Program-made: the position numbers and the translations under genes | The notes under the pieces: model-generated | The model's database searches: none | What the model saw: only the letters and a program-made list of their open reading frames with translations | What the model was told of the DNA's origin: nothing | NCBI GenBank assembly: GCA_946965045.2 | Contig: OX337238.1 | Span: 2,852,001-2,916,000, forward strand | Direction of reading: 5' to 3' | Source: Epithemia pelagica | Lineage: Eukaryota; Protista; Bacillariophyta | Length of the DNA stretch: 64,000 nucleotides | In this document: in pieces, positions 1 through 64,000 of the stretch | Layout: every line of letters starts with the position of its first letter | How positions within the stretch are numbered: position 1 is the first letter of the stretch

Positions 1-597
1 ATTCGGTTTGCGCAAGTAAGCAATCGTAGTACTTTCTGCGTTCATTGTCACCGTCCGACAAAATCCTTAACACCTTTCTCAACTCATTGTAAAAGGTCCA
101 AGGCTGTTGTGTTTTCGCAAATGCCGGCAACAAGCCAGTGAGCGAACAAACTGGTCTGCAGACAAGTATGGTATTGTTGGTCGCAAAGCAACCTTTCTTC
201 ATATATAGGTGACGAGAAAGCGAACGAACCCGACCAAAGTTGACAGAAAGATGTTATCCACATGCGGTTCGTTTGAGTCAAACTACTAGTGTTCGCGGAG
301 AGAGATTGGATATTCCAGAATGACAACTGGCACCCAAATTGGCCGTTGTGAATGCAACTGGCCCTTGCCGTGATGCAAGTCGTGAACAAACCGAGTTGCC
401 CTGCGCGTGACATAGCATGCCTCCAGTTGTCGCCTTGATGAACTAGGGTTGGTGACCCCACTCTTCAACTCCATGTGACAAAAGATCGTCCTGGCAATTC
501 GCATGGACATGGCCGAGAACCGTTGGTCTTTTTGAATCAAGGGGCCTTTCAGGCATGTCAATACGTGGAACGAGAGGTGAACCACACGCCAGTGCTC
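1..597 (+). repeat. Segment duplicated at 6731..7327
   Basis: No differences seen by eye; ends at an abrupt junction (ccagtgct|ctct) into a different module. Confidence 0.9.
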
Positions 598-1810
598 TCT
601 TTTTTCGTCCTCGTCTCTTTTCGACGCCCTTTTACAGTTCGCATCGCAGTCCTACACCCTACACTGACTTCTGTACTACTTTTATCTCATTGGAAGGCAT
701 CCGAGTCCCGAGTCCGAATTACTATACTCGAACCTCCGATTCCGATCCCGTCTGAGACGCCCGCGACTCGACATAAAAAATGAATCCCCGTCTGTCCGAG
801 TCACGGATGTCACGGGCCAACAAAAAAAAGAGGCATTGTTATTATTTTCTCTGCTTTGGCCTGGTAGTCGCACTAAAGATCCACCATCCTTTTTTGTTGG
901 CAGAATCACCATGACGACCTACGGACAAAACGACGGCCCACACACATTCGCACACGTTTCCAGTGTGTTTGTTGTGTCAAGAATGATGATGATGATCGAG
1001 TGATGGCGGAAATCCTCCAGACACACTCCGATGAACAGCACTCTCCAAACGGCATGACGGATGATTTGCGCAGAGAATGGTTCCTTTTTTGGGAGGATGA
1101 TGCCAGCCACGAAACTCTCATCCTGTCGTAGTCCCTAGTCCCCGGAACCCTCGTTGCTGAATTTCGCGGGTCCTTTTTGGGCCACTATATAATACATGAG
1201 GATGATACCCAGCACGAAACGCCGCCATGAATCTCTTAACCAATTATCCTCGAACCAAACCAAAATAAAACAAAACCATGGAGCCACATTCACAACCACA
1301 ACCACAAGGACGAGGACTACACAATGCTGCTAATACAAAAGGCAGCAAGAGACTAGCATTCTACCATTACCATTGGCACTGTTTCGCAACGACTTGTTGA
1401 GTTGCGACACTGCTCGTGCCACACAGTGAGGAGAGAACGAGCGATGATGAGGCTAATGATTGAACCATGAGCTCACAAAGAAGAGAGAACCAAAGTCGCT
1501 GTCTCAACGTGGAAGCTCCTAGCATTCGCGTTTGCCAGTGTGGGACAACCGTGTGTGATCGATGATTGGATTGGAACCTATGGATTTGGCCCATTTCGTT
1601 GCGCATGGAGGAGGATAGAGCGTTTGGCTGTGATGCTGATGTATTGTACAAACAGCCAGAAGGAATTTGAAAAGTGCCTCAAGACTGTAACGGACAAGTA
1701 CTGCTAACTTACCAATATACAGTGGCAAAGGGGTTCCAGTGAGGCCACGCGTTCTTCGAAATGGTCAGTGTATTCGTGGAATCTCTGGATTTGTGCCGAA
1801 GCAGTTATTT

Positions 1811-1914
1811 TCGTGGATGGTTTTGGACCCGTTCATCTGTCCAAGGTCATCCATCCGATGACTCAAAGAAGGATGGTTTTGGACGTGTTCATCTGTCCAA
1901 GGCCATCCATCCGA
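1811..1914 (+). promoter_or_regulatory. Tandem pair of ~48-bp hairpin motifs upstream of Kelch copy 1
   Basis: GGATGGTTTTGGAC-loop-GTCCAAGG(C/T)CATCC. Also at 5037-5084, 7973-8015, 13967-14070, 19363-19466, 25325-25372, 31327-31426, 34551-34598, 38072-38119, 42683-42782, 46275-46374, 57793-57897 and 63481-63584. A regulatory role is inferred from position only. Confidence 0.5.
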
Positions 1915-2108
1915 GGATATACGACCATGATTCAAATCGCCGCGTAGAGGTGCGTCCGTCGTTGCTGCCGTCTTTGGTTCCTGCTTTGGTGTGAAAGGTC
2001 CAAAATATTCAGTCCATTTTGTTCGGAGTCCATTTTCGTATTTTTTTGAGGAGAAAGACGAAACTCTGAGGTCCATTCCTTGGTGTTGTCATAAAATCTG
2101 CAAGTACC

Positions 2109-3320
2109 ATGACGACTACACAGCAACAGCATGCAAACCAATCGGGGGTTGGCTTTCTCAACATTAATAATAACAGTAACGAGCCACATTGGAATACCAG
2201 TGACTGGCCAACCCTTTTGGGTGGGTGGCGTCGGTGGCATGCATCGGCTGTGCTCGACCATCCCGACCAGGATAACACTGCACAGACGGTTGTAGTTTTG
2301 GGAGGAGACAAACAAGGTCAAGGCTTTACCAACTCAGTTCTGCTGATGAATCTGGCAGAAAAAACTAAGCAATGGCGCGAAGGACCGCCATTAAACCGCA
2401 ACCGAGCCTATCATGCTGCGGTGATTTGTAACGGAGGAGTTTACGTTATCGGAGGACACAATGGAAGTTCACGTTTGGATAGTATCGAACGGATTGATGT
2501 CGAAAATTTGTGTTCCGAATCCATGGAAAGCTCTACCAGCAACCAATGGAAGACTGTGACTTGTCGATTATCTACGAGAAGAAATGAATGTTCGGCTGTT
2601 GTCGTGCACAATCGCTATATTGTCGTGATCGGTGGATCCAACGGAAACTTTTTGTCGTCGGTTGATATAATCGATACAGCTATCGCAAGCAACCACACTG
2701 TGATTGTGGGACCATCCATGTCAGTTCCTTGTTGTGGTTGTGCAAGTGCTGTCATTGGTGATCGCATTTTTGTCGTTGGAGGCTACAATGGGCACAATGC
2801 AGAAGACATCAAATCAGTGGAGTACTTGGAGATTCCTGATCCTTCAGGCAATGAGACAATGACCACAGTAGGTGCAGTGTTTCCATCTTCATGCCGTTGG
2901 ACACGTCATGACCAACTCAATCTTTCCATCCAACGGTGGTTTCATGCAGTTGTAGCTGTTGGATCATGTCTGATTGTTATGGGTGGTCGCTTAGCAGCGG
3001 ACACTGCAGAAGTCTTGGATACTCGCCGAAACACACTTTCGACCTTACCCCAATTAAAAGGGTCACGTTATTCATGCAGTGCTGTGGTTCACTCGAGGGG
3101 AATTGCTGTGATTAGTGGATATGACAATACTTCTTGCGCGACACTCTCCTTGGTTGACAAGAATACGTGGTGTTTTCGTCGACTCACGGAGCAGGCGCCG
3201 AGTACAATCTTTGGGTCAAGAACAGACTCACTGCGATCTTCTCCAGGGCCTACTACATCATGGAAGGAGTCCGGTGAGCGCCGTAAGAAGAAGTTATCAA
3301 CTGGGAAAACTGAGACGTAA
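2109..3320 (+). CDS. Kelch-repeat beta-propeller protein, copy 1 (type A, 403 aa)
   Basis: Six hydrophobic-GG motifs (VVVLGG, VYVIGG, IVVIGG, IFVVGG, LIVMGG, IAVISG), each preceded by R-x-x-H/C and with Kelch-type W/Y spacing. No BTB, F-box or signal peptide visible. The ATG lies in the conserved context tcataaaatctgcaagtaccATG. Confidence 0.93.
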   Translation: MTTTQQQHANQSGVGFLNINNNSNEPHWNTSDWPTLLGGWRRWHASAVLDHPDQDNTAQTVVVLGGDKQGQGFTNSVLLMNLAEKTKQWREGPPLNRNRAYHAAVICNGGVYVIGGHNGSSRLDSIERIDVENLCSESMESSTSNQWKTVTCRLSTRRNECSAVVVHNRYIVVIGGSNGNFLSSVDIIDTAIASNHTVIVGPSMSVPCCGCASAVIGDRIFVVGGYNGHNAEDIKSVEYLEIPDPSGNETMTTVGAVFPSSCRWTRHDQLNLSIQRWFHAVVAVGSCLIVMGGRLAADTAEVLDTRRNTLSTLPQLKGSRYSCSAVVHSRGIAVISGYDNTSCATLSLVDKNTWCFRRLTEQAPSTIFGSRTDSLRSSPGPTTSWKESGERRKKKLSTGKTET

Positions 3321-4440
3321 AAAGTGTTAATTGAGAAATATAAATACTATGATTTAAACTCAGTCATTTACCAACATTCTGGGAGAAATGCACTCCACGT
3401 TGTGTAACACAAACGTGCGAAAGCAAACATAGTTCTAGAGAGCTCACTTCAAGCAATCACTTCGTGATGTTGCTACGATCCTGTGGCACAAGGAACGATC
3501 TGCTTTGTTGGACCCACTGCATTGAAGTGCATTGCAGAAGTCCCCGGAAAAGATTTTGTGCGTCCGGTCGGTTCTTCTCTAGATCTGATGCGTGTCCGCA
3601 GGTTTTGTGGAGGCCACTGTTCGACGCCCCACTTCGCCCGGCGTTGCGCCCGGGACGCGCCGGCGGATTCGCGCCATAATTTTTTAAAATCCACGTTGTC
3701 ATTGACAATGGGAAATGGGAGTGACAAAATGCCGTTCCGCTGTGGATTTGGCCATTGCAGCAATCTGTTTTGGATATCGTGTACGGGACGAGAAACTTGT
3801 TATGCAAGCCAGCAACAAGACGATCTGGAAGTGCTCTTAAATGGCCTCAAAGACTGAAAGGACAAATCAACTAACCAAGGTAGTAATAGGGAGACCACAA
3901 TGGCGACAAGCCATGGGCAAGAAAACTCCAGCAGCAAAACAAGGTCGTAACCACATAAAGGCCCAATTGAACATTCTCCTACGCCAGCACGACACCCTCT
4001 CCCGAATGATCAGGCTGCAGCAGTATAAACTGTTATCGGTCCATCTCCATCTCCTCTCACTTTCATCAGTTGGCATCTGATGATGAATCCTGATCCATAT
4101 CCTTTTCGTCTCTTGTTGGCAGAATCATCACCATCACAATGAACGAGACGGCCCACACATTTCGCACACGTACGTTTCCAGAGTGTTTGTGTCAAGGATG
4201 ATGCTAATGACAATCCAGAATCCAGACACTTTCAAGGACCCACGACCAGGAGGACACTGCTACTGTCAAGCAAATGAGCCACAACCAGCCAGCATCACAC
4301 ATACCGCGGTTCCGGAACGAGGCGTGCTGCTGGAATAAGGGCGAGACCTCTCTTGTGTCATAGGAGTGCGGGTGAGAACAATCGATTGTTAGAATAGGTT
4401 GGATAGATGCACTGCCGAGATTGTATTCACTTCTCCTACC

Positions 4441-4632
4441 AATGCTCCTTGTGCGACACTCTCCTTGGTTGACAAGAATACATGGTGTTTTTGCCAAGTA
4501 TAATCGTTGGGTCAAGAACAGACTCACTGCGATCTACTCCAGGGCGTACTGCAACATGGAAGGAGTCTCATGAGCGCCCTAAGAAGAAGTCATCATCTGG
4601 CATAACTGAGACGAGGAAAATGTCAATTGAGC
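4441..4632 (+). pseudogene. Kelch 3'-end remnant
   Basis: Matches the last ~200 bp of the Kelch genes (tgtgcgacactctccttggttgacaagaatac...agaacagactcactgcgatct...actgagacg) with an internal deletion. Confidence 0.8.
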
Positions 4633-5264
4633 AGTATAAATAGTAGGAGTGAAACGCAGTCATGACAATGAGGGTTCGAACTGCTTTTGCTGTCAAGTGC
4701 ATTTACAAACATGCTGGGAGAAATGTATTTTCCATAATGACTGGAACGTTCCATTTGCCAAACTCACGACAATGCGGCTACAAAGGAACACGAAACCAGC
4801 AGCACAATTGACCAACAGCCCAACGAGCATACCGCTTTTGGGAGAAGGAAAAGGCGTTTGGCTGCGATGCTGGTGTATTGTGCAAAACAGCCAGAAGGAA
4901 TCTGAAGCTTGGCCTGACTGGAACCCTTTTGCCACCGTATCGTTGGAAGTGTTCGTCCGTTGCAGTCTTGAGGCCCTTTCCCCTCGAAATGGGATTGTCG
5001 GCGATCTTTGGTTTTGTGCGGGGGTGGCTTTTTCTTTCGTGGATGGTTTTGGACCCGTTCATCTGTCCAAGGCCATCCATCCGAGAATGCAATGATTGAA
5101 ATCGCCACCGTGGAGGTGCGTCCGTCGTTGCTGCTGTCTTTCGTTCCGGTTTTGGTGTAAAAAAAAAAAGAATATTCAGTCCATCTCGTTCGGAGTCCAT
5201 TTTCGTATTGTTTTGAAGAGAAAGACGAAGGTCTGAGGTCAATTCCTGCGAGTTTGCAAGTACT

Positions 5265-6476
5265 ATGACGATGGAACTGCAACAGCAAGCAAAGCAATCT
5301 GGGCTTGCCTTTTTGGACAGTGACAATGACAGTCTTACGCCTCATTGGAATACCAATGACTGGCCTGCCCTTTTAGGTGGGTGGCGTGAGTATCATGCTT
5401 CAGTCGTGCTCGACCATCCCGAACTGGATGACAGGGCACAGACGGTTGTTGTTTTGGGAGGGAAGAAAAAAAATCAAGGGTTGACCAACTCAGTTCAGCT
5501 GATGAATTTGGCAGAAGAAAATAAGCAATGGCGGGAAGGACCGCCGTTGAACAGCAACCGAGCCTATCATGCTGCGGTGGTTTGTAGTGGAGGAGTTTAC
5601 GTGATAGGAGGAGACAGTGGAAGTTCACGCTTGGATAGTATCGAACGGATTGATGTTCAAAAGTTGTATTCCGAATCCATGGAAAGCTCTACCAGCAACC
5701 AATGGACGACCCTGACTTGTCGATTGTCGACGGCAAGAGATGAATGTTCGGCTGATGCCGTCCAAAATCGCTATATTGTCGTGATTGGTGGATCCAACGG
5801 ATACTGTTTGTCGTCGGTTGATATAATCGATACAGCTGCGCCAAGCAACCACACTGTGATTGTGGGACCATCCATGACAGTTCCTCGTTGTGGTTGTGCA
5901 AGTGCTGTCATTGGTGATCGCATTTTTGTTGTTGGAGGCTGCAATGGGCACTCTGGAGAAGATCTCAAATCAGTGGAGTACTTGGAGATTCATGAACCTC
6001 CAGGCAATGAGACAATGACCACAGCAGGTGCAGTGTTTCCATCCTCATGCCGTTGGACACGTCATGACCAGCTTGAGCTTTGCATGTCACGCTGTCAGCA
6101 TGCAGTTGTAGCTGTAGGATCATGTCTGATTGTAATGGGAGGCTACTTTGGCGTGGACACTGCAGAAGTCTTGGATACTCGCCGAAACACTGTGTCGACC
6201 TTTCCCCAATTATCAGGGCCGCGTTATATCTCCGATGCAGTGGTTCACTCGAGGGGAATTGCTGTGATTAGTGTAGATGATAATGCTTCTTGTGCGACAC
6301 TATCGTTGTTTGACAAGAATACGTGGTATTTTTGTCGACTCAGTGAGCAGCCGCCGAGTACAATCTTTGGGACAAGAACAGACTCACTGCGATCTGCTCT
6401 GGAAGCTACTACAGCATTGAAGGAGTTTGATGAACGCCCTAAGAAGATGTTATCAACTGGCAAAACTGAGACGTAA
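5265..6476 (+). CDS. Kelch-repeat protein, copy 2 (type B, 403 aa)
   Basis: Same six-repeat architecture and colinear with copy 1; intact ORF. Confidence 0.93.
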   Translation: MTMELQQQAKQSGLAFLDSDNDSLTPHWNTNDWPALLGGWREYHASVVLDHPELDDRAQTVVVLGGKKKNQGLTNSVQLMNLAEENKQWREGPPLNSNRAYHAAVVCSGGVYVIGGDSGSSRLDSIERIDVQKLYSESMESSTSNQWTTLTCRLSTARDECSADAVQNRYIVVIGGSNGYCLSSVDIIDTAAPSNHTVIVGPSMTVPRCGCASAVIGDRIFVVGGCNGHSGEDLKSVEYLEIHEPPGNETMTTAGAVFPSSCRWTRHDQLELCMSRCQHAVVAVGSCLIVMGGYFGVDTAEVLDTRRNTVSTFPQLSGPRYISDAVVHSRGIAVISVDDNASCATLSLFDKNTWYFCRLSEQPPSTIFGTRTDSLRSALEATTALKEFDERPKKMLSTGKTET

Positions 6477-8238
6477 AAAGTGTTAATTGAGAAATACAAG
6501 TACTAGTAGTAAAACATAGTGATGCGAATGAGTTCTATAGGGTTGCTGTTTTCTGCACGGTCCTGTCCTCGTGTTGGCGTTAAAAGTGGTAGTGGTGTAT
6601 GGCCTGAAGCTGTCCTTGGCTTTTGTTGCAACGATATCTGTTTTAGAACCCGGCCCCTACATTGCATCGCAAAAATCACCACACCAATGGATACGAAATG
6701 CTCATCCTTTCCATGTTTTGCTGCTGCTCAATTCGGTTTGCGCAAGTAAGCAATCGTAGTACTTTCTGCGTTCATTGTCACCGTCCGACAAAATCCTTAA
6801 CACCTTTCTCAACTCATTGTAAAAGGTCCAAGGCTGTTGTGTTTTCGCAAATGCCGGCAACAAGCCAGTGAGCGAACAAACTGGTCTGCAGACAAGTATG
6901 GTATTGTTGGTCGCAAAGCAACCTTTCTTCATATATAGGTGACGAGAAAGCGAACGAACCCGACCAAAGTTGACAGAAAGATGTTATCCACATGCGGTTC
7001 GTTTGAGTCAAACTACTAGTGTTCGCGGAGAGAGATTGGATATTCCAGAATGACAACTGGCACCCAAATTGGCCGTTGTGAATGCAACTGGCCCTTGCCG
7101 TGATGCAAGTCGTGAACAAACCGAGTTGCCCTGCGCGTGACATAGCATGCCTCCAGTTGTCGCCTTGATGAACTAGGGTTGGTGACCCCACTCTTCAACT
7201 CCATGTGACAAAAGATCGTCCTGGCAATTCGCATGGACATGGCCGAGAACCGTTGGTCTTTTTGAATCAAGGGGCCTTTCAGGCATGTCAATACGTGGAA
7301 CGAGAGGTGAACCACACGCCAGTGCTTGCAGGGGCGGACAGTCGAGAACAACACCAAGGCATCCTTCTCCCGAATTCGAACAACCAGACAGAGTGTCCAA
7401 ACACTTTTATGTGTTGACCTATTGACACGATGCCATCACCAACGCCACGATAAGTTGTCATGGTCGAATCCCAGGGTCGAGAATGTACGCAAGAGACGAG
7501 ACTGTTCGACTATACTTCTCTGTTCGTTTTGGTCTTCTTCCACTTTACCATCACAACGAGAGACCAACGAAATCAACAAACATAAGTGACTGGAATTCAG
7601 TGGTCATTGCGTTGTTGTGTCGCCGCCTTTCGGCATTCCTCTCATGGATGAATCATTTTGTCTCTCTTCAAAGAAAAAGTGGCGTACGCGCCGACCGGCC
7701 CGCTTGCGCAACCTTGCCGACTGCCGACCGAAGATTCCCGTGAAAACTCGAAAGTTGTCTTGGAATCCGTGCGACTGATCATTCGTTCACGCGGGATTCA
7801 AACCGAAGCTTTTCAGTTTTTAGAAAAATCGAGACCAAACGACAGAAAGAAGAAGACTCTTGCTGTCAACTACAAGTCCATGTCATCGAAGCCTTTGATG
7901 CTTTGTTGTGATGGTCTTCCAGGTATTTGCCCTGAGGTATTTGTGCCGGTTGCATCTATATGGCTTTTTCTTTCGTGGATGGTTTTGGACCCGTTGATCT
8001 GTCCAAGGTCATCCAATGAAGAAGGACAATCGCCGCCGTGGAGGCGCGTCCGTCGTCGCTGCCGTCTTTGGTTCCTGCTTTGGTGTGAAAGGTCCAGAAC
8101 AATCGGTCGATCCGTTGATTCCTCGTTTGGAGCAGCGTCGTTCGTCGTTCAATACCGGCGGAAGCCATTATAATATTTTCTCCTTTAGAGAAGAAAGACG
8201 ATCCATTCCTTGGTGTTCCTATAAGATCTACAACAACC

Positions 8239-9360
8239 ATGACGATGACACTGCGACAGCAAGCACAGCAATCTGCGCTTTGCTTTGTGGACAGCAACAA
8301 TAACAGTGTTGCGCCTCATTGGAATAGGAATGATTGGCCTCCCCTTTTAGGTGGATGGCGTTGTTTGCATGCATCGGTTGTGCTTGACCATCCCGAACAG
8401 GATGACAATGCAAAGACGGTTGTAGTAATGGGAGGAAGACAATCTCAAGGCTACACCAACTCAGTTCTGCTGATTAATTTGGCAGATGAAAACAAACAAT
8501 GGCGGGAAGGACCGCCGTTGAACAGCAACCGAGCCAATCATGCCGCGGTGCTTTGTAGCGGAGGAGTTTATGTGATTGGAGGATGGAACGGAAGTTCAAC
8601 CTTTGATACTATTGAACGGATTGATGTTGACAATTTGTGTTCAGAATCAATGGAAAGCTCTACCAGCAACCAATGGACAACCTTGAATTGTCGATCTAGG
8701 GCAAGAAATCAATGCGCGGCTGTTGCAGTGCAAAATCGCTTTATTGTTGTGATTGGTGGTTCTCTCTGCGCAAACGATTTGGCGTCGGTTGATATAATCG
8801 ATACAGCTATCGAAAGCAACCACACTGTGATTTCGGGACCATCCATGACAGTTCCGCGGTCTGGTTGTGCATGTGCTGTCATTGGTAATCGCATTTTTGT
8901 TGTTGGAGGCCTAAGATGTTGGACAGCTCTCGCCTCAGTAGAGTATTTGGAGATTCATGATGCTTCAGGCAATGAGACAATGAACACAGCAAGCGCAGTA
9001 TTTCCATCCTCTTGCCGTTGGACACGTCATGACAAGCTCACTCTGTCCATCCGACGCAGTTTTCATGCAGTTGTAGCTTTTGGATCATGTCTGATTGTTA
9101 TGGGAGGTATGAGAGCTTGGACCACTGCGGAAGTCTTGGATACTTGTCGAAACACTGTGTGGACCCTTCCCCTATCAACATTGTGTCATTGTTCTTTCAG
9201 TGCTGTGGTTCACTCAAGAGGAATTGCACTGATTAGTGGAAGTTTAATTGCTTCTTGTGAGACACTGTCGTTGATTGACAAGAATACGTGGTGTTTTCGT
9301 CGACTCACTGAGCAGATGTCGAGTGCAATGTTTTCAAAACTCACTGTGATCAGCACTTAA
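8239..9360 (+). CDS. Kelch-repeat protein, copy 3 (type C, 373 aa, lacks the basic C-terminal tail)
   Basis: Six Kelch motifs; ends after ...EQMSSAMFSKLTVIST instead of the ...KKKLSTGKTET tail. Confidence 0.92.
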   Translation: MTMTLRQQAQQSALCFVDSNNNSVAPHWNRNDWPPLLGGWRCLHASVVLDHPEQDDNAKTVVVMGGRQSQGYTNSVLLINLADENKQWREGPPLNSNRANHAAVLCSGGVYVIGGWNGSSTFDTIERIDVDNLCSESMESSTSNQWTTLNCRSRARNQCAAVAVQNRFIVVIGGSLCANDLASVDIIDTAIESNHTVISGPSMTVPRSGCACAVIGNRIFVVGGLRCWTALASVEYLEIHDASGNETMNTASAVFPSSCRWTRHDKLTLSIRRSFHAVVAFGSCLIVMGGMRAWTTAEVLDTCRNTVWTLPLSTLCHCSFSAVVHSRGIALISGSLIASCETLSLIDKNTWCFRRLTEQMSSAMFSKLTVIST

Positions 9361-9459
9361 TACAGTAATGAAGGAGTCGAATGAGCGCAGAGCTGTCCAG
9401 TGAGAACCTATAAATTGTGCAAGTAGAACACGTTCATAAAAATAGAAAGTAGAAGTACA

Positions 9460-10292
9460 TTGTGGCAGCAATTCAAACCTGATATGATGCTTTGTCTTGG
9501 TGGCGGGTCTTCAATGGATGCGGCCAAGCATATTCGTGCGATGTACGAACATCCTAAATTGTCGCTGCAGGATGCAGTGGCCCGATTCCTGGAATTGCGA
9601 CAGCGTACATGTCCTTTCCCGGTCCTGGGATCGAACTTCCACTGTTCTCGTACCGTTTGACTCCCAACATCATTGCCATTATTGATTCTAATTTTTGCGA
9701 AAAGTTACCGCCAATCCTGATTGTCTACGCCGGTATCGATACCATTACGCAGGCTACCGAAACACTTGAGTCGGTGGCGGCCAATGATTTTACGCAGGAT
9801 CATAGACTTCGAACACTTCAGCTCTTGACTGATAATTTGGTGGATTCCTTTACTACGGGCAACTCCGACGCTCGCGATGCTGTTCATCACGGTGCTACCT
9901 TGGCTGGTTTGGCCTTTAGTAACAGCTTTTTGGGCATTGCGCACAGCTTGGCACATAAAATGGGAGCTGTGTTTCATCTTCCACATGAATTAGCATGTGG
10001 TATTGTGTTGCCTCACGTGATTCAATTCAACAGTTCGTTGACACCCACCCGCATGGGAGTCTTTCCAGGTTATGATTATCCAAAAGTACTGGAACAGTAT
10101 GCGACCATTGCTCGCCACTTAGGACTACTCCAGCAGGACGGCAAACCGCATACCAATACGGAACTCATGGAAGCGTACATTGCCAAATTATATGACATGT
10201 ATGATGCAATGAGTGTTCCCAAAACCTTTTTGGAAGCTTGATGTTCGGAAGAAGTGTTCTTGGATCAACTTGACGATATTGCACTACAATAA
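9460..10292 (+). pseudogene. adhE: Fe-containing alcohol dehydrogenase fragment resembling the C-terminal domain of AdhE
   Basis: FKPD..LCLGGGSSMDAAK..YEHP, RFLELRQRTCPFP, GATLAGLAFSNSFLGIAHSLAHKMGAVFHLPH, VIQFNS..P..MGVFPGYDYP and EEVFLDQLDDIA match AdhE/Fe-ADH motifs. Frameshifted, lacks the TSGTGSE segment, has an internal TGA and no ALDH domain. Confidence 0.75.
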
Positions 10293-10360
10293 GAACCCTT
10301 TTTTTGACTAAGAACTTGGACTAAAAGTTTAGGATTGCGAAGAATGCATCGTGCTGATAG

Positions 10361-10726
10361 TCACAGGAGGAACAAGCCATGACGACGTTGTAGTCGCTCC
10401 AACTCCTGAGCAAGTTCTTGACGTTGCTCCTGAAGAGCCGAAAGATTCTGAAGCCTGTCTCGGAGGACAATTCGTTGTTCACGGAGTTGCTTCTTGGTTT
10501 TACGCATCGATTCCTTATCCTGCTTGGATCCAATACCAGAGTTGAGAAGAAAGTTAAGGTTATTGATTTCCTCTTGAACCATTTTAAGCTTCTTGGACGT
10601 CTTGTGTAACGCTGTAATTTGATTCTCCAAGACTTCCATCTGTTCTTGAATATCTTGGACGATTCCGAGAGTGACGTCTTCATCAAGGAGAAGAGTAGCG
10701 CTGTTGTTGGAGCGAGTAGAGAGCAT
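10361..10726 (-). CDS. Small predicted coiled-coil protein (121 aa), function unknown
   Basis: ATG-initiated ORF rich in Q/E/L/K with heptad-like spacing; same length and open in the paralog at 54856..55221 (7 substitutions). Confidence 0.6.
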   Translation of the reverse strand: MLSTRSNNSATLLLDEDVTLGIVQDIQEQMEVLENQITALHKTSKKLKMVQEEINNLNFLLNSGIGSKQDKESMRKTKKQLREQRIVLRDRLQNLSALQEQRQELAQELERLQRRHGLFLL

Positions 10727-11013
10727 GTTTATCGGGTTTGTTGGTTGAAGCTGGATGCTGTAGAAAGGTTTGGGTTTCTTGTTTTGTGACTACAGATTCA
10801 AACCGGAATGAAGAAAGGCGAATCGTGGTTCCGAATGCGAATCACGACTGGAACTGGTGGTGGGGAAGTGGGGCTCTGTTTGTAACTGGTCAGCGTAGAT
10901 TTCGTCTGTCCGGTAGCCGTCCGACTTCCGCGACCACCAGATCGCGGGCCCCGTCCGTAGGACGTTGCCTCTAAGGATAAGATCAGTCACCTAGCTAGAG
11001 TATAGTTCCTAGC

Positions 11014-12438
11014 TTAGTGGAGAAGAGAAGGTTCCGAGCCTTGGTATTCCCAAACTCCTTGCGACTCTACTTGCAACAAGTGTTGTTGCAAATGGTCCTG
11101 TTGGTGAGCCTTATTATTGTTCCACAACACAGGGATGGAGGAATGCATTGGTACGAGCACAACCATCCGCCCACGATTCCTGTGCTGCCAGTTTCTCCAG
11201 GACCAAACGTTGGTCCCCGAAACCGTCCCAACAACAACAACAAGACAAAGTAACATGACCAGCACGGCTGATATCCATTGCGAATTTCTCTCGAGACTGG
11301 CGTCGTCGTTGAGAATGGACCGACGGACCGCATCACGATGATGACGACGACAAGAATCCAGCCATGCTCGGCCTGTTCTTTGGTAGAGAATCCTCCACAT
11401 GGTCCAAACTTCATACGACAGGCACTGGCAAATTGTCACATAAAATCCATGCCTCAATTCGTGTTTGATCCAGAGACGAATCGTGATATAACAATAGTCG
11501 TACCATGCCAACTCCTTCATGCCAATTGGTGCTTCTGGAATATGACACTTTACTTTCTCCTCGTCCTCGTTGCGGATGCATTTTTGGGAGAGACAATGGT
11601 TCAACACGCATTGCATGTCGTTGGTGTTTTGACAGAGTTGATCGACACGACGTGTCTGTTCCAAAATCTCCTGGTGAAACCGCGATTCCAAAGAATAAGC
11701 CTCCGAAACGTCGTCATGGAGGTCATCCTTGGCTTGTATTCGTGAAACTGTCGATCCAGCACCGCTCTTCATGGTTGGAACGGGGGATTCTTTCCTTCCA
11801 TTTGGACTTTGGTCCTCCACCACGAACTTTGAAACGTCTTGTTGTTCCAGATCCACGTCCCAGGAAGTGGAGTGTGTCGTGTCTCCGGCATCGGACGACG
11901 ACAAGACAAGGGACGGGGGAGACTCCCAGTCAATTCATTCCTCTTCATCTCGATCCGAATCAAAGACAATACATTCTTCTTCATCACGATCCGAATCAAA
12001 GACAATGCACTCTTCCTCATCATTATTATCTTTTGCAGTGTGGTTGTTCCTGTTTGGGTGACAAGGGGACACTGCCAAAGAAGAATGCGGACTCCAGACA
12101 TTGGTCATCCAGAATAAGGGCGTTCCCACAGGATTATTGTCCTCGTCATGAGAATCAGCAGCAGCATTCTTTCCACGACCAAAGGTGTGGTCGTCCCCCA
12201 ACAGAGGAGCTGACTGATGTCGTAGCAGCCGGCGTGGCAGGACCAAGCCGGTAGTTTCCGAATCGTTGTTCTCCTTCTTGTGAATCTGGGCCAGAAAAGG
12301 CAAACACGGCACGGACGTTTGTGTACCATGCCTCGTACAAACGTCACCACTCGTGTCGCTCGTGTGGAAGAAAGAGTTGTCGTCGTCGTCGTCGTCTTTT
12401 GTGTTTGTTGTTGGGAGTACTATCGCTGCTCCTCCAAA
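11014..12438 (-). pseudogene. Family X gene (Ser/acidic low-complexity region, short coiled coil, C-terminal TM-like segment) with a nonsense codon
   Basis: ORFs 11935..12312 and 11014..11904 are in one frame, separated by TGA at 11935-11937 where the 56-kb paralog has TGC (EEEC). Confidence 0.65.
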
Positions 12439-14220
12439 TCAATTGGACACGTCGTCGACGAGGACGACGCATGGCAGATGATTGGTAACGACCACCACGA
12501 CAACAACTCCGACAACACTGATCCTCATCCGGTGGTTGCCATTGGTTGTTTCGTGATGATGTTTGTTGTTGTTGTTGTTGGAGCAAGACGACACTTTGGG
12601 TCCAGGCCTGCCACAAGTTGTAAAAGGCGACATTGTCATCCTGATTGGGCTCCACCACTGCCACGGCAGAACCCTGCGAGGAGGATGTCATGGTAGATTC
12701 AACACACACCCAAACAGAAATGAGGATGCGTCTTGGAAGTTGGAAGGAACCCTTGCCTTTGTACAGTCGGAATCACAGTCATACACTCCCTCTTATACAG
12801 TTTCTCGTCTGTGGATCGGTCCATCTCCAGCATCTCATCCTCTCATCATCGGTTGGCATCCGAGTCCCGAGTCCCAGAAGTACTTTCGCGACCATACTCG
12901 CACCTTTCTATCCATCCGATCCCGTCTCAGACGCCCGCGACTCCATACACCCAAAAAAGAATCCCCATCGCGCGCGCATCTGATCGAGATCCTGGTCGTC
13001 TTTGGTTGGCAGAATCACCATGACGACCTACAACGACAACGACAAAACAACGGCCAACACACATTGGCACACGTTTCCAGTGTGTTGGTTGTGTCAAGAA
13101 TGATGATGATAATAATAATAATAAAAATGATCGAGTGACGGTGTGATTCTTCCAGACACACTCAATCGGTGCATCCTTCACAGTGTACCTTACTAGGTAG
13201 AACGAGCGATGATGAGGCTCATGACATTGATATCGAGACCAAACGACAGAAAGAAGAAGACTCTTGATGCCAACCACAAGTCCAGCCGTTGAAGCGTTTA
13301 ATGCTTCATTGTGATGGTCTTTATCATCATACCGAAAGAGAACAAAAAAGTCTCTCACTTTTTCTCCGACAACGCAATGTTAACCTGCATAGTGCAAGCC
13401 CGTGTGGAAGAAGAAGAGAACAACAGAGGACCCAGAAATCGGCCTGAGATAAATCATTGGTGGAAACGCACGAGATGCTTTGTTGTGATGGTCTTCAAGA
13501 TTGGGGAAAGAGTCCTGGTCCCTTTATTATGGGTATTTGCCCTGTGGTGTTTGTGCCTGTTGCATTTATTATTGTTCTTGTCGCTTCCCTACGTACGGTG
13601 GGTGATTTTCCTATCGTGGGTGCCAATTTCAATTGATCTCGATAGAATGGCTTCTAGCATCGTTGCATCTTCTTCGCGTTTGCCAGTGTGGGACAACCAT
13701 GTGTGATCAATGATTGGATTGGAACCAATGAATTTGGTCCGCTTCGTTGTGCATGGACGATGAACTAGCGCTTGACTGCGATCCTGATGTCTTGTGCAAA
13801 ACAGCCCGGAAAACTCTGAAAAGGGCCTCAAGACTGCAACGGACAAGTACTGCTACCGAGATACAGTGGTAAAGGGGTTCTAGTGAGGCTACGCTTTTTT
13901 CGAAATGGGATTGTCAGCGTGTTCGTGGAATCTCTGGATTTGTGCGAAAGTAGTTGTTTTCGTTGAGGATGGTTTTGGAACCGTCCATCTGTCCAAGGTC
14001 ATCCATCCGATGAATAAAAGAAGGATGGTTTTGGACGTGTTCATCTGTCCAAGGCCATCTGTCCATCCGAGGATGCCATGATTGAAATCGCCGCCGTGGA
14101 GGTGCGTCCATCGTTGCTGCCGTCTTTCGTTCCGGTTTTGGTGTAAAAGGTCCAGAATATTCAGTCCATCTCGTTTGAAGTCCATTTTCGAATTTTTTGA
14201 GGAGAAAGACGAAGCTCTGA

Positions 14221-15432
14221 GTGACGATGGAACTGCAACAGCAAGCAAAGCAATCCGGACTTCGCTTTGTGGACAGTGACAACAACAGTCTTGCGCCTCA
14301 TTGGAATACCAATGACTGGCCTCCCCTTTTAGGTGGGTGGCGTCAGTATCATGCTTCAGTCGTGCTTGACCATCCCGAACAGGATGACAGGACACAGACG
14401 GTTGTTGTTTTGGGAGGACGCAAACAAAATCAAGGTTATACCAACTCAGTGGTGTTGTTGAGATTGTCAGATGACAGTAAGCAATGGCGGGAAGGACCGC
14501 CACTGAACGACAAGAGAGGCTTTCATGCTTCGGTGGTTTGTAACGGAGGAGTCTATGTGATCGGAGGATGGAAAGGAAGTTCACACTTGGATAGTATCGA
14601 ACGGATCGATGTTGCAAATTTGTGTTCCGAATCAATGGAAAGCTCTACCAGCAACCAATGGACGACCCTGACATGTCGATTGTCAACGAGGAGAAATGGA
14701 TGTTCGGCTGATGCCGTCCAAAATCGCTATATTGTCGTGATTGGTGGATCCAACGGATACTGTTTGTCGTCGGTTGATATTGTTGATACAGCTGTGCCAA
14801 GCAACCACAATGTGATTGTGGGACCATCCATGTCAGTTCCTCGGTCTGGCTGTGCTAGCGCTGTCGTTGGTGACCGCATTTTTGTCGTTGGAGGCTACAA
14901 TTGGCACAATGGAGAAGATCTCAAATCAGTGGAGTACTTGGAGATTCATAATCCTTCAGGCAATGAGACAATGAACACAGCAGGTGCAGTGTTTCCATCC
15001 TCATGCCGTTGGACACGTCATGACCAACTCAATCTTTCCATGCGACGGTGTGATCATGCAGTTGTAGCTATTGGATCATGTCTGATTGTTATGGGAGATT
15101 TCTTAGCCCGGATCAATGCTGAGGTCTTGGATACTCGACGAAACACAGTGTGGAGCTTTCCCCAATCAACAGGGTCACGTTATTTATGCAGTGCTGTGGT
15201 TCACTCGAGGGGAATTGCTGTGATTGGTGGAGATGACAATGCTTCTTGTGCGACACTATCGTTGTTTGACAAGAATACGTGGTGTTTTCGTCGACTCATT
15301 GAGCAGGTGCCAAGTACAATCTTTGGGACAAGCAGAGACTCACTGCGATCTGCTCAAGGGTGTACTACAGTATTGAATGAGTCTCATGAGCGCTCTAAGA
15401 AGATGTCATCAACTGGCAAAACTGAGACGTAG
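14221..15432 (+). CDS. Kelch-repeat protein, copy 4 (403 aa)
   Basis: Six Kelch motifs (fifth GG altered to GD). The ORF track starts it at GTG (gtgacgatggaactg), the position of the ATG in paralogs; the next in-frame ATG is two codons later. Confidence 0.9.
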   Translation: MTMELQQQAKQSGLRFVDSDNNSLAPHWNTNDWPPLLGGWRQYHASVVLDHPEQDDRTQTVVVLGGRKQNQGYTNSVVLLRLSDDSKQWREGPPLNDKRGFHASVVCNGGVYVIGGWKGSSHLDSIERIDVANLCSESMESSTSNQWTTLTCRLSTRRNGCSADAVQNRYIVVIGGSNGYCLSSVDIVDTAVPSNHNVIVGPSMSVPRSGCASAVVGDRIFVVGGYNWHNGEDLKSVEYLEIHNPSGNETMNTAGAVFPSSCRWTRHDQLNLSMRRCDHAVVAIGSCLIVMGDFLARINAEVLDTRRNTVWSFPQSTGSRYLCSAVVHSRGIAVIGGDDNASCATLSLFDKNTWCFRRLIEQVPSTIFGTSRDSLRSAQGCTTVLNESHERSKKMSSTGKTET

Positions 15433-15607
15433 AAAGTGTCAATTCTAAAAAAAATCTTAGGACTAAAACGCAGTCATGAGAATGATTACTGCGAATCGAA
15501 GTGCTTGCTGTCCTTCCTGAGAACAATATGCGTTTACAAACATGCTGGGAGAAATGTACATCACGTTGTGTAACATAAACGAACAACAGCAAACATATAG
15601 TTACAAC

Positions 15608-17127
15608 TCAAAAGTAATCACTTTGTGTTGTTGGTACGATCTTTTGTAACCCAAGGAACGATCCATGCGGGCTGGTTATAGCACAAGCGCAAGAAACAAC
15701 AGTCGGTCTGCTCTTGGGTAGAACATCCTCTCCTTGTTCGATAGTGTTCTCGTTTGGGCGACAAGGGGACGAAACAGACACTGCGGGAGAAATGGGATTC
15801 CAGACATTGGTCAACCACAATAAGGGCCTTCCCACAAGATCACTATCATCGTGAGCTCCAGCATCCTTTCCACGACGACGACAAGTATGGTGGTCCCCAA
15901 ATGGAGGATGCAACTTCGAATCGTCCTCCTTCTTGTGGATCCGGGCCGAAGACAACAACCGTATGGTCGTTTTCATTGCATACCTCGTACCATCATCACC
16001 ACTACTACAACTATCATGGCTGCTGCTGCTGCCGCAAGTCCACCGAATGGATTCAGGTGCCGCCAAGACCGATGATGATAAGGACGATAACGACGACAAT
16101 GAGGAGGAATACGAATCCAATCGTTGATGGTTGCGAGTGATGGAAGACAACAAGACGGTTGCTACGTTGGAAACGATCGTTGGTGTCACGTGATTGTCGT
16201 TGATATTGTTTGGAGGGTCTTGCAGTTGAAGTGGTGGTGGTGGTCCAAGAGACCCACTGCCAACTGCACCATCATTACCCCACTCTGGCCTAACGTGACT
16301 CAGCTCATGGTCCAGGTGGTGGTTGTCCTCTCGAACCTAGGAGTGCGTTTTTTGCTTGTCCACTCTTATTGCGGGTGACACGATCATCTTTCGTAGTAGT
16401 TTGTCTTGATGGTTTGAGAAGAAAGGGGATACCGGGGCATTGCAATGGGTAGCCGTTTGCACCCTTTTCATCAAGTCCAAGGCTTTGTCTTGTTCTTGTT
16501 TCGTCGTTCGACACAAGCGATCGACCTGGACTTGCTGTTGACGTGCCGTCATGTTTCTTCTTCCTGTGTTGGGTGATGGTGTCGTGAACCAGTGTTTGCT
16601 TCGTTTTTCGGTAGGAGTGCTTCTTCTTCTTCTTCTTCTAGTGGTTGTCCGTTCGGGTGGAGATGGGTCGTGAAATTGAGGAGAATGCTTTGGCGTTTGC
16701 TTGCTTCTTTGTTGTTGTTTGTATTGTTCATGAAAGTCCTCTCTCTCTCCTCGTCGTCCTCCTTCGTCTTGTTACCAATGAGGAATGAGGACGCGTGGTA
16801 TAGTGTGCGTGTATTGTCTTGGAAGTTGGGGAAGGAGAACCCTTTGCCTGTTACAGTCCGTACAACAGTCGTACACTCCTTCATATGTGATAGCCCCAGA
16901 CTCCAAGGACTTCACCCAGTCTTGAAGGCTGTTGTACTGGATCGCTCGGTGTGATTTTTGGTCGGACAAGATGGTGGTGGTGGTCCTTTTTCGGAAGGAT
17001 ACGTTGCTTCTCTACTCGATCGAACCGTTCTCACATCGTCCGTGTCGTCGTAGGTGTCTGCTTCCTTTTCGGAAAGGTTGCTGACCTTGTCGAAAGGGTT
17101 ATAAATTATTTGTGTTTGAATCGACAT
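15608..17127 (-). pseudogene. Family X remnant
   Basis: Fragments MSIQTQIIYNPF..., MKECTTVV..., TPTIVSNVAT..SSSITRNHQRL are homologous to other X copies; stops, frameshifts and an internal deletion. Confidence 0.55.
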
Positions 17128-19660
17128 TCTGAGAGCGACAATGAAATGAGGGGATGACTTTGGGCGCCTCCCTTTCTATTTTGGTCTTACTGGTCATGCT
17201 CTTGTGCTGATTCGAGCGATTCTTCCAGAGTCCCAACCACACATGGACCACAACATCTACCCACAGACGGACAGTCCAAACGTTTGCCTTTTCTTGGATT
17301 CGATCCAGCCGCTGTTAAGTGCTCTTCTCTTTGCTTTGTTTTGTCTTTTTTGTTGTTGTTTGGGGATATCGTTAATTGTTACTACGACTTTCTTGTTCTT
17401 TCCGGAACCAATGTCATGATGGTCTCTCTTTTGTCATCCTCGTCTCTCGTCGTTTCGCCGAGAGTCCTTTTACAGTTCGCGTCACAGTCACACCCTACAG
17501 TGAGTTCTCTACTACTTATCTGATTGGAAGGCATCCGAGTCCCGAGTCCGAAGTACTTTCGCGACTATACTCGAACCTCCGATTCCGATCCCGTCTCAGA
17601 CGCCCGCGACTCCACAAAAAAAGGAGTCCCCGTCTGTCCGAGTCACGGATGTCACGGGCCAACAGCAAAAAGACGGAACACCCCTTCAAGAACCGTCCGA
17701 CAACACTGCCATCGCAAAACTTGCATCAACAAGGACGCACAACGAAGCGGCAAGGGCCAAATATTGTAGAGACCCAGACACCGCCACCCATCTCCTCCAC
17801 AACGGAATTTACTTGATCCCTTTCACGGTTGACCACTTGGGGTCAATGGGACACTTTGCCACCCGCCTACTCTTCAATCAAGATCACCCACTGCCCTTCT
17901 CCACCGCCAAACCTCCGGACTGGAATGATCCACACTTCGGAAAATCAACAACTCGAAGCAACCAACACCCAGCAGCATTTGCTCTGTACCAAAACGTCGA
18001 ACACTCGCCAGAGAACATTCTTGCCAAAGCAAACAAACATGTCAAACTCCACTATCCAGAAGCAAACATCTTCACCATGGCCCACTACGCAAAAGCATCC
18101 CTGGCTCATACCATTGTATCGTCCCTAGCAATACACGCCAACAACCAAATTGCAGCAAACAGAGCACACACAACAGTTCAAAGATCGCGCACAACCCAGC
18201 TGGCAAACTTAGCCAGAACAAACTTCGCCCCGGTGACACCACTTTACTCCCCACGGCCTGTTGCAGATTTTCTCTCACCGGGACCGGACGCCCCACTCCT
18301 CTGCTCGCTTACCGCTTAGGAGTTCCCCAATACATAGACCGGTAAAATAAAAACAAAAAAAAAGAGTAAAAAAAAAAGTCCAATCACCATGACGACCTAC
18401 CGACAAAACGACGGCCCACACACATTCGCACACGTTTCCAGTGTGTTTGTTGTGTCAAGAATGATGATGATGATCGAGTGATGGCGGCAATCCTCCAGAC
18501 ACACTCACTCACTCCGATGAACAGCACTCTCCAACCGGCATGACGGATGATTTGCGCAGAGAATGTTTCTTTTTGGGGAGGATGACGACGACAAGGTCCG
18601 TGGTGGTCTATGTATAAAGATCGTTGGCAAAAACACACAGACAGACAGGAATGGGGGAGCTGGTGGAGCATTCGACAGGATGCCGCCGTCCTCGTTGCTG
18701 AATTTCGCGGGTCCTTTTTGGGCCACTATATAATACATGAGGATGATACCCAGCCCGAAACGCCGCCATGGAGCTCTACACCAGTCATCCTCGAACCAAA
18801 CCAAAATAAAACAAAACCATGGAGCCGCATTCACAACCACCACAACAACAAGGACGAGGACTACACAATGCTGCGACAAACTGGAGCAAGAAACTAGCAT
18901 TCTACCATAACCATTGGCACTGTTTCGCAACGACTTGTTGAGTTGCGACACTGCTCGTGCCACACAGTGAGGAGAGAACGAGCGATGATGAGGCTAATGA
19001 TTGAACCATGAGCTCACAAAGAAGAGCGAACCAAAGTCGCTGTCTCAACGTGGAAGCTCCTAGCATTTGTTGCACCTTCGCGTTTGCCAGTGTGGGACAA
19101 CCGTGTGTGATCGATGATTGGATTGGAACCTATGGATTTGGCCCATTTCGTTGCGCATGGAGGAGGATAGAGCGTTTGGCTGTGATGCTGATGTATTGTA
19201 CAAACAGCCAGAAGGAATTTGAAAAGTGCCTCAAGACTGTAACGGACAAGTACTGCTAACTTACCAATATACAGTGGCAAAGGGGTTCCAGTGAGGCCAC
19301 GCGTTCTTCTAAATGGTCAGTGTATTCGTGGAATCTCTGGATTTATGCCGAAGCAGTTATTTTCGTGGATGGTTTTGGACCCGTTCATCTGTCCAAGGTC
19401 ATCCATCCGATGACTCAAAGAAGGATGGTTTTGGACGTGTTCATCTGTCCAAGGCCATCCATCCGAGGATATACGACCATGATTCAAATCGCCGCGTAGA
19501 GGTGCGTCCGTCGTTGCTGCCGTCTTTGGTTCCTGCTTTGGTGTGAAAGGTCCAAAATATTCAGTCCATTTTGTTCGGAGTCCATTTTCGTATTTTTTTG
19601 AGGAGAAAGACGAAACTCTGAGGTCCATTCCTTGGTGTTGTCATAAAATCTGCAAGTATC
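16240..19660 (+). repeat. Segmental duplication, approximately equal to 28230..31620
   Basis: Near-identical, including the LINE fragment; a few SNPs distinguish the copies. Confidence 0.9.
17674..18378 (+). mobile_element. 5'-truncated non-LTR retrotransposon 3' end (705 bp), possibly RLE/CRE-like
   Basis: Open frame ending at TAG 18319, then a short 3' UTR and an A-rich tail. Absent at the paralogous sites ~23960 and ~62495 (aaaaaga|tcc.atcaccatg). HNEAARAKY and LIPFTVDHLGSMG resemble the C-terminal end of restriction-like endonuclease LINEs. Confidence 0.7.
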
Positions 19661-20872
19661 ATGACGACTACACAGCAACAGCATGCAAACCAATCTGGGC
19701 TTGCCTTTCTCAACATTAATAATAACAGTAACGAGCCACATTGGAATACCAGTGACTGGCCAACCCTTTTGGGTGGGTGGCGTCGGTGGCATGTATCGGC
19801 TGTGCTCGACCATCCCGACCAGGATAACACTGCACAGACGGTTGTAGTTTTGGGAGGAGACAAACAAGGTCAAGGCTTTACCAACTCAGTTCTGCTGATG
19901 AATCTGGCAGAAAAAACTAAGCAATGGCGCGAAGGACCGCCATTAAACCGCAACCGAGCCTATCATGCTGCGGTGATTTGTAACGGAGGAGTTTACGTTA
20001 TCGGAGGACACAATGGAAGTTCACGTTTGGATAGTATCGAACGGATTGCTGTCGAAAATTTGTGTTCCGAATCCAAGGAAAGTTCTACCAGCAACCAATG
20101 GACGACTGTGACTTGTCGATTGTCGACCGCAAGAGATAAATGTTCGGCTGTTGCCGTGCACAATCGCTATATTGTTGTGATTGGTGGATACAACGGAGAC
20201 CCTTTGTCGACGGTTGATATAATCGATACAGGTATGGCATGCAACCACACTGCGATTGTGGGACCATTCATGTCACTGCCTCGGTCTGGTTGTGCTAGCG
20301 CTGTCATTGGTAATCGTATTTTGGTTGTTGGAGGCTACAATAGGTATAATGCAGAAGTGCTCCATTCAGTGGAGTACTTGGAGATTCAAGATCATTCAGG
20401 GATCGAGACAATGAACACAGCAAGTGCAGTGTTTCCATCCTCATGCCGTTGGACACGTCATGACCAAATCAATCTTTCCATGCGACGGTGTGATCATGGA
20501 GTTGTAGCTGTTGGATCATGCTTGATTGTTATGGGAGGTTTCTCAGCACCGGACACTGTTGAAGTCTTGGATACTCGCCGAAACACACTTTCGACCTTAC
20601 CCCAATTAACAGGGTCACGTTATTCATGCAGTGCTGTGGTTCACTCGAGGGGAATTGCTGTGATTAGTGGATATGACGATACTTCTTGTGCGACACTATC
20701 GTTGGTTGACAAAAATACGTGGTGTTTTCGTCGACTCATTGAGCAGGTGCCGAGTACAATCTTTGGGTCAAGAACAGACTCACTGCGATCTTCTCCAGGG
20801 CCTACTACATCATGGAAGGAGTCCGGTGAGCGCCGTAAGAAGAAGTTATCAACTGGGAAAACTGAGACGTAA
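19661..20872 (+). CDS. Kelch-repeat protein, copy 5 (type A, 403 aa)
   Basis: Intact ORF; N- and C-termini nearly identical to copy 1. Confidence 0.93.
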   Translation: MTTTQQQHANQSGLAFLNINNNSNEPHWNTSDWPTLLGGWRRWHVSAVLDHPDQDNTAQTVVVLGGDKQGQGFTNSVLLMNLAEKTKQWREGPPLNRNRAYHAAVICNGGVYVIGGHNGSSRLDSIERIAVENLCSESKESSTSNQWTTVTCRLSTARDKCSAVAVHNRYIVVIGGYNGDPLSTVDIIDTGMACNHTAIVGPFMSLPRSGCASAVIGNRILVVGGYNRYNAEVLHSVEYLEIQDHSGIETMNTASAVFPSSCRWTRHDQINLSMRRCDHGVVAVGSCLIVMGGFSAPDTVEVLDTRRNTLSTLPQLTGSRYSCSAVVHSRGIAVISGYDDTSCATLSLVDKNTWCFRRLIEQVPSTIFGSRTDSLRSSPGPTTSWKESGERRKKKLSTGKTET

Positions 20873-21269
20873 AAAGTGTTAATTGAGAAATATAAATACT
20901 ATGATTTAAACTCAGTCATTTACCAACATTCTGGGAGAAATGCACTCCACGTTGTGTAACACAAACGTGCGAAAGCAAACATAGTTCTAGAGAGCTCACT
21001 TCGAGCAATCACTTCGTGATGTTGCTACGATCCTGTGGCACAAGGAACGATCTGCTTTGTTGGACCCACTGCATTGAAGTGCATTGCAGAAGTCCCCGGA
21101 AAAGATTTTGTGCGTCCGGTCGGTTCTTCTCTAGATCTGATGCGTGTCCGCAGGTTTTGTGAAGGCCACTATATTCAGTCCATTCGTTGATTCCCACATT
21201 CCGTATTTTCTGAGGTTAAGAGGAGAAAGACGAAGACTCCTTGGTGTTGCTATAAAATCTGCAAGTACC

Positions 21270-22481
21270 ATGACGATGACACTGCAACGGCAAGCAGAGC
21301 AATCCGGCTTTTGCTTTCTGGACAGTGACAATAACAGTACCGTGCCGCAATGGAATGAAAATGACTGGCCTCCCCTTTTGGGTGGATGGCGTCGTTCGCA
21401 TGCATCGGTTGTGCTCAACCATCCCGAACAGGACAACAATGCACAGACGCTTGTTGTTTTGGGAGGATACGAACAAAATCAAGGCTACACCAAGTCAGTG
21501 TTGTTGTTGAGGTTGGCAAAAGAAAACTTGCAATGGCGCGAAGGACCGCCGTTGAACAACAACCGAGCCTATCATGCCGCGGTGATTTGTAGCGGAGGAG
21601 TTTACGTGATCGGAGGACACAATGGAAGTTCACGCAGGGATAGTATCGAACGGATTGATGTTACAAATTTGTGTTCCGAATCCATGGAAAGCTCTACCAG
21701 CAACCAATGGACAACTGTGACTTGTCGATTGTCGACGGCAAGAGATAAATGTTCGGCTGTTGCCGTGCACAGTCGCTATATTGTTGTGATTGGTGGATAC
21801 AACGGAGACCCTTTGTCGTCGGTTGATATAATCGATACAGGTATCGCAAGCAACCACACTGTGACTGTGGGACCATCCATGACAGTTCCTCGGTCTGGTT
21901 GTGCAAGTGCTGTCATTGGCCACCGCATTTTTGTTGTTGGAGGCCTCACTGGGTACAATGGAGATGATTTCAAATCAGTGGAGTATTTGGAGATTCATGA
22001 TTTTCCCGGCAATGACACAATGGGCACAGCAAGTGCAGTGTTTTCATCCTCACGCCGTTGGACGAGTCACAACGAGGTCAATCTTTCCATCGGACGATGT
22101 ATTCATGCAATTGTAGCTGTTGGATCATGTCTTATTGTGATGGGAGGTATCTTGGCCCCGGAGACTGTTGAAGTCATGGACACTCGACGGAACACTGTTT
22201 GGAGCTTTCCCCAATCAACAGGGTCACGTTATTCATGCAGTGCTGTGGTTCACTCGAGGGGAATTGCTGTGATTAGTGGTAGTGACAATGCTTCTTGTGC
22301 GACACTATCGTTGTTTGACAAGAATACGTGGTGTTTTCGTCGACTCATTGAGCAGGTGCCAAGTACAATCTTTGGGACAAGCAGAGACTCACTGCGATCT
22401 GCTCAAGGGTGTACTACAGTATTGAATGAGTCTCATGAGCGCTCTAAGAAGAAGTCATCAACTGGCAAAACTGAGACGTAG
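21270..22481 (+). CDS. Kelch-repeat protein, copy 6 (403 aa)
   Basis: True start taken as ATG 21270 (gcaagtaccATGacgatgaca, as in paralogs) inside the longer ORF 21144..22481; six Kelch motifs. Confidence 0.9.
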   Translation: MTMTLQRQAEQSGFCFLDSDNNSTVPQWNENDWPPLLGGWRRSHASVVLNHPEQDNNAQTLVVLGGYEQNQGYTKSVLLLRLAKENLQWREGPPLNNNRAYHAAVICSGGVYVIGGHNGSSRRDSIERIDVTNLCSESMESSTSNQWTTVTCRLSTARDKCSAVAVHSRYIVVIGGYNGDPLSSVDIIDTGIASNHTVTVGPSMTVPRSGCASAVIGHRIFVVGGLTGYNGDDFKSVEYLEIHDFPGNDTMGTASAVFSSSRRWTSHNEVNLSIGRCIHAIVAVGSCLIVMGGILAPETVEVMDTRRNTVWSFPQSTGSRYSCSAVVHSRGIAVISGSDNASCATLSLFDKNTWCFRRLIEQVPSTIFGTSRDSLRSAQGCTTVLNESHERSKKKSSTGKTET

Positions 22482-22657
22482 AAAGTGTCAATTCTAAAAA
22501 AAAATCTTAGGACTAAAACGCAGTCATGAGAATGATTACTGCGAATCGAAGTGCTTGCTGTCCTTCCTGAGAACAATATGCGTTTACAAACATGCTGGGA
22601 GAAATGTACATCACGTTGTGTAACATAAACGAACAACAGCAAACATATAGTTACAAC

Positions 22658-23439
22658 TCAAAAGTAATCACTTTGTGTTGTTGGTACGATCTTTTGTAAC
22701 CCAAGGAACGATCCATGCGGGCTGGTTATAGCACAAGCGCAAGAAACAACAGTCGGTCTGCTCTTGGGTAGAACATCCTCTCCTTGTTCGGTAGTGTTCT
22801 CGTTTGGGCGACAAGGGGACGAAACAGACACTGCGGGAGAAATGGGATTCCAGACATTGGTCAACCACAATAAGGGCCTTCCCACAAGATCACTATCATC
22901 GTGAGCTGCAGCATCCTTTCCACGACGACGACAAGTATGGTGGTCCCCAAATGGAGGATGCAACTTCGAATCGTCCTCCTTCTTGTGGATCCGGGCCGAA
23001 GACAACAACCGTATGGTCGTTTTCATTGCATACCTCGTACCATCATCACCACTACTACAACTATCATTGCTGCTGCTGCTGCCGCAAGTCCACAGAATGG
23101 ATTCAGGTGCCGCCAAGACCGATGATGATAAGGACGATAACGACGACAATGAGGAGGAATACGAATCCAATCGTTGATGGTTTCGAGTGATGGACGACGA
23201 CGAGACGGTCGCTACGTTGGGAACAATCGTTGGTGTCACGTGATTGTCGTTGATGTTGTTTGGAGGGTCTTGCAGTCGAAGTGGTGGTGGTGGTGGTCCT
23301 TTTTCGGAAGGAAGCAGCTGGTGGTACTCGATCGAACCGTTCTCACATCGCCTGTGTCGTCGTAGGTGTCTGCTTCCTTTTCGGAAAGGTTGGTGACCTT
23401 GTCGAAAGGGTTATAAATTATTTGTGTTTGAATCGACAT
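22658..23439 (-). pseudogene. Family X remnant (internally deleted)
   Basis: ORF 22658..23239 is almost identical to 15608..16189 and is joined directly to the MSIQTQ segment. Confidence 0.55.
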
Positions 23440-24376
23440 TCTGAGAGCGACAATGAACGAGGGGATGACTTTGGGCGCCTCCCTTTCTGTGGGTCTTACT
23501 GGTCATGCTCTTGTGCTGATTCGAGCGATTCTTCCAGAGACACACACGGACCACAACATCTACCCACAGACGGACAGTCCAAACGTTTGCCTTTTCTTGG
23601 ATTCGATCCAGCCGCTGTAAAGTGCTCTTCTCTTTGCTTTGTTTTGTCTTTTTTGTTGTTGTTTGGGGATATCGTTAATTGTTACTACGACTTTCTTGTT
23701 CTTTCCGGAACCAATGTCATGATGGTCTCTCTTTTGTCATCCTCGTCTCTCGTCGTTTCGCCGACAGTCCTTTTACAGTTCGCGTCACAGTCATACACCC
23801 TACACTGAGTTCTCTACTTGGAAGGCATCCGAGTCCCGAGTCCGAAGTACTTTCGCGACTATACTCGACCCTCCGATTCCGATCCCGTCTCAGACGCCCG
23901 CGACTCCACATATAAAAAGGAATCCCCGTCTGTCCGAGTCACGGATGTCACGGGCCAACAACAAAAAGATCCAATCACCATGACGACCTACCGACAAAAC
24001 GACGGCCCACACACATTCGCACACGTTTCCAGTGTCTTTGTTGTGTCAAGAATGATGATGATGATCGAGTGATGGCGGAAATCCTCCAGACACACTCACT
24101 CACTCCGATGAACAGCACTCTCCAACCGGCATGACGGATGATTTGCGCAGAGAATGGTTCCTTTTTGGGGAGGATGATACCAGCCACGAAACTCTCATCC
24201 TGTCGTAGTCCCCGGAACAACCACAACAACCACCAGGACGACACTGCTGCTGCCAAGCGGCGAATGAGCCACAAAAAGCCAGCAAAAAGCACTCTATATA
24301 CCAACACCAACGCTAACACCAACACGAAAATGACGCTGTTTTTTCGGAACGAGGCGCGTGCTACTGGAATGGCGAG

Positions 24377-24378
<2 letters not shown>

Positions 24379-24407
<29 letters not shown>
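24379..24407. repeat. (CT)14 microsatellite
   Basis: Direct reading. Confidence 0.95.
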
Positions 24408-24410
<3 letters not shown>

Positions 24411-25046
24411 CCACAGGAGTGCCAATGACGACAAGAATCGATTGCCGAGAATAGAGAGTCTCTTCTTCTTCTCCTTCTCCTCCGACGACGACGACAAGGT
24501 CCGTGGTGGTCTATGTATAAAGATCGTTGGCAAAACGTCCAACACACAGACAGACAGGAATGGGGGAGCTGGTGGAACATTCGACAGGATGCCGCCGTCC
24601 TCGTTGCCGAATTTCGCGGGTCCTTTTTAGGCCACTATATAATACGTGAGGATGATACCCAGTCCCAAAACGCGGCCATGGATCTCTACACTAATCATCC
24701 TCGAAACAAAACAAATCCAAAAGTCACTGTCTCAACGTGGTACTATAGAGTGCAAGCCAATGTGGAACAAGAAGAACAAGTGAAAAAACAGAGGAGACGC
24801 GGCAATCTGCCAGAGACAGATCATTGGTGGAAACGTACGAGAAGCCTTTCATGCTTGATTGTTGTGGTCTTCAAGAGTGGGGAGTGGTGGGTACTTGCTC
24901 TGGGGTATTTGCGCCAGTAGCATCGTTGCATCTAGTCTTGTTCTTGTCGCTTCCCCAGATTGGGTGGATGATTTTCCTATCGTGGGTGCCAATTTCAAGT
25001 GATCTCGATAGAAGGGTCGGAGGGCTTCTATAGCATTTGTTGCATC

Positions 25047-25136
25047 TTCGCGTTTGCCAGTTTGGGACAACCATGTGTGATCGATGATTGGTTCGCGTTT
25101 GCCAGTTTGGGACAACCATGTGTGATCGATGATTGG
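25047..25136 (+). repeat. 45-bp perfect tandem duplication
   Basis: ttcgcgtttgccagtttgggacaaccatgtgtgatcgatgattgg occurs twice in a row; single in paralogs. Confidence 0.9.
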
Positions 25137-25582
25137 ATTGGAACCTATGGATTTGGTCCGCTTCGTTGCGCATGGAGGAGGAAAGAGCGTTTGGCTGCGA
25201 TGCAGATGTATTGTGCAAAACAGCCAGAAAAAGGCAAAGGGGTTCCAGTAAGGCCACGCGTTCTTCGAAATTGGATTGTCAGCGCGTTGATGGAATTTCT
25301 AGATTTGTGCCGAAGAAGTTGTTTCCGTGGATGGTTTTGGACCCGTAAATCTGTCCAAGGTCACCCATCCGAGGATGCAATGATTGAAATCGCCACCGTG
25401 GAGGTGCGTCCTTCGTTGCTGCCGTATTTCGTTCCGGTTTTGGTGTGAAAGGTCCAGACTATTCGGTCCATCTGGTTCGAAGTCCATTGTGTAGTTTTTG
25501 AGCAGAAAGAGGAAACTCTTAGGCCCATTCCTTGAACAAAGGCGATCCATACCTTGCTGCTGTCATAAAATCTGAAAGCACC

Positions 25583-26791
25583 ATGACGACGACGCTGATG
25601 CATCAGCAAGCAAAACAATCTGGTCTTTGCTTTCTAAACATAAATAGTGAGGCGTCACATTGGAATGTCAATGACTGGCCTCGTCTTTTAGGTGGGTGGC
25701 GTGCGTATCATGCTTCAGTCATGCTCGACCATCCCCAACAAGATGACGAAACCCAGACGGTTGTAGTCCTTGGAGGACGCAAGCCAAATCACGGCTACAC
25801 CAATTCAGTGTTGTTCATGAGTTTGGGAGATGAAAACAAGCAATGGCGGGAAGGACCGCCGTTCATCAGCAACCGAGCCTATCATGCTGCGGTGGTTTGT
25901 AACGGAGGAGTTTACGTGATAGGAGGACACAATGGAAGATCATGTTTGGAAAGTATCGAACGGATTGATGTTACAAATTTGTGTTCCGAATCCATGGAAA
26001 GTTCTACCAGCAACCAATGGACGACCCTGACTTGTCGATTGTCTACGGCAAGAGATGAATGTTCGGCTGTTGTCGTGCACAATCGCTATATTGTCGTGAT
26101 CGGTGAATCCAATAGTGACTCTTTGTCGACGGTTGATATAATCGATTCAGGTATCGCATGCAACCACACTGTGATTGTGGGACCATCGATGACAGTTCCT
26201 CGGGCTGGTTGTGCTAGCGCTGTCATTGGTAATCGTATTTTGGTTGTTGGAGGCTACAATAGGCACAATGCAGAAGTGCTCCAATCAGTAGAGTATTTGG
26301 AGATTCATGATCCTTCAGGCATCGAGACAATGAACACAGCAAGTGCAGTGTTTCCATCCTCATGCCGTTGGACACGTCATGACCAAATCAATCTTTCCAT
26401 GCGACGGTGTGATCATGCAGTTGTAGCTGTTGGATCATGCCTGATTGTAATGGGAGGTTCCTTAGCCGTGGACGCTGTTGAAGTCTTGGACACTCGACGG
26501 AACACTGTGTGGACCTTTCCCCAATTAACAGGGTCCCGTTATTCATGCAGTGCTGTGGTTCACTCGAGGGGAATAGCTGTGATAAGTGGAGATGAAAATC
26601 CTTCATGTGCGACACTTTCTTTGATTGACAAGAATACGTGGTGTTTTCGTCGGCTCATTGAGCATGCGCCACGTACAATCTTTGGGACCAGAACAGACTC
26701 ACTGCGATCTACTCAAGGGTGTAATACAGTATTGATAGAGTTTGATGAACGCCCTAATACGAAGTTATCGAATGGGAAATCTCAGACGTAA
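25583..26791 (+). CDS. Kelch-repeat protein, copy 7 (402 aa)
   Basis: True start taken as ATG 25583 (tctgaaagcaccATG) inside ORF 25532..26791; third GG altered to GE. Confidence 0.9.
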   Translation: MTTTLMHQQAKQSGLCFLNINSEASHWNVNDWPRLLGGWRAYHASVMLDHPQQDDETQTVVVLGGRKPNHGYTNSVLFMSLGDENKQWREGPPFISNRAYHAAVVCNGGVYVIGGHNGRSCLESIERIDVTNLCSESMESSTSNQWTTLTCRLSTARDECSAVVVHNRYIVVIGESNSDSLSTVDIIDSGIACNHTVIVGPSMTVPRAGCASAVIGNRILVVGGYNRHNAEVLQSVEYLEIHDPSGIETMNTASAVFPSSCRWTRHDQINLSMRRCDHAVVAVGSCLIVMGGSLAVDAVEVLDTRRNTVWTFPQLTGSRYSCSAVVHSRGIAVISGDENPSCATLSLIDKNTWCFRRLIEHAPRTIFGTRTDSLRSTQGCNTVLIEFDERPNTKLSNGKSQT

Positions 26792-26823
26792 AAAGTGGTA
26801 ATTGAGAAAAATAAATCTTAGGA

Positions 26824-29093
26824 CTAAAACGCAGTCATGAGAATGATTACTGTGAATCGAAGTGCTTGCTGTTGTTCCTGAGAACTATATGCGTTAACAA
26901 ACATGCTGGGAGAAATGCAGATCACGTTGTGTAACATAAACGAACGACAGCAACTAGAAGTCACCTTAAGCAGGTAATCACTTGTTGTTGTTGGTACGAT
27001 CTTTTGTAGCACAAGGAACGATCCATGTGGGCTGGTCATAGCACAAGCGGAAGAAAAAACAGTCGGTCTGCTCTTGGGTAGAACATCCTCCAAAATGGTC
27101 CACAATTCATACGACACAGGCACTGGCAAACTGTCACATAGAATCCATGCCCCAATTGGTGTTTGATCCAAAGAAGAATCGTGATATGGCAAAAGTCGTA
27201 CCATGCGTAGTCCTTCATATCATTGGGTTCATGTTCTGTACTTTGTACTCGTCCTCACGGTGGATGCAATTATGGGAGAGACAATGTGGTTGGTGTTTTG
27301 ACAGAGTTGATCGACACGGCGTGTCTGTTGCAAAATCTCCTCGTGAAATCACGATTCCAAAGAATGGGGCTCCGAAACGTCGTCCTGGAGAGAATCCTTG
27401 TCGTGTTGTTGTTGGAGTGAAACTGTCGATTCAGCATTGCTCATAATTGGAGTATCTGGAAGCGGAGTTTTCTTCCATAATGACAGTAACGCCTGATTTA
27501 CCAAACTCGCCGCACTTTGGTCCTTCACCGTGGCATCCTTGGAAGCGACGTCTTGTTCCCGATCCACGTCCCAGGAGGTGGAGTGTGCCGTGTCTCCGGC
27601 TTCTGACGACGACAAGACGAGGGACGGGGGAGACTCCAAGACCATGCATGCTTCTTCATCATCAACGACAATGCATTCTTCATCATTGTCTTCTTGTTCT
27701 ATAGTGTTATCCTTTGAGCGGCAAGGGGACGAAACAGACATTGCGGGAGAAATGGGATTCCAGACATTGGTCATCCACAAGAAGGGCCTTCCCACAAGAT
27801 CACTATCATCGTGAGCTGCAGCATCCTTTCCACGACGACGACAAGTATGGTGGTCCCCAAATGGAGGATTCAACTTCGAATCGTCGTTCTTCTTGTAGAT
27901 CTGGGCCGAAGACAACAGCGGTACGGTCGTTTTCATTGCATACCTCGTACCATCATCACCACTACTACAACTATCATTGCTGCTGCTGCTGCCGCAAGTC
28001 CACAGAATGGATTCAGGTGCCGCCAAGACCGATGATGATAAGGACGATAACGACGACAATGAAGAGGAATACGAATCCAATCGTTGATGGTTTCGAGTGA
28101 TGGACGACGACAAGACGGTTGCTACGTTGGAAACAAGCGTTGGTGTCACGTGATTGTCGTTGATGTTGTTTGGAGGGTCTTGCAGTCGAAGTGGTGGTGG
28201 TGATGGTGGTCCAAGAGACGCACTGTCAACTGCACCATCATTACCCCACTCTGGCCTAACGTGACTCAGCTCCGGGTCCAGGTGGTTGTTGTCCTCTCGA
28301 ACCTAGGAGTGCGTTTTTTGCTTGTCCACTCTTATTGCGGGTGACACGATCATCTTTCGTAGTAGTTTGTCTTGATGGTTTGAGAAGAAAGGGGATACCG
28401 GGGCATTGCAATGGGTAGCCGTTTGCACCCTTTTCATCAAGTCCAAGGCTTTGTCTTGTTCTTGTTTCGTCGTTCGACACAAGCGATCGACCTGGACTTG
28501 CTGTTGACGTGCCGTCATGTTTCTTCTTCCTGTGTTGGGTGATGGTGTCGTGAACCAGTGTTTGCTTCGTTTTTCGGTAGGAGTGCTTCTTCTTCTTCTT
28601 CTTCTAGTGGTTGTCCGTTCGGGTGGAGATGGGTCGTGAAATTGAGGAGAATGCTTTGGCGTTTGCTTGCTTCTTTGTTGTTGTTTGTATTGTTCATGAA
28701 AGTCCTCTCTCTCTCCTCGTCGTCCTCCTTCGTCTTGTTACCAATGAGGAATGAGGACGCGTGGTATAGTGTGCGTGTATTGTCTTGGAAGTTGGGGAAG
28801 GAGAACCCTTTGCCTGTTACAGTCCGTACAACAGTCGTACACTCCTTCATATGTGATAGCCCCAGACTCCAAGGACTTCACCCAGTCTTGAAGGCTGTTG
28901 TACTGGATCGCTCGGTGTGATTTTTGGTCGGACAAGATGGTGGTGGTGGTCCTTTTTCGGAAGGATACGTTGCTTCTCTACTCGATCGAACCGTTCTCAC
29001 ATCGTCCGTGTCGTCGTAGGTGTCTGCTTCCTTTTCGGAAAGGTTGCTGACCTTGTCGAAAGGGTTATAAATTATTTGTGTTTGAATCGACAT
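26824..29093 (-). pseudogene. Family X remnant (longest extent)
   Basis: Fragments 28878..29093, 28515..28850, 27349..28149, 27036..27218 and 26824..27204 are colinear with other X copies, with several frameshifts. Confidence 0.55.
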
Positions 29094-29640
29094 TCTGAGA
29101 GCGACAATGAAATGAGGGGATGACTTTGGGCGCCTCCCTTTCTATTTTGGTCTTACTGGTCATGCTCTTGTGCTGATTCGAGCGATTCTTCCAGAGTCCC
29201 AACCACACATGGACCACAACATCTACCCACAGACGGACAGTCCAAACGTTTGCCTTTTCTTGGATTCGATCCAGCCGCTGTTAAGTGCTCTTCTCTTTGC
29301 TTTGTTTTGTCTTTTTTGTTGTTGTTTGGGGATATCGTTAATTGTTACTACGACTTTCTTGTTCTTTCCGGAACCAATGTCATGATGGTCTCTCTTTTGT
29401 CATCCTCGTCTCTCGTCGTTTCGCCGAGAGTCCTTTTACAGTTCGCGTCACAGTCACACCCTACAGTGAGTTCTCTACTACTTATCTGATTGGAAGGCAT
29501 CCGAGTCCCGAGTCCGAAGTACTTTCGCGACTATACTCGAACCTCCGATTCCGATCCCGTCTCAGACGCCCGCGACTCCACATAAAAAAGGAGTCCCCGT
29601 CTGTCCGAGTCACGGATGTCACGGGCCAACAGCAAAAAGA

Positions 29641-30345
29641 CGGAACACCCCTTCAAGAACCGTCCGACAACACTGCCATCGCAAAACTTGCATCAACAAG
29701 GACGCACAACGAAGCGGCAAGGGCCAAATATTGTAGAGACCCAGACACCGCCACCCATCTCCTCCACAACGGAATTTACTTGATCCCTTTCACGGTTGAC
29801 CACTTGGGGTCAATGGGACACTTTGCCACCCGCCTACTCTTCAATCAAGATCACCCACTGCCCTTCTCCACCGCCAAACCTCCGGACTGGAATGATCCAC
29901 ACTTCGGAAAATCAACAACTCGAAGCAACCAACACCCAGCAGCATTTGCTCTGTACCAAAACGTCGAACACTCGCCAGAGAACATTCTTGCCAAAGCAAA
30001 CAAACATGTCAAACTCCACTATCCAGAAGCAAACATCTTCACCATGGCCCACTACGCAAAAGCATCCCTGGCTCATACCATTGTATCGTCCCTAGCAATA
30101 CACGCCAACAACCAAATTGCAGCAAACAGAGCACACACAACAGTTCAAAGATCGCGCACAACCCAGCTGGCAAACTTAGCCAGAACAAACTTCGCCCCGG
30201 TGACACCACTTTACTCCCCACGGCCTGTTGCAGATTTTCTCTCACCGGGACCGGACGCCCCACTCCTCTGCTCGCTTACCGCTTAGGAGTTCCCCAATAC
30301 ATAGACCGGTAAAATAAAAACAAAAAAAAAGAGTAAAAAAAAAAG
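29641..30345 (+). mobile_element. Second copy of the 705-bp LINE 3' fragment
   Basis: Same sequence and junctions as 17674..18378; copied with the surrounding block. Confidence 0.7.
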
Positions 30346-31620
30346 TCCAATCACCATGACGACCTACCGACAAAACGACGGCCCACACACATTCGCACAC
30401 GTTTCCAGTGTGTTTGTTGTGTCAAGAATGATGATGATGATCGAGTGATGGCGGCAATCCTCCAGACACACTCACTCACTCCGATGAACAGCACTCTCCA
30501 ACCGGCATGACGGATGATTTGCGCAGAGAATGTTTCTTTTTGGGGAGGATGACGACGACAAAGTCCGTTGTGGTCTATGTATAAAGATCGTTGGCAAAAA
30601 CACACAGACAGACAGGAATGGGGGAGCTGGTGGAGCATTCGACAGGATGCCGCCGTCCTCGTTGCCGAATTTCGCGGGTCCTTTTTGGGCCACTATATAA
30701 TACATGAGGATGATACCCAGCCCGAAACGCCGCCATGGAGCTCTACACCAGTCATCCTCGAACCAAACCAAAATAAAACAAAACCATGGAGCCGCATTCA
30801 CAACCACCACAACCACAAGGACGAGGACTACACAATGCTGCGACAAACTGGAGCAAGAGACTAGCATTCTACCATAACCATTGGCACTGTTTCGCAACGA
30901 CTTGTTGAGTTGCGACACTGCTCGTGCCACACAGTGAGGAGAGAACGAGCGATGATGAGGCTAATGATTGAACCATGAGCTCACAAAGAGAGAGCCAAAG
31001 TCGCTGTCTCAACGTGGAAGCTCCTAGCATTTGTTGCATCTTCGCGTTTGCCAGTGTGGGACAACCGTGTGTGATCGATGATTGGATTGGAACCTATGGA
31101 TTTGGCCCATTTCGTTGCGCATGGAGGAGGATAGAGCGTTTGGCTGTGATGCTGATGTATTGTACAAACAGCCAGAAGGAATTTGAAAAGTGCCTCAAGA
31201 CTGTAACGGACAAGTACTGCTAACTTACCAATATACAGTGGCAAAGGGGTTTCAGTGAGGCCACGCGTTCTTCTAAATGGTCAGTGTATTCGTGGAATCT
31301 CTGGATTTGTGCCGAAGCAGTTATTTTCGTGGATGGTTTTGGACCCGTTCATCTGTCCAAAGTCATCCGATCAATAAGAGAAGGATGGTTTTGGACGTGT
31401 TCATCTGTCCAAGGCCATCCATCCGAGGATCTAAGACCATGATTCAAATCGCCGCGTAGAGGTGCGTCCGTCGTTGCTGCCGTCTTTGGTTCCTGCTTTG
31501 GTGTGAAAGGTCCAAAATATTCAGTCCATTTTGTTCGGAGTCCATTTTCGTATTTTTTTGAGGAGAAAGACGAAACTCTGAGGTCCATTCCTTGGTGTTG
31601 TCATAAAATCTGCAAGTACC

Positions 31621-32832
31621 ATGACGACTACACAGCAACAGCATGCAAACCAATCTGGGCTTGCCTTTCTCAACATTAATAATAACAGTAACGAGCCACA
31701 TTGGAATACCAGTGACTGGCCAACCCTTTTGGGTGGGTGGCGTCGGTGGCATGTATCGGCTGTGCTCGACCATCCCGACCAGGATAACACTGCACAGACG
31801 GTTGTAGTTTTGGGAGGAGACAAACAAGGTCAAGGCTTTACCAACTCAGTTCTGCTGATGAATCTGGCAGAAAAAACTAAGCAATGGCGCGAAGGACCGC
31901 CACTAAACCGCAACCGAGCCTATCATGCTGCGGTGATTTGTAACGGAGGAGTTTACGTTATCGGAGGACACAATGGAAGTTCACGCTTGGATAGTATCGA
32001 ACGGATTGCTGTCGAAAATTTGTGTTCCGAATCCATGGAAAGTTCTACCAGCAACCAATGGACGACCCTGACTTGTCGATTGTCGACCGCAACAGATGAA
32101 TGTTCGGCTGTTGCCGTGCACAATCGCTATATCGTTGTGATTGGTGGATCCAACGGAGACCCTTTGTCGACGGTTGATATAATCGATACAGGTATCGCAT
32201 GCAACCACACTGTGATTGTGGGACCATCCATGTCACTGCCTCGGTCTGGTTGTGCTAGCGCTGTCATTGGTAATCGTATTTTGGTTGTTGGAGGCTACAA
32301 TAGGCATAATGCAGAAGTGCTCCATTCAGTGGAGTACTTGGAGATTCAAGATCATTCAGGGATCGAGACAATGAACACAGCAAGTGCAGTGTTTCCATCC
32401 TCATGCCGTTGGACACGTCATGACCAAATCAATCTTTCCATCAAACGGTGGTTTCATGGAGTTGTAGCTGTTGGATCATGCCTGATTGTTATGGGAGGCT
32501 ACTTTGGCGTGGACACTGTTGAAGTCTTGGATACTCGCCGAAACACACTTTCGACCTTACCCCAATTAACAGGGTCACGTTATTCATGCAGTGCTGTGGT
32601 TCACTCGAGGGGAATTGCTGTGATTAGTGGATATGAGGATACTTCTTGTGCGACACTCTCCTTGGATGACAAAAATACGTGGTGTTTTCGTCGACTCATT
32701 GAGCAGGTGCCGAGTACAATCTTTGGGTCAAGAACAGACTCACTGCGATCTTCTCCAGGGCCTACTACATCATGGAAGGAGTCCGGTGAGCGCCGTAAGA
32801 AGAAGTTATCAACTGGGAAAACTAAGACGTAA
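31621..32832 (+). CDS. Kelch-repeat protein, copy 8 (type A, 403 aa)
   Basis: Intact ORF; termini match copies 1 and 5. Confidence 0.93.
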   Translation: MTTTQQQHANQSGLAFLNINNNSNEPHWNTSDWPTLLGGWRRWHVSAVLDHPDQDNTAQTVVVLGGDKQGQGFTNSVLLMNLAEKTKQWREGPPLNRNRAYHAAVICNGGVYVIGGHNGSSRLDSIERIAVENLCSESMESSTSNQWTTLTCRLSTATDECSAVAVHNRYIVVIGGSNGDPLSTVDIIDTGIACNHTVIVGPSMSLPRSGCASAVIGNRILVVGGYNRHNAEVLHSVEYLEIQDHSGIETMNTASAVFPSSCRWTRHDQINLSIKRWFHGVVAVGSCLIVMGGYFGVDTVEVLDTRRNTLSTLPQLTGSRYSCSAVVHSRGIAVISGYEDTSCATLSLDDKNTWCFRRLIEQVPSTIFGSRTDSLRSSPGPTTSWKESGERRKKKLSTGKTKT

Positions 32833-33954
32833 AAAGTGTGAATTGAGAAATATAAATACTATGATTTAAACTCAGTCATTTACCAACATTCTGGGAGAAA
32901 TGCACTCCACGTTGTGTTACACAAACGTGCGAAAGCAAACATAGTTCTAGAGAGCTCACTTCGAGCAATCACTTCGTGATGTTGCTACGATCCTGTGTCA
33001 CAAGGAACGATCTGCTTTGTTGGACCCACTGCATTGAAGTGCATTGCAGAAGTCCCCGGAAAAGATTTTGTGCGTCCGGTCGGTTCTTCTCTAGATCTGA
33101 TGCGTGTCCGCAGGTTTTGTGGAGGCCACTTTTCGACGCCCCACTTCGCCCGGCGTTGCGCCCGGGACGCGCCGGCGGATTCGCGCCATAATTTTTTAAA
33201 ATCCACGTTTTGTCATTGACAATGGGAAATGGGAGTGACAAAATGCCGTTCCGCTGTGGATTTGGCCATTGCAGCAATCTGTTTTGGATATCGTGTACGG
33301 GACGAGAAACTTGTTATGCAAGCCAGCAACAAGACGATCTGGAAGTGCTCTTAAATGGCCTCAAAGACTGAAAGGACAAATCAACTAACCAAGGTAGTAA
33401 TAGGGAGACCACAATGGCGACAAGCCATGGGCAAGAAAACTCCAGCAGCAAAACAAGGTCGTAACCACATAAAGGCCCAATTGAACATTCTCCTACGCCA
33501 GCACGACACCCTCTCCCGAATGATCAGGCTGCAGCAGTATAAACTGTTATCGGTCCATCTCCATCTCCTCTCACTTTCATCAGTTGGCATCTGATGATGA
33601 ATCCTGATCCATATCCTTTTCGTCTCTTGTTGGCAGAATCATCACCATCACAATGAACGAGACGGCCCACACATTTCGCACACGTACGTTTCCAGAGTGT
33701 TTGTGTCAAGGATGATGCTAATGACAATCCAGAATCCAGACACTTTCAAGGACCCACGACCAGGAGGACACTGCTACTGTCAAGCAAATGAGCCACAACC
33801 AGCCAGCATCACACATACCGCGGTTCCGGAACGAGGCGTGCTGCTGGAATAAGGGCGAGACCTCTCTTGTGTCATAGGAGTGCGGGTGAGAACAATCGAT
33901 TGTTAGAATAGGTTGGATAGATGCACTGCCAAGATTGTATTCACTTCTCCTACC

Positions 33955-34146
33955 AATGCTCCTTGTGCGACACTCTCCTTGGTTGACAAGAATACATGGT
34001 GTTTTTGCCAAGTATAATCGTTGGGTCAAGAACAGACTCACTGCGATCTACTCCAGGGCGTACTGCAACATGGAAGGAGTCTCATGAGCGCCCTAAGAAG
34101 AAGTCATCATCTGGCATAACTGAGACGAGGAAAATGTCAATTGAGC
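33955..34146 (+). pseudogene. Kelch 3'-end remnant (second copy)
   Basis: Near-identical duplicate of 4441..4632. Confidence 0.8.
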
Positions 34147-34775
34147 AGTATAAATAGTAGGAGTGAAACGCAGTCATGACAATGAGGGTTTGAACTGCTT
34201 TTGCTGTCAAGTGCATTTACAAACATGCTGGGAGAAATGTATTTTCCATAATGACTGGAACGTTCCATTTGCCAAACTCACGACAATGCGGCTACAAAGG
34301 AACACGAAACCAGCAGCACAATTGACCAACAGCCCAACGAGCATACCGCTTTTGGGAGAAGGAAAAGGCGTTTGGCTGCGATGCTGGTGTATTGTGCAAA
34401 ACAGCCAGAAGGAATCTGAAGCTTGGCCTGACTGGAACCCTTTTGCCACCGTATCGTTGGAAGTGTTCGTCCGTTGCAGTCTTGAGGCCCTTTCCCCTCG
34501 AAATGGGATTGTCGGCGATCTTTGGTTTTGTGCGGGGGTGGCTTTTTCTTTCGTGGATGGTTTTGGACCCGTTCATCTGTCCAAGGCCATCCATCCGAGA
34601 ATGCAATGATTGAAATCGCCACCGTGGAGGTGCGTCCGTCGTTGCTGCTGTCTTTCGTTCCGGTTTTGGTGTATTAAAAAAAATATTCAGTCCATCTCGT
34701 TCGGAGTCCATTTTCGTATTGTTTTGAAGAGAAAGACGAAGGTCTGAGGTCAATTCCTGCGAGTTTGCAAGTACT

Positions 34776-35986
34776 ATGACGATGGAACTGCAACAGCAAG
34801 CAAAGCAATCTGGGCTTGCCTTTTTGGACAGTGACAATGACAGTCTTACGCCTCATTGGAATACCAATGACTGGCCTGCCCTTTTAGGTGGGTGGCGTGA
34901 GTATCATGCTTCAGTCGTGCTCGACCATCCCGAACCGGATGACAGGGCACAGACGGTTGTTGTTTTGGGAGGGAAGAAAAAAATCAAGGGTTGACCAACT
35001 CAGTTCAGCTGATGAATTTGGCAGAAGAAAATAAGCAATGGCGGGAAGGACCGCCGTTGAACAGCAACCAAGCCTATCATGCTGCGGTGGTTTGTAGTGG
35101 AGGAGTTTACGTGATAGGAGGAGACAGTGGAAGTTCACGCTTGGATAGTATCGAACGGATTGATGTTCAAAAGTTGTATTCCGAATCCATGGAAAGTTCT
35201 ACCAGCAACCAATGGACGACCCTGACTTGTCGATTGTTGACGGCAAGAGATGAATGTTCGGCTGTTGTCGTGCACAATCGCTATATTGTCGTGATCGGTG
35301 GATCCAACGGAAACTTTTTGTCGTCGGTTGATATAATCGATACAGCTGCCCCAAGCAACCACACTGTGATTGTGGGACCATCCATGACAGTTCCTCGTTG
35401 TGGTTGTGCAAGTGCTGTCATTGGTGATCGCATTTTTGTTGTTGGAGGCTGCAATGGGCACTCTGGAGAAGATCTCAAATCAGTGGAGTACTTGGAGATT
35501 TATGAACCTCCAGGCAATGAGACAATGACCACAGCAGGTGCAGTGTTTCCATCCTCCTGCCGTTGGACACGTCATGACAAGCTTGAGCTTTGCATGTCAC
35601 GCTGTCAGCATGCAGTTGTAGCTGTAGGATCATGTCTGATTGTTATGGGAGGCTACTTTGGCGTGGACACTGCAGAAGTCTTGGATACTCGCCGAAACGC
35701 TGTGTGGACCTTTCCCCAATTATCAGGGCCGCGTTATATCTCCGATGCAGTGGTTCACTCGAGGGGAATTGCTGTGATTAGTGGAGATGACAATGCTTCT
35801 TGTGCGACACTATCGTTGTTTGACAAGAATTCGTGGTATTTTGGTCGACTCAGTGAGCAGCCGCCGAGTACAATCTTTGGGACCAGAACAGACTCACTGC
35901 GATCTGCTCTGGAAGCTACTACAGTATTGAAGGAGTCTGGTGAGCGCCCTAAGAAGATGTTATCAACTGGCAAAACTGAAACGTAG
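34776..35986 (+). pseudogene. Kelch copy 9 (type B) with a 1-bp frameshift in an A-run
   Basis: Split into ORFs 34776..34994 and 34991..35986. The A-run after aag has 7 A (34977-34983) against 8 A in copy 2 (5466-5473). May be a sequencing error. Confidence 0.85.
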
Positions 35987-38326
35987 AAAGTGTTAATTGA
36001 GAAATACAGGTACTAGTAGTAAAACATAGTGATGCGAATGAGTTCTATAGGGTTGCTGTTTTCTGCACCGTCTTGTCCTCGTGTTGGCGAAAAAAGTGGT
36101 AGTGGTGTATGGCCTGAAGCTGTCCTTGGCTTTTGTTGCAACGATAATCCGTTTTTGAACTCGGCCCCTATACATTGCATCGCAAAAATTACCACACCAA
36201 TGGATACGAAATGCTCATCCTTTCCAAAGCTGTGCTGCTGCTCAATTCGGTTTGCGCAAAGAAGCAATCGTAATACTTTCTGCGTTCATTCTCACTGTCC
36301 GACAAAAATCCTGAACACTTTTCTCAAGACTCATTGTTAAAGGTCCAATGCTGTTGTGTTTTCGCAGCTGCCGGCATCAAGTCAGTGAGCAAAGAAACTG
36401 GTCTGCAGACAAGTATGGCATTCCTGGTCGCAAAGCAACCTTTCTTCTAGTATACGGGACGAGAAAGCGAACGAACCCGACCAAAGTTGACAGAAAGATG
36501 TTTTCCACATGTCAAGGATCGGCTCGTTTGAGTCAAACTACTAGTGTTCGCAAAGGGAGGTTGGATATTCCAGAATGACAACTGGCACCCGAGTTGGCTA
36601 TTGTGAATGCAACTGGCCCTTGTCGTGATGCAAGTCGTGAACAAACCGAGTTGCCCTGCGTGTGACATAGCATGCCTCCAGTTGTCGCCTTGATGAACTA
36701 GAGTTGGTGACCCCACTCTTCAACTCCATGTGACAAAAGATCGTAACGCCGAACCGTTGGTCTTTTTGTATCAAGGGGCCTTTCAGGCATGTCACTACGT
36801 GGAACGAGAGGTGAACCACACATCAGTGTTTGCAGGGGCGGGCAGTCGAGAACAACACCAAGGCATCGTTCTCCCGAATTCGAGCAACCAGACAGAGTGT
36901 CCAAACACTTTTATGTGTTGACCTTTTGACACGACACCATCACCAACGCCACGATACGTTGTCCTGGTCGAATTCAAGCCTGGGAAAGTATAGCGAGGCA
37001 GGGGGTTCCGAAACTTGGGGGGTTCTAAAGGCGTCATGGTGAAGAGTCGTGTAGGTGAACAGATGCTGGATTCATGAAGTGGTCTGTCTATTTGGGAATG
37101 GAAGGCACCAATGACCAATGAGGGTATTGTTGTGTGCTGTTCGTATACTTGGTGGCCGTCAATTTGGAGCGATTCGAGGCGCACTGGTCAAACACGACAT
37201 CAAACTACAAAAGAATCAAACAACACTTAATGAGAGAGTACATTCCACAACCAAACCACCGAACCGTGAATTGGATTTCTTGGCCGTACCTATCGACAAG
37301 AGCCAAACCAAACAGGGCGACGATGTGAAAGGGAGAAAATGGCTCTGTGAACGAGTTTCCGTGGAAACAACCCATTACGAGTGTCGAGAATGCACGCCAG
37401 AGACGAGACTGTTCGAGTATACTTCTCTGTTCGTTTTGGTCCTCTTCCAGCTCCCATTCATCGTGGTCTGTGCACAATCAGCAAAAATTGTAACCACCAC
37501 TACCATCGCAACGAGAGACCAACGAAGTCAACAAACATCAAGTGATAATTGTGTCACCGCCTTTCGGCATTCCTCTCATGGATGCAACATTCCGTCTCTC
37601 TGATCTCTCTCATAATATCTCTTCAAAGAAAAAGCGCGCGTACGCGCCGACCGGCCGCATGCCGACCGAAGATTCCCGTAAAAACTCAAAAAGTGTCTTG
37701 GAATCCGTGCGACTGATCATTCGTTCACGCGGGATCCAAACCGAAGCTTTTCATTTTCTTTCGAAAAATCGAGACCAAACGACAGAAAGAAGAAGACTCT
37801 TGCTGTCAACCACAAGTCCATGTCGTCGAAGCCTTTGATGCTTTGTTGTGATGCTCTTCCAGAGTGAAGAAAGATTCCCGGTCCCTTTATTATGGGTATT
37901 TGCCCTGAGGTATTTGTGCCGGTTGCATCTATATGATTCTTCGTGTCGCTTCCCCAGGCCCGGTGCCAATTTCAAGTGATCTCGAAAGGAGGTTCGAAGG
38001 TCTTCTAGAATTGGATTGTCAGCGTGTTCGTGGAATCTCTGGTTTTGAGCCCGGGTCGCTTTTTCTGTTTTTCGTGGATGGTTTTGGACCCGTTCATCTG
38101 TCCAAGGCCATCCATCCGATGAATGATTGAAATCGCTGCTGTGGAGGTGCGTCCGTCGTTGCTGCCGTCTTTCGTTCCAGTTTTGGACAGAATATTCAGT
38201 CCAACCACGTCCATCTCTCTGCCGTTTGTCATTCAAGGCCGGCGGAGGCCACATTGTAGTATTTTCTGTGGTTTCGAGAAGAAAGACGATCCATACCTTG
38301 GTGTTGTCATAAAATCTGCATGTACC

Positions 38327-39010
38327 ATGACGACAACACTGCATATTGTCGTCATTGGTGGATCCAACGGATGCCTTTTGTCGTCGGTTGATATAATCGA
38401 TACAGCCATCACAAGCAACCACACCGTGATTGTGGGACCATCCATGACAGTTCCTCGGTCTGGTTCTGCAAGTGCTGTCATTGGTGATCGCATTTTTGTT
38501 GTTGGAGGCCTCACTGGGTATAATTTAGAAGATCTCAAATCAGTGGAGTACGTGGAGATTCCTGATCCTTCAGGCAATGAGACAAAGGCCACAGCAGGTG
38601 CAGCGTTTCCATCCTCATTTCGTTGGACACTTCATCACAAGCTCAAGCTTTCCATCCTCCCGACTAGACATGCAGTTGTAGCTGTTGGATCATGTCTGAT
38701 TGTTATGGGAGGTTCTGTTGATGTCTTGGATACTCGACGAAACACAGTGTGGACCTTTCCCCCATCAACAGGTTACCGTTGTGCCTACAGTGCTGTGGTT
38801 CACTCGAGGGGAATAGCTGTGATTGGTGGAAATGGCAATGCTGCTTGTGCGACACTCTCTTTGGTTGACAAGAATACGTGGTGTTTTCGTCGACTCATTG
38901 AGCAGGTGCCGAGTACAATCTTTGGGACAAGAACAAACTCACTTCCATCTGCTCCGAAACGCACTACACCATCGAACGAGCTAACCAGAGATGAAGACAA
39001 TGTCAATTGA
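38327..39010 (+). CDS. Kelch copy 10, internally deleted in frame (227 aa, about 3.5 blades)
   Basis: The conserved start context is followed by MTTTLH joined directly to IVVIGGSNG, so about 164 codons (blades 1-2 and half of blade 3) are missing relative to copy 1. The rest is open to a stop. Confidence 0.85.
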   Translation: MTTTLHIVVIGGSNGCLLSSVDIIDTAITSNHTVIVGPSMTVPRSGSASAVIGDRIFVVGGLTGYNLEDLKSVEYVEIPDPSGNETKATAGAAFPSSFRWTLHHKLKLSILPTRHAVVAVGSCLIVMGGSVDVLDTRRNTVWTFPPSTGYRCAYSAVVHSRGIAVIGGNGNAACATLSLVDKNTWCFRRLIEQVPSTIFGTRTNSLPSAPKRTTPSNELTRDEDNVN

Positions 39011-39171
39011 GACATAAAAATACCAGGAGTATGACGCAGTCATGAGAATGAGAGTTCGAAGTGCTTGCTGTTCTTCCTGAGAAGAAGACGCGTTTACAAA
39101 CATGCTGGGAGTGTACGTTGTGTAACACAAACGAACGACAGCAAACATATAGTTACAACTCACCTCAAGTA

Positions 39172-40348
39172 ATCACTTTGTGTTGTTGGTACGATCTTTT
39201 GTAGCACAAGGAACGATTCATGTGGGCTGGTCATAGCACAAGTGGAAGAAAAAACAGTCGGTCTACTCTTGGGTAGAACATCCTCCAAAATGGTCCACAA
39301 TTCATACGACACAGGCACTGGCAAAAAATCCATGCCCCAATTGGTGTTTGATCCAAAGAAGAATCGTGATATGGCAAAAGTCGTACCATGCGTAGTCCTT
39401 CATATCATTGGGTTCATGTTCTGTACTTTGTAGTCGTCCTCACGGCGGATGCAATTATGGGAGAGACAATGTGGTTGGTGTTTTGACAGAGTTGATCGAC
39501 ACGGCGTGTCTGTTGCAAAATCTCCTCGTGAAACCACGATTCCAAAGAATGGGGCTTCGAAACGTCATCCTGGAGGTCATCCTCGGTTTTTTGTAGGAAT
39601 GAAATTGTCCATACAGCACTGCAGTTAATGATTGGAACAGGGGGTTCCTTCCAGAATGACAGTAACCCACCATTTGCCAAACTCACCGCACTTTGGTTAT
39701 TCACGACCTTTGCGACATCTTGTTCCAGATCCACGTCCCAGGAGGTGGAGTGTACCGTGTCTCCGGCTTCCGACGACGACTAGACGAGGGACGGGGGAGA
39801 CTCCAAGACCATGCATGCGTCTACATAATCAAAGACCATGCATTCTTCATCATCCTCTTCTTGTTCGATAGTTGATCGTGTCGGTACTGTCGCTTCTGGT
39901 TGACCAAGGATGATGATAACGACGACAAGGACGACAATGAGGAGGAATACGAAACCAATCGTTGATGGTTTCGAGTGATGGACGACGACAAGACCCTTGT
40001 ACTGGTAGTACTGTTGGGAACAATCGTTGGTGTCACGTGATTGTCGTTGATGTTGTTTGGAGGGTCTTGCAGTTGAAGTGGTGGTGGTGGTCCAAGAGAC
40101 CCACTGCCAACTGCACCATCTGGCCTAACGTGACTCAGCTCATGGTCCAGATGGTTGTTGTCATGTTTCTTCTTCCTGTGTTGGGTGATGGTGTCGTGAA
40201 CCAATGTTTGCTTCGTTTTTCGGTAGGAGTTCTTCTTCTTCTAGTGGTTGTCCGTTCGGGTGGAGATGGGTGTGAAATTGAGGAGAATGCTTTGCCGTTT
40301 GCTTGCTTCTTTGTTGTTGTGTACTACGACTTTGTATGGTTCATGATG

Positions 40349-40392
<44 letters not shown>

Positions 40393-40550
40393 CGTCCTCG
40401 TCGTCCTCCTTCGTCTTGTTACCAATGAGGAGCGTGTGTTGTCTTGAAAGTTGGGGAAGGAGAACCCTTTGCCTGTTATAGTCCGTACAACAGTCGTACA
40501 CTCCTTCATATGTGATAGCCCCAGACTCCAAGGACTTCACCCAAACTTGA
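39172..40550 (-). pseudogene. Family X remnant
   Basis: ORFs 39414..39734, 39821..40204 and 40324..40509 are homologous to X fragments elsewhere. Confidence 0.5.
40352..40389. repeat. (CT)19 microsatellite in an X remnant
   Basis: Direct reading; paralogous sites at ~16741 and ~61563 have only 4-5 units. Confidence 0.95.
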
Positions 40551-40878
40551 AGTCTGTTGTTTGGGGATATCGTTAATTGTTACTACGACTTTCTTTTTCT
40601 TTCCGGAACCTATTTGATGGTCTCTCTTTTTTCGTCCTCGTCTCTTTTCGACGCCCTTTTACAGTTAGCAGTTAGCATCGCAGTCCTACACCCTGCACTC
40701 ACTTCTGTACTACTTTTATCTCATTGGAAGGCATCCGAGTCCCGAGTCCGAATTACTATACTCGAACCTCCGATTCCGATCCCGTCTGAGACGCCCGCGA
40801 CTCGACATAAAAAATAATGAGTCCCCGTCTGTCCGAGTCACGGATGTCACGGGCCAACAAAAAAAAGAGGCACTGTTA

Positions 40879-40960
40879 AAAAAAAAAGGGAATATCTATT
40901 TTAACGCTGCCGCACGCTCCCCGCAGGGAGACGTCGACCGACGCGCCGGGCCAAAAATAG
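40879..40960. other. 82-bp GC-rich indel between two TTA triplets
   Basis: Absent at the paralogous site 839-844 (gttattattttct); contains a CTATTTT/AAAATAG inverted pair and an A-run. Confidence 0.55.
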
Positions 40961-41667
40961 TTATTTTCTCAGCTTTGGCCTGGTAGTCGCACTAAAGATC
41001 CACCATCCTTTTTTGTTGGCAGAATCACCATGACGACCTACGGACAAAACGACGGCCCACACACATTCGCACACGTTTCCAGTGTGTTTGTTGTGTCAAG
41101 AATGATAATGATGATCGAGTGATGGCGGCAATCCTCCAGACACACTCACTCACTCCGATGAACAGCACTCTCCAACTGCCATGACGGATGATTTGCGCAG
41201 AGAATGGTTCCTTTTTTGGGAGGATGATGCCAGCCACGAAACTCTCATCCTGTCGTAGTCCCTAGTCCCCGGAACCCTCGTTGCTGAATTTCGCGGGTCC
41301 TTTTTGGGCCACTATATAATACATGAGGATGATACCCAGCCCGAAACGCCGCCATGAATCTCTTCACCAATTATCCTCGAACCAAACCAAAATAAAACAA
41401 AACCATGGAGCCACATTCACAACCACAAGGACGAGGACTACACAATGCTGCTAATACAAAAGGCAGCAGGAGACTAGCATTCTACCATTACCATTGGCAC
41501 TGTTTCGCAACGACTTGTTGAGTTGCGACACTGCTCGTGCCACACAGTGAGGAGAGAACGAGCGATGATGAGGCTAATGATTGAACCATGAGCTCACAAA
41601 GAAGAGCGAACCAAAGTCGCTGTCTCAACGTGGAAGCTCCTAGCATTCGCGTTTGCCAGTGTGGGAC

Positions 41668-42376
41668 TACCTTTACCACTCGTTGTCCTACCCTTCCCCA
41701 CTCACTGAGGACTCACTGAGGAGTAAGTTACTCCCCACACTCACACTACCTAAGCCCCAAAAATTACTGTACTTAGATGTTTTATCTAGTCTAGATCGTG
41801 GTCGGGTCGCGAGTCGCGAGAGTAGTGGGGGATGGGAGACATTGACTCTAAGTATTCTGTCACACTATTTATGCAAAAAGCATGCCTCGGAGTTTGATTG
41901 GCATGCAAAAATTGTGAGATAAATAATACTTAGACATAAAGCGTTCTAAATCATCCGATGAAATCGGATGAGGTCACTTAAGTTACGGGGAACATTTAAA
42001 GATTACCTAGTGCCCCATCGAAAGTAGGGCAAGCTTTATTGTCTAACACTAATTAGGATCACGACTACTAAGTATCCATTGAGAGAACCGATCACTTAGG
42101 AAGACCGAAGATTACCTAGGGTGCACTGGCACGACTCCTCGTGACAAAGGAAGCTAACATACTTTAATAGCCCGGGGGGACTCCTCGTCGCAGGGCGCTC
42201 CTCGTGGCTTAACTCCTCGTCGGGCAATAGCTTCTCGTCGTGGACTGCCCCCTCGATCCGCTTACGCGGATCTCACAGGGGCAGTCCACTCCTCGTCGCT
42301 ATTGCCCTTCTCGGAGGTAAGCCATTCCTCACACCCTAGCTCCTCCTCATCCGCCCTCAGCTATTAAAGTAGACTT
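41668..42376. mobile_element. Unclassified 709-bp non-coding insertion, highly self-complementary
   Basis: Interrupts gtgtgggac|aaccgtgtgtg, which is contiguous in paralogs (e.g. ~1540-1560, ~19090-19110), with at most a 2-bp AC duplication. No TIR, LTR or poly(A) tail; many hairpins. Confidence 0.75.
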
Positions 42377-42976
42377 ACAACCGTGTGTGATCGATGATTG
42401 GATTGGAACCTATGGATTTGGCCCATTTCGTTGCGCATGGAGGAGGATAGAGCGTTTGGCTGTGATGCTGATGTATTGTACAAACAGCTAGAAGGAATTT
42501 GAAAAGTGCCTCAAGACTGTAACGGACAAGTACTGCTAAATTACCAATATACAGTGGCAAAGGGGTTCCAGTGAGGCCACGCGTTCTTCGAAGTGGCAAA
42601 AGGGGTTTCAGTGAGGCCACGCGTTCTTCTAAATGGTCAGTGTATTCGTGGAATCTCTGGATTTGTGCCGAAGCAGTTATTTTCGTGGATGGTTTTGGAC
42701 CCGTTCATCTGTCCAAAGTCATCCGATCAATAAGAGAAGGATGGTTTTGGACGTGTTCATCTGTCCAAGGCCATCCATCCGAGAATATACGACCATGATT
42801 CAAATCGCCGCGTAGAGGTGCATCCGTCGTTGCTGCCGTCTTTGGTTCCTGCTTTGGTGTGAAAGGTCCAAAATATTCAGTCCATTTTGTTCGGAGTCCA
42901 TTTTCGTATTTTTTTGAGGAGAAAGACGAAACTCTGAGGTCCATTCCTTGGTGTTGTCATAAAATCTGCAAGTACC

Positions 42977-44188
42977 ATGACGACTACACAGCAACAGCAT
43001 GCAAACCAATCTGGGCTTGCCTTTCTCGACATTAATAATAACAGTAACGAGCCACATTGGAATACCAGTGACTGGCCAACCCTTTTGGGTGGGTGGCGTT
43101 ATTCGCATGCATCGGTTGTGCTCGACCATCCCGACCAGGATAACACTGCACAGACGGTTGTAGTTTTGGGAGGAGACAAACAAGGTCAAGGCTTTACCAA
43201 CTCAGTTCTGCTGATGAATCTGGCAGAAAAAACCAAGCAATGGCGGGAAGGACCGCCGTTAAATAGCAACCGAGCCTATCATGCTGCGGTGATTTGTAAC
43301 GGAGGAGTTTACGTTATCGGAGGACACAATGGAAGTTCACGTTTGGATAGTATCGAACGGATTGATGTCGAAAATTTGTGTTCCGAATCCATGGAAAGCT
43401 CTACCAGCAACCAATGGAAGACCGTGACTTGTCGACTATCTACGAGAAGAAATGAATGTTCGGCTGTTGTCGTGCACAATCGCTATATTGTCGTGATCGG
43501 TGGATCCAATCGAAACTTATTGTCGTCGGTTGATATAATCGATACAGCTGTGAAAAGCAACCACACAGTGATTGTGGGGTCATCCATGACAGTTCCTCGT
43601 TGTGGTTGTGCAAGTGCTGTCATTGGTCATCGCATTTTTGTTGTTGGAGGCTGCAATGGGCACTCTGGAGAAGATCTCAAATCAGTGGAGTACTTGGAAA
43701 TTCATGAACCTCCAGGCAATGAGACAATGACCACAGCAGGTGCAGTGTTTCCATCCTCCTGCCGTTGGACACGTCATGACAAGCTTGAGCTTTCCATGTC
43801 ACGCTGTCAGCATGCAGTTGTAGCTGTAGGATCATGTCTGATTGTTATGGGAGGCTACTTTGGCGTGGACACTGCAGAAGTCTTGGATACTCGCCGAAAC
43901 GCTGTGTGGACCTTTCCCCAATTATCAGGGCAGCGTTATATCTCCGATGCAGTGGTTCACTCGAGGGGAATTGCTGTGATTAGTGGAGATGACAATGCTT
44001 CTTGTGCGACACTATCGTTGTTTGACAAGAATACGTGGTGTTTTCGTCGACTTATTGAGCAGGTGCCGAGTACAATCTTTGGGACCAGAACAGACTCACT
44101 GCGATCTGCTCTGGAAGCTACTAAAGTATTGAAGGAGTTTGATGAACGCCCTAATAAGAAGTTATCAACTGGGAAAACTCAAACGTAG
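42977..44188 (+). CDS. Kelch copy 11, type A/type B chimera (403 aa)
   Basis: 5' part and upstream flank are type A (MTTTQQQHANQ, WKTVTCRLSTRRNEC). 3' part (GGCNGHSGEDL, MSRCQH, GGYFGVD, RYISDAVV, SALEAT) and downstream flank are type B. Confidence 0.92.
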   Translation: MTTTQQQHANQSGLAFLDINNNSNEPHWNTSDWPTLLGGWRYSHASVVLDHPDQDNTAQTVVVLGGDKQGQGFTNSVLLMNLAEKTKQWREGPPLNSNRAYHAAVICNGGVYVIGGHNGSSRLDSIERIDVENLCSESMESSTSNQWKTVTCRLSTRRNECSAVVVHNRYIVVIGGSNRNLLSSVDIIDTAVKSNHTVIVGSSMTVPRCGCASAVIGHRIFVVGGCNGHSGEDLKSVEYLEIHEPPGNETMTTAGAVFPSSCRWTRHDKLELSMSRCQHAVVAVGSCLIVMGGYFGVDTAEVLDTRRNAVWTFPQLSGQRYISDAVVHSRGIAVISGDDNASCATLSLFDKNTWCFRRLIEQVPSTIFGTRTDSLRSALEATKVLKEFDERPNKKLSTGKTQT

Positions 44189-44442
44189 AAAGTGTGAATT
44201 GAGAAATACAAGTACTAGAAGTAAAACATAGTGATGCGAATGAGTTCTATAGGGTTGCTGTTTTCTGCACCGTCTTGTCCTTGTGATGGCGAAAAAAGTG
44301 GTAGTGGTGTATGGCTGGAAGCTGCCCTTGGCTTTTGTTGCAACGATATTCCGTTTTTGAACTCGGCCCCTATACATTGCATCGCAAAAATCACCACACC
44401 AATGGATACGAAATGCTCATCCTTTCCATGCCTTGCTGCTGC

Positions 44443-45560
44443 TCAATTCGGTTTGCGCAAAGAAGCAATCGTAATACTTTCTGCGTTCATTGTCACTGTC
44501 CGACAAAAATCCTGAACACTTTTCTCAAGACTCATTGTCAAAGGTCCAATGCTGTTGTGTTTTCGCAACTGCCGGCAACAAGCCAGTGAGCGAACAAACT
44601 GGTCTGTAGACAAGTATGGCATTCCTGGTCGCAAAGCAACATTTCTTCTTGTATACGGGACGAGAAAGCGAACGAACCCGACCAAAGTTGACAGGAAGAT
44701 GTCATCCACATGTCAAGGATCGGTGCGTTTGAGTCATACTACGAGTGTTCGCGGTAGGAGATTGGATATTCCAGAATGGCAACTGGCACCCATATTGGCC
44801 GTTGTGAATGCAACTTGCCCTTGTCGTGATGCAAGTCGTGAACAAACCGAGTTGCCCTGCGTGTGACATAGGATGCCTCCAGTTGTCGCCTTGATGAACT
44901 AGAGTTGGTGACCCCACTCTTCAACTCCATGTAACAAAAGATCGTAACGCCGAACCGTTGGTCTTTTTCAATCAAGGGGCCTTTCAGGCATGTCACTACG
45001 TGGAACGAGAGGTGAACCACACGTCAGTGCTTGCAGGGGCGGGCAGTCGAGAACAACACTAAGGCATCGTTCTCCCGAATTCGAGCAACCAGACAGAGTG
45101 TCCAAACACTTTTATGTGTTGACCAATTGACACGACGCCATCACCAACGCCACGATACGTTGTCCTGGTCGAATTCAAGCCTGGGATAGTATTGCAAGGC
45201 AGGGGGTTCCGAAACTTGGGGGCGTCGTGGTGAAGAGTCGTGTAGGTGAACAGAGGCAAACCAAGGCTGGATTCATCAAGCGGTCTGTCTGTTTGGGAAT
45301 GGAAGGCACCAATAACCAATGAGGGTATTGTTATGTGCTGTTCGTATACTTTTGGTGGCCGTCAATTTGGAGCGATTCGAGGCGCACTGGTCTAACACGA
45401 CATTCCACAACCAAACCACCGAACCGTGAATTGGATTTCTTGGCCGTACCTATCGACAAGAGCAACACCAAGCAGGGGGATGATGTGAAAGGGAGAAAAT
45501 GACTCTGTGAACGAGTTTCCGTGGAAGCAACCCATTACGACTGTCGAGAATGTACGCCAG
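44443..45560 (-). pseudogene. Degenerate gene 'Y' of unknown family, downstream of type-B Kelch genes
   Basis: Protein-like fragments (FRNPLP..PGLNSTRTTYRGVGDG; WVPVAILEYPIS; DIFLSTLVGFVRFLVPY..PYLSTDQFVRSLACC) recur at 84..585, 6700..7420 and 36250..37500 with different stops. Confidence 0.35.
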
Positions 45561-47013
45561 AGACGAGACTGTTCGAGTATACTTCTCTGTTCGTTTTGGT
45601 CCTCTTCCAGCTCCCATTCATCTTGGTCTGTGCACAGTCATCAAAAATTGTAACCACCACTACCATCACAACGAGAGACCAAGGAAGTCAACAAACATCA
45701 AGTGACTGGAATTCAGTGGTCATTGTGTTATTGAGTCGCCGCCTTTCGGCATTCCACTCATGGTTCATCATTCCGTCTCTATTATATCATGTGATCTCTT
45801 CCAAAGAAAAAGCGCGCGTACGCGCCGACCGGCCCGCTTCCGCAACCTTGCCGACCGAAGATTCCCGTGAAAACTCGAAAAATGTCTTGGAATCCGTGCG
45901 ACTGATCGTTCGTTCACGCGGGATTCAAACCGAAGCTTTTCAGTTTTTCGAAAAATCATGACCAAACGACAGAAAGAAGACTCTTGGTATCAACCACAAG
46001 TCCATGTCGTCGAAGCCTTTGATGCTTTGTTTTGGTCTTCAAGGTTGGAGAATGAGTCCCGGTCCCTTTAAAATGGGTACTTGCCCTGAGGTATTTGCGC
46101 CGGTTGCATATAGTATTGTGTTGTTGTCGCTTCCCCAGGTCCGGCGCCAATTTCAAGTGATCTCGAAAGGAGGTTCGAAGGTCTTCTAGGCTCCAGTGAG
46201 GCCACGCGTTCTTCCAAAATTGGATTGGCAGTGCGTTCGTGGAATCTCTGGCTTTGTGCGGAAGCGGCTTTTTTTCGTGGATGGTTTTGGACCCGTTCAT
46301 CTGTGCAATTGTGCCGGGTTGGCTTTTTCTTTCGTGGATGGTTTTGGACCCGTTCATCTGTCCAAGGTCATCCAATGAAGAAGGACAATCGCCGCCGTGG
46401 AGGTGCGTCCGTCGTCGCTACCGTTTTTGGTTCCTGTTTTGGTGTGAAAGGTCCAGAACAATCGGTCCATCCGTTGATTCCTCGTTTGGAGCGGCATCGT
46501 TCGTCGTTCAAGACCGGCGGAAGCCATTATTTGCTGGTTTGGAGAAGAAAGACGATCCATTCTTTGGTGGTCCTATAAAATCTACAACTACCATGACGAT
46601 GACACTGCAACAGCAAGCACAGCAATCCGCACTTTGCTTTGTGAACAGCGACGATAACAGTGTTGCGCCTCATTGGAATACCAATGATTGGCCTCCCCTT
46701 TTTGGTGGGTGGCGTTCTTCGCATGCATCGGTTGTGCTTGACCATCCCGAACAGGATGACAATGCACAGACGGTTGTAGTTTTTGGAGGAGACAAACAAG
46801 GTCAAGGCTACACCAACTCCGTTCTGTGGCTGAATTTGTCAGAACAAAACAAGCAATGGCAGGAAGGACCGCCGTTGAATAGAAAGCGAGCCCATCATGC
46901 TGCGGTGGTTTGTAGCGGAGGAGTTTATGTGATTGGAGGACACAATGGAAGTTCAACCTTCGGTACTATTGAACGGATTGATGTTGAAAATTTGTGGCAT
47001 GCAGGGGCATCGG

Positions 47014-47722
47014 TGGCAGAATTCTCACCAACAACTAGGTTGTGGTGGAATCTACAACTCATCGACTGATGCTAGTATTTTATGGCATCCGATGACATTT
47101 TCGTAAAAGTGAGAAAAGAATGACGGCATGCTCGCAGACCTTTTAATTTCGGCCAAGGCATGCTCGCAATGCACGCGTTATGAGCGACCGATTGGATATT
47201 AATTATGGCCCAACACGTGCGCGCCCATTATTCTCAAGCGCGTGCAATCAATATCCGAGTACGCACCTCCACGACTTAGCCCAACGGCCTAAGTAACCGA
47301 AGCACGAATCACGATCACGCGAGACCATATCTCTATTCCCACAAATCAAAGAATGCAAACAGCAACGCGCCAAGGAAACTACCTATATCATGACAAAGCA
47401 AGAGCTGTTGGCATTGGTATATGATATACAAGTGCATATACTTCCAATACACAATATCAATGTCTACTCCAACCATACCAGTCCTGTCAGCGCCATGAAT
47501 ATATCAGTCATGCACCCTGACCAGACCTGCACACCCACACACACACCGTAGTCCTAAAGCTCACAATCATTAACATTACCATATCATCACGTCTTCAGTG
47601 TCCTGACTATCCCTACGATAGAACCCTTGGGTTTCCTTTGTTCTCTGACCCGTGGAGAACCTTGGTATCAGTTGGTAATCGATTGTGGCTCTTCTAGAGC
47701 GTGTATTGATGAATCTCTACTA
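47014..47722 (+). repeat. 5' LTR (TG...TA)
   Basis: Direct repeat of 52452..53160; 4 differences found by eye. Confidence 0.95.
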
Positions 47723-48290
47723 GATTACCAGTCTCACTGCTTATTTCCCTGCAGTTGCAATTGAAACCTTACTCACCCATCAACACCCGTTACAGATTGA
47801 GCTACCACAACAACAAGAGTTAGAGGACAAAGCTACTCAACCCATCAACAGGGCCAGCCTGGCTAAGGCTAGGGTCACCAATCGTCTCCTTTTCCAGGAC
47901 CTCAAGCTGCACTAGGACTCCGTACAACTACCTTCCCAATACTCATCCAACGAGTGAACCACTTTTGTTGAGGACTACTACGAGTACGACGAAGAAGCCG
48001 CCTTCTGTTACTGAATCTCCGGTTCAACTCGATCACCGCAACGAGTCTGGAAGTGACCAAGAATAAATAACTTTAAGTAGTTTTCACACCAAACAGGAGA
48101 CAAAACCAAGTTCCGGGTACTTCATACGTGGCACACACGTGGCACATCCGGGTTCAGAAGGCACACCACACATCCGGGTTGAGACTTTTACATCCGGGTT
48201 CTCATCACGAAGCACAAGACATTACTAAAGTTTTCGACTAAGACATCGCAGGACACATATCAACATATCTCATCACCAAGTCGAGCAATC

Positions 48291-51200
48291 ATGGAACCGA
48301 CTACATCGACCACACCAGAGTTCCACCCCAATCAAAGTATATCTGATCAAGAAGTCTTTGATCATATTACTCAGGTGTTGTTCAATTTTTCCAAGAAAAG
48401 GGTCGATGTACTCACGAAATGGATGCATCATCATGCTTTTGATGATATACTCAGTATCATCGAACATATGGCGGATGACCCAGAGAAGAATATGGATAAT
48501 ATGGTCAAGTACAAGTCAGGAAAACAAATGCATGACCTACATATCAACACAAGCCATCAGATCAAGTTGCTTGCCTACTGGTACCGACAAAAGAGCACCA
48601 ATATCCAGAGTATCCCTTCCAAGGCAACCTGGATGAATCTGACCAAGGCAGAATTTGATCTATGGAGGATAAACACTGACTTTTGCTCTGGAAGCCCTAT
48701 CACTGACCCAGTATCACCCATGAAGCCTCCATCCCATTCGACGTCATCCAAATCGTTTAGTACTACTTCTGCTGCATCGCAGTCCCAACTGGACCTAACC
48801 GCATTCAAGAAGGGAACCAAGCGTGACGCTATGGCATATGAAACATTCAAGGATGAACGATACTACGACACGTTCTGGAGGACTTTCAAGACCACAGCAA
48901 AAGCCCAAGGTTTATCTCATGTTCTTGACTTCCGATACAAGCCGCCGACAAATGATACGTATGCAACAGAACTTTTCCAAGAGCAACAGATCTTCCTATA
49001 CTCCATCCTTGTGCGCATCATCCAGACTGACCAAGGAAGAGCTTATGTTTGCGAACATGAGCATGATGAAGATGCACGAGCAGTGTTAGACAAGCTTCAC
49101 ACATTGCATACGAAGTCAGACTTAGCAAAACGAGAGGTCTTACGATTAACCAATTACATCTCCAACCTTCGCCTTGATGATACATGGCGTGGATCATCAC
49201 GTCAATTCTTGCTTCATTTCCAAGACAAACTACGTTTACTCGATAACCTTGTTGATCTCTCTGATCGCATACCTGATCACACCAGGATGACGTTTCTTAT
49301 GCAAGCTGTCGAGAAGGTACCTGACCTTCACAGAGTTAAAATCCTGGACAACGTTGTCAACACAAAGTCTGGAGCAAAGTCTTTACGTTATCAATCGTAC
49401 TTCTACATTTTGATGGACGCTGCATATGACCATGATCAAGTCACGCAATCTTCTGCAACTGGTCGTCGTCGTAGTGTCAAGCAACACGAGCAACACGAAA
49501 CACAACATGATATTGAGGGATCCCTTCAGGAAGACGATGCATATCAGATAAACAATACCAACGTCCAAGATGATAACACGGCATCTCCAAAAGCCAGTCT
49601 TCCTTGTGACCTATGGTTTAAACTTCCTGAGGATGCTCACAAGATGATTGTTGAGTATAACAAGAACGTGCAAGCTCCTACTCCAAGTCCAAGAAACGTA
49701 CAGCAACACTCCCTTGACATTGATCCTGAACCTGATCCTGACCCTGGTCAAGATGTTTTCGACGACCTGGACAACCTCACATATCCGCAGGATGATTCCG
49801 ATCCAGCCACCCATCTCATCCATCAAGCAATGACGTCAACCGACCTCAATCATCCAGCTTCTGATTTGTCTAATGTTCTATCCAATGCTGCATCCAAGAC
49901 GAGTAAGAAAGTTAGTTTCAAACAGAAAGAGCACAAGCAGAAGATCCACATGGCTCAGTACATGTTCTCTCGAAAGTCAACCTATACTGGGAATCAACTC
50001 ATCGATTGCGGTGCCAATGGTGGTTTAGCCGGAGCTGACATGTGTATCCTTTCCAAGACAGGTCGTAACATCACGACTGTGGGAATCGACAACCATGAGC
50101 TTACTGGTCTCCCTATTGTCACTTGTGCTGCCAAATTTGAAACTAATGACGGGCCAATCGTCGGCATCTTCAACGAGTATGCATACTATGGAAAAGGACA
50201 GTCTATACATGCGCCTTGCCAATTAGAACATTATGGACTATCTGTGGATGAACGTTCTGTCACGGTGGATGGGAAGCAACGCATCACTACTCTTGATGGA
50301 CGTGCTTTACCTCTCTGTATCAAGGATGGTCTTGCCTATATTCAGTATTTGGGTGTTCCTTCTGATGACGACATGGACAGATCTGCTAAAGTTGATGGCA
50401 AACAATGCATCACTATACTTGGTGGACGTGCTATCCCTCTTCACAGCAAAAATGGATTATCATACATCCACTCCCTTGGTATCCCCAGTGATGATGACAT
50501 GGACACATTACCCCACATCATCTTCACGTCACCTGACATCTGGGATCCTGGTGTTTTAGATCATTTGCATCCTGCCTCATCACCTGACAGTGCTTCTAAC
50601 TGGCAACAAGTCAACACTGATGGTAGTATGACGCATCACCCACATGACAATGACAATTATGGGGAGTACACTGATCGTGATGTCTGTAACCTCACTCACC
50701 TTTTGGATTTACCTTACGATCATGGACCTGATACACCTTCCTTCTCCTCACCCCTTATTGGAGACTCTTGTTCCACTCTGTACCATCAAGATCACAACAT
50801 GAGGACTGAGAAGCGTTATCCTACCGTTAAGAAGATGCCTTACGTCATCATAAACGTTTCTGGTCATCTTCCTCTTCAGATCCTCAATGGTCGCCCACCT
50901 GATTTTTCCCAACCCCTTTTCTTCCTTCTCTGCGACAAGGTCTTCTCCTGTACCGAATCTTATGCACCCTATCTTTGTCCGGATGCCTCTTCAGGGGAGG
51001 AGTCACTTCCAAATAAACCCAATGACAAGCAAGCTGACACCGTTTTCATTTGTAGCAAAGGTGAAGATCCATCCGCACAAATGCCTACGATCAAAAACTG
51101 CGACAAAATTTTTGGACAAGCGTTTCCTTACAAACCAGCAGAGGGAAATGGGGAGCAACAACAAGCATGTATAATCCAACACGTCAATTTAGAACAAGAC

Positions 51201-52544
51201 GCTTTCAAGCAAGAAGCATGTATCAAGAAGTACATTTTCTGCAAACACAATTCCAATATTGACAAGAAGGTGATCTCATGCAGTCAACTTGTGGAATACA
51301 ATGGACAGGACAACCAGGAACAGGCAACTGAAGATGTTGTTTTCCAATTCAGAGATGTTGTCATACATCAAGGACCTTTGAGCAGTAACAACAACCCTGA
51401 CTACAAAGGAAGTCGCTGGAATGTACTTGTCGATTGGGAGACTGGGGAGATGATCTTTGAGCCTCCAACACCCACCATAACCATTGTCTATGGCAAGAAA
51501 CATGACCTACTGAATGAACTTGGATGGAAGCATTTCAAGCATTTTGTCAAGATCAGTGAATGCCTCATTCAAGCTGCTAAACAGCAGTCAAGAATCAAGC
51601 AACTGAGTCTTTTTGTCAAGTACAAGTTTGGTTACCCACACGTTCCACAGACACACAAAGAAGCAATTGTTTTAGACAAGCAACATGGCAAAAACAAGTG
51701 GCAAGACACTACCGATTTTGGACCCTCACAGATTCAATCACTCAAGACATTGAAGGATCATGATCAAGTTCAAGTCCATCTTGGGAAAATGTTAGATGCA
51801 CAAGAAGAGTATCACAACAAGATTCAAGTCTATCGTGTGAAACATGATGATAGATGCAAGGCACTTCTCGTCACGTGTGAACATTTTACCAAAGAACCAG
51901 TTGAGGCAATCTGTCCATGTGCTATTTCCTTTTGCAACTTCCATACTACCATCTACCTTGGGCCTCTCAATGATATGGATATATGGAGAGCATACATTGG
52001 AAATGCATGCAACCTGAAAGCTTTAGCTGGGGAGAAGACCTTGATAGTCGCAAGACAAGAACTCAAGGAATTATGTCACACCTTGGTTACCTACTACAAG
52101 ACCTCAAATGGATTCGATTCTTCAGGAGAACGTCAACATGACTGTTTATTTGATGTCTTTCTTGATATGGATTTGTCACCAAGTAAAGCAATTCCCAATG
52201 TTTGGATGAAGAAAGCACCCGGGGAGAAGAGCTCTGAAGGTATCTGCAACAACTTTACACTCAAGAATGATGGATTTATTATCAACTGCCTCAGACGTTT
52301 TTATACACCAATCCAGAAGATGTTCTCGGCAAACATTGGAAATTCTCCACATGCTAGACAATGTTCAAGACCTTCTTCTTCTTCTAGAATGGAAACAATC
52401 ACAAGAACGACAAAGGAAAATAACAATCCTCACTCGACGAATTGTGGGGAGTGGCAGAATTCTCACCAACAACTAGGTTGTGGTGGAATCTACAACTCAT
52501 CGACTGATGCTAGTATTTTATGGCATCCGATGACATTTTCGTAA
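48291..52544 (+). CDS. Copia Gag-protease polyprotein with decayed integrase and RT remnants (1417 aa)
   Basis: Gag FKKGTKRD..Y..FKDERYYD.FW, protease LIDCGANGGLAG, integrase tail PLQILNGRPPDFS, RT remnants KYKFG..VP...EA..LD..HG...WQD, VKHDDRCKALLV and SPSKA.PNVWM. No integrase DDE core, no YVDD, no RNase H; the stop lies inside the 3' LTR. Confidence 0.88.
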   Translation: MEPTTSTTPEFHPNQSISDQEVFDHITQVLFNFSKKRVDVLTKWMHHHAFDDILSIIEHMADDPEKNMDNMVKYKSGKQMHDLHINTSHQIKLLAYWYRQKSTNIQSIPSKATWMNLTKAEFDLWRINTDFCSGSPITDPVSPMKPPSHSTSSKSFSTTSAASQSQLDLTAFKKGTKRDAMAYETFKDERYYDTFWRTFKTTAKAQGLSHVLDFRYKPPTNDTYATELFQEQQIFLYSILVRIIQTDQGRAYVCEHEHDEDARAVLDKLHTLHTKSDLAKREVLRLTNYISNLRLDDTWRGSSRQFLLHFQDKLRLLDNLVDLSDRIPDHTRMTFLMQAVEKVPDLHRVKILDNVVNTKSGAKSLRYQSYFYILMDAAYDHDQVTQSSATGRRRSVKQHEQHETQHDIEGSLQEDDAYQINNTNVQDDNTASPKASLPCDLWFKLPEDAHKMIVEYNKNVQAPTPSPRNVQQHSLDIDPEPDPDPGQDVFDDLDNLTYPQDDSDPATHLIHQAMTSTDLNHPASDLSNVLSNAASKTSKKVSFKQKEHKQKIHMAQYMFSRKSTYTGNQLIDCGANGGLAGADMCILSKTGRNITTVGIDNHELTGLPIVTCAAKFETNDGPIVGIFNEYAYYGKGQSIHAPCQLEHYGLSVDERSVTVDGKQRITTLDGRALPLCIKDGLAYIQYLGVPSDDDMDRSAKVDGKQCITILGGRAIPLHSKNGLSYIHSLGIPSDDDMDTLPHIIFTSPDIWDPGVLDHLHPASSPDSASNWQQVNTDGSMTHHPHDNDNYGEYTDRDVCNLTHLLDLPYDHGPDTPSFSSPLIGDSCSTLYHQDHNMRTEKRYPTVKKMPYVIINVSGHLPLQILNGRPPDFSQPLFFLLCDKVFSCTESYAPYLCPDASSGEESLPNKPNDKQADTVFICSKGEDPSAQMPTIKNCDKIFGQAFPYKPAEGNGEQQQACIIQHVNLEQDAFKQEACIKKYIFCKHNSNIDKKVISCSQLVEYNGQDNQEQATEDVVFQFRDVVIHQGPLSSNNNPDYKGSRWNVLVDWETGEMIFEPPTPTITIVYGKKHDLLNELGWKHFKHFVKISECLIQAAKQQSRIKQLSLFVKYKFGYPHVPQTHKEAIVLDKQHGKNKWQDTTDFGPSQIQSLKTLKDHDQVQVHLGKMLDAQEEYHNKIQVYRVKHDDRCKALLVTCEHFTKEPVEAICPCAISFCNFHTTIYLGPLNDMDIWRAYIGNACNLKALAGEKTLIVARQELKELCHTLVTYYKTSNGFDSSGERQHDCLFDVFLDMDLSPSKAIPNVWMKKAPGEKSSEGICNNFTLKNDGFIINCLRRFYTPIQKMFSANIGNSPHARQCSRPSSSSRMETITRTTKENNNPHSTNCGEWQNSHQQLGCGGIYNSSTDASILWHPMTFS

Positions 52545-53160
52545 AAGTGAGAAAAGAATGACGGCATGCTCGCAGACCTTTTAATTTCGGCCAAGGCATG
52601 CTCGCAATGCACGCGTTATGAGCGACCGATTGGATATTAATTATGGCCCAACACGTGCGCGCCCATTATTCTCAAGCGCGTGCAATCAATATCCGAGTAC
52701 GCACCTCCACGACTTAGCCCAACGGCCTAAGTAACCGAAGCACAAATCATGATCACCCGAGACCATATCTCTATTCCCATAAATCAAAGAATGCAAACAG
52801 CAACGCGCCAAGGAAACTACCTATATCATGACAAAGCAAGAGCTGTTGGCATTGGTATATGATATACAAGTGCATATACTTCCAATACACAATATCAATG
52901 TCTACTCCAACCATACCAGTCCTGTCAGCGCCATGAATATATCAGTCATGCACCCTGACCAGACCTGCACACCCACACACACACCGTAGTCCTAAAGCTC
53001 ACAATCATTAACATTACCATATCATCACGTCTTCAGTGTCCTGACTATCCCTACGATAGAACCCTTGGGTTTCCTTTGTTCTCTGACCCGTGGAGAACCT
53101 TGGTATCAGTTGGTAATCGATTGTGGCTCTTCTAGAGCGTGTATTGATGAATCTCTACTA
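52452..53160 (+). repeat. 3' LTR (TG...TA)
   Basis: Direct repeat of 47014..47722. Confidence 0.95.
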
Positions 53161-53975
53161 ATCGGTACGCACCACCAGCAACCAATGGATGACCTTGCAA
53201 AAATTGTCGATCTGCGGCAAGATATGAATGTGCGGCTGTTACCGTCTATAATCGCTATATTGTCGTGATAGGTGGTTCTCTCTGCGCAAACGATTTGTCG
53301 TCGGTTGATATAATCGATACAGCTATCGAAAGCAACCACACTGTGATTTCGGGACCATCCATGACAGTTCCGCGGTCTGGTTGTGCATGTGCTGTCATTG
53401 GTAATCGCATTTTTGTTGTTGGAGGCTTAAGTTGTTGGACAGCTCTCGCCTCAGTAGAGTACTTGGAAATTCATGATGCTTCAGGCAATGAGACAATGAA
53501 CACAGCAAGCACAGTGTTTCCATCCTCTTGTCGTTGGACACGTCATGACAAGCTGAATCTTTCCATCCGACGGAGTTTTCATGCAATTGCAGCTGTGGGA
53601 TCCTGTCTGATTGTTATGGGAGGTACGAGAGCTGGGACCACTGCAGAAGTCTTGGATACTTGTCGAAATACTGTGTGGACCCTTCCCCTATCAACGTTGT
53701 GGCGTTGTTCTTTCAGTGCTGTGGTTCACTCAAGAGGAATTGCAGTGATTAGTGGAAGTTTAATTGCTTCTTGTGAGACACTGTCGTTGATTGACAAGAA
53801 TACGTGGTGTTTTCGTCGACTCACTGAGCAGGTGTCGAGTGCAATGTTTTCAAAACTCCCTGTGATCAGAACCTATTACAGTAATGAAGGAGTCGAATGA
53901 GCGCAAAGCTGTCCAGTGAGAACCTATAAATTGTGCATGTAGAACACGTTCATAAAAATAGAAAGAAGAAGTACA

Positions 53976-54800
53976 TTGTGGCAGCAATTCAAACCTGATA
54001 TGATGGTATGTCTTGGTGGCGGGTCTTCAATGGATGCGGCCAAGTATATTCGGGCCGCGATGTACGAACATCCTAAATTGTCGCTGCAGGATGCAGTGGC
54101 CCGATTCCTGGAATTGCGACAGCGTACATGTCCTTTCCCGGTCCTGGGATCGAACTTCCACTGTTCTCGTACCGTTGGACTCCCGACATTGCCATTATTG
54201 ATTCTAGTTTTTGCGAAAAGTTACCCCCAATCCTGATTGTCTACGCCGGTATCGATACCATTACGCATGCTACCGAAACACTTGTGTCGGTTGCGGCCAA
54301 TGATTTTACGCAGGATGATAGACTTCGAACACTTCAGCTCTTGACTGACAATTTAGTCGATTCCTTTGTTACGGGCAACGCCGACGCTCGCGATGCTGTT
54401 CATCACGGTGCTACCTTGGCTGGTTTGGCCTTTAGGAACAGTTTTTCGGGCATTGCGCACAGCTTGGCACACAAAATGGGAGCCGTGTTTCATCTTCCAC
54501 ATGAATTAGTGTGTGGTATTGTGTTGCCTCACGTGATTCAATTCAACAGTTCGTTGACACCCACCCGCATGGGAGTCTTTCCAGGTTATGATTATCCAAA
54601 AGTACTGGAACAGTATGCGACCATTGCTCGCCACATGGGACTGCTCTAGGAGGACGGCATACCGCATACCAATACGGAACTCATGGAAGCGTACATTGCC
54701 AAATTATATGTCATGTACGATGCAATGAGTGTTCCCAAAACCGTTTTTGAAGCTGGATGTTCGGAAGAAGTGTTCTTGGATCAACTTGATGATATTTTGT
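53976..54800 (+). pseudogene. adhE: AdhE-like Fe-ADH fragment, second copy
   Basis: Colinear paralog of 9460..10292 with a different premature stop (TAG at 54647-54649). Confidence 0.75.
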
Positions 54801-54855
54801 ATGCAAGAACTTGGACTAAAAGTTTAGGATACAGCAAAGTGCATCGGTTTGATAG

Positions 54856-55221
54856 TCATAGGAGGAACAAGCCATGACGACGTTGTAGTCGCTCCAACTC
54901 CTGAGCAAGTTCTTGACGTTGGTCCTGGAGAGCCGGAAGATTCTGAAGTCTGTCTCGGAGGACAATTCGTTGTTCACGGAGTTGCTTCTTGGTTTTACGC
55001 ATCGATTCCTTATCCTGATTGGATCCAATACCAGAGTTGAGAAGAAAGATAAGGTTGTTGATTTCCTCTTGAACCAGTTTAAGCTTCTTGAACGTCTTCT
55101 GCAACGCTGTAATTTGATTCTCCAAGACCTCCATCTGTTCTTGAATATCTTGGACGATTCCGAGAGTGACGTCTTCATCAAGGAGAAGAGTAGCGCTGTT
55201 GTTGGAGCGAGTAGAGAGCAT
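54856..55221 (-). CDS. Small predicted coiled-coil protein (121 aa), second copy
   Basis: Paralog of 10361..10726, intact. Confidence 0.6.
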   Translation of the reverse strand: MLSTRSNNSATLLLDEDVTLGIVQDIQEQMEVLENQITALQKTFKKLKLVQEEINNLIFLLNSGIGSNQDKESMRKTKKQLREQRIVLRDRLQNLPALQDQRQELAQELERLQRRHGLFLL

Positions 55222-55498
55222 GTTTATCGGGTTTGTTGGTTGAAGCTGGATGCTGTAGAAAGGTTTGGGTTTCTTGTTTTGTGAGAAAACCGGAATGAAG
55301 AAAGGTCGGCGAATCGTGGTTCCGAATGCGAATCACGACTGTTACTGGTGGTGGGGAAGTGGGGCTCTGTTTTATTGGTCCCCGTAGATTTCGTCTGTCC
55401 GGTATAGCCGTCCGAGACCGCGTCCACCATATCACGAGCCCCGTCCGTACGTTGCGTCTAGGGATAAGATCAGTCTCCTAGCTAGAGTAGTTCCTAGC

Positions 55499-57052
55499 TT
55501 AGTGGAGAAGAGAAGGTTCCGAGCCGTGGTATTCCCAAACTCCCTGCGACTCGACTTGCAACAAGTGTTGTTGCAAATGGTCCTGGTGGTGAGCCTTATT
55601 ATTGCTCCACAACACAGGGATGGAGGAATGCATTGGTACGAGCACAACCATCCGCAAACGATTCCTACGACGACAGTTTCTCCAGGACCAAACGCTGGTC
55701 CCCGAAACCGTCCCAACAACAACAAGACAAAGTAACATGACCAGCACAGCTGATTTCCATTGCGAATTTCTCTCCAGACTGGCGTCGTCGTTGAGAATGG
55801 ACCGACAGACTGCATCACGATGATGACGACGACAAGAATCCAGCCATGCTAGGCCTGTTCTTTGGTAGAGAATCCTCCACATGGTCCACACTTCATACGA
55901 CAGGCACTGGCAAATTGTCACATAAAATCCATGCCTCAATTCGTGTTTGATCCAGAGACGAATCGTGACATGGCAATAGTCGTACCATGCCCACTCCTTC
56001 ATGCCAATTGGTGCTTCTGGAATATGACACTTTACTTTCTCCTCGTCCTCGTTGCGGATGCAATTTTGGGAGAGACAATGGTGCAAAAGGCATTGCATGT
56101 CGTTGGTATTTTTACAGAGTTGATCGACACGACGTGCCTGTTGCAAAATCTCCTGATGAAACCACGATTCCAAATATTGGGGCTCCGAAACGTCGTTCTG
56201 GAGGTACTCATTGGCTTGTATTCGTGAAACTGTCGATCCAGTACCGCTCTTCATGGTTGGAGCATCTGACACAGGAGTTACCTTCCATGATGACGTCCCA
56301 TTTGCCAAACTCGCCGCACTTTGGTCCTCCACCACGACCTTTGAAACATCTTGTTGTTCCAGATCCACGTCCCAGGACGTGGAGTGTGTCGTGTCTCCGG
56401 TATCCGACGACGAGAGAGACGGGGGAGACTCCCAGTCAATGCATTCTTCTTCATCACGATCCGCATCAAAGACAATGCATTCTTCTTCATCACAATCCGA
56501 ATCAAAGACAATGCGCTCTTCCTCATCACCATTATCTTTTGCAGTGTGGCTGTTCCTGCTTGGGTGACAAGGGGACACAGCTAAAGAAGACTGCGGACTC
56601 CAGACATTGGTTATCCGAAATAAGGGCGTTCCCACAGGATCATTGCCCTTATCATGAGAATCAGCAGCAGCATTCTTTCCACGACCAAAGGTGTAGTCGT
56701 CCCCCAAGAGAGGAGTGGACTGATGTCGTAGCAGCCAGCGTGGCAGGAGCGAGCCGGTAGTATTCGAATCGTTGTCCTCCTTCTTGTGAATCTGGGCCAG
56801 AAAAGACGAATACGGCACGGACGCTTGTGTAACATGCCTCTTACAATCGTCACCACTAGTGTCGCTACTGTCGCTGTTGCTGCAAGTCCAGCGAATGGAT
56901 TCGGGGGCCGCCATCAAGGAGGAGGATGACGATGAGGAGGACAACGACGACAATGAGGATGAATTCGAATCCAATCGTTGATGGTTTCGAGTTATGGACG
57001 ACGACAAGACGGTTGTACTGGTAGCACTGTTCGGGACGATCGTTGGTGGCAC
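55499..57052 (-). CDS. Family X, best-preserved reading frame (517 codons, probably 5'-truncated)
   Basis: Long ORF with a Ser-rich N-part, DEEECIVFD repeats, FHQEILQQARRVDQL helix and hydrophobic AVLVMLLCLVVVGTVSG followed by RNCRRRNRLR. It opens at GTG after an upstream TAG; the first ATG is MAAPES. Confidence 0.55.
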   Translation of the reverse strand: MPPTIVPNSATSTTVLSSSITRNHQRLDSNSSSLSSLSSSSSSSSLMAAPESIRWTCSNSDSSDTSGDDCKRHVTQASVPYSSFLAQIHKKEDNDSNTTGSLLPRWLLRHQSTPLLGDDYTFGRGKNAAADSHDKGNDPVGTPLFRITNVWSPQSSLAVSPCHPSRNSHTAKDNGDEEERIVFDSDCDEEECIVFDADRDEEECIDWESPPSLSSSDTGDTTHSTSWDVDLEQQDVSKVVVEDQSAASLANGTSSWKVTPVSDAPTMKSGTGSTVSRIQANEYLQNDVSEPQYLESWFHQEILQQARRVDQLCKNTNDMQCLLHHCLSQNCIRNEDEEKVKCHIPEAPIGMKEWAWYDYCHVTIRLWIKHELRHGFYVTICQCLSYEVWTMWRILYQRTGLAWLDSCRRHHRDAVCRSILNDDASLERNSQWKSAVLVMLLCLVVVGTVSGTSVWSWRNCRRRNRLRMVVLVPMHSSIPVLWSNNKAHHQDHLQQHLLQVESQGVWEYHGSEPSLLH

Positions 57053-58077
57053 GTAAATGTCGTTGTTCTTCTTCTTATCGCTGTTCTAGAGAACGAGCGA
57101 TGATGAGGCTAATGATTGATATCGAGACCAAACAACAGAAAGAAGAAGACTCTTGATGTCAACCACAAGTCCAGTCGTCGAAGCGTTTAATGCTTAATTG
57201 TGATGGCCTTCATCATCATCACACCGAAAGAGAACAAAAAAGTCTCTCACTTTTTCTCCGACAACACAGCGTGGGCCTATAGAGTGCAATCCAATGTGGA
57301 AGAAGAAGAAGACAAACAGAGGACCCAGCAATCGGCCTGAGATAGATCATTGGTGGAAACGCACGAGATGCTCTGTTGTGATGGTCTTCAAGATTGGAGA
57401 AAGAGTCCTGGTCCCTTCATTTTGGGTATTTGCGCTGTTCTTGTCGCTTCCCCGATGATTTTCCTATCGTGGGTGCCAATTTCAAGTGATCTCGATAGAA
57501 TGGCTTCTAGCATTTGTTGCATCTTCTTCGAGTTTGCCAGTGTGGGACAATCATGTGTGATCGATGATTGGATTGGAACCTATGAATTTGGCCTGCTTCG
57601 TTGTGCATGGACGATGAACTAGAGCTTGACTGCGATCCTGATACATTGTGCAAAACAGCCCGGAAAAATCTGAAAAGGGCCTCAAGACTGCAACGGACAA
57701 GTACTGCTACCGAGATACAGTGGCAAAGGGGTTCTAGTGAGGCTACGCTTTTTTGTCAGCGCGTTCGTGGATTTGTGCCGAAGCAGTTATTTTCGTGGAT
57801 GGTTTTGGACCCGTCCATCTGTCCAAGGTCATCCATCCGCTGAATAAAAAAGGATGGTTTTGGACCCGTGAATCTCTCCAAGGCCATCCACATCCGAGGA
57901 TGCAATGATTGAAATCGCCACCGTGGAGGTGCGTCCGTCGTCGCTGCGGTCTTTCGTTCCGGTTTTGGTGTGAAAGGTCCAGAATATTCAGTCCATCTCC
58001 ATTTTCGTATTTTTTTGAGGAGAAAGACGAAGCTCTGAGGTCCATTCCTTGGTGTTGTCATAAAATCTGAAAGTACC

Positions 58078-59929
58078 ATGATGACTACACTGCAAAAGCA
58101 AGCAAAGCAATCTGGGTTTTGCTTTCTGGACAGTGACAATAACAGTCTTGCGCCTCATTGGAATAACAATGACTGGCGTCCCCTTTTGGGTAGGTGGCGT
58201 CGCTATCATGCTTCAGTTGTGCTCAACCATCCCGAACAGGATAACAATGCACAGACGGTTGTAGTTTTGGGAGGAGACACACAAATACATGGCTACAACA
58301 ACTCAGTGTTGTTGTTGAGTTTGGGAGAAGAAAACAAGCAATGGCGGGAAGGACCGCCGTTGAACAGCAACCGAGCCTATCATGCTGCTGTGGTTTGTAA
58401 CGGAGGAGTTTACGTGATAGGAGGACACAATGGATGTTCACGTTTGGATAGTATCGAACGGATTGATGTTGCAAATTTGTGTTCATATTCGATGGAAAGC
58501 TCTACCAGCAACCAATGGACGACCCTGACTTGTCGATTGTCTACGGCAAGAGATGAATGTTCGGCTGTTGCCGTGCACAATCGCTATCTTGTTGTGATTG
58601 GTGGATCCAACGGAGTCCTTTTGTCGACGGTTGATATAATCGATACAGGTACCGCAAGCAACCACACTTTGATTGTGGGACCATCCATGTCACTGCCTCG
58701 GTCTGGTTGTGCTAAGGGCTGGGTAAGCCGATCCATGTTCGGCTAAGTAGGCTCAGTACATTAACCTACGTACTACTATTTTCGTCTGTGTAAGAAGTGG
58801 GGCGGATGGTCTCAAATTGAAAACTTGCTGCCACGAGAAACAATGCAAATTGGAAGCCATCGCTCGACAATGGTGGAAGCCATCACCCCCATGGCCATAA
58901 CTTCCTCAATAATAGAGCTTGCCTCGACCGCTTTGACAAGAAGATTATTTACTACTAGAGTGACTATGCATTCAATTCGGTCGAGTCAGCATTGAAAAAT
59001 GAGTGAGTTAGGGCGGTCGTTCGATTTCATCACTGCAGAAAAATGAGCGTACCTTTTCAGCCAACTTGGCAAATCTTCTGTAATTTTAGACAACAATATC
59101 AAAGGTAAAGGCTAAGGACTTACGGTGGTTGGATGTTTATGCGATGCATGGGTGAATGCATACGGCGTCACCGGATCTCGCCATCATTGTCGAGCGTTTT
59201 TGCATTTTTTTGAAATTCCGACCATTTCCGGCGTGACGTCAACTATGAGATTTTGTGTACTCTACGTAGGTTTTGTACTGAGCCTACCTAGCCGAACATG
59301 GATCGGCTTACCCAGCCCTTAGCGCTGTCATTGGCAATCGTATTTTTGTTGTTGGAGGCTACAATAGGCACAATGAAGAAGTGTTCCAATCAGTGGAGTA
59401 CTTGGAGATTAATGATCATTCAGGCAACGAGACAATGAACACAGCAAGTGCAGTGTTTCCATCCTCATGCCGTTGGACACGACATGATCATCTCAATCTT
59501 TCCATGCAACGGTGTTTTCATGCAGTTGTAGCTGTTGGACCATGCCTGATTGTTGTGGGAGGTTCCTTAGCAGCGGACACTGTTGAAGTCTTGGATACTC
59601 GCCAAAACACTGTGTGGACCTTTCCACGATCAGCACCGCCCCGTATTTGCTCCACTGCTGTGGTTCACTCGAGGGGAAGTGCCGTGATTAGTGGATATGA
59701 CAATACTTCTTGTGCGACACTATCGTTGAGTGACAAGAATACGTGGTGTTTTCGTCGACTAACGGAGCAGGTGCCGAGTACAATCTTTGGGTCAAGAACA
59801 GACTCACTGCGATCTACTTCAGGGCCTACTACAGCAATGAAGGAGTCTGATGAGTGCCATGAGAAGAAACTGAAACGTAGAATGTGTCAATTGAGACATA
59901 AAAATACCAGGAGTAAAACGCAGTCATGA
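58078..59929 (+). pseudogene. Kelch copy 13 interrupted by a MITE
   Basis: Removing 58715..59319 plus one TA restores ...RSGCASAVIGNRIFVVGG... in frame through to the stop at 59929. Confidence 0.92.
58715..59319. mobile_element. MITE, 605 bp, with ~46-58 bp TIRs and a TA target-site duplication
   Basis: Left AGGGCTGGGTAAGCCGATCCATGTTCGGCTAAGTAGGCTCAGTACA is the reverse complement of the right end with one mismatch. TA flanks both ends, the empty site GCTAGC is seen in paralogs, and there is no transposase ORF. Confidence 0.95.
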
Positions 59930-60060
59930 GAATGATTACTACGAATCGAAGTGCTTGATGTTTTTCCTGAGAACAAGATGCGTTTACAAACATGAAGGGA
60001 GAAAAGTACATCACGTTGTGTAACATAAACGAACGAAAGCAAACATTTTTAGAGCTCACC

Positions 60061-61951
60061 TTAAGGAATCACTTTGTGTTCTTGCTAGCATCTTTTAGCA
60101 CAATGAACGGTCCATGCGGGCTCGTTATAGCACAAGTGCAAGAAAAAACTGTCGGTCTGCTCTTGGGTAGAGCTTCCTCCAAATGGTCCACAATTATTCA
60201 TACGACAGGCACTGGCAAACTGTCACATAAAATTCATGCCACCCTTGGTGTTTGATCCAAAGACAAATCGTGACATGTCAATAGTCGTACCATGCCACAC
60301 CCTTCATGTCAATGGGTGCTTCTTGAACATGACAGCTTTCTTTGTCCTCGTCCTCGTTGCGGATGCAACTTTGGGAGAGACAATGGTGCAAACTGCATTG
60401 TATTTCGTTGGTATTTTGACAGAGTTGATGGACACGGCGTGTCTGTTCCAAAATCTCCTGGTGAAACCACGATTCCAAAGAATGGGGCTCCGAAACGTCG
60501 TTCTGGAGGTCATCCTCGTTTTTTGTAGGAGTGAAACTGTCCATGCAGCATTGCTGTTCATGGTTGGAGTATCTGGAAGCGGAGTTTCCTTCCAGAATGA
60601 CTGCAACCACCATTTGCCAAAACTCGCCGCACTTTGGTCCTTCACCACGACCTTTGCGACATCTTGTTCCAGATCCACGTCCCAGGAGGTGGAGTGTGTC
60701 ATGTCTCCGGCATCCGACGACGACAAGACGAGGGATTCTTCTTCTTCATCAAAGACAATGCATTCTTCATCATCCTCTCCTTGTTCGATTGTGTTCTCGT
60801 TTGGGCGACAAGGGGACGAAACAGACATTGCGGGAGAAATGGGGATTCCAGACATTGGTCATCCACAAGAAGGGCCTTCCCACAAGATCACTATCATCGT
60901 GAGCTGCAGCATCCTTTCCACGATGACGACAAGTACGATGATCACTCAACGGAGGATTCAACTTTGAATCGTCGTCCTTCTTGTGGATCCGGGCCGAAGA
61001 CAACAACGGTACGTTCGTTTGCCATTGCATGCCTCGTACCATCATCACCACTACTACAACTATCATGGCTGCTGCTGCTGCTGCAAGTCCACCGAATGGA
61101 TTCAGGTGCCGCCAAGACCGATGATGACAAGGACGACAAGGACGACAATGAGGAGGAATACGAAACCAATCGTTGATGGTTTCGAGTGATGGACGACGAC
61201 AAGACCCTTGTACTGGTAGTACTGTTGGGAACAATCGTTGGTGTCACGTGATTGTCGTTGATGTTGTTTGGAGGGTCTTGCAGTTGAAGTGGTGGTGGTG
61301 GTCCAAGAGACCCACTGCCAACTGCACCATCTGGCCTAACGTGACTCAGCTCATGGTCCAGATGGTTGTTGTCATGTTTCTTCTTCCTGTGTTGGGTGAT
61401 GGTGTCGTGAACCAATGTTTGCTTCGTTTTTCGGTAGGAGTTCTTCTTCTTCTAGTGGTTGTCCGTTCGGGTGGAGATGGGTGTGAAATTGAGGAGAATG
61501 CTTTGCCGTTTGCTTGCTTCTTTGTTGTTGTGTACTACGACTTTGTATGGTTCATGATGGTCCTCTCTCTCTCCTCGTCGTCCTCCTTTGTCTTGTTACC
61601 AATGAGGAATGAGGATGCGTGGTATAGCGTGCGTGTGTTGTCTTGGAAGTTGGGGACGGAGAACCCTTTTCCTGTTACAGTCCGTACAACAGTCGTACAC
61701 TCCTTCATATGTGATAGCCCCAGACTCAAAGGACTTCACCCAGTCTTGAAGGCTGTTGTACTGGATCGCTCGGTGTGATTTTTGGTCGGACAAGATGGTG
61801 GTGGTGGTCCTTTTTCGGAAGGATACGTTGCTTCTCTACTCGATCGAACCGTTCTCACATCGCCTGTGTCGTCGTAGGTGTCTGCTTCCTTTTCGGAAAG
61901 GTTGCTGACCTTGTCGAAAGGGTTATAAATTATTTGTGTTTGAATCGACAT
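60061..61951 (-). pseudogene. Family X remnant
   Basis: ORFs 60278..60613, 60304..60855, 60942..61415, 61535..61729 and 61736..61951 are homologous to X fragments elsewhere. Confidence 0.55.
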
Positions 61952-63778
61952 TCTGAGAGCGACAGTGAACGAGGGGATGACTTTGGGCGCCTCCCTTTCT
62001 GTGGGTCTTACTGGTCATGCTCTTGTGCTGATTCGAGCGATTCTTCCAGAGTCCCAACCACACACGGACCACAACATCTACCCACAGACGGACAGTCCAA
62101 ACGTTTGCCTTTTCTTGGATTCGATCCAGCCGCTGTAAAGTGCTCTTCTCTTTGCTTTGTTTTGTCTTTTTTGTTGTTGTTTGGGGATATCGTTAATTGT
62201 TACTACGACTTTCTTGTTCTTTCCGGAACCACAATGTCATGATGGTCTCTCTTTTGTCTTCCTCGTCTCTCGTCGTTTCGCCGAGAGTCCTTTTACAGTT
62301 CGCGTCACAGTCCTACACCCTACACTGAGTTCTCTACTACTTATCTGATTGGAAGGCATCCGAGTCCCGAGTCCGAAGTACTTTCGCGACTATACTCGAA
62401 CTTCCGATTCCGATCCCGTCTCAGACGCCCGCGACTCCACATAAAAAAGGAATCCCCGTCTGTCCGAGTCACGGATGTCACGGGCCAACAAAAAAAAGAT
62501 CCTATCACCATGACGACCTACGGACAAAACGACGGCCCACACACATTCGCACACGTTTCCAGTGTGTTTGTTGTGTCAAGAATGATGATGATGATCGAGT
62601 GATGGCGGAAATCCTCCAGACACACTCACTCACTCCGATGAACAGCACTCTCCAAACGGCATGACGGATGATTTGCGCAGAGAATGTTTCTTTTTGGGGA
62701 GGATGACGACGACAAAGTCCGTTGTGGTCTATGTATAAAGATCGTTGGCAAAAACACACAGACAGACAGGAATGGGGGAGCTGGTGGAGCATTCGACAGG
62801 ATGCCGCCGTCCTCGTTGCCGAATTTCGCGGGTCCTTTTTGGGCCACTATATAATACGTGAGGATGATACCCAGCCCGAAACGCCGCCATGGAGCTCTAC
62901 ACCAGTCATCCTCGAACCAAACCAAAATAAAACAAAACCATGGAGCCGCATTCACAACCACCACAACCACAAGGACGAGGACTACACAATGCTGCTTCAA
63001 ACTGGAGCAAGAGACTAGCATTCTACCATAACCATTGGCACTGTTTCGCAACGACTTGTTGAGTTGCGACACTGCTCGTGCCACACAGTGAGGAGAGAAC
63101 GAGCGATGATGAGGCTAATGATTGAACCATGAGCTCACAAAGAGAGAGCCAAAGTCGCTGTCTCAACGTGGAAGCTCCTAGCATTTGTTGCATCTTTGCG
63201 TTTGCCAGTGTGGGACAACCGTGTGTGATCGATGATTGGATTGGAACCTATGGATTTGGCCCATTTCGTTGCGCATGGAGGAGGATAGAGCGTTTGGCTG
63301 TGATGCTGATGTATTGTACAAACAGCCAGAAGGAATTTGAAAAGTGCCTCAAGACTGTAACGGACAAGTACTGCTAACTTACCAATATACAGTGGCAAAG
63401 GGGTTCCAGTGAGGCCACGCGTTCTTCTAAATGGTCAGTGTATTCGTGGAATCTCTGGATTTGTGCCGAAGCAGTTATTTTCGTGGATGGTTTTGGACCC
63501 GTTCATCTGTCCAAGTTCATCCATCCGATGACTCAAAGAAGGATGGTTTTGGACGTGTTCATCTGTCCAAGGCCATCCATCCGAGGATATACGACCATGA
63601 TTCAAATCGCCGCGTAGAGGTGCGTCCGTCGTTGCTGCCGTCTTTGGTTCCTGCTTTGGTGTGAAAGGTCCAAAATATTCAGTCCATTTTGTTCGGAGTC
63701 CATTTTCGTATTTTTTTGAGGAGAAAGACGAAACTCTGAGGTCCATTCCTTGGTGTTGTCATAGAATCTGCAAGTACC

Positions 63779-64000
63779 ATGACGACTTCACAGCAACAGC
63801 ATGCAAACCAATCTGGGCTTGGCTTTCTCAACATTAATAATAACAGTAACGAGCCACATTGGAATACCAGTGACTGGCCAACCCTTTTGGGTGGGTGGCG
63901 TCGGTGGCATGTATCGGCTGTGCTCGACCATCCCGACCAGGATAACACTGCACAGACGGTTGTAATTTGGGAGGAGACAAACAAGGTCAAGGCTTTACCA
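63779..64000 (+). CDS. Kelch copy 14 (type A), partial at the window end
   Basis: ATG 63779, MTTSQQQHANQ...; 1-bp deletion near 63966 (gttgtaatttggga against gttgtagttttggga in paralogs), which may be an error. Confidence 0.8.
   Translation, partial: MTTSQQQHANQSGLGFLNINNNSNEPHWNTSDWPTLLGGWRRWHVSAVLDHPDQDNTAQTVVIWEETNKVKALP

What the first reader, a model, noticed from the sequence alone, without database searches (positions are those of the whole stretch)
2109..64000. Dense array of 14 stand-alone Kelch propeller genes with variation concentrated in the GG-adjacent loops
Seen: 14 same-strand copies in 62 kb, each essentially a bare six-blade propeller. The strands are conserved, while residues after each GG and around R-x-x-H vary strongly. 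Blade 3: SNGNF, SNGYC, SLCAND, YNGDP, SNRNL, SNGVL. Blade 4: YNGHNA, CNGHSG, LRCWT, YNWHNG, LTGYNG. Blade 5: IQRWFH, MSRCQH, IRRSFH, MRRCDH, IGRCIH, ILPTRH; also RLAAD, YFGVD, MRAWT, FLARI, FSAPD, ILAPE. Established: these loops form the ligand-binding top face of Kelch propellers such as Keap1 and KLHL proteins. Inference: a birth-and-death repertoire of intracellular recognition proteins under diversifying selection, possibly an innate-immune or self/non-self sensor family in a diatom.
Basis: partly seen in the sequence, partly recalled or inferred. Interest (0 to 1): 0.78.

Follow-up and report, generated by a model that had tools for sequence, protein, structure and literature searches.

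The report
Hypervariable stand-alone Kelch gene array
A diatom chromosome carries a head-to-tail row of small Kelch propeller genes from a family of hundreds; the protein scaffold is conserved while the usual ligand-binding face varies and is reshuffled between copies, as expected for a set of binding proteins whose targets are still unknown.

Summary
The window has 14 same-strand Kelch-only genes: 9 uninterrupted ORFs and 5 broken copies (frameshift, in-frame deletion, LTR retrotransposon, MITE, one at the window end). It lies in a roughly 550-kb supercluster on contig C11, and the family has hundreds of copies genome-wide.

An AlphaFold model gives a six-blade KLHL/Keap1-type propeller with no BTB, F-box or signal peptide. 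Structure-defined site classes differ sharply: strands dN/dS 0.26-0.37, bottom loops about 0.7, disordered C-tail about 1, BC loops 1.3-1.9. The residue after each GG is flagged in all six blades. dS is not raised in the loops, so this is not a mutation hotspot.

Copies are clear mosaics. My null simulations show that such mosaicism inflates tree-based tests, so I rely on tree-free pN/pS. That supports dN/dS above 1 only modestly, with confidence intervals starting near 1.

No RNA run exists for this organism, so expression is untested. Birth-and-death evolution and variation focused on the binding face are supported. Diversifying selection is probable. An immune or self/non-self role is untested.

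The scan has already reported this family from other windows of this genome (33 notes); this report is independent confirmation on new DNA.

The parts
2109..3320 (+). k01, intact 403-aa Kelch-only gene (reference copy, folded)
1815..1902 (+). two copies of the 32-bp upstream motif GGATGGTTTTGGACCCGTTCATCTGTCCAAGG, 205-295 bp before the ATG. The same motif precedes every copy that keeps its own 5' flank (21 hits in the window)
4423..4613 (+). short frameshifted C-terminal Kelch fragment (residues 334-403). Its duplicate lies at 33937-34127
5265..6476 (+). k02, intact 403 aa
8239..9360 (+). k03, 373-aa ORF. The propeller is complete but the normal C-tail is replaced at a junction with an Fe-ADH fragment
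14221..15432 (+). k04, full ORF. A deletion of about 60 bp removed the leader and the ATG (GTG at the start, Met at residue 3)
19661..20872 (+). k05, intact 403 aa
21270..22481 (+). k06, intact 403 aa. It starts only 400 bp after k05 and lacks the upstream motif
25583..26791 (+). k07, intact 402 aa (ATG at 25583)
31621..32832 (+). k08, intact 403 aa
34776..35986 (+). k09, pseudogene with a frameshift near 34967 (residue 64)
38327..39010 (+). k10, in-frame internal deletion of codons 6-169 (blades 1-2 lost). It also has a shortened blade-5 BC loop
42977..44188 (+). k11, intact 403 aa and a clear mosaic: residues 1-161 are 94-99% like k01, residues 212-403 are 93-100% like k02/L007
46593..46994 (+). 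k12, 5' part (residues 1-134) of a copy split by the LTR element
47014..53160 (+). LTR retrotransposon, 6147 bp, 710-bp LTRs 99.4% identical, 5-bp target duplication ATCGG, one 1417-aa ORF (48291-52544)
53205..53900 (+). k12, 3' part (residues 152-368, k03-type C-end)
58078..58740 (+). k13, 5' part (residues 1-221)
58715..59319 (.). 605-bp MITE with terminal inverted repeats of about 45 bp and a TA target duplication, inserted in blade 4 of k13
59321..59929 (+). k13, 3' part (residues 213-396)
63779..64000 (+). k14, first 63 residues. The copy continues beyond the window in another frame

Best explanation
The window is a slice of a very large gene family seen so far almost only in this diatom. 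Each gene encodes a small cytosolic or nuclear protein that is a six-blade KLHL/Keap1-type Kelch propeller, with a short N-terminal helix, a C-terminal helix and a disordered basic tail.

Shown: the array grows by tandem and segmental duplication. It is homogenised and reshuffled by recombination or gene conversion between copies. It loses members to frameshifts, deletions and transposon insertions. Selection keeps the beta-strand scaffold, while amino-acid change is concentrated in the BC loops (above all the residue right after each GG) and in some DA-loop residues. In solved Kelch complexes these loops form the substrate pocket on the upper face. Synonymous divergence is not raised there.

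Inferred: the family is a repertoire of binding proteins with many different specificities. It is diversified by selection on the binding face plus shuffling of loop variants. Each member binds its ligand on the upper face. The conserved remainder (long conserved CD-loop insertions on the lower face and the terminal helices) is free to contact a common partner. What the ligands are (pathogen, symbiont, mating or endogenous proteins) is unknown.
For: Copies and lesions.

Family size and clustering: 924 first-look candidates, and all 103 scored matches at E <= 2e-107. More than 70 copies lie in C11:2.49-3.04 Mb, and further clusters lie on C3, C6, C8, C9, C10, C13 and C17.

Fold: AF2 pLDDT 80.8, six blades. 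Foldseek's best natural hits are KLHL12, KLHL20, KLHL3 and Keap1 Kelch domains, TM 0.77-0.83 normalised by target. phmmer against PDB agrees. Pfam shows Kelch families only.

Upper face formed by DA and BC loops: Canning et al. 2013, PMC3597819.

Site classes fixed from the model before counting:
- NG86 dN/dS (window 9 copies / all 29): strands 0.24/0.29, bottom loops 0.57/0.60, DA 0.68/0.73, BC 1.39/1.46, C-tail about 1.
- Bootstrap over codons: BC 1.42-1.72, lower bounds 0.98-1.17.
- Codon-model class fits on per-blade trees: BC 1.9 (LRT 20.6) with 29 copies and 1.6 (p = 0.054) with the 9 window copies; strands 0.26-0.32.

Site level: 31 sites have P(beta>alpha) >= 0.9, and 21 of them are in BC/DA loops (Fisher p = 2e-5). 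GG+1 is flagged in all six blades.

Independent definition: the 40 most variable propeller columns among 41 paralogues under 60% identical fall 32/40 in BC/DA loops and include 5 of the 6 GG+1 sites. In the C11 copies these 32 give pN/pS 1.3-1.8.

dS in BC loops (0.16-0.19) is lower than in strands (0.28-0.32).

Recombination: the four-gamete incompatibility of neighbouring sites is 0.34 against 0.456 +/- 0.012 after permutation. Nearest relatives change along the gene.
Against: No expression data: the only runs that hold the stretch are DNA.

dN/dS above 1 is modest in the tree-free tests, and some intervals touch 1.

In null simulations with half of the sites on a wrong tree, my site test flagged 5-16 of 403 sites, and one of five replicates gave a class LRT of 40. 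The tree-based p-values therefore cannot be taken at face value.

Single-site LRTs do not survive correction for 403 tests (best p = 0.0007).

DA loops average about neutral. Whole-gene dN/dS is 0.6, and 5 of 14 copies are dead, so part of the family may be drifting.

No ligand or partner is known. The lower-face insertions are conserved in sequence, but their dN/dS (0.5-0.8) is not significantly below 1 in the window.
Confidence: 0.65

Rival explanations
1. Relaxed constraint only. The loops are simply free to vary (dN/dS about 1) on a constrained scaffold, and recombination spreads variants. No adaptive diversification occurs and the copies are functionally redundant.
For: The tree-free lower confidence bounds sit at 0.97-1.2. 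The disordered C-tail gives 1.0-1.2 by the same method. DA loops average 0.7-1.0. Mosaic null simulations can produce 5-16 flagged sites and occasionally a large class LRT.
Against: BC-loop point estimates exceed 1 by every method (1.3-1.9), even though that class includes the invariant GG. The six GG+1 sites have pN/pS 4-9 with pS below average (chosen post hoc). Five of them are also among the 40 most variable of 324 columns in distant subfamilies (my hypergeometric estimate is about 1e-4). I observed 31 flagged sites, against 0 in correct-tree nulls and 5-16 in mosaic nulls.
Confidence: 0.22
2. Mostly inert amplified DNA. The array is an unexpressed by-product of segmental duplication in a duplication-prone chromosome region, and the ORFs are decaying.
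For: 5 of 14 copies are broken. Transposons have inserted. Near-identical recent duplicates exist. There is no RNA evidence. About 16 of 103 scored genomic matches carry stops.
Against: Strands show strong purifying selection across copies that differ by dS of about 0.25 (dN/dS 0.26-0.37; LRT 68-83). Thirty-five residues are invariant across 61 paralogues down to 49% identity. The upstream region and its 32-bp motif are conserved. Transcript-sized contigs from another organism encode a stand-alone homologue.
Confidence: 0.08
3. Sugar-binding or enzymatic Kelch-type propeller (galactose oxidase, glyoxal oxidase or NanM type) rather than a protein-recognition module.
For: Weak Pfam matches to NANM (28 bits) and Glyoxal_oxid_N (24 bits).
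Against: Both matches are below their curated cut-offs (45 and 37.5). The best sequence and fold matches are KLHL-type substrate-adaptor propellers. No signal peptide is visible in the N-terminus. An enzyme active site would be conserved, whereas here the central upper face is the most variable part.
Confidence: 0.04

Closest known systems
KLHL / Keap1 BTB-BACK-Kelch substrate adaptors of Cul3 ligases
   Same: Six-blade Kelch propeller. They are the best sequence and fold matches (KLHL12, KLHL20, KLHL3, Keap1). In these proteins the substrate pocket is shaped by the same BC and DA loops that vary here (PMC3597819).
   Different: No BTB or BACK domain, and only about 40 residues before blade 1. 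Hundreds of tandem paralogues rather than a few dozen dispersed, conserved genes. No link to a cullin is shown.
Expanded F-box and MATH-BTB adaptor families of nematodes and plants, including plant F-box-Kelch genes (Thomas 2006, Genome Res, cited from my own knowledge; MATH-BTB expansion in grasses, PMC4091423)
   Same: Large, clustered, birth-and-death families. The substrate-binding domain evolves fast while the rest is conserved. They have been proposed to target pathogen proteins.
   Different: Those proteins carry the ligase-docking domain in the same chain. The diatom proteins are the recognition domain alone.
Podospora HNWD / het-d, het-e NLRs with hypervariable WD40 propellers (PMC1805685, PMC2873952)
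   Same: A beta-propeller in which a few periodic positions on one face are under diversifying selection. Repeats or copies are shuffled by recombination, and the family forms a non-self recognition repertoire.
   Different: WD40, not Kelch. There the shuffling is between repeats within a gene, and the propeller is fused to NACHT and effector domains. Here whole single-domain genes are the unit.
Diatom Ty1/copia-like 'CoDi/Blackbeard' LTR retrotransposons (relates only to the insertion in k12)
   Same: 710-bp LTRs, 5-bp target duplication, one long ORF. Protein-language-model features are nearest to clusters named Blackbeard / RVT_2 (score 0.91).
   Different: Pfam finds no RVT_2, rve or gag domain in the 1417-aa ORF, so membership is a lead only.

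Membership tests
Kelch-repeat beta-propeller (Pfam Kelch_1 and its clan) | Kelch motif profile match above the curated threshold | tested here: met
   Kelch_1 scores 114.2 bits against a cut-off of 20.1 in k01, and 76-84 bits in three other copies.
Kelch-repeat beta-propeller (Pfam Kelch_1 and its clan) | Closed propeller of four-stranded blades with a GG doublet after strand B | tested here: met
   AF2 model, pLDDT 80.8, with six blades of four strands. GG is invariant in blades 1-5 across 61 paralogues. TM 0.77-0.83 to solved Kelch domains.
BTB-BACK-Kelch (KLHL/KBTBD) Cul3 adaptors | N-terminal BTB and BACK domains | tested here: not met
   No BTB/BACK hit in four copies at E <= 0.01. There are only about 40 residues before blade 1. 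The ORF is closed 13 codons upstream of the ATG.
F-box-Kelch (FBK) SCF adaptors | N-terminal F-box | tested here: not met
   No F-box hit. Kelch_FKB95 matches only the propeller part.
NLR-type receptors with propeller sensor (fungal HNWD-like) | NACHT/NB-ARC nucleotide-binding domain in the same protein | tested here: not met
   Pfam shows Kelch families only. The longer predicted relatives also carry only Kelch families.
Galactose oxidase / NanM type propellers | Family profile above threshold, secretion signal | tested here: not met
   NANM 28.3 bits against a cut-off of 45. Glyoxal_oxid_N 24.1 against 37.5. The N-terminus is polar.
Gene family under diversifying selection on its binding face | dN/dS above 1 at binding-face sites, shown by a method robust to recombination | tested here: inconclusive
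   Tree-free pN/pS: BC loops 1.42-1.72 (CI from 0.98-1.17). Independently defined hypervariable upper-face sites 1.3-1.8 (CI from 0.93-1.19). The tree-based LRT is significant but sensitive to mosaicism.
Gene family under diversifying selection on its binding face | Expression of the copies | not testable with these tools
   Only DNA runs hold the stretch and no RNA run is on record.
Ty1/copia LTR retrotransposon (insertion in k12) | LTRs plus 5-bp target-site duplication | tested here: met
   LTRs 47014-47722 and 52451-53160 at 99.4% identity. ATCGG lies on both sides.
Ty1/copia LTR retrotransposon (insertion in k12) | RVT_2 / integrase domains in the ORF | tested here: not met
   No Pfam family at E <= 1, apart from two chance-level hits. 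There is only a feature-space lead.

The most novel reading that the evidence does not exclude
The family is an intracellular variable-receptor system of a diatom. Hundreds of single-domain Kelch propellers each present a different upper-face pocket. Selection and cassette shuffling between copies keep the pockets diverse, so that they recognise fast-evolving non-self proteins (virus, parasite or bacterial effectors, or partners in mating or allorecognition). The conserved lower-face insertions and terminal helices dock all of them to one common downstream effector. The shared 32-bp promoter motif allows co-ordinated or selective expression of the C11 subfamily.
Probability: 0.25. Interest if true: 0.85.

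Novelty: new variant of a known kind. Interest (0 to 1): 0.6.

Why it matters
Diatoms are major primary producers under constant attack from viruses, parasites and algicidal bacteria, yet no recognition-receptor repertoire is established for them.

A family of hundreds of stand-alone Kelch propellers, with a fixed scaffold and a shuffled, fast-changing binding face, would be a candidate for such a repertoire. It would also be a natural example of a single-domain binding-protein library. I found no paper in the held library describing a Kelch expansion in diatoms.

For this window alone the value is confirmatory, because the scan has already noted the family in other windows of the same genome. 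New here:
- a calibration showing how far recombination can fake the tree-based signal;
- the six-fold GG+1 periodicity;
- the finding that dS is not raised in the loops;
- the subfamily-specific upstream motif;
- transcript-sized homologues in another organism.

Tried and rejected
Expression test. The look-up of sequencing runs found four runs from one study.

Tree-based positive-selection test as sole evidence. I rejected this after mosaic null simulations gave 5-16 false sites and one class LRT of 40. Correct-tree nulls gave 0 false sites.

Search for a fused or neighbouring partner domain. Pfam on 20 non-Kelch ORFs of the window gave only an Fe-ADH C-terminal fragment and chance-level hits, including CARD at E 0.02-0.085 in an orphan Ser-rich ORF. 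That ORF has relatives only in this genome.

Alternate-haplotype comparison. The second ENA contig (ctg1253l) seems to be a paralogous segment of the same assembly rather than a second haplotype.

Retroposition as the copying mechanism. Copies share about 240-400 bp of upstream DNA and larger, varied flanks. They sit head to tail in nested segmental duplications, and no poly(A) is seen at the 3' end of homology.

Hypermutation of the loops. dS is not raised there.

Literature. No paper on diatom Kelch expansions was found, and none names the run or assembly accessions.

Full report
OBSERVATION

The window is G000:C11:2852001-2916000 of a 60.5-Mb, 23-contig genome. Earlier notes of this scan call it a pennate diatom; I did not test that.

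tblastn of the first 403-aa ORF against the window, followed by direct translation, finds 14 copies. All are on the + strand, 1.6-6 kb apart. There are also two short C-terminal fragments.

Nine copies are uninterrupted ORFs:
- k01 2109-3320, k02 5265-6476, k05 19661-20872, k06 21270-22481, k07 25583-26791, k08 31621-32832 and k11 42977-44188 are canonical.
- k03 (8239-9360) has lost the usual C-tail at a junction with an Fe-ADH fragment.
- k04 (14221-15432) has lost its leader and ATG through a deletion of about 60 bp.

Five copies are broken, each in a different way:
- k09 has a frameshift.
- k10 has an in-frame loss of codons 6-169.
- k12 is split in its blade-2 CD loop by a 6147-bp LTR element (LTRs 99.4% identical, target duplication ATCGG).
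- k13 is split in blade 4 by a 605-bp MITE with a TA duplication.
- k14 runs off the window and changes frame at residue 63.

A self-comparison shows nested segmental duplications from 0.4 to 6.3 kb at 76-100% identity.

WHAT THE PROTEIN IS

Pfam finds only Kelch families (Kelch_1 114 bits against a cut-off of 20.1), with no BTB, BACK, F-box or other domain.

An AlphaFold2 model built on 61 paralogues has mean pLDDT 80.8. It is a six-blade propeller of four-stranded blades. It is preceded by a short helix (residues 2-11) and followed by a helix (351-361) and a disordered basic tail.

Foldseek's best natural matches are the Kelch domains of KLHL12, KLHL20, KLHL3 and Keap1, several of them in complex with substrate peptides (TM by target 0.77-0.83). 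phmmer against PDB sequences agrees.

The N-terminus is polar, so a classical signal peptide is unlikely (sequence).

SCALE AND RANGE

In the window's own genome the first look finds 924 candidate matches. All 103 scored matches have E <= 2e-107. More than 70 lie in C11:2.49-3.04 Mb, mostly on the + strand from 2.74 Mb onward. Other clusters lie on C3, C6, C8, C9, C10, C13 and C17.

In the word-indexed search of 5.8 billion protein clusters, the best 120 hits all come from one ENA assembly. In the exhaustive search of 1.84 billion representatives, 139 proteins reach E <= 1e-30. Of 19 family-like representatives I looked up, 17 are on long ENA contigs. All six looked up by contig belong to ERZ21939226. 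That assembly also holds the window's own proteins, so it is the same organism.

The two exceptions are transcript-sized Logan contigs (1.4-2.1 kb) from runs SRR26379917, SRR26379919 and SRR26379920. In one of them the ORF is flanked by about 40 and 100 bases and the contig ends in Illumina adapter sequence. They encode stand-alone Kelch proteins 33% identical to k01 over the whole length. Their best match in this genome is only 46% identical.

So a relative in another organism has the family and probably transcribes it. The run type is not known to me, so this is an inference. I found no paper on a diatom Kelch expansion.

WHERE THE VARIATION IS

I fixed site classes from the model's secondary structure before counting: BC loops (after GG), DA loops (around R-x-x-H), AB and CD loops, strands, and tails. 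Canning et al. 2013 state that the substrate site lies on the upper face and is shaped by the DA and BC loops (PMC3597819).

I analysed the nine window ORFs alone, and also together with 20 intact copies fetched from the same supercluster.

Pairwise Nei-Gojobori dN/dS:

| Site class | Window, 9 copies | All 29 copies |
|---|---|---|
| Strands | 0.24 | 0.29 |
| Bottom loops (AB + CD) | 0.57 | 0.60 |
| DA loops | 0.68 | 0.73 |
| BC loops | 1.39 | 1.46 |
| C-tail | 1.03 | 0.96 |
| Whole gene | 0.58 | 0.62 |

dS is lower in BC loops (0.16-0.19) than in strands (0.28-0.32). The excess change is therefore nonsynonymous and not a mutation hotspot.

Bootstrapping codons gives BC 1.42-1.72, with lower 95% bounds of 0.98-1.17 depending on the kappa correction and the data set. 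Strands give 0.29-0.37.

SITE-LEVEL TEST AND ITS CALIBRATION

I wrote a FUBAR-like grid analysis. It uses a GY-type codon model with F3x4 frequencies, one IQ-TREE tree per blade-sized partition, and empirical-Bayes weights.

With 29 copies, 31 of 403 sites have P(beta>alpha) >= 0.9:
- 12 of 58 BC sites
- 9 of 69 DA sites
- 1 of 116 strand sites
- 4 of 81 bottom-loop sites
- 5 of 79 tail sites

The enrichment in upper-face loops has Fisher p = 2e-5. The residue immediately after GG is flagged in all six blades (67, 117, 177, 226, 294, 338, each with P >= 0.93).

Class fits give BC dN/dS 1.9 (LRT 20.6), DA 1.0, strands 0.32 and C-tail 1.0. With the nine window copies alone, BC is 1.6 (p = 0.054) and strands 0.26.

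Calibration results:
- With omega <= 1 on the correct trees, 0 of 403 sites were flagged in three replicates, and the maximum class LRT was 5.6.
- With half of the sites evolved on another partition's tree, 5-16 sites were flagged, and one of five replicates reached a class LRT of 40 with omega up to 1.55.

Recombination can therefore mimic much, though not all, of the tree-based signal. No single-site LRT survives correction for 403 tests (best p = 0.0007).

INDEPENDENT DEFINITION OF THE FAST SITES

I took the 40 most variable propeller columns among 41 paralogues that are under 60% identical to k01 (other subfamilies). Thirty-two of these columns lie in BC or DA loops, and they include 5 of the 6 GG+1 sites.

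In the C11 copies, tree-free pN/pS is:
- 1.3-1.8 for these 32 sites (lower bounds 0.93-1.19)
- 0.50-0.62 for the rest of the propeller
- 4-9 for the six GG+1 sites, which were chosen post hoc

RECOMBINATION

About 46% of informative site pairs fail the four-gamete test. Neighbouring sites are much more compatible than permuted ones (0.340 against 0.456 +/- 0.012 in the window; 0.234 against 0.294 +/- 0.007 for 29 copies).

Nearest relatives change along the gene. k11 is 94-99% identical to k01 over residues 1-161, and 93-100% identical to k02/L007 over residues 212-403. k04 matches k06/L005 at 98% only in the last segment.

Loop variants recur in different combinations, for example MSRCQH or IKRWFH paired with YFGVD.

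OTHER ANATOMY

Copies share 240-400 bp of upstream DNA. It contains one or two copies of the 32-bp motif GGATGGTTTTGGACCCGTTCATCTGTCCAAGG, 205-295 bp before the ATG. There are 21 hits in the window and none in shuffles. Genome-wide there are 76 hits at up to 3 mismatches. All lie in C11:2.62-3.04 Mb, and those I could place beside a scored copy lie on the same strand as that gene. The motif therefore marks this subfamily's promoter region. Its function is untested.

The two long CD-loop insertions on the lower face (131-146 and 242-263) are conserved in sequence. Their dN/dS (0.5 and 0.8) is not significantly below 1 in the window.

INTERPRETATION

- Shown: a clustered, recombining, birth-and-death family of Kelch-only genes, with a purified scaffold and variation focused on the canonical binding face.
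- Probable (about two in three): diversifying selection on a subset of upper-face residues.
- Inferred, untested: a repertoire of binding proteins with many specificities, possibly docking to a common partner through the conserved parts.
- Not supported by any data here: which ligands are bound, and whether the role is immunity, allorecognition or something else.

The main rival is relaxed constraint on the loops without adaptive value. An inert, decaying array is unlikely given the strand constraint.

RELATION TO EARLIER NOTES

The scan holds 33 notes on this family in the same genome. Five follow-ups reached the same reading as this report. My analysis on this window agrees, but it tempers the 'faster than neutral' claim by showing how sensitive it is to recombination.

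Noticed in passing
window 47014-53160: Young LTR retrotransposon (710-bp LTRs 99.4% identical, 5-bp TSD ATCGG). Its 1417-aa ORF has no Pfam domain at all, although protein-language-model features place it next to 'Blackbeard'/RVT_2 copia-like clusters. A paralogous segment (L029) carries the same disrupted Kelch copy plus about 4.3 kb more, containing a 1036-aa ORF.
   Followed up: partly
window 58715-59319: 605-bp MITE with terminal inverted repeats of about 45 bp and a TA target duplication, inserted in Kelch copy k13. Its genome-wide copy number was not checked.
   Followed up: partly
window 1815-1846 and 20 further sites; G000:C11:2.62-3.04 Mb: The 32-bp motif GGATGGTTTTGGACCCGTTCATCTGTCCAAGG lies 205-295 bp upstream of the Kelch start codons, often in two copies 56 bp apart. 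Genome-wide there are 76 hits, all inside this one supercluster. It is a candidate shared cis-regulatory element.
   Followed up: partly
window 9609-10241 and about 54128-54649: C-terminal-domain fragment of an iron-containing alcohol dehydrogenase (PF25137, E 2e-31) lies just after the truncated copies k03 and k12 and was duplicated with them. No N-terminal ADH domain was seen.
   Followed up: partly
window 55499-57052 (-) and 11014-11904 (-): Orphan Ser-rich ORF (517 aa; its paralogue is 296 aa) with a hydrophobic stretch near the C-end. It has relatives only in this genome. Its weak CARD hits (E 0.02-0.085) are at chance level.
   Followed up: partly
L025-L028 (Logan contigs of SRR26379917, SRR26379919, SRR26379920): Transcript-sized contigs from another, unidentified organism encode stand-alone Kelch proteins of 415-468 aa. 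They are 33-46% identical to this family, so the family is not strictly confined to one genome.
   Followed up: partly
window 1-596 versus 6731-7326; G000:C11:2847379-2848587: A tandem duplication with a 6730-bp period has 100% identity across 596 bp, and a copy whose match to k01 scores as 100% identical lies just upstream of the window. The partner of k02 there carries a TAG stop. This is either a very recent duplication or an assembly duplication.
   Followed up: no

What the first reader, a model, noticed from the sequence alone, without database searches (positions are those of the whole stretch)
2109..32832. Type-A trio: near-identical gene ends and flanks around a swapped central cassette
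Seen: copies 1, 5 and 8 share nearly identical flanks. By manual alignment, copies 1 and 5 differ at 5 of the first ~147 residues and 3 of the last ~80, but at about 41 of the ~175 central residues (blades 3-5). The centre of copy 8 is a patchwork: its HSVEYLEIQDHSGIE matches copy 5, its RWFH matches copy 1, and its GGYFGVD matches type B. Inference: a constant frame with an exchangeable centre resembles cassette-type segmental gene conversion (vlsE, msp2, chicken Ig), which I do not know of for Kelch genes.
Basis: partly seen in the sequence, partly recalled or inferred. Interest (0 to 1): 0.8.

Follow-up and report, generated by a model that had tools for sequence, protein, structure and literature searches.

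The report
Kelch gene array reshuffled by gene conversion
Three near-twin Kelch propeller genes in a diatom differ mainly in their middle because stretches were copied in from neighbouring gene copies; this is ordinary exchange within a large tandem gene family, and I found no sign of a programmed antigen-switching system.

Summary
Copies 1 and 5 differ at 5, 41 and 3 residues in the N-terminal, central and C-terminal parts, exactly as reported. The flanks are 95-99% identical, and copy 8 is a patchwork.

The cause is recombination, not point mutation:
- Synonymous divergence is about 8 times higher in the centre than in the N-terminal part.
- 56 of the 63 central nucleotide differences carry states found in other paralogs (26% expected by chance).
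- In the centre, copies 5, 8 and 14 group with the copy-7 type (support 100/99), and AU tests reject the congruent trees.

The comparison with vlsE, msp2 or chicken Ig does not hold:
- "Type A" has at least 7 full-length copies in this genome, each with its own start codon and 5' flank.
- One old central swap, inherited by duplication, explains most of the trio's pattern. 12-120 nt micro-tracts matching nearby copies explain the rest.
- Across 49 copies, breakpoints and significant tracts lie all along the gene.
- No bounding repeats or G4 motifs were found.
- Copy 5's counterpart on a second contig of the same assembly, probably the other haplotype, encodes an identical protein.

Variable residues cluster in the B-C and D-A loops, which bind peptides in the nearest solved Kelch domains. 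This suggests, but does not prove, selection for binding diversity.

This scan reached the same verdict on two other Kelch arrays of this genome (s1-230528, s1-257004). No RNA data were available.

The parts
1149..2108 (+). Type-A 5' flank of copy 1
   Evidence: 96.3% identical to the flank of copy 5 and 94.9% to that of copy 8. It belongs to the 1149-7469 block that matches 30657-36973 at 95.8%.
2109..3320 (+). Copy 1 (A1): intact 403-aa six-bladed Kelch propeller gene
   Evidence: Pfam Kelch_1, E = 1.6e-33. AF2 model with pTM 0.79. Foldseek finds the Kelch domains of KLHL12 and Keap1. A 99.9% identical twin lies 6730 bp upstream, just outside the window.
2532..2996 (+). Central segment of copy 1 (CDS nt 424-888, roughly blades 3-5), carrying the A1-type state
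   Evidence: 86.5% identical to copy 5. dS is 0.187 here against 0.022 in the N part. Much of the A1-type state is shared with k127030, k112576, copy 11, E25A and E26A, so it is probably the older type-A state.
3321..3618 (+). Type-A 3' flank of copy 1
   Evidence: 99.3% identical to the flank of copy 5 and 98.7% to that of copy 8.
14221..15432 (+). Copy 4, carrier of the RCDH state at nt 822-833
   Evidence: It shares the RCDH micro-tract state with copy 5 and copy 7.
15729..19660 (+). Repeated upstream block of copy 5, twin of 27689-31620
   Evidence: Only 1 difference to the copy-8 block across 16329-18528 (2200 nt). Differences cluster at 15729-16328 and in the proximal 5' flank. The block contains a dispersed element of about 690 bp.
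19661..20872 (+). Copy 5 (A5): intact type-A gene with a swapped centre
   Evidence: Painting, with its sisters copy 8 and copy 14 left out as donors, gives nt 1-423 type A, 424-572 copy-6-like, 573-625 k70509-like, 626-861 copy-7-type and 901-1212 mostly type A, with a copy-4-like patch at 1022-1088. Its counterpart on contig ctg1108l encodes the same protein and differs by 2 synonymous nt.
20084..20548 (+). Central swapped segment of copy 5 (CDS nt 424-888)
   Evidence: In nt 424-861, copies 5, 8 and 14 form a clade with the copy-7 type (support 100/99). Monophyly of type A is rejected there (p = 0.0016). The best donors anywhere in the genome are the four copy-7-type genes, at 91-92%.
20482..20493 (+). 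RCDH micro-tract in copy 5 (CDS nt 822-833)
   Evidence: Copy 5 and copy 7 share the copy-4-like state, while copy 8, copy 14, k121520 and k-82437 carry RWFH.
21270..22481 (+). Copy 6, donor-like for nt 424-572 of the A5-type centre
   Evidence: 4 mismatches in 149 nt to copy 5. It lies 1.6 kb downstream of copy 5.
25583..26791 (+). Copy 7 (copy-7 type), donor-like for nt 626-861 of the A5-type centre
   Evidence: 9 mismatches in 236 nt to copy 5. It joins copies 5, 8 and 14 in the central-segment clade.
27689..31620 (+). Repeated upstream block of copy 8
   Evidence: 27689-33130 matches 15729-21170 at 98.1%.
31336..31452 (+). Converted patch in the 5' flank of copy 8
   Evidence: It holds the 13-site cluster of changes found only in copy 8 among the trio. 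It is 97-98% identical to the upstream regions of k70509, copy 11 and k127030, but only 91% to those of copies 1 and 5.
31621..32832 (+). Copy 8 (A8): intact type-A gene, A5-type with extra patches
   Evidence: Painting gives copy 5 for nt 1-415, copy 14 for 449-861, type B for 862-890 and copy 5 for 891-1212. The unit joins an A5-type left side to an A1/B-type right side about 300 bp after the stop codon.
32499..32511 (+). GGYFGVD micro-tract in copy 8 (CDS nt 879-891; at most 862-898)
   Evidence: Identical to the type-B copies, including copy 9 only 3.1 kb downstream. Copies 5 and 14 differ at 7 bases here.
34776..35986 (+). Copy 9 (type B, frameshifted), nearest possible donor of GGYFGVD
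   Evidence: Identical to copy 8 over CDS nt 862-898. It is 1211 nt long and out of frame.
42977..44188 (+). Copy 11: hybrid with a type-A head and another tail
   Evidence: Painting gives nt 1-543 A-type, 544-784 type B and 785-1212 k-52842-like with 1 mismatch.
63779..64000 (+). Start of copy 14 (A14), an A5-type copy that is frameshifted and runs off the window
   Evidence: 18370-19883 matches 62490-64000 at 98.2%. The full copy was recovered from L012; it is 1211 nt long with 12 stops in the copy-1 frame.

Best explanation
The window lies inside an array of small, single-ORF Kelch propeller genes that spans several hundred kb on contig C11 of a genome that earlier scan notes call a pennate diatom. 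The array evolves by two processes: segmental duplication through unequal crossing-over, and frequent non-allelic (interlocus) gene conversion between copies.

The type-A genes descend from one ancestral unit. That common descent is why their ends and flanks are 95-99% identical.

Proposed history of the trio:
1. In the ancestor of copies 5, 8 and 14, CDS nt ~443-900 was overwritten by tracts resembling copy 6 and the copy-7 type. These are today the downstream neighbours of copy 5.
2. That unit was then duplicated. Copy 8's unit joins an A5-type left side to an A1/B-type right side about 300 bp past the stop codon.
3. Short tracts of about 12-120 nt, matching nearby copies, then made the three copies differ. 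These are RCDH in copy 5, GGYFGVD in copy 8, and a patch in copy 8's 5' flank.

Shown: the mosaic structure, its statistical support and the presence of donor-like copies nearby.

Inferred:
- The direction and order of the events.
- The rate: exchange changes many more bases than point mutation does.
- The role of selection: converted variants persist preferentially in the B-C and D-A loops, the face that binds peptides in related Kelch domains, so the array behaves as a diversifying repertoire.
For: Different ancestry of the centre:
- Copy 1 against copy 5 is 86.5% identical in the centre and 96-99% in the ends and flanks.
- dS is 0.187 in the centre, 0.022 in the N part and 0.071 in the C part.
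- 56 of 63 central differences carry states present in non-A paralogs (26% expected; p = 1e-25).

Incongruent trees:
- Type A is one clade in the C segment (97/97).
- In nt 424-861, copies 5, 8 and 14 sit with the copy-7 type (100/99).
- AU tests give p = 0.0016, 4e-4 and 3e-7.

Exchange is family-wide:
- GENECONV-like tracts are significant after Bonferroni correction in at least 45 pairs and lie anywhere in the gene.
- Copying-model painting gives a mean of 6.9 segments per copy.

Exchange outpaces point mutation:
- The copy-5 and copy-8 units show 1 difference in 2200 nt of upstream block, but 34 in the bins over the CDS (33 by direct count) and about 25 in the proximal 5' flank.
- 29-30 of the 33 CDS differences are shared with other paralogs.

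Donor-like copies lie 1.6-6 kb away.

Other contigs of the same assembly, probably the second haplotype, carry different mosaics and a different unit number.

Fold and variable loops:
- The model is a six-bladed propeller similar to the Kelch domains of KLHL12 and Keap1.
- Mean entropy is 0.94 in B-C loops, 0.71 in D-A loops and 0.37 in strands (p = 2e-7).
- 15 of the 19 propeller-domain amino-acid differences between copies 5 and 8 (20 over the whole protein) fall in those loops (p = 6e-5).
Against: - The A5-type centre is only 91-92% identical to any single present-day donor. It fits a composite of donors at about 97%. The swap is therefore not recent, the exact donors are unknown, and the direction is inferred by parsimony.
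- Selection is not demonstrated. Segment dN/dS values are 0.4-1.4. Greater loop variability could simply reflect relaxed constraint.
- The second contig set comes from the same assembly project (ctg1337l is 100% identical to the window), so the sequence has no fully independent confirmation.
- One base found only in copy 8 among the trio (31903) is not seen in the Logan contigs of four runs.
- No expression data were available.
Confidence: 0.8

Rival explanations
1. Programmed cassette-type variation. One expressed type-A locus keeps a constant frame and repeatedly receives its centre from donor copies, as in vlsE, msp2, pilE or chicken Ig V pseudogenes.
For: - The ends are near-identical around a divergent centre.
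- Across five A-B units the type-A centre differs by 6-15 per 100 nt, the spacer by about 0.6 and the B gene by about 1.3.
- Two contigs that are probably the other haplotype carry further central variants, E25A and E26A.
- Pseudogenised copies share tracts with intact ones.
Against: - There are at least 7 full-length type-A copies, each with its own ATG and 5' flank. The proposed donors are also full-length genes.
- One inherited swap explains copies 5, 8 and 14.
- A-type heads occur with non-A tails.
- Tracts and breakpoints occur all along the gene and in every subfamily.
- No bounding repeats or G4 motifs were found.
- Copy 5's counterpart on the second contig has an unchanged protein.
- Part of the A-B contrast comes from a crossover that placed an A5-type gene next to a B unit.
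Confidence: 0.04
2. The reverse history. The centres are old and kept distinct, perhaps by selection, while the ends and flanks of type-A copies have been repeatedly homogenised by exchange among the A copies (concerted evolution of the frame).
For: - dS between the A5-type centre and single copy-7-type genes (0.11-0.15) exceeds dS between the ends of copies 1 and 5 (0.02-0.07).
- A 2.2-kb stretch of the copy-5 and copy-8 upstream blocks is virtually identical, which could reflect recent homogenisation.
- Distances in the N and C segments correlate with each other about as well as adjacent segments do (0.24-0.38).
Against: - It needs two homogenised regions per gene rather than one converted tract.
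- Against a composite of donors the centre is about 97% identical, similar to the 96-98% of the ends and flanks.
- The A1-type state of nt ~292-669 is shared by most type-A copies and hybrids, which points to the A5-type centre as the derived one.
Confidence: 0.12
3. Point mutation under positive selection. The centre diverged in place by independent substitutions, without any exchange.
For: - Central dN/dS values of 0.5-1.4 are high for a conserved fold.
- The differences favour the binding-face loops.
Against: - Synonymous divergence is also about 8 times higher in the centre than in the N part.
- 89% of the variant states are found in other paralogs.
- The segment trees conflict with strong support.
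Confidence: 0.01
4. Assembly artefact. The mosaics are chimeric consensus sequences made when near-identical repeats were assembled.
For: - Repeat units of 6.7 and 12 kb are 98-100% identical.
- A base at 31903 found only in copy 8 among the trio, and an indel at 34976, disagree with the Logan contigs.
- The ENA contig ctg1337l is the same assembly as the window, so it is not independent.
Against: - The same swapped centre occurs in three copies in different contexts, and again on a separate contig (ctg1108l) with an identical protein.
- Short-read unitigs from four runs show the branch between the RWFH and RCDH forms exactly at 32441.
- The mosaic tracts match real paralogs over tens to hundreds of bases.
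Confidence: 0.03

Closest known systems
Interlocus gene conversion and unequal crossing-over in clustered plant resistance genes (for example the RPP8 NLR triad, PMC6771003)
   Same: - Linked paralogs share polymorphism through intergenic gene conversion plus crossing-over.
- Copy number varies between haplotypes.
- The variation is proposed to be kept by selection.
   Different: - Here the repeat domain is a Kelch beta-propeller, with no NB-ARC or other signalling domain detected.
- The host is a diatom.
- The array holds dozens of copies.
- Neither function nor selection has been shown.
[quoted passage not shown]
   Same: - It is also a stramenopile lineage.
- A fast birth-and-death repeat-protein family is remodelled by exchange between paralogs, with variability in the ligand-binding repeats.
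- Its authors likewise raised the possibility of somatic recombination.
   Different: - In Ectocarpus each repeat is an exon and whole exons are shuffled.
- The genes here are single ORFs, and tracts do not follow blade limits (breakpoints lie everywhere).
Gene conversion between paralogous merozoite surface antigen genes of Plasmodium falciparum (PMC10919680)
   Same: Conversion between neighbouring paralogs creates deeply divergent segments inside otherwise similar genes.
   Different: - There it involves two paralogs and allelic dimorphism in a parasite under immune pressure.
- Here it is a many-copy array in a free-living alga.
Programmed cassette systems: Borrelia vlsE, Anaplasma msp2, Neisseria pilE/pilS, chicken Ig V pseudogenes (from my own knowledge)
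   Same: The result is a segmental mosaic built from homologous copies in cis, and some copies that share tracts are pseudogenes.
   Different: - No single expression site.
- The donors are not truncated or promoterless.
- No bounding repeats or G4 element.
- No restriction of exchange to one cassette region.
- No evidence of high-frequency switching.
Kelch domains of BTB-Kelch substrate adaptors (KLHL12, Keap1, KLHL20, KLHL3)
   Same: - Six-bladed Kelch propeller fold (Foldseek E about 1e-17, target-normalised TM 0.76-0.82).
- The variable residues lie in the B-C and D-A loops, which bind peptides in those proteins.
   Different: - Pfam finds no BTB, BACK or F-box domain.
- The protein is a bare propeller with a short N-terminal part and a disordered, basic 50-aa tail.

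Membership tests
Cassette-type programmed gene-conversion system (vlsE / msp2 / pilE / chicken Ig) | One expression site fed by silent, promoterless or truncated donor cassettes | tested here: not met
   - At least 7 full-length type-A copies, and donor-like copies of 403 aa with their own ATG.
- 240-580 bp of homologous 5' flank across subfamilies.
- 36 of 49 copies read through without a stop.
- Transcription itself was not tested.
Cassette-type programmed gene-conversion system (vlsE / msp2 / pilE / chicken Ig) | Exchange confined to a defined variable region, bounded by conserved repeats or driven by a cis element such as a G4 | tested here: not met
   - Breakpoints number 20, 25 and 26 per 100 nt in the N, middle and C parts.
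- Significant tracts lie at nt 1-215, 150-404, 482-771 and 1046-1209, among others.
- No G4 motif anywhere in the window.
- Only weak, chance-level repeats within the type-A genes.
Cassette-type programmed gene-conversion system (vlsE / msp2 / pilE / chicken Ig) | High-frequency switching within a clone | tested here: inconclusive
   - Only Logan contigs were available, and these drop rare variants.
- Indirect evidence against: copy 5's counterpart on ctg1108l differs by 2 synonymous nt while its flanks differ by about 0.9%.
Cassette-type programmed gene-conversion system (vlsE / msp2 / pilE / chicken Ig) | One-way transfer from donors to the acceptor | tested here: inconclusive
   - Direction cannot be read from present-day sequences alone.
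- A-type heads joined to non-A tails (copy 11, k70509, k162679) show that type-A loci are rebuilt outside the centre as well.
Non-allelic (interlocus) gene conversion / NAHR in a tandem gene array | Different segments of one gene have significantly different phylogenies | tested here: met
   Segment trees. AU tests give p = 0.0016, 4e-4 and 3e-7; only the first grouping was named before the trees were seen.
Non-allelic (interlocus) gene conversion / NAHR in a tandem gene array | Runs of shared variants between otherwise divergent copies that are longer than chance allows | tested here: met
   My own GENECONV-like run test on 676 polymorphic sites and 966 pairs gave at least 45 pairs with Bonferroni p < 0.05. 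The p-values are an analytic approximation, not output of the GENECONV program.
Non-allelic (interlocus) gene conversion / NAHR in a tandem gene array | Tract differences are pre-existing paralog variants, and silent sites are affected too | tested here: met
   56 of 63 differences shared with paralogs against 26% expected. dS is 0.187 in the centre and 0.022 in the N part.
Non-allelic (interlocus) gene conversion / NAHR in a tandem gene array | Structural variation in unit number and order between haplotypes | tested here: met
   Contig ctg1108l has about 12 kb more between two anchors and a copy-7-type gene where the window has copy 4. That ctg1108l is the other haplotype is inferred from 98-99% identity and shared gene order.
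Kelch beta-propeller proteins | Kelch repeats that fold into a six-bladed propeller | tested here: met
   Pfam Kelch_1, E = 1.6e-33. AF2 shows six four-stranded blades, pTM 0.79. Foldseek finds KLHL12 and Keap1.
BTB-Kelch or F-box-Kelch ubiquitin-ligase adaptors | An N-terminal BTB/BACK or F-box domain that links the propeller to a cullin ligase | tested here: not met
   Pfam finds only Kelch and propeller families. Residues 1-40 are short and of low confidence in the model.
Diversifying recognition repertoire (NLR/MHC-like evolution) | Variability concentrated on the ligand-binding surface, with evidence of positive or balancing selection | tested here: inconclusive
   - Entropy is higher in B-C and D-A loops than in strands (p = 2e-7), and weakly higher than in the other loops (p = 0.036).
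- 15 of 19 differences between copies 5 and 8 lie in those loops.
- Segment dN/dS is 0.4-1.4, with no recombination-aware site test.

The most novel reading that the evidence does not exclude
The Kelch arrays of this diatom are a selected recognition repertoire, for immune-like or self/non-self recognition. In this reading, conversion between copies is the mechanism that creates diversity in the peptide-binding loops. Mitotic exchange would produce new mosaics within clonal lineages at a measurable rate, and some loci, such as the type-A genes at the head of A-B units, would act as preferred acceptors.
Probability: 0.1. Interest if true: 0.75.

Novelty: new member of a known kind. Interest (0 to 1): 0.35.

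Why it matters
Tandem families that reshuffle their binding surfaces by gene conversion are well known from plant resistance genes, the MHC and parasite antigens. I found no paper describing this for Kelch propellers or for diatoms.

This genome gives about 900 first-look matches to the family. In this array, exchange has changed far more bases than point mutation since the latest duplications. The variable residues sit on the face that binds peptides in related Kelch domains.

That makes the family a reasonable candidate for a rapidly evolving recognition system in diatoms and a convenient natural system for measuring non-allelic conversion rates. It does not show a new molecular mechanism.

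Tried and rejected
- Reads. The one run search found four runs of the organism, all held as Logan contigs of unknown kind, and no RNA run. Laying them gave short unitigs only. They show the RWFH/RCDH branch at 32441 and a few single-base disagreements, but they cannot show rare variants, expression or spanning reads.
- Cis elements. A G4 regex on both strands found none in the window. The direct and inverted repeat search around the three genes gave only weak, blade-level matches.
- A better donor. A whole-genome search with the A5 centre found nothing closer than the four copy-7-type genes, at 91-92%.
- Independent confirmation from ENA. Contig ctg1337l is 100% identical to the window, so it is the same assembly. 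Only ctg1108l and ctg1253l add information.
- Type A as a privileged acceptor. The A-B unit profile suggested this. Three results weaken it:
  - other subfamilies show the same pattern of divergent CDS inside near-identical flanks;
  - copy 5's counterpart on ctg1108l is unchanged;
  - part of the contrast comes from a crossover.
- Protein names and taxonomy. All close homologs come from the same unnamed ENA assembly.
- Literature. Three searches found no report on diatom Kelch arrays.
- Transposon carriage of type-A genes. The upstream block is mostly array-specific sequence plus one dispersed element of about 690 bp. It is not a mobile unit that carries the gene.

Full report
**Setting**

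The window is G000:C11:2852001-2916000, in a 60.5-Mb genome of 23 contigs. Earlier notes of this scan call the organism a pennate diatom.

The window holds about 14 head-to-tail copies of a single-ORF gene of about 1.2 kb for a 403-aa Kelch protein. One copy is split by a copia-like LTR element (47013-53160, LTRs 99.4% identical). A protein search of the whole genome gave 924 first-look candidates. The close relatives lie in an array on C11 between about 2.5 and 3.04 Mb.

To see the trio in context I fetched 240 kb around the window. I aligned 45 near-full-length copies from the resulting 304-kb stretch.

**Check of the observation**

Copy 1 against copy 5 gives 5, 41 and 3 amino-acid differences in residues 1-147, 148-322 and 323-403.

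| Region | Copy 1 vs copy 5, DNA identity |
|---|---|
| 5' flank (960 nt) | 96.3% |
| CDS nt 1-423 | 98.3% |
| CDS nt 424-888 | 86.5% |
| CDS nt 889-1212 | 96.3% |
| 3' flank (298 nt) | 99.3% |

Copy 8 is mostly like copy 5, with local exceptions.

Three corrections are needed.
- RWFH in copy 8 was not borrowed from copy 1. Copy 14 and two copy-7-type genes (k121520, k-82437) carry the same 18-nt stretch. Copy 5 and copy 7 carry a 12-nt, copy-4-like RCDH state.
- Type A is not a trio. The genome holds at least seven copies with A-type ends: a 99.9% twin of copy 1 lying 6.7 kb upstream of it, k127030, k112576, copy 14, and copies 1, 5 and 8. Three further hybrids have only the A-type head: copy 11, k70509 and k162679.
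- The pattern of near-identical flanks around a divergent CDS also occurs in other subfamilies. For example, k-104883 and k147802 have flanks 99.6% and 98.3% identical but 113 CDS differences.

**Recombination, not point mutation**

- Synonymous divergence between copies 1 and 5 is 0.187 in the centre, 0.022 in the N part and 0.071 in the C part. The centre therefore has a different history, not just faster protein evolution.
- For 56 of the 63 central nucleotide differences, the copy-5 state is found in a non-A paralog. For 57, the copy-1 state is. A random change would match a paralog 26% of the time (binomial p = 1e-25).
- Maximum-likelihood trees conflict between segments:
  - In the C segment the seven type-A copies form one clade (support 97/97).
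  - In the N segment they sit together inside a 100/99 clade.
  - In nt 424-861, copies 5, 8 and 14 group with the four copy-7-type genes (100/99), away from copy 1.
- AU tests reject type-A monophyly in the centre (p = 0.0016). They also reject the A5-plus-copy-7 grouping in the N part (p = 4e-4) and the C part (p = 3e-7). The last two groupings were named after the tree was seen.
- A GENECONV-like test of my own, measuring runs of shared states over 676 polymorphic sites, gives at least 45 pairs significant after Bonferroni correction.

**Anatomy of the trio**

A copying-model (Viterbi) painting of each copy on the others gives the following for copy 5 when its sisters are left out as donors:

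| CDS nt | Best match | Mismatches |
|---|---|---|
| 1-423 | type A (k112576) | 4 |
| 424-572 | copy 6 | 4 |
| 573-625 | k70509 | 4 |
| 626-861 | copy 7 | 9 |
| 862-900 | k147802 | 2 |
| 901-1212 | type A, with a copy-4-like patch at 1022-1088 | 3 |

Copies 6 and 7 are the next genes downstream of copy 5. No better donor for the centre exists anywhere in the genome: the best single matches are 91-92% identical. Most other type-A copies and hybrids share much of the copy-1 state of the centre. This makes the A5-type centre the derived one.

Copies 5, 8 and 14 share this swapped centre, so a single event followed by duplication accounts for the main contrast in the trio.

Copy 8's unit matches copy 5's unit on the left (27689-33130 against 15729-21170, 98.1%). 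It matches copy 1's unit on the right (30657-36973 against 1149-7469, 95.8%). The switch lies about 300 bp after the stop codon, as expected from an unequal crossover.

The differences among the three sisters are small tracts:
- RCDH in copy 5: at least 12 nt.
- GGYFGVD in copy 8: 13-37 nt, identical to type B, including copy 9 only 3.1 kb away.
- A patch of about 80-120 nt in copy 8's 5' flank. It matches the upstream regions of k70509, copy 11 and k127030 at 97-98%, against 91% for copies 1 and 5.

**Rate of exchange**

The copy-5 and copy-8 units show the following differences:

| Region | Differences |
|---|---|
| Upstream block, 16329-18528 (2200 nt) | 1 |
| CDS (200-nt bins) | 34 |
| Proximal 5' flank | about 25 |
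| 15729-16328 | 39 |

Differences thus sit where paralogous donors exist and are almost absent where they do not. Of the 33 CDS differences counted directly, 29-30 are states shared with other paralogs. Exchange has therefore changed far more bases than point mutation since the last duplication, or since the last homogenisation of that block.

With a diatom mutation rate of about 5e-10 per site per generation (from memory, not checked here), this suggests roughly 1e-5 events per gene per generation. I consider that an ordinary rate for ectopic recombination and well below programmed switching. This is an inference, not a measurement.

**A second set of contigs**

The ENA assembly ERZ21939226 contains ctg1337l, which is 100% identical to the window and therefore the same assembly. 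It also contains two further contigs, ctg1108l and ctg1253l. These match parts of the array at 98-99% with the same gene order, but their unit content differs. They are most likely the other haplotype.

- In ctg1108l, the type-A gene that heads the A-B-copy-3-ADH stretch (E25A) is a different mosaic. It is k70509-like at nt 1-257, copy-1-like at 292-682, k175147-like at 690-870 and copy-8-like at 871-1212.
- That gene differs from copy 1 at 80 sites. The next 9 kb differs at about 0.5-1%.
- Across five A-B units, mean pairwise differences per 100 nt are 6-15 in the type-A centre, about 0.6 in the spacer and about 1.3 in the B gene.

This looks like a hot acceptor, but three points temper that reading:
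- Part of the contrast comes from the crossover that put an A5-type gene next to a B unit.
- Other subfamilies behave the same way.
- Copy 5's counterpart on ctg1108l differs by only 2 synonymous bases, while its flanks differ by 0.9%.

**Why this is not a cassette system**

- Copies are full length, with their own start codon and a homologous 5' flank of 240-580 bp.
- 36 of 49 copies read through without a stop.
- The frame is not constant.
- Family-wide, painting breakpoints are spread evenly: 20, 25 and 26 per 100 nt in the N, middle and C parts, with a mean of 6.9 segments per copy.
- Nucleotide diversity is not higher in the centre, and distances in 200-nt segments correlate only at about 0.1-0.4, even between neighbouring segments.
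- There are no G4 motifs and no bounding direct repeats.
- Somatic switching could not be tested directly. Only Logan contigs were available and no RNA run was found.

**What the proteins look like**

Pfam finds only Kelch and propeller families. An AlphaFold model built on a 50-sequence alignment (pTM 0.79) is a six-bladed propeller spanning residues about 40-350, followed by a disordered, basic tail. Apart from designed proteins, the best Foldseek matches are the Kelch domains of KLHL12, Keap1, KLHL20 and KLHL3. No BTB or F-box domain is present.

Amino-acid entropy across the copies:

| Structural class | Mean entropy |
|---|---|
| B-C loops | 0.94 |
| D-A loops | 0.71 |
| A-B and C-D loops | about 0.6 |
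| Strands | 0.37 |

- B-C plus D-A loops exceed strands (p = 2e-7) and, weakly, the other loops (p = 0.036).
- 15 of the 19 amino-acid differences between copies 5 and 8 within the propeller (20 over the whole protein) fall in the B-C and D-A loops (p = 6e-5).
- From general knowledge of Keap1 and KLHL structures, those loops form the peptide-binding face.

This fits selection for binding diversity. It would also fit relaxed constraint on loops, and segment dN/dS values of 0.4-1.4 do not decide between them.

**Comparison with known systems, and verdict**

The behaviour matches clustered plant resistance genes such as RPP8, which combine intergenic conversion, crossing-over and copy-number variation (PMC6771003). 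It also matches paralog conversion in Plasmodium surface antigens (PMC10919680). The nearest case by lineage is LRR/TPR exon shuffling in the brown alga Ectocarpus, whose authors also speculated about somatic recombination (PMC3341825).

I found no paper on Kelch arrays in diatoms. Two earlier follow-ups of this scan reached the same reading for other Kelch arrays of this genome (s1-230528, s1-257004).

The finding is real. It is a new example of a known evolutionary process, not a new mechanism.

Noticed in passing
window:47013-53160: A copia-like LTR retrotransposon with 710-bp LTRs 99.4% identical is inserted into a Kelch copy, splitting it into 46556-46996 and 53174-53849. Its 1417-aa ORF (48291-52544) has no Pfam match at E <= 0.01.
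   Followed up: partly
window:1-7326 and G000:C11:2847379-2852000: The A-B unit of 6730 bp is tandemly duplicated at 99.9-100% identity, with 1 difference in each gene; window 1-596 equals 6731-7326. This is either a very recent duplication or an assembly duplication.
   Followed up: partly
window:29643-30329 (also the matching place in copy 5's upstream block, near 17680-18360): An element of about 690 bp in the upstream blocks of copies 5 and 8 has copies at 80-95% identity on contigs C1, C2, C5, C9, C10 and C17. It is absent from copy 14's unit. It is probably a small non-autonomous mobile element.
   Followed up: partly
window:55499-57052 (-), 11014-11904 (-), 27349-28149 (-); L025:13600-15117 (-): A second repeated ORF family is interspersed in the array. 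It has a Ser-rich N-terminal half and a hydrophobic C-terminal part. The 517-aa member has no Pfam match. It is duplicated together with the Kelch units.
   Followed up: no
window:34976 and window:31903: The Logan contigs of three runs carry an extra A after 34976, where copy 9 is frameshifted. All four runs show T instead of C at 31903, a base found only in copy 8 among the trio. These could be contigs of paralogs laid on this place, or small assembly errors. k130183 shares copy 9's 1211-nt length and out-of-frame reading.
   Followed up: no
L025 and L029 (ENA ERZ21939226 ctg1108l) against window:1721-23923: The probable second haplotype has about 12 kb more between the ADH-like ORF and copy 5. 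It also has a copy-7-type gene where the window has copy 4. The array is therefore structurally heterozygous.
   Followed up: partly
G000, several contigs: Many more distant family members (55-60% identity) lie at low or high coordinates of contigs C3, C6, C8, C9, C10, C13 and C17. This suggests a preference for chromosome ends. Contig lengths were not available to check this.
   Followed up: no
window:9609-10241: A 210-aa ORF downstream of copy 3 was annotated with Pfam ADH_Fe_C in the ENA gene calls of the matching contig. It looks like a fragment of an iron-type alcohol dehydrogenase caught inside the array.
   Followed up: no
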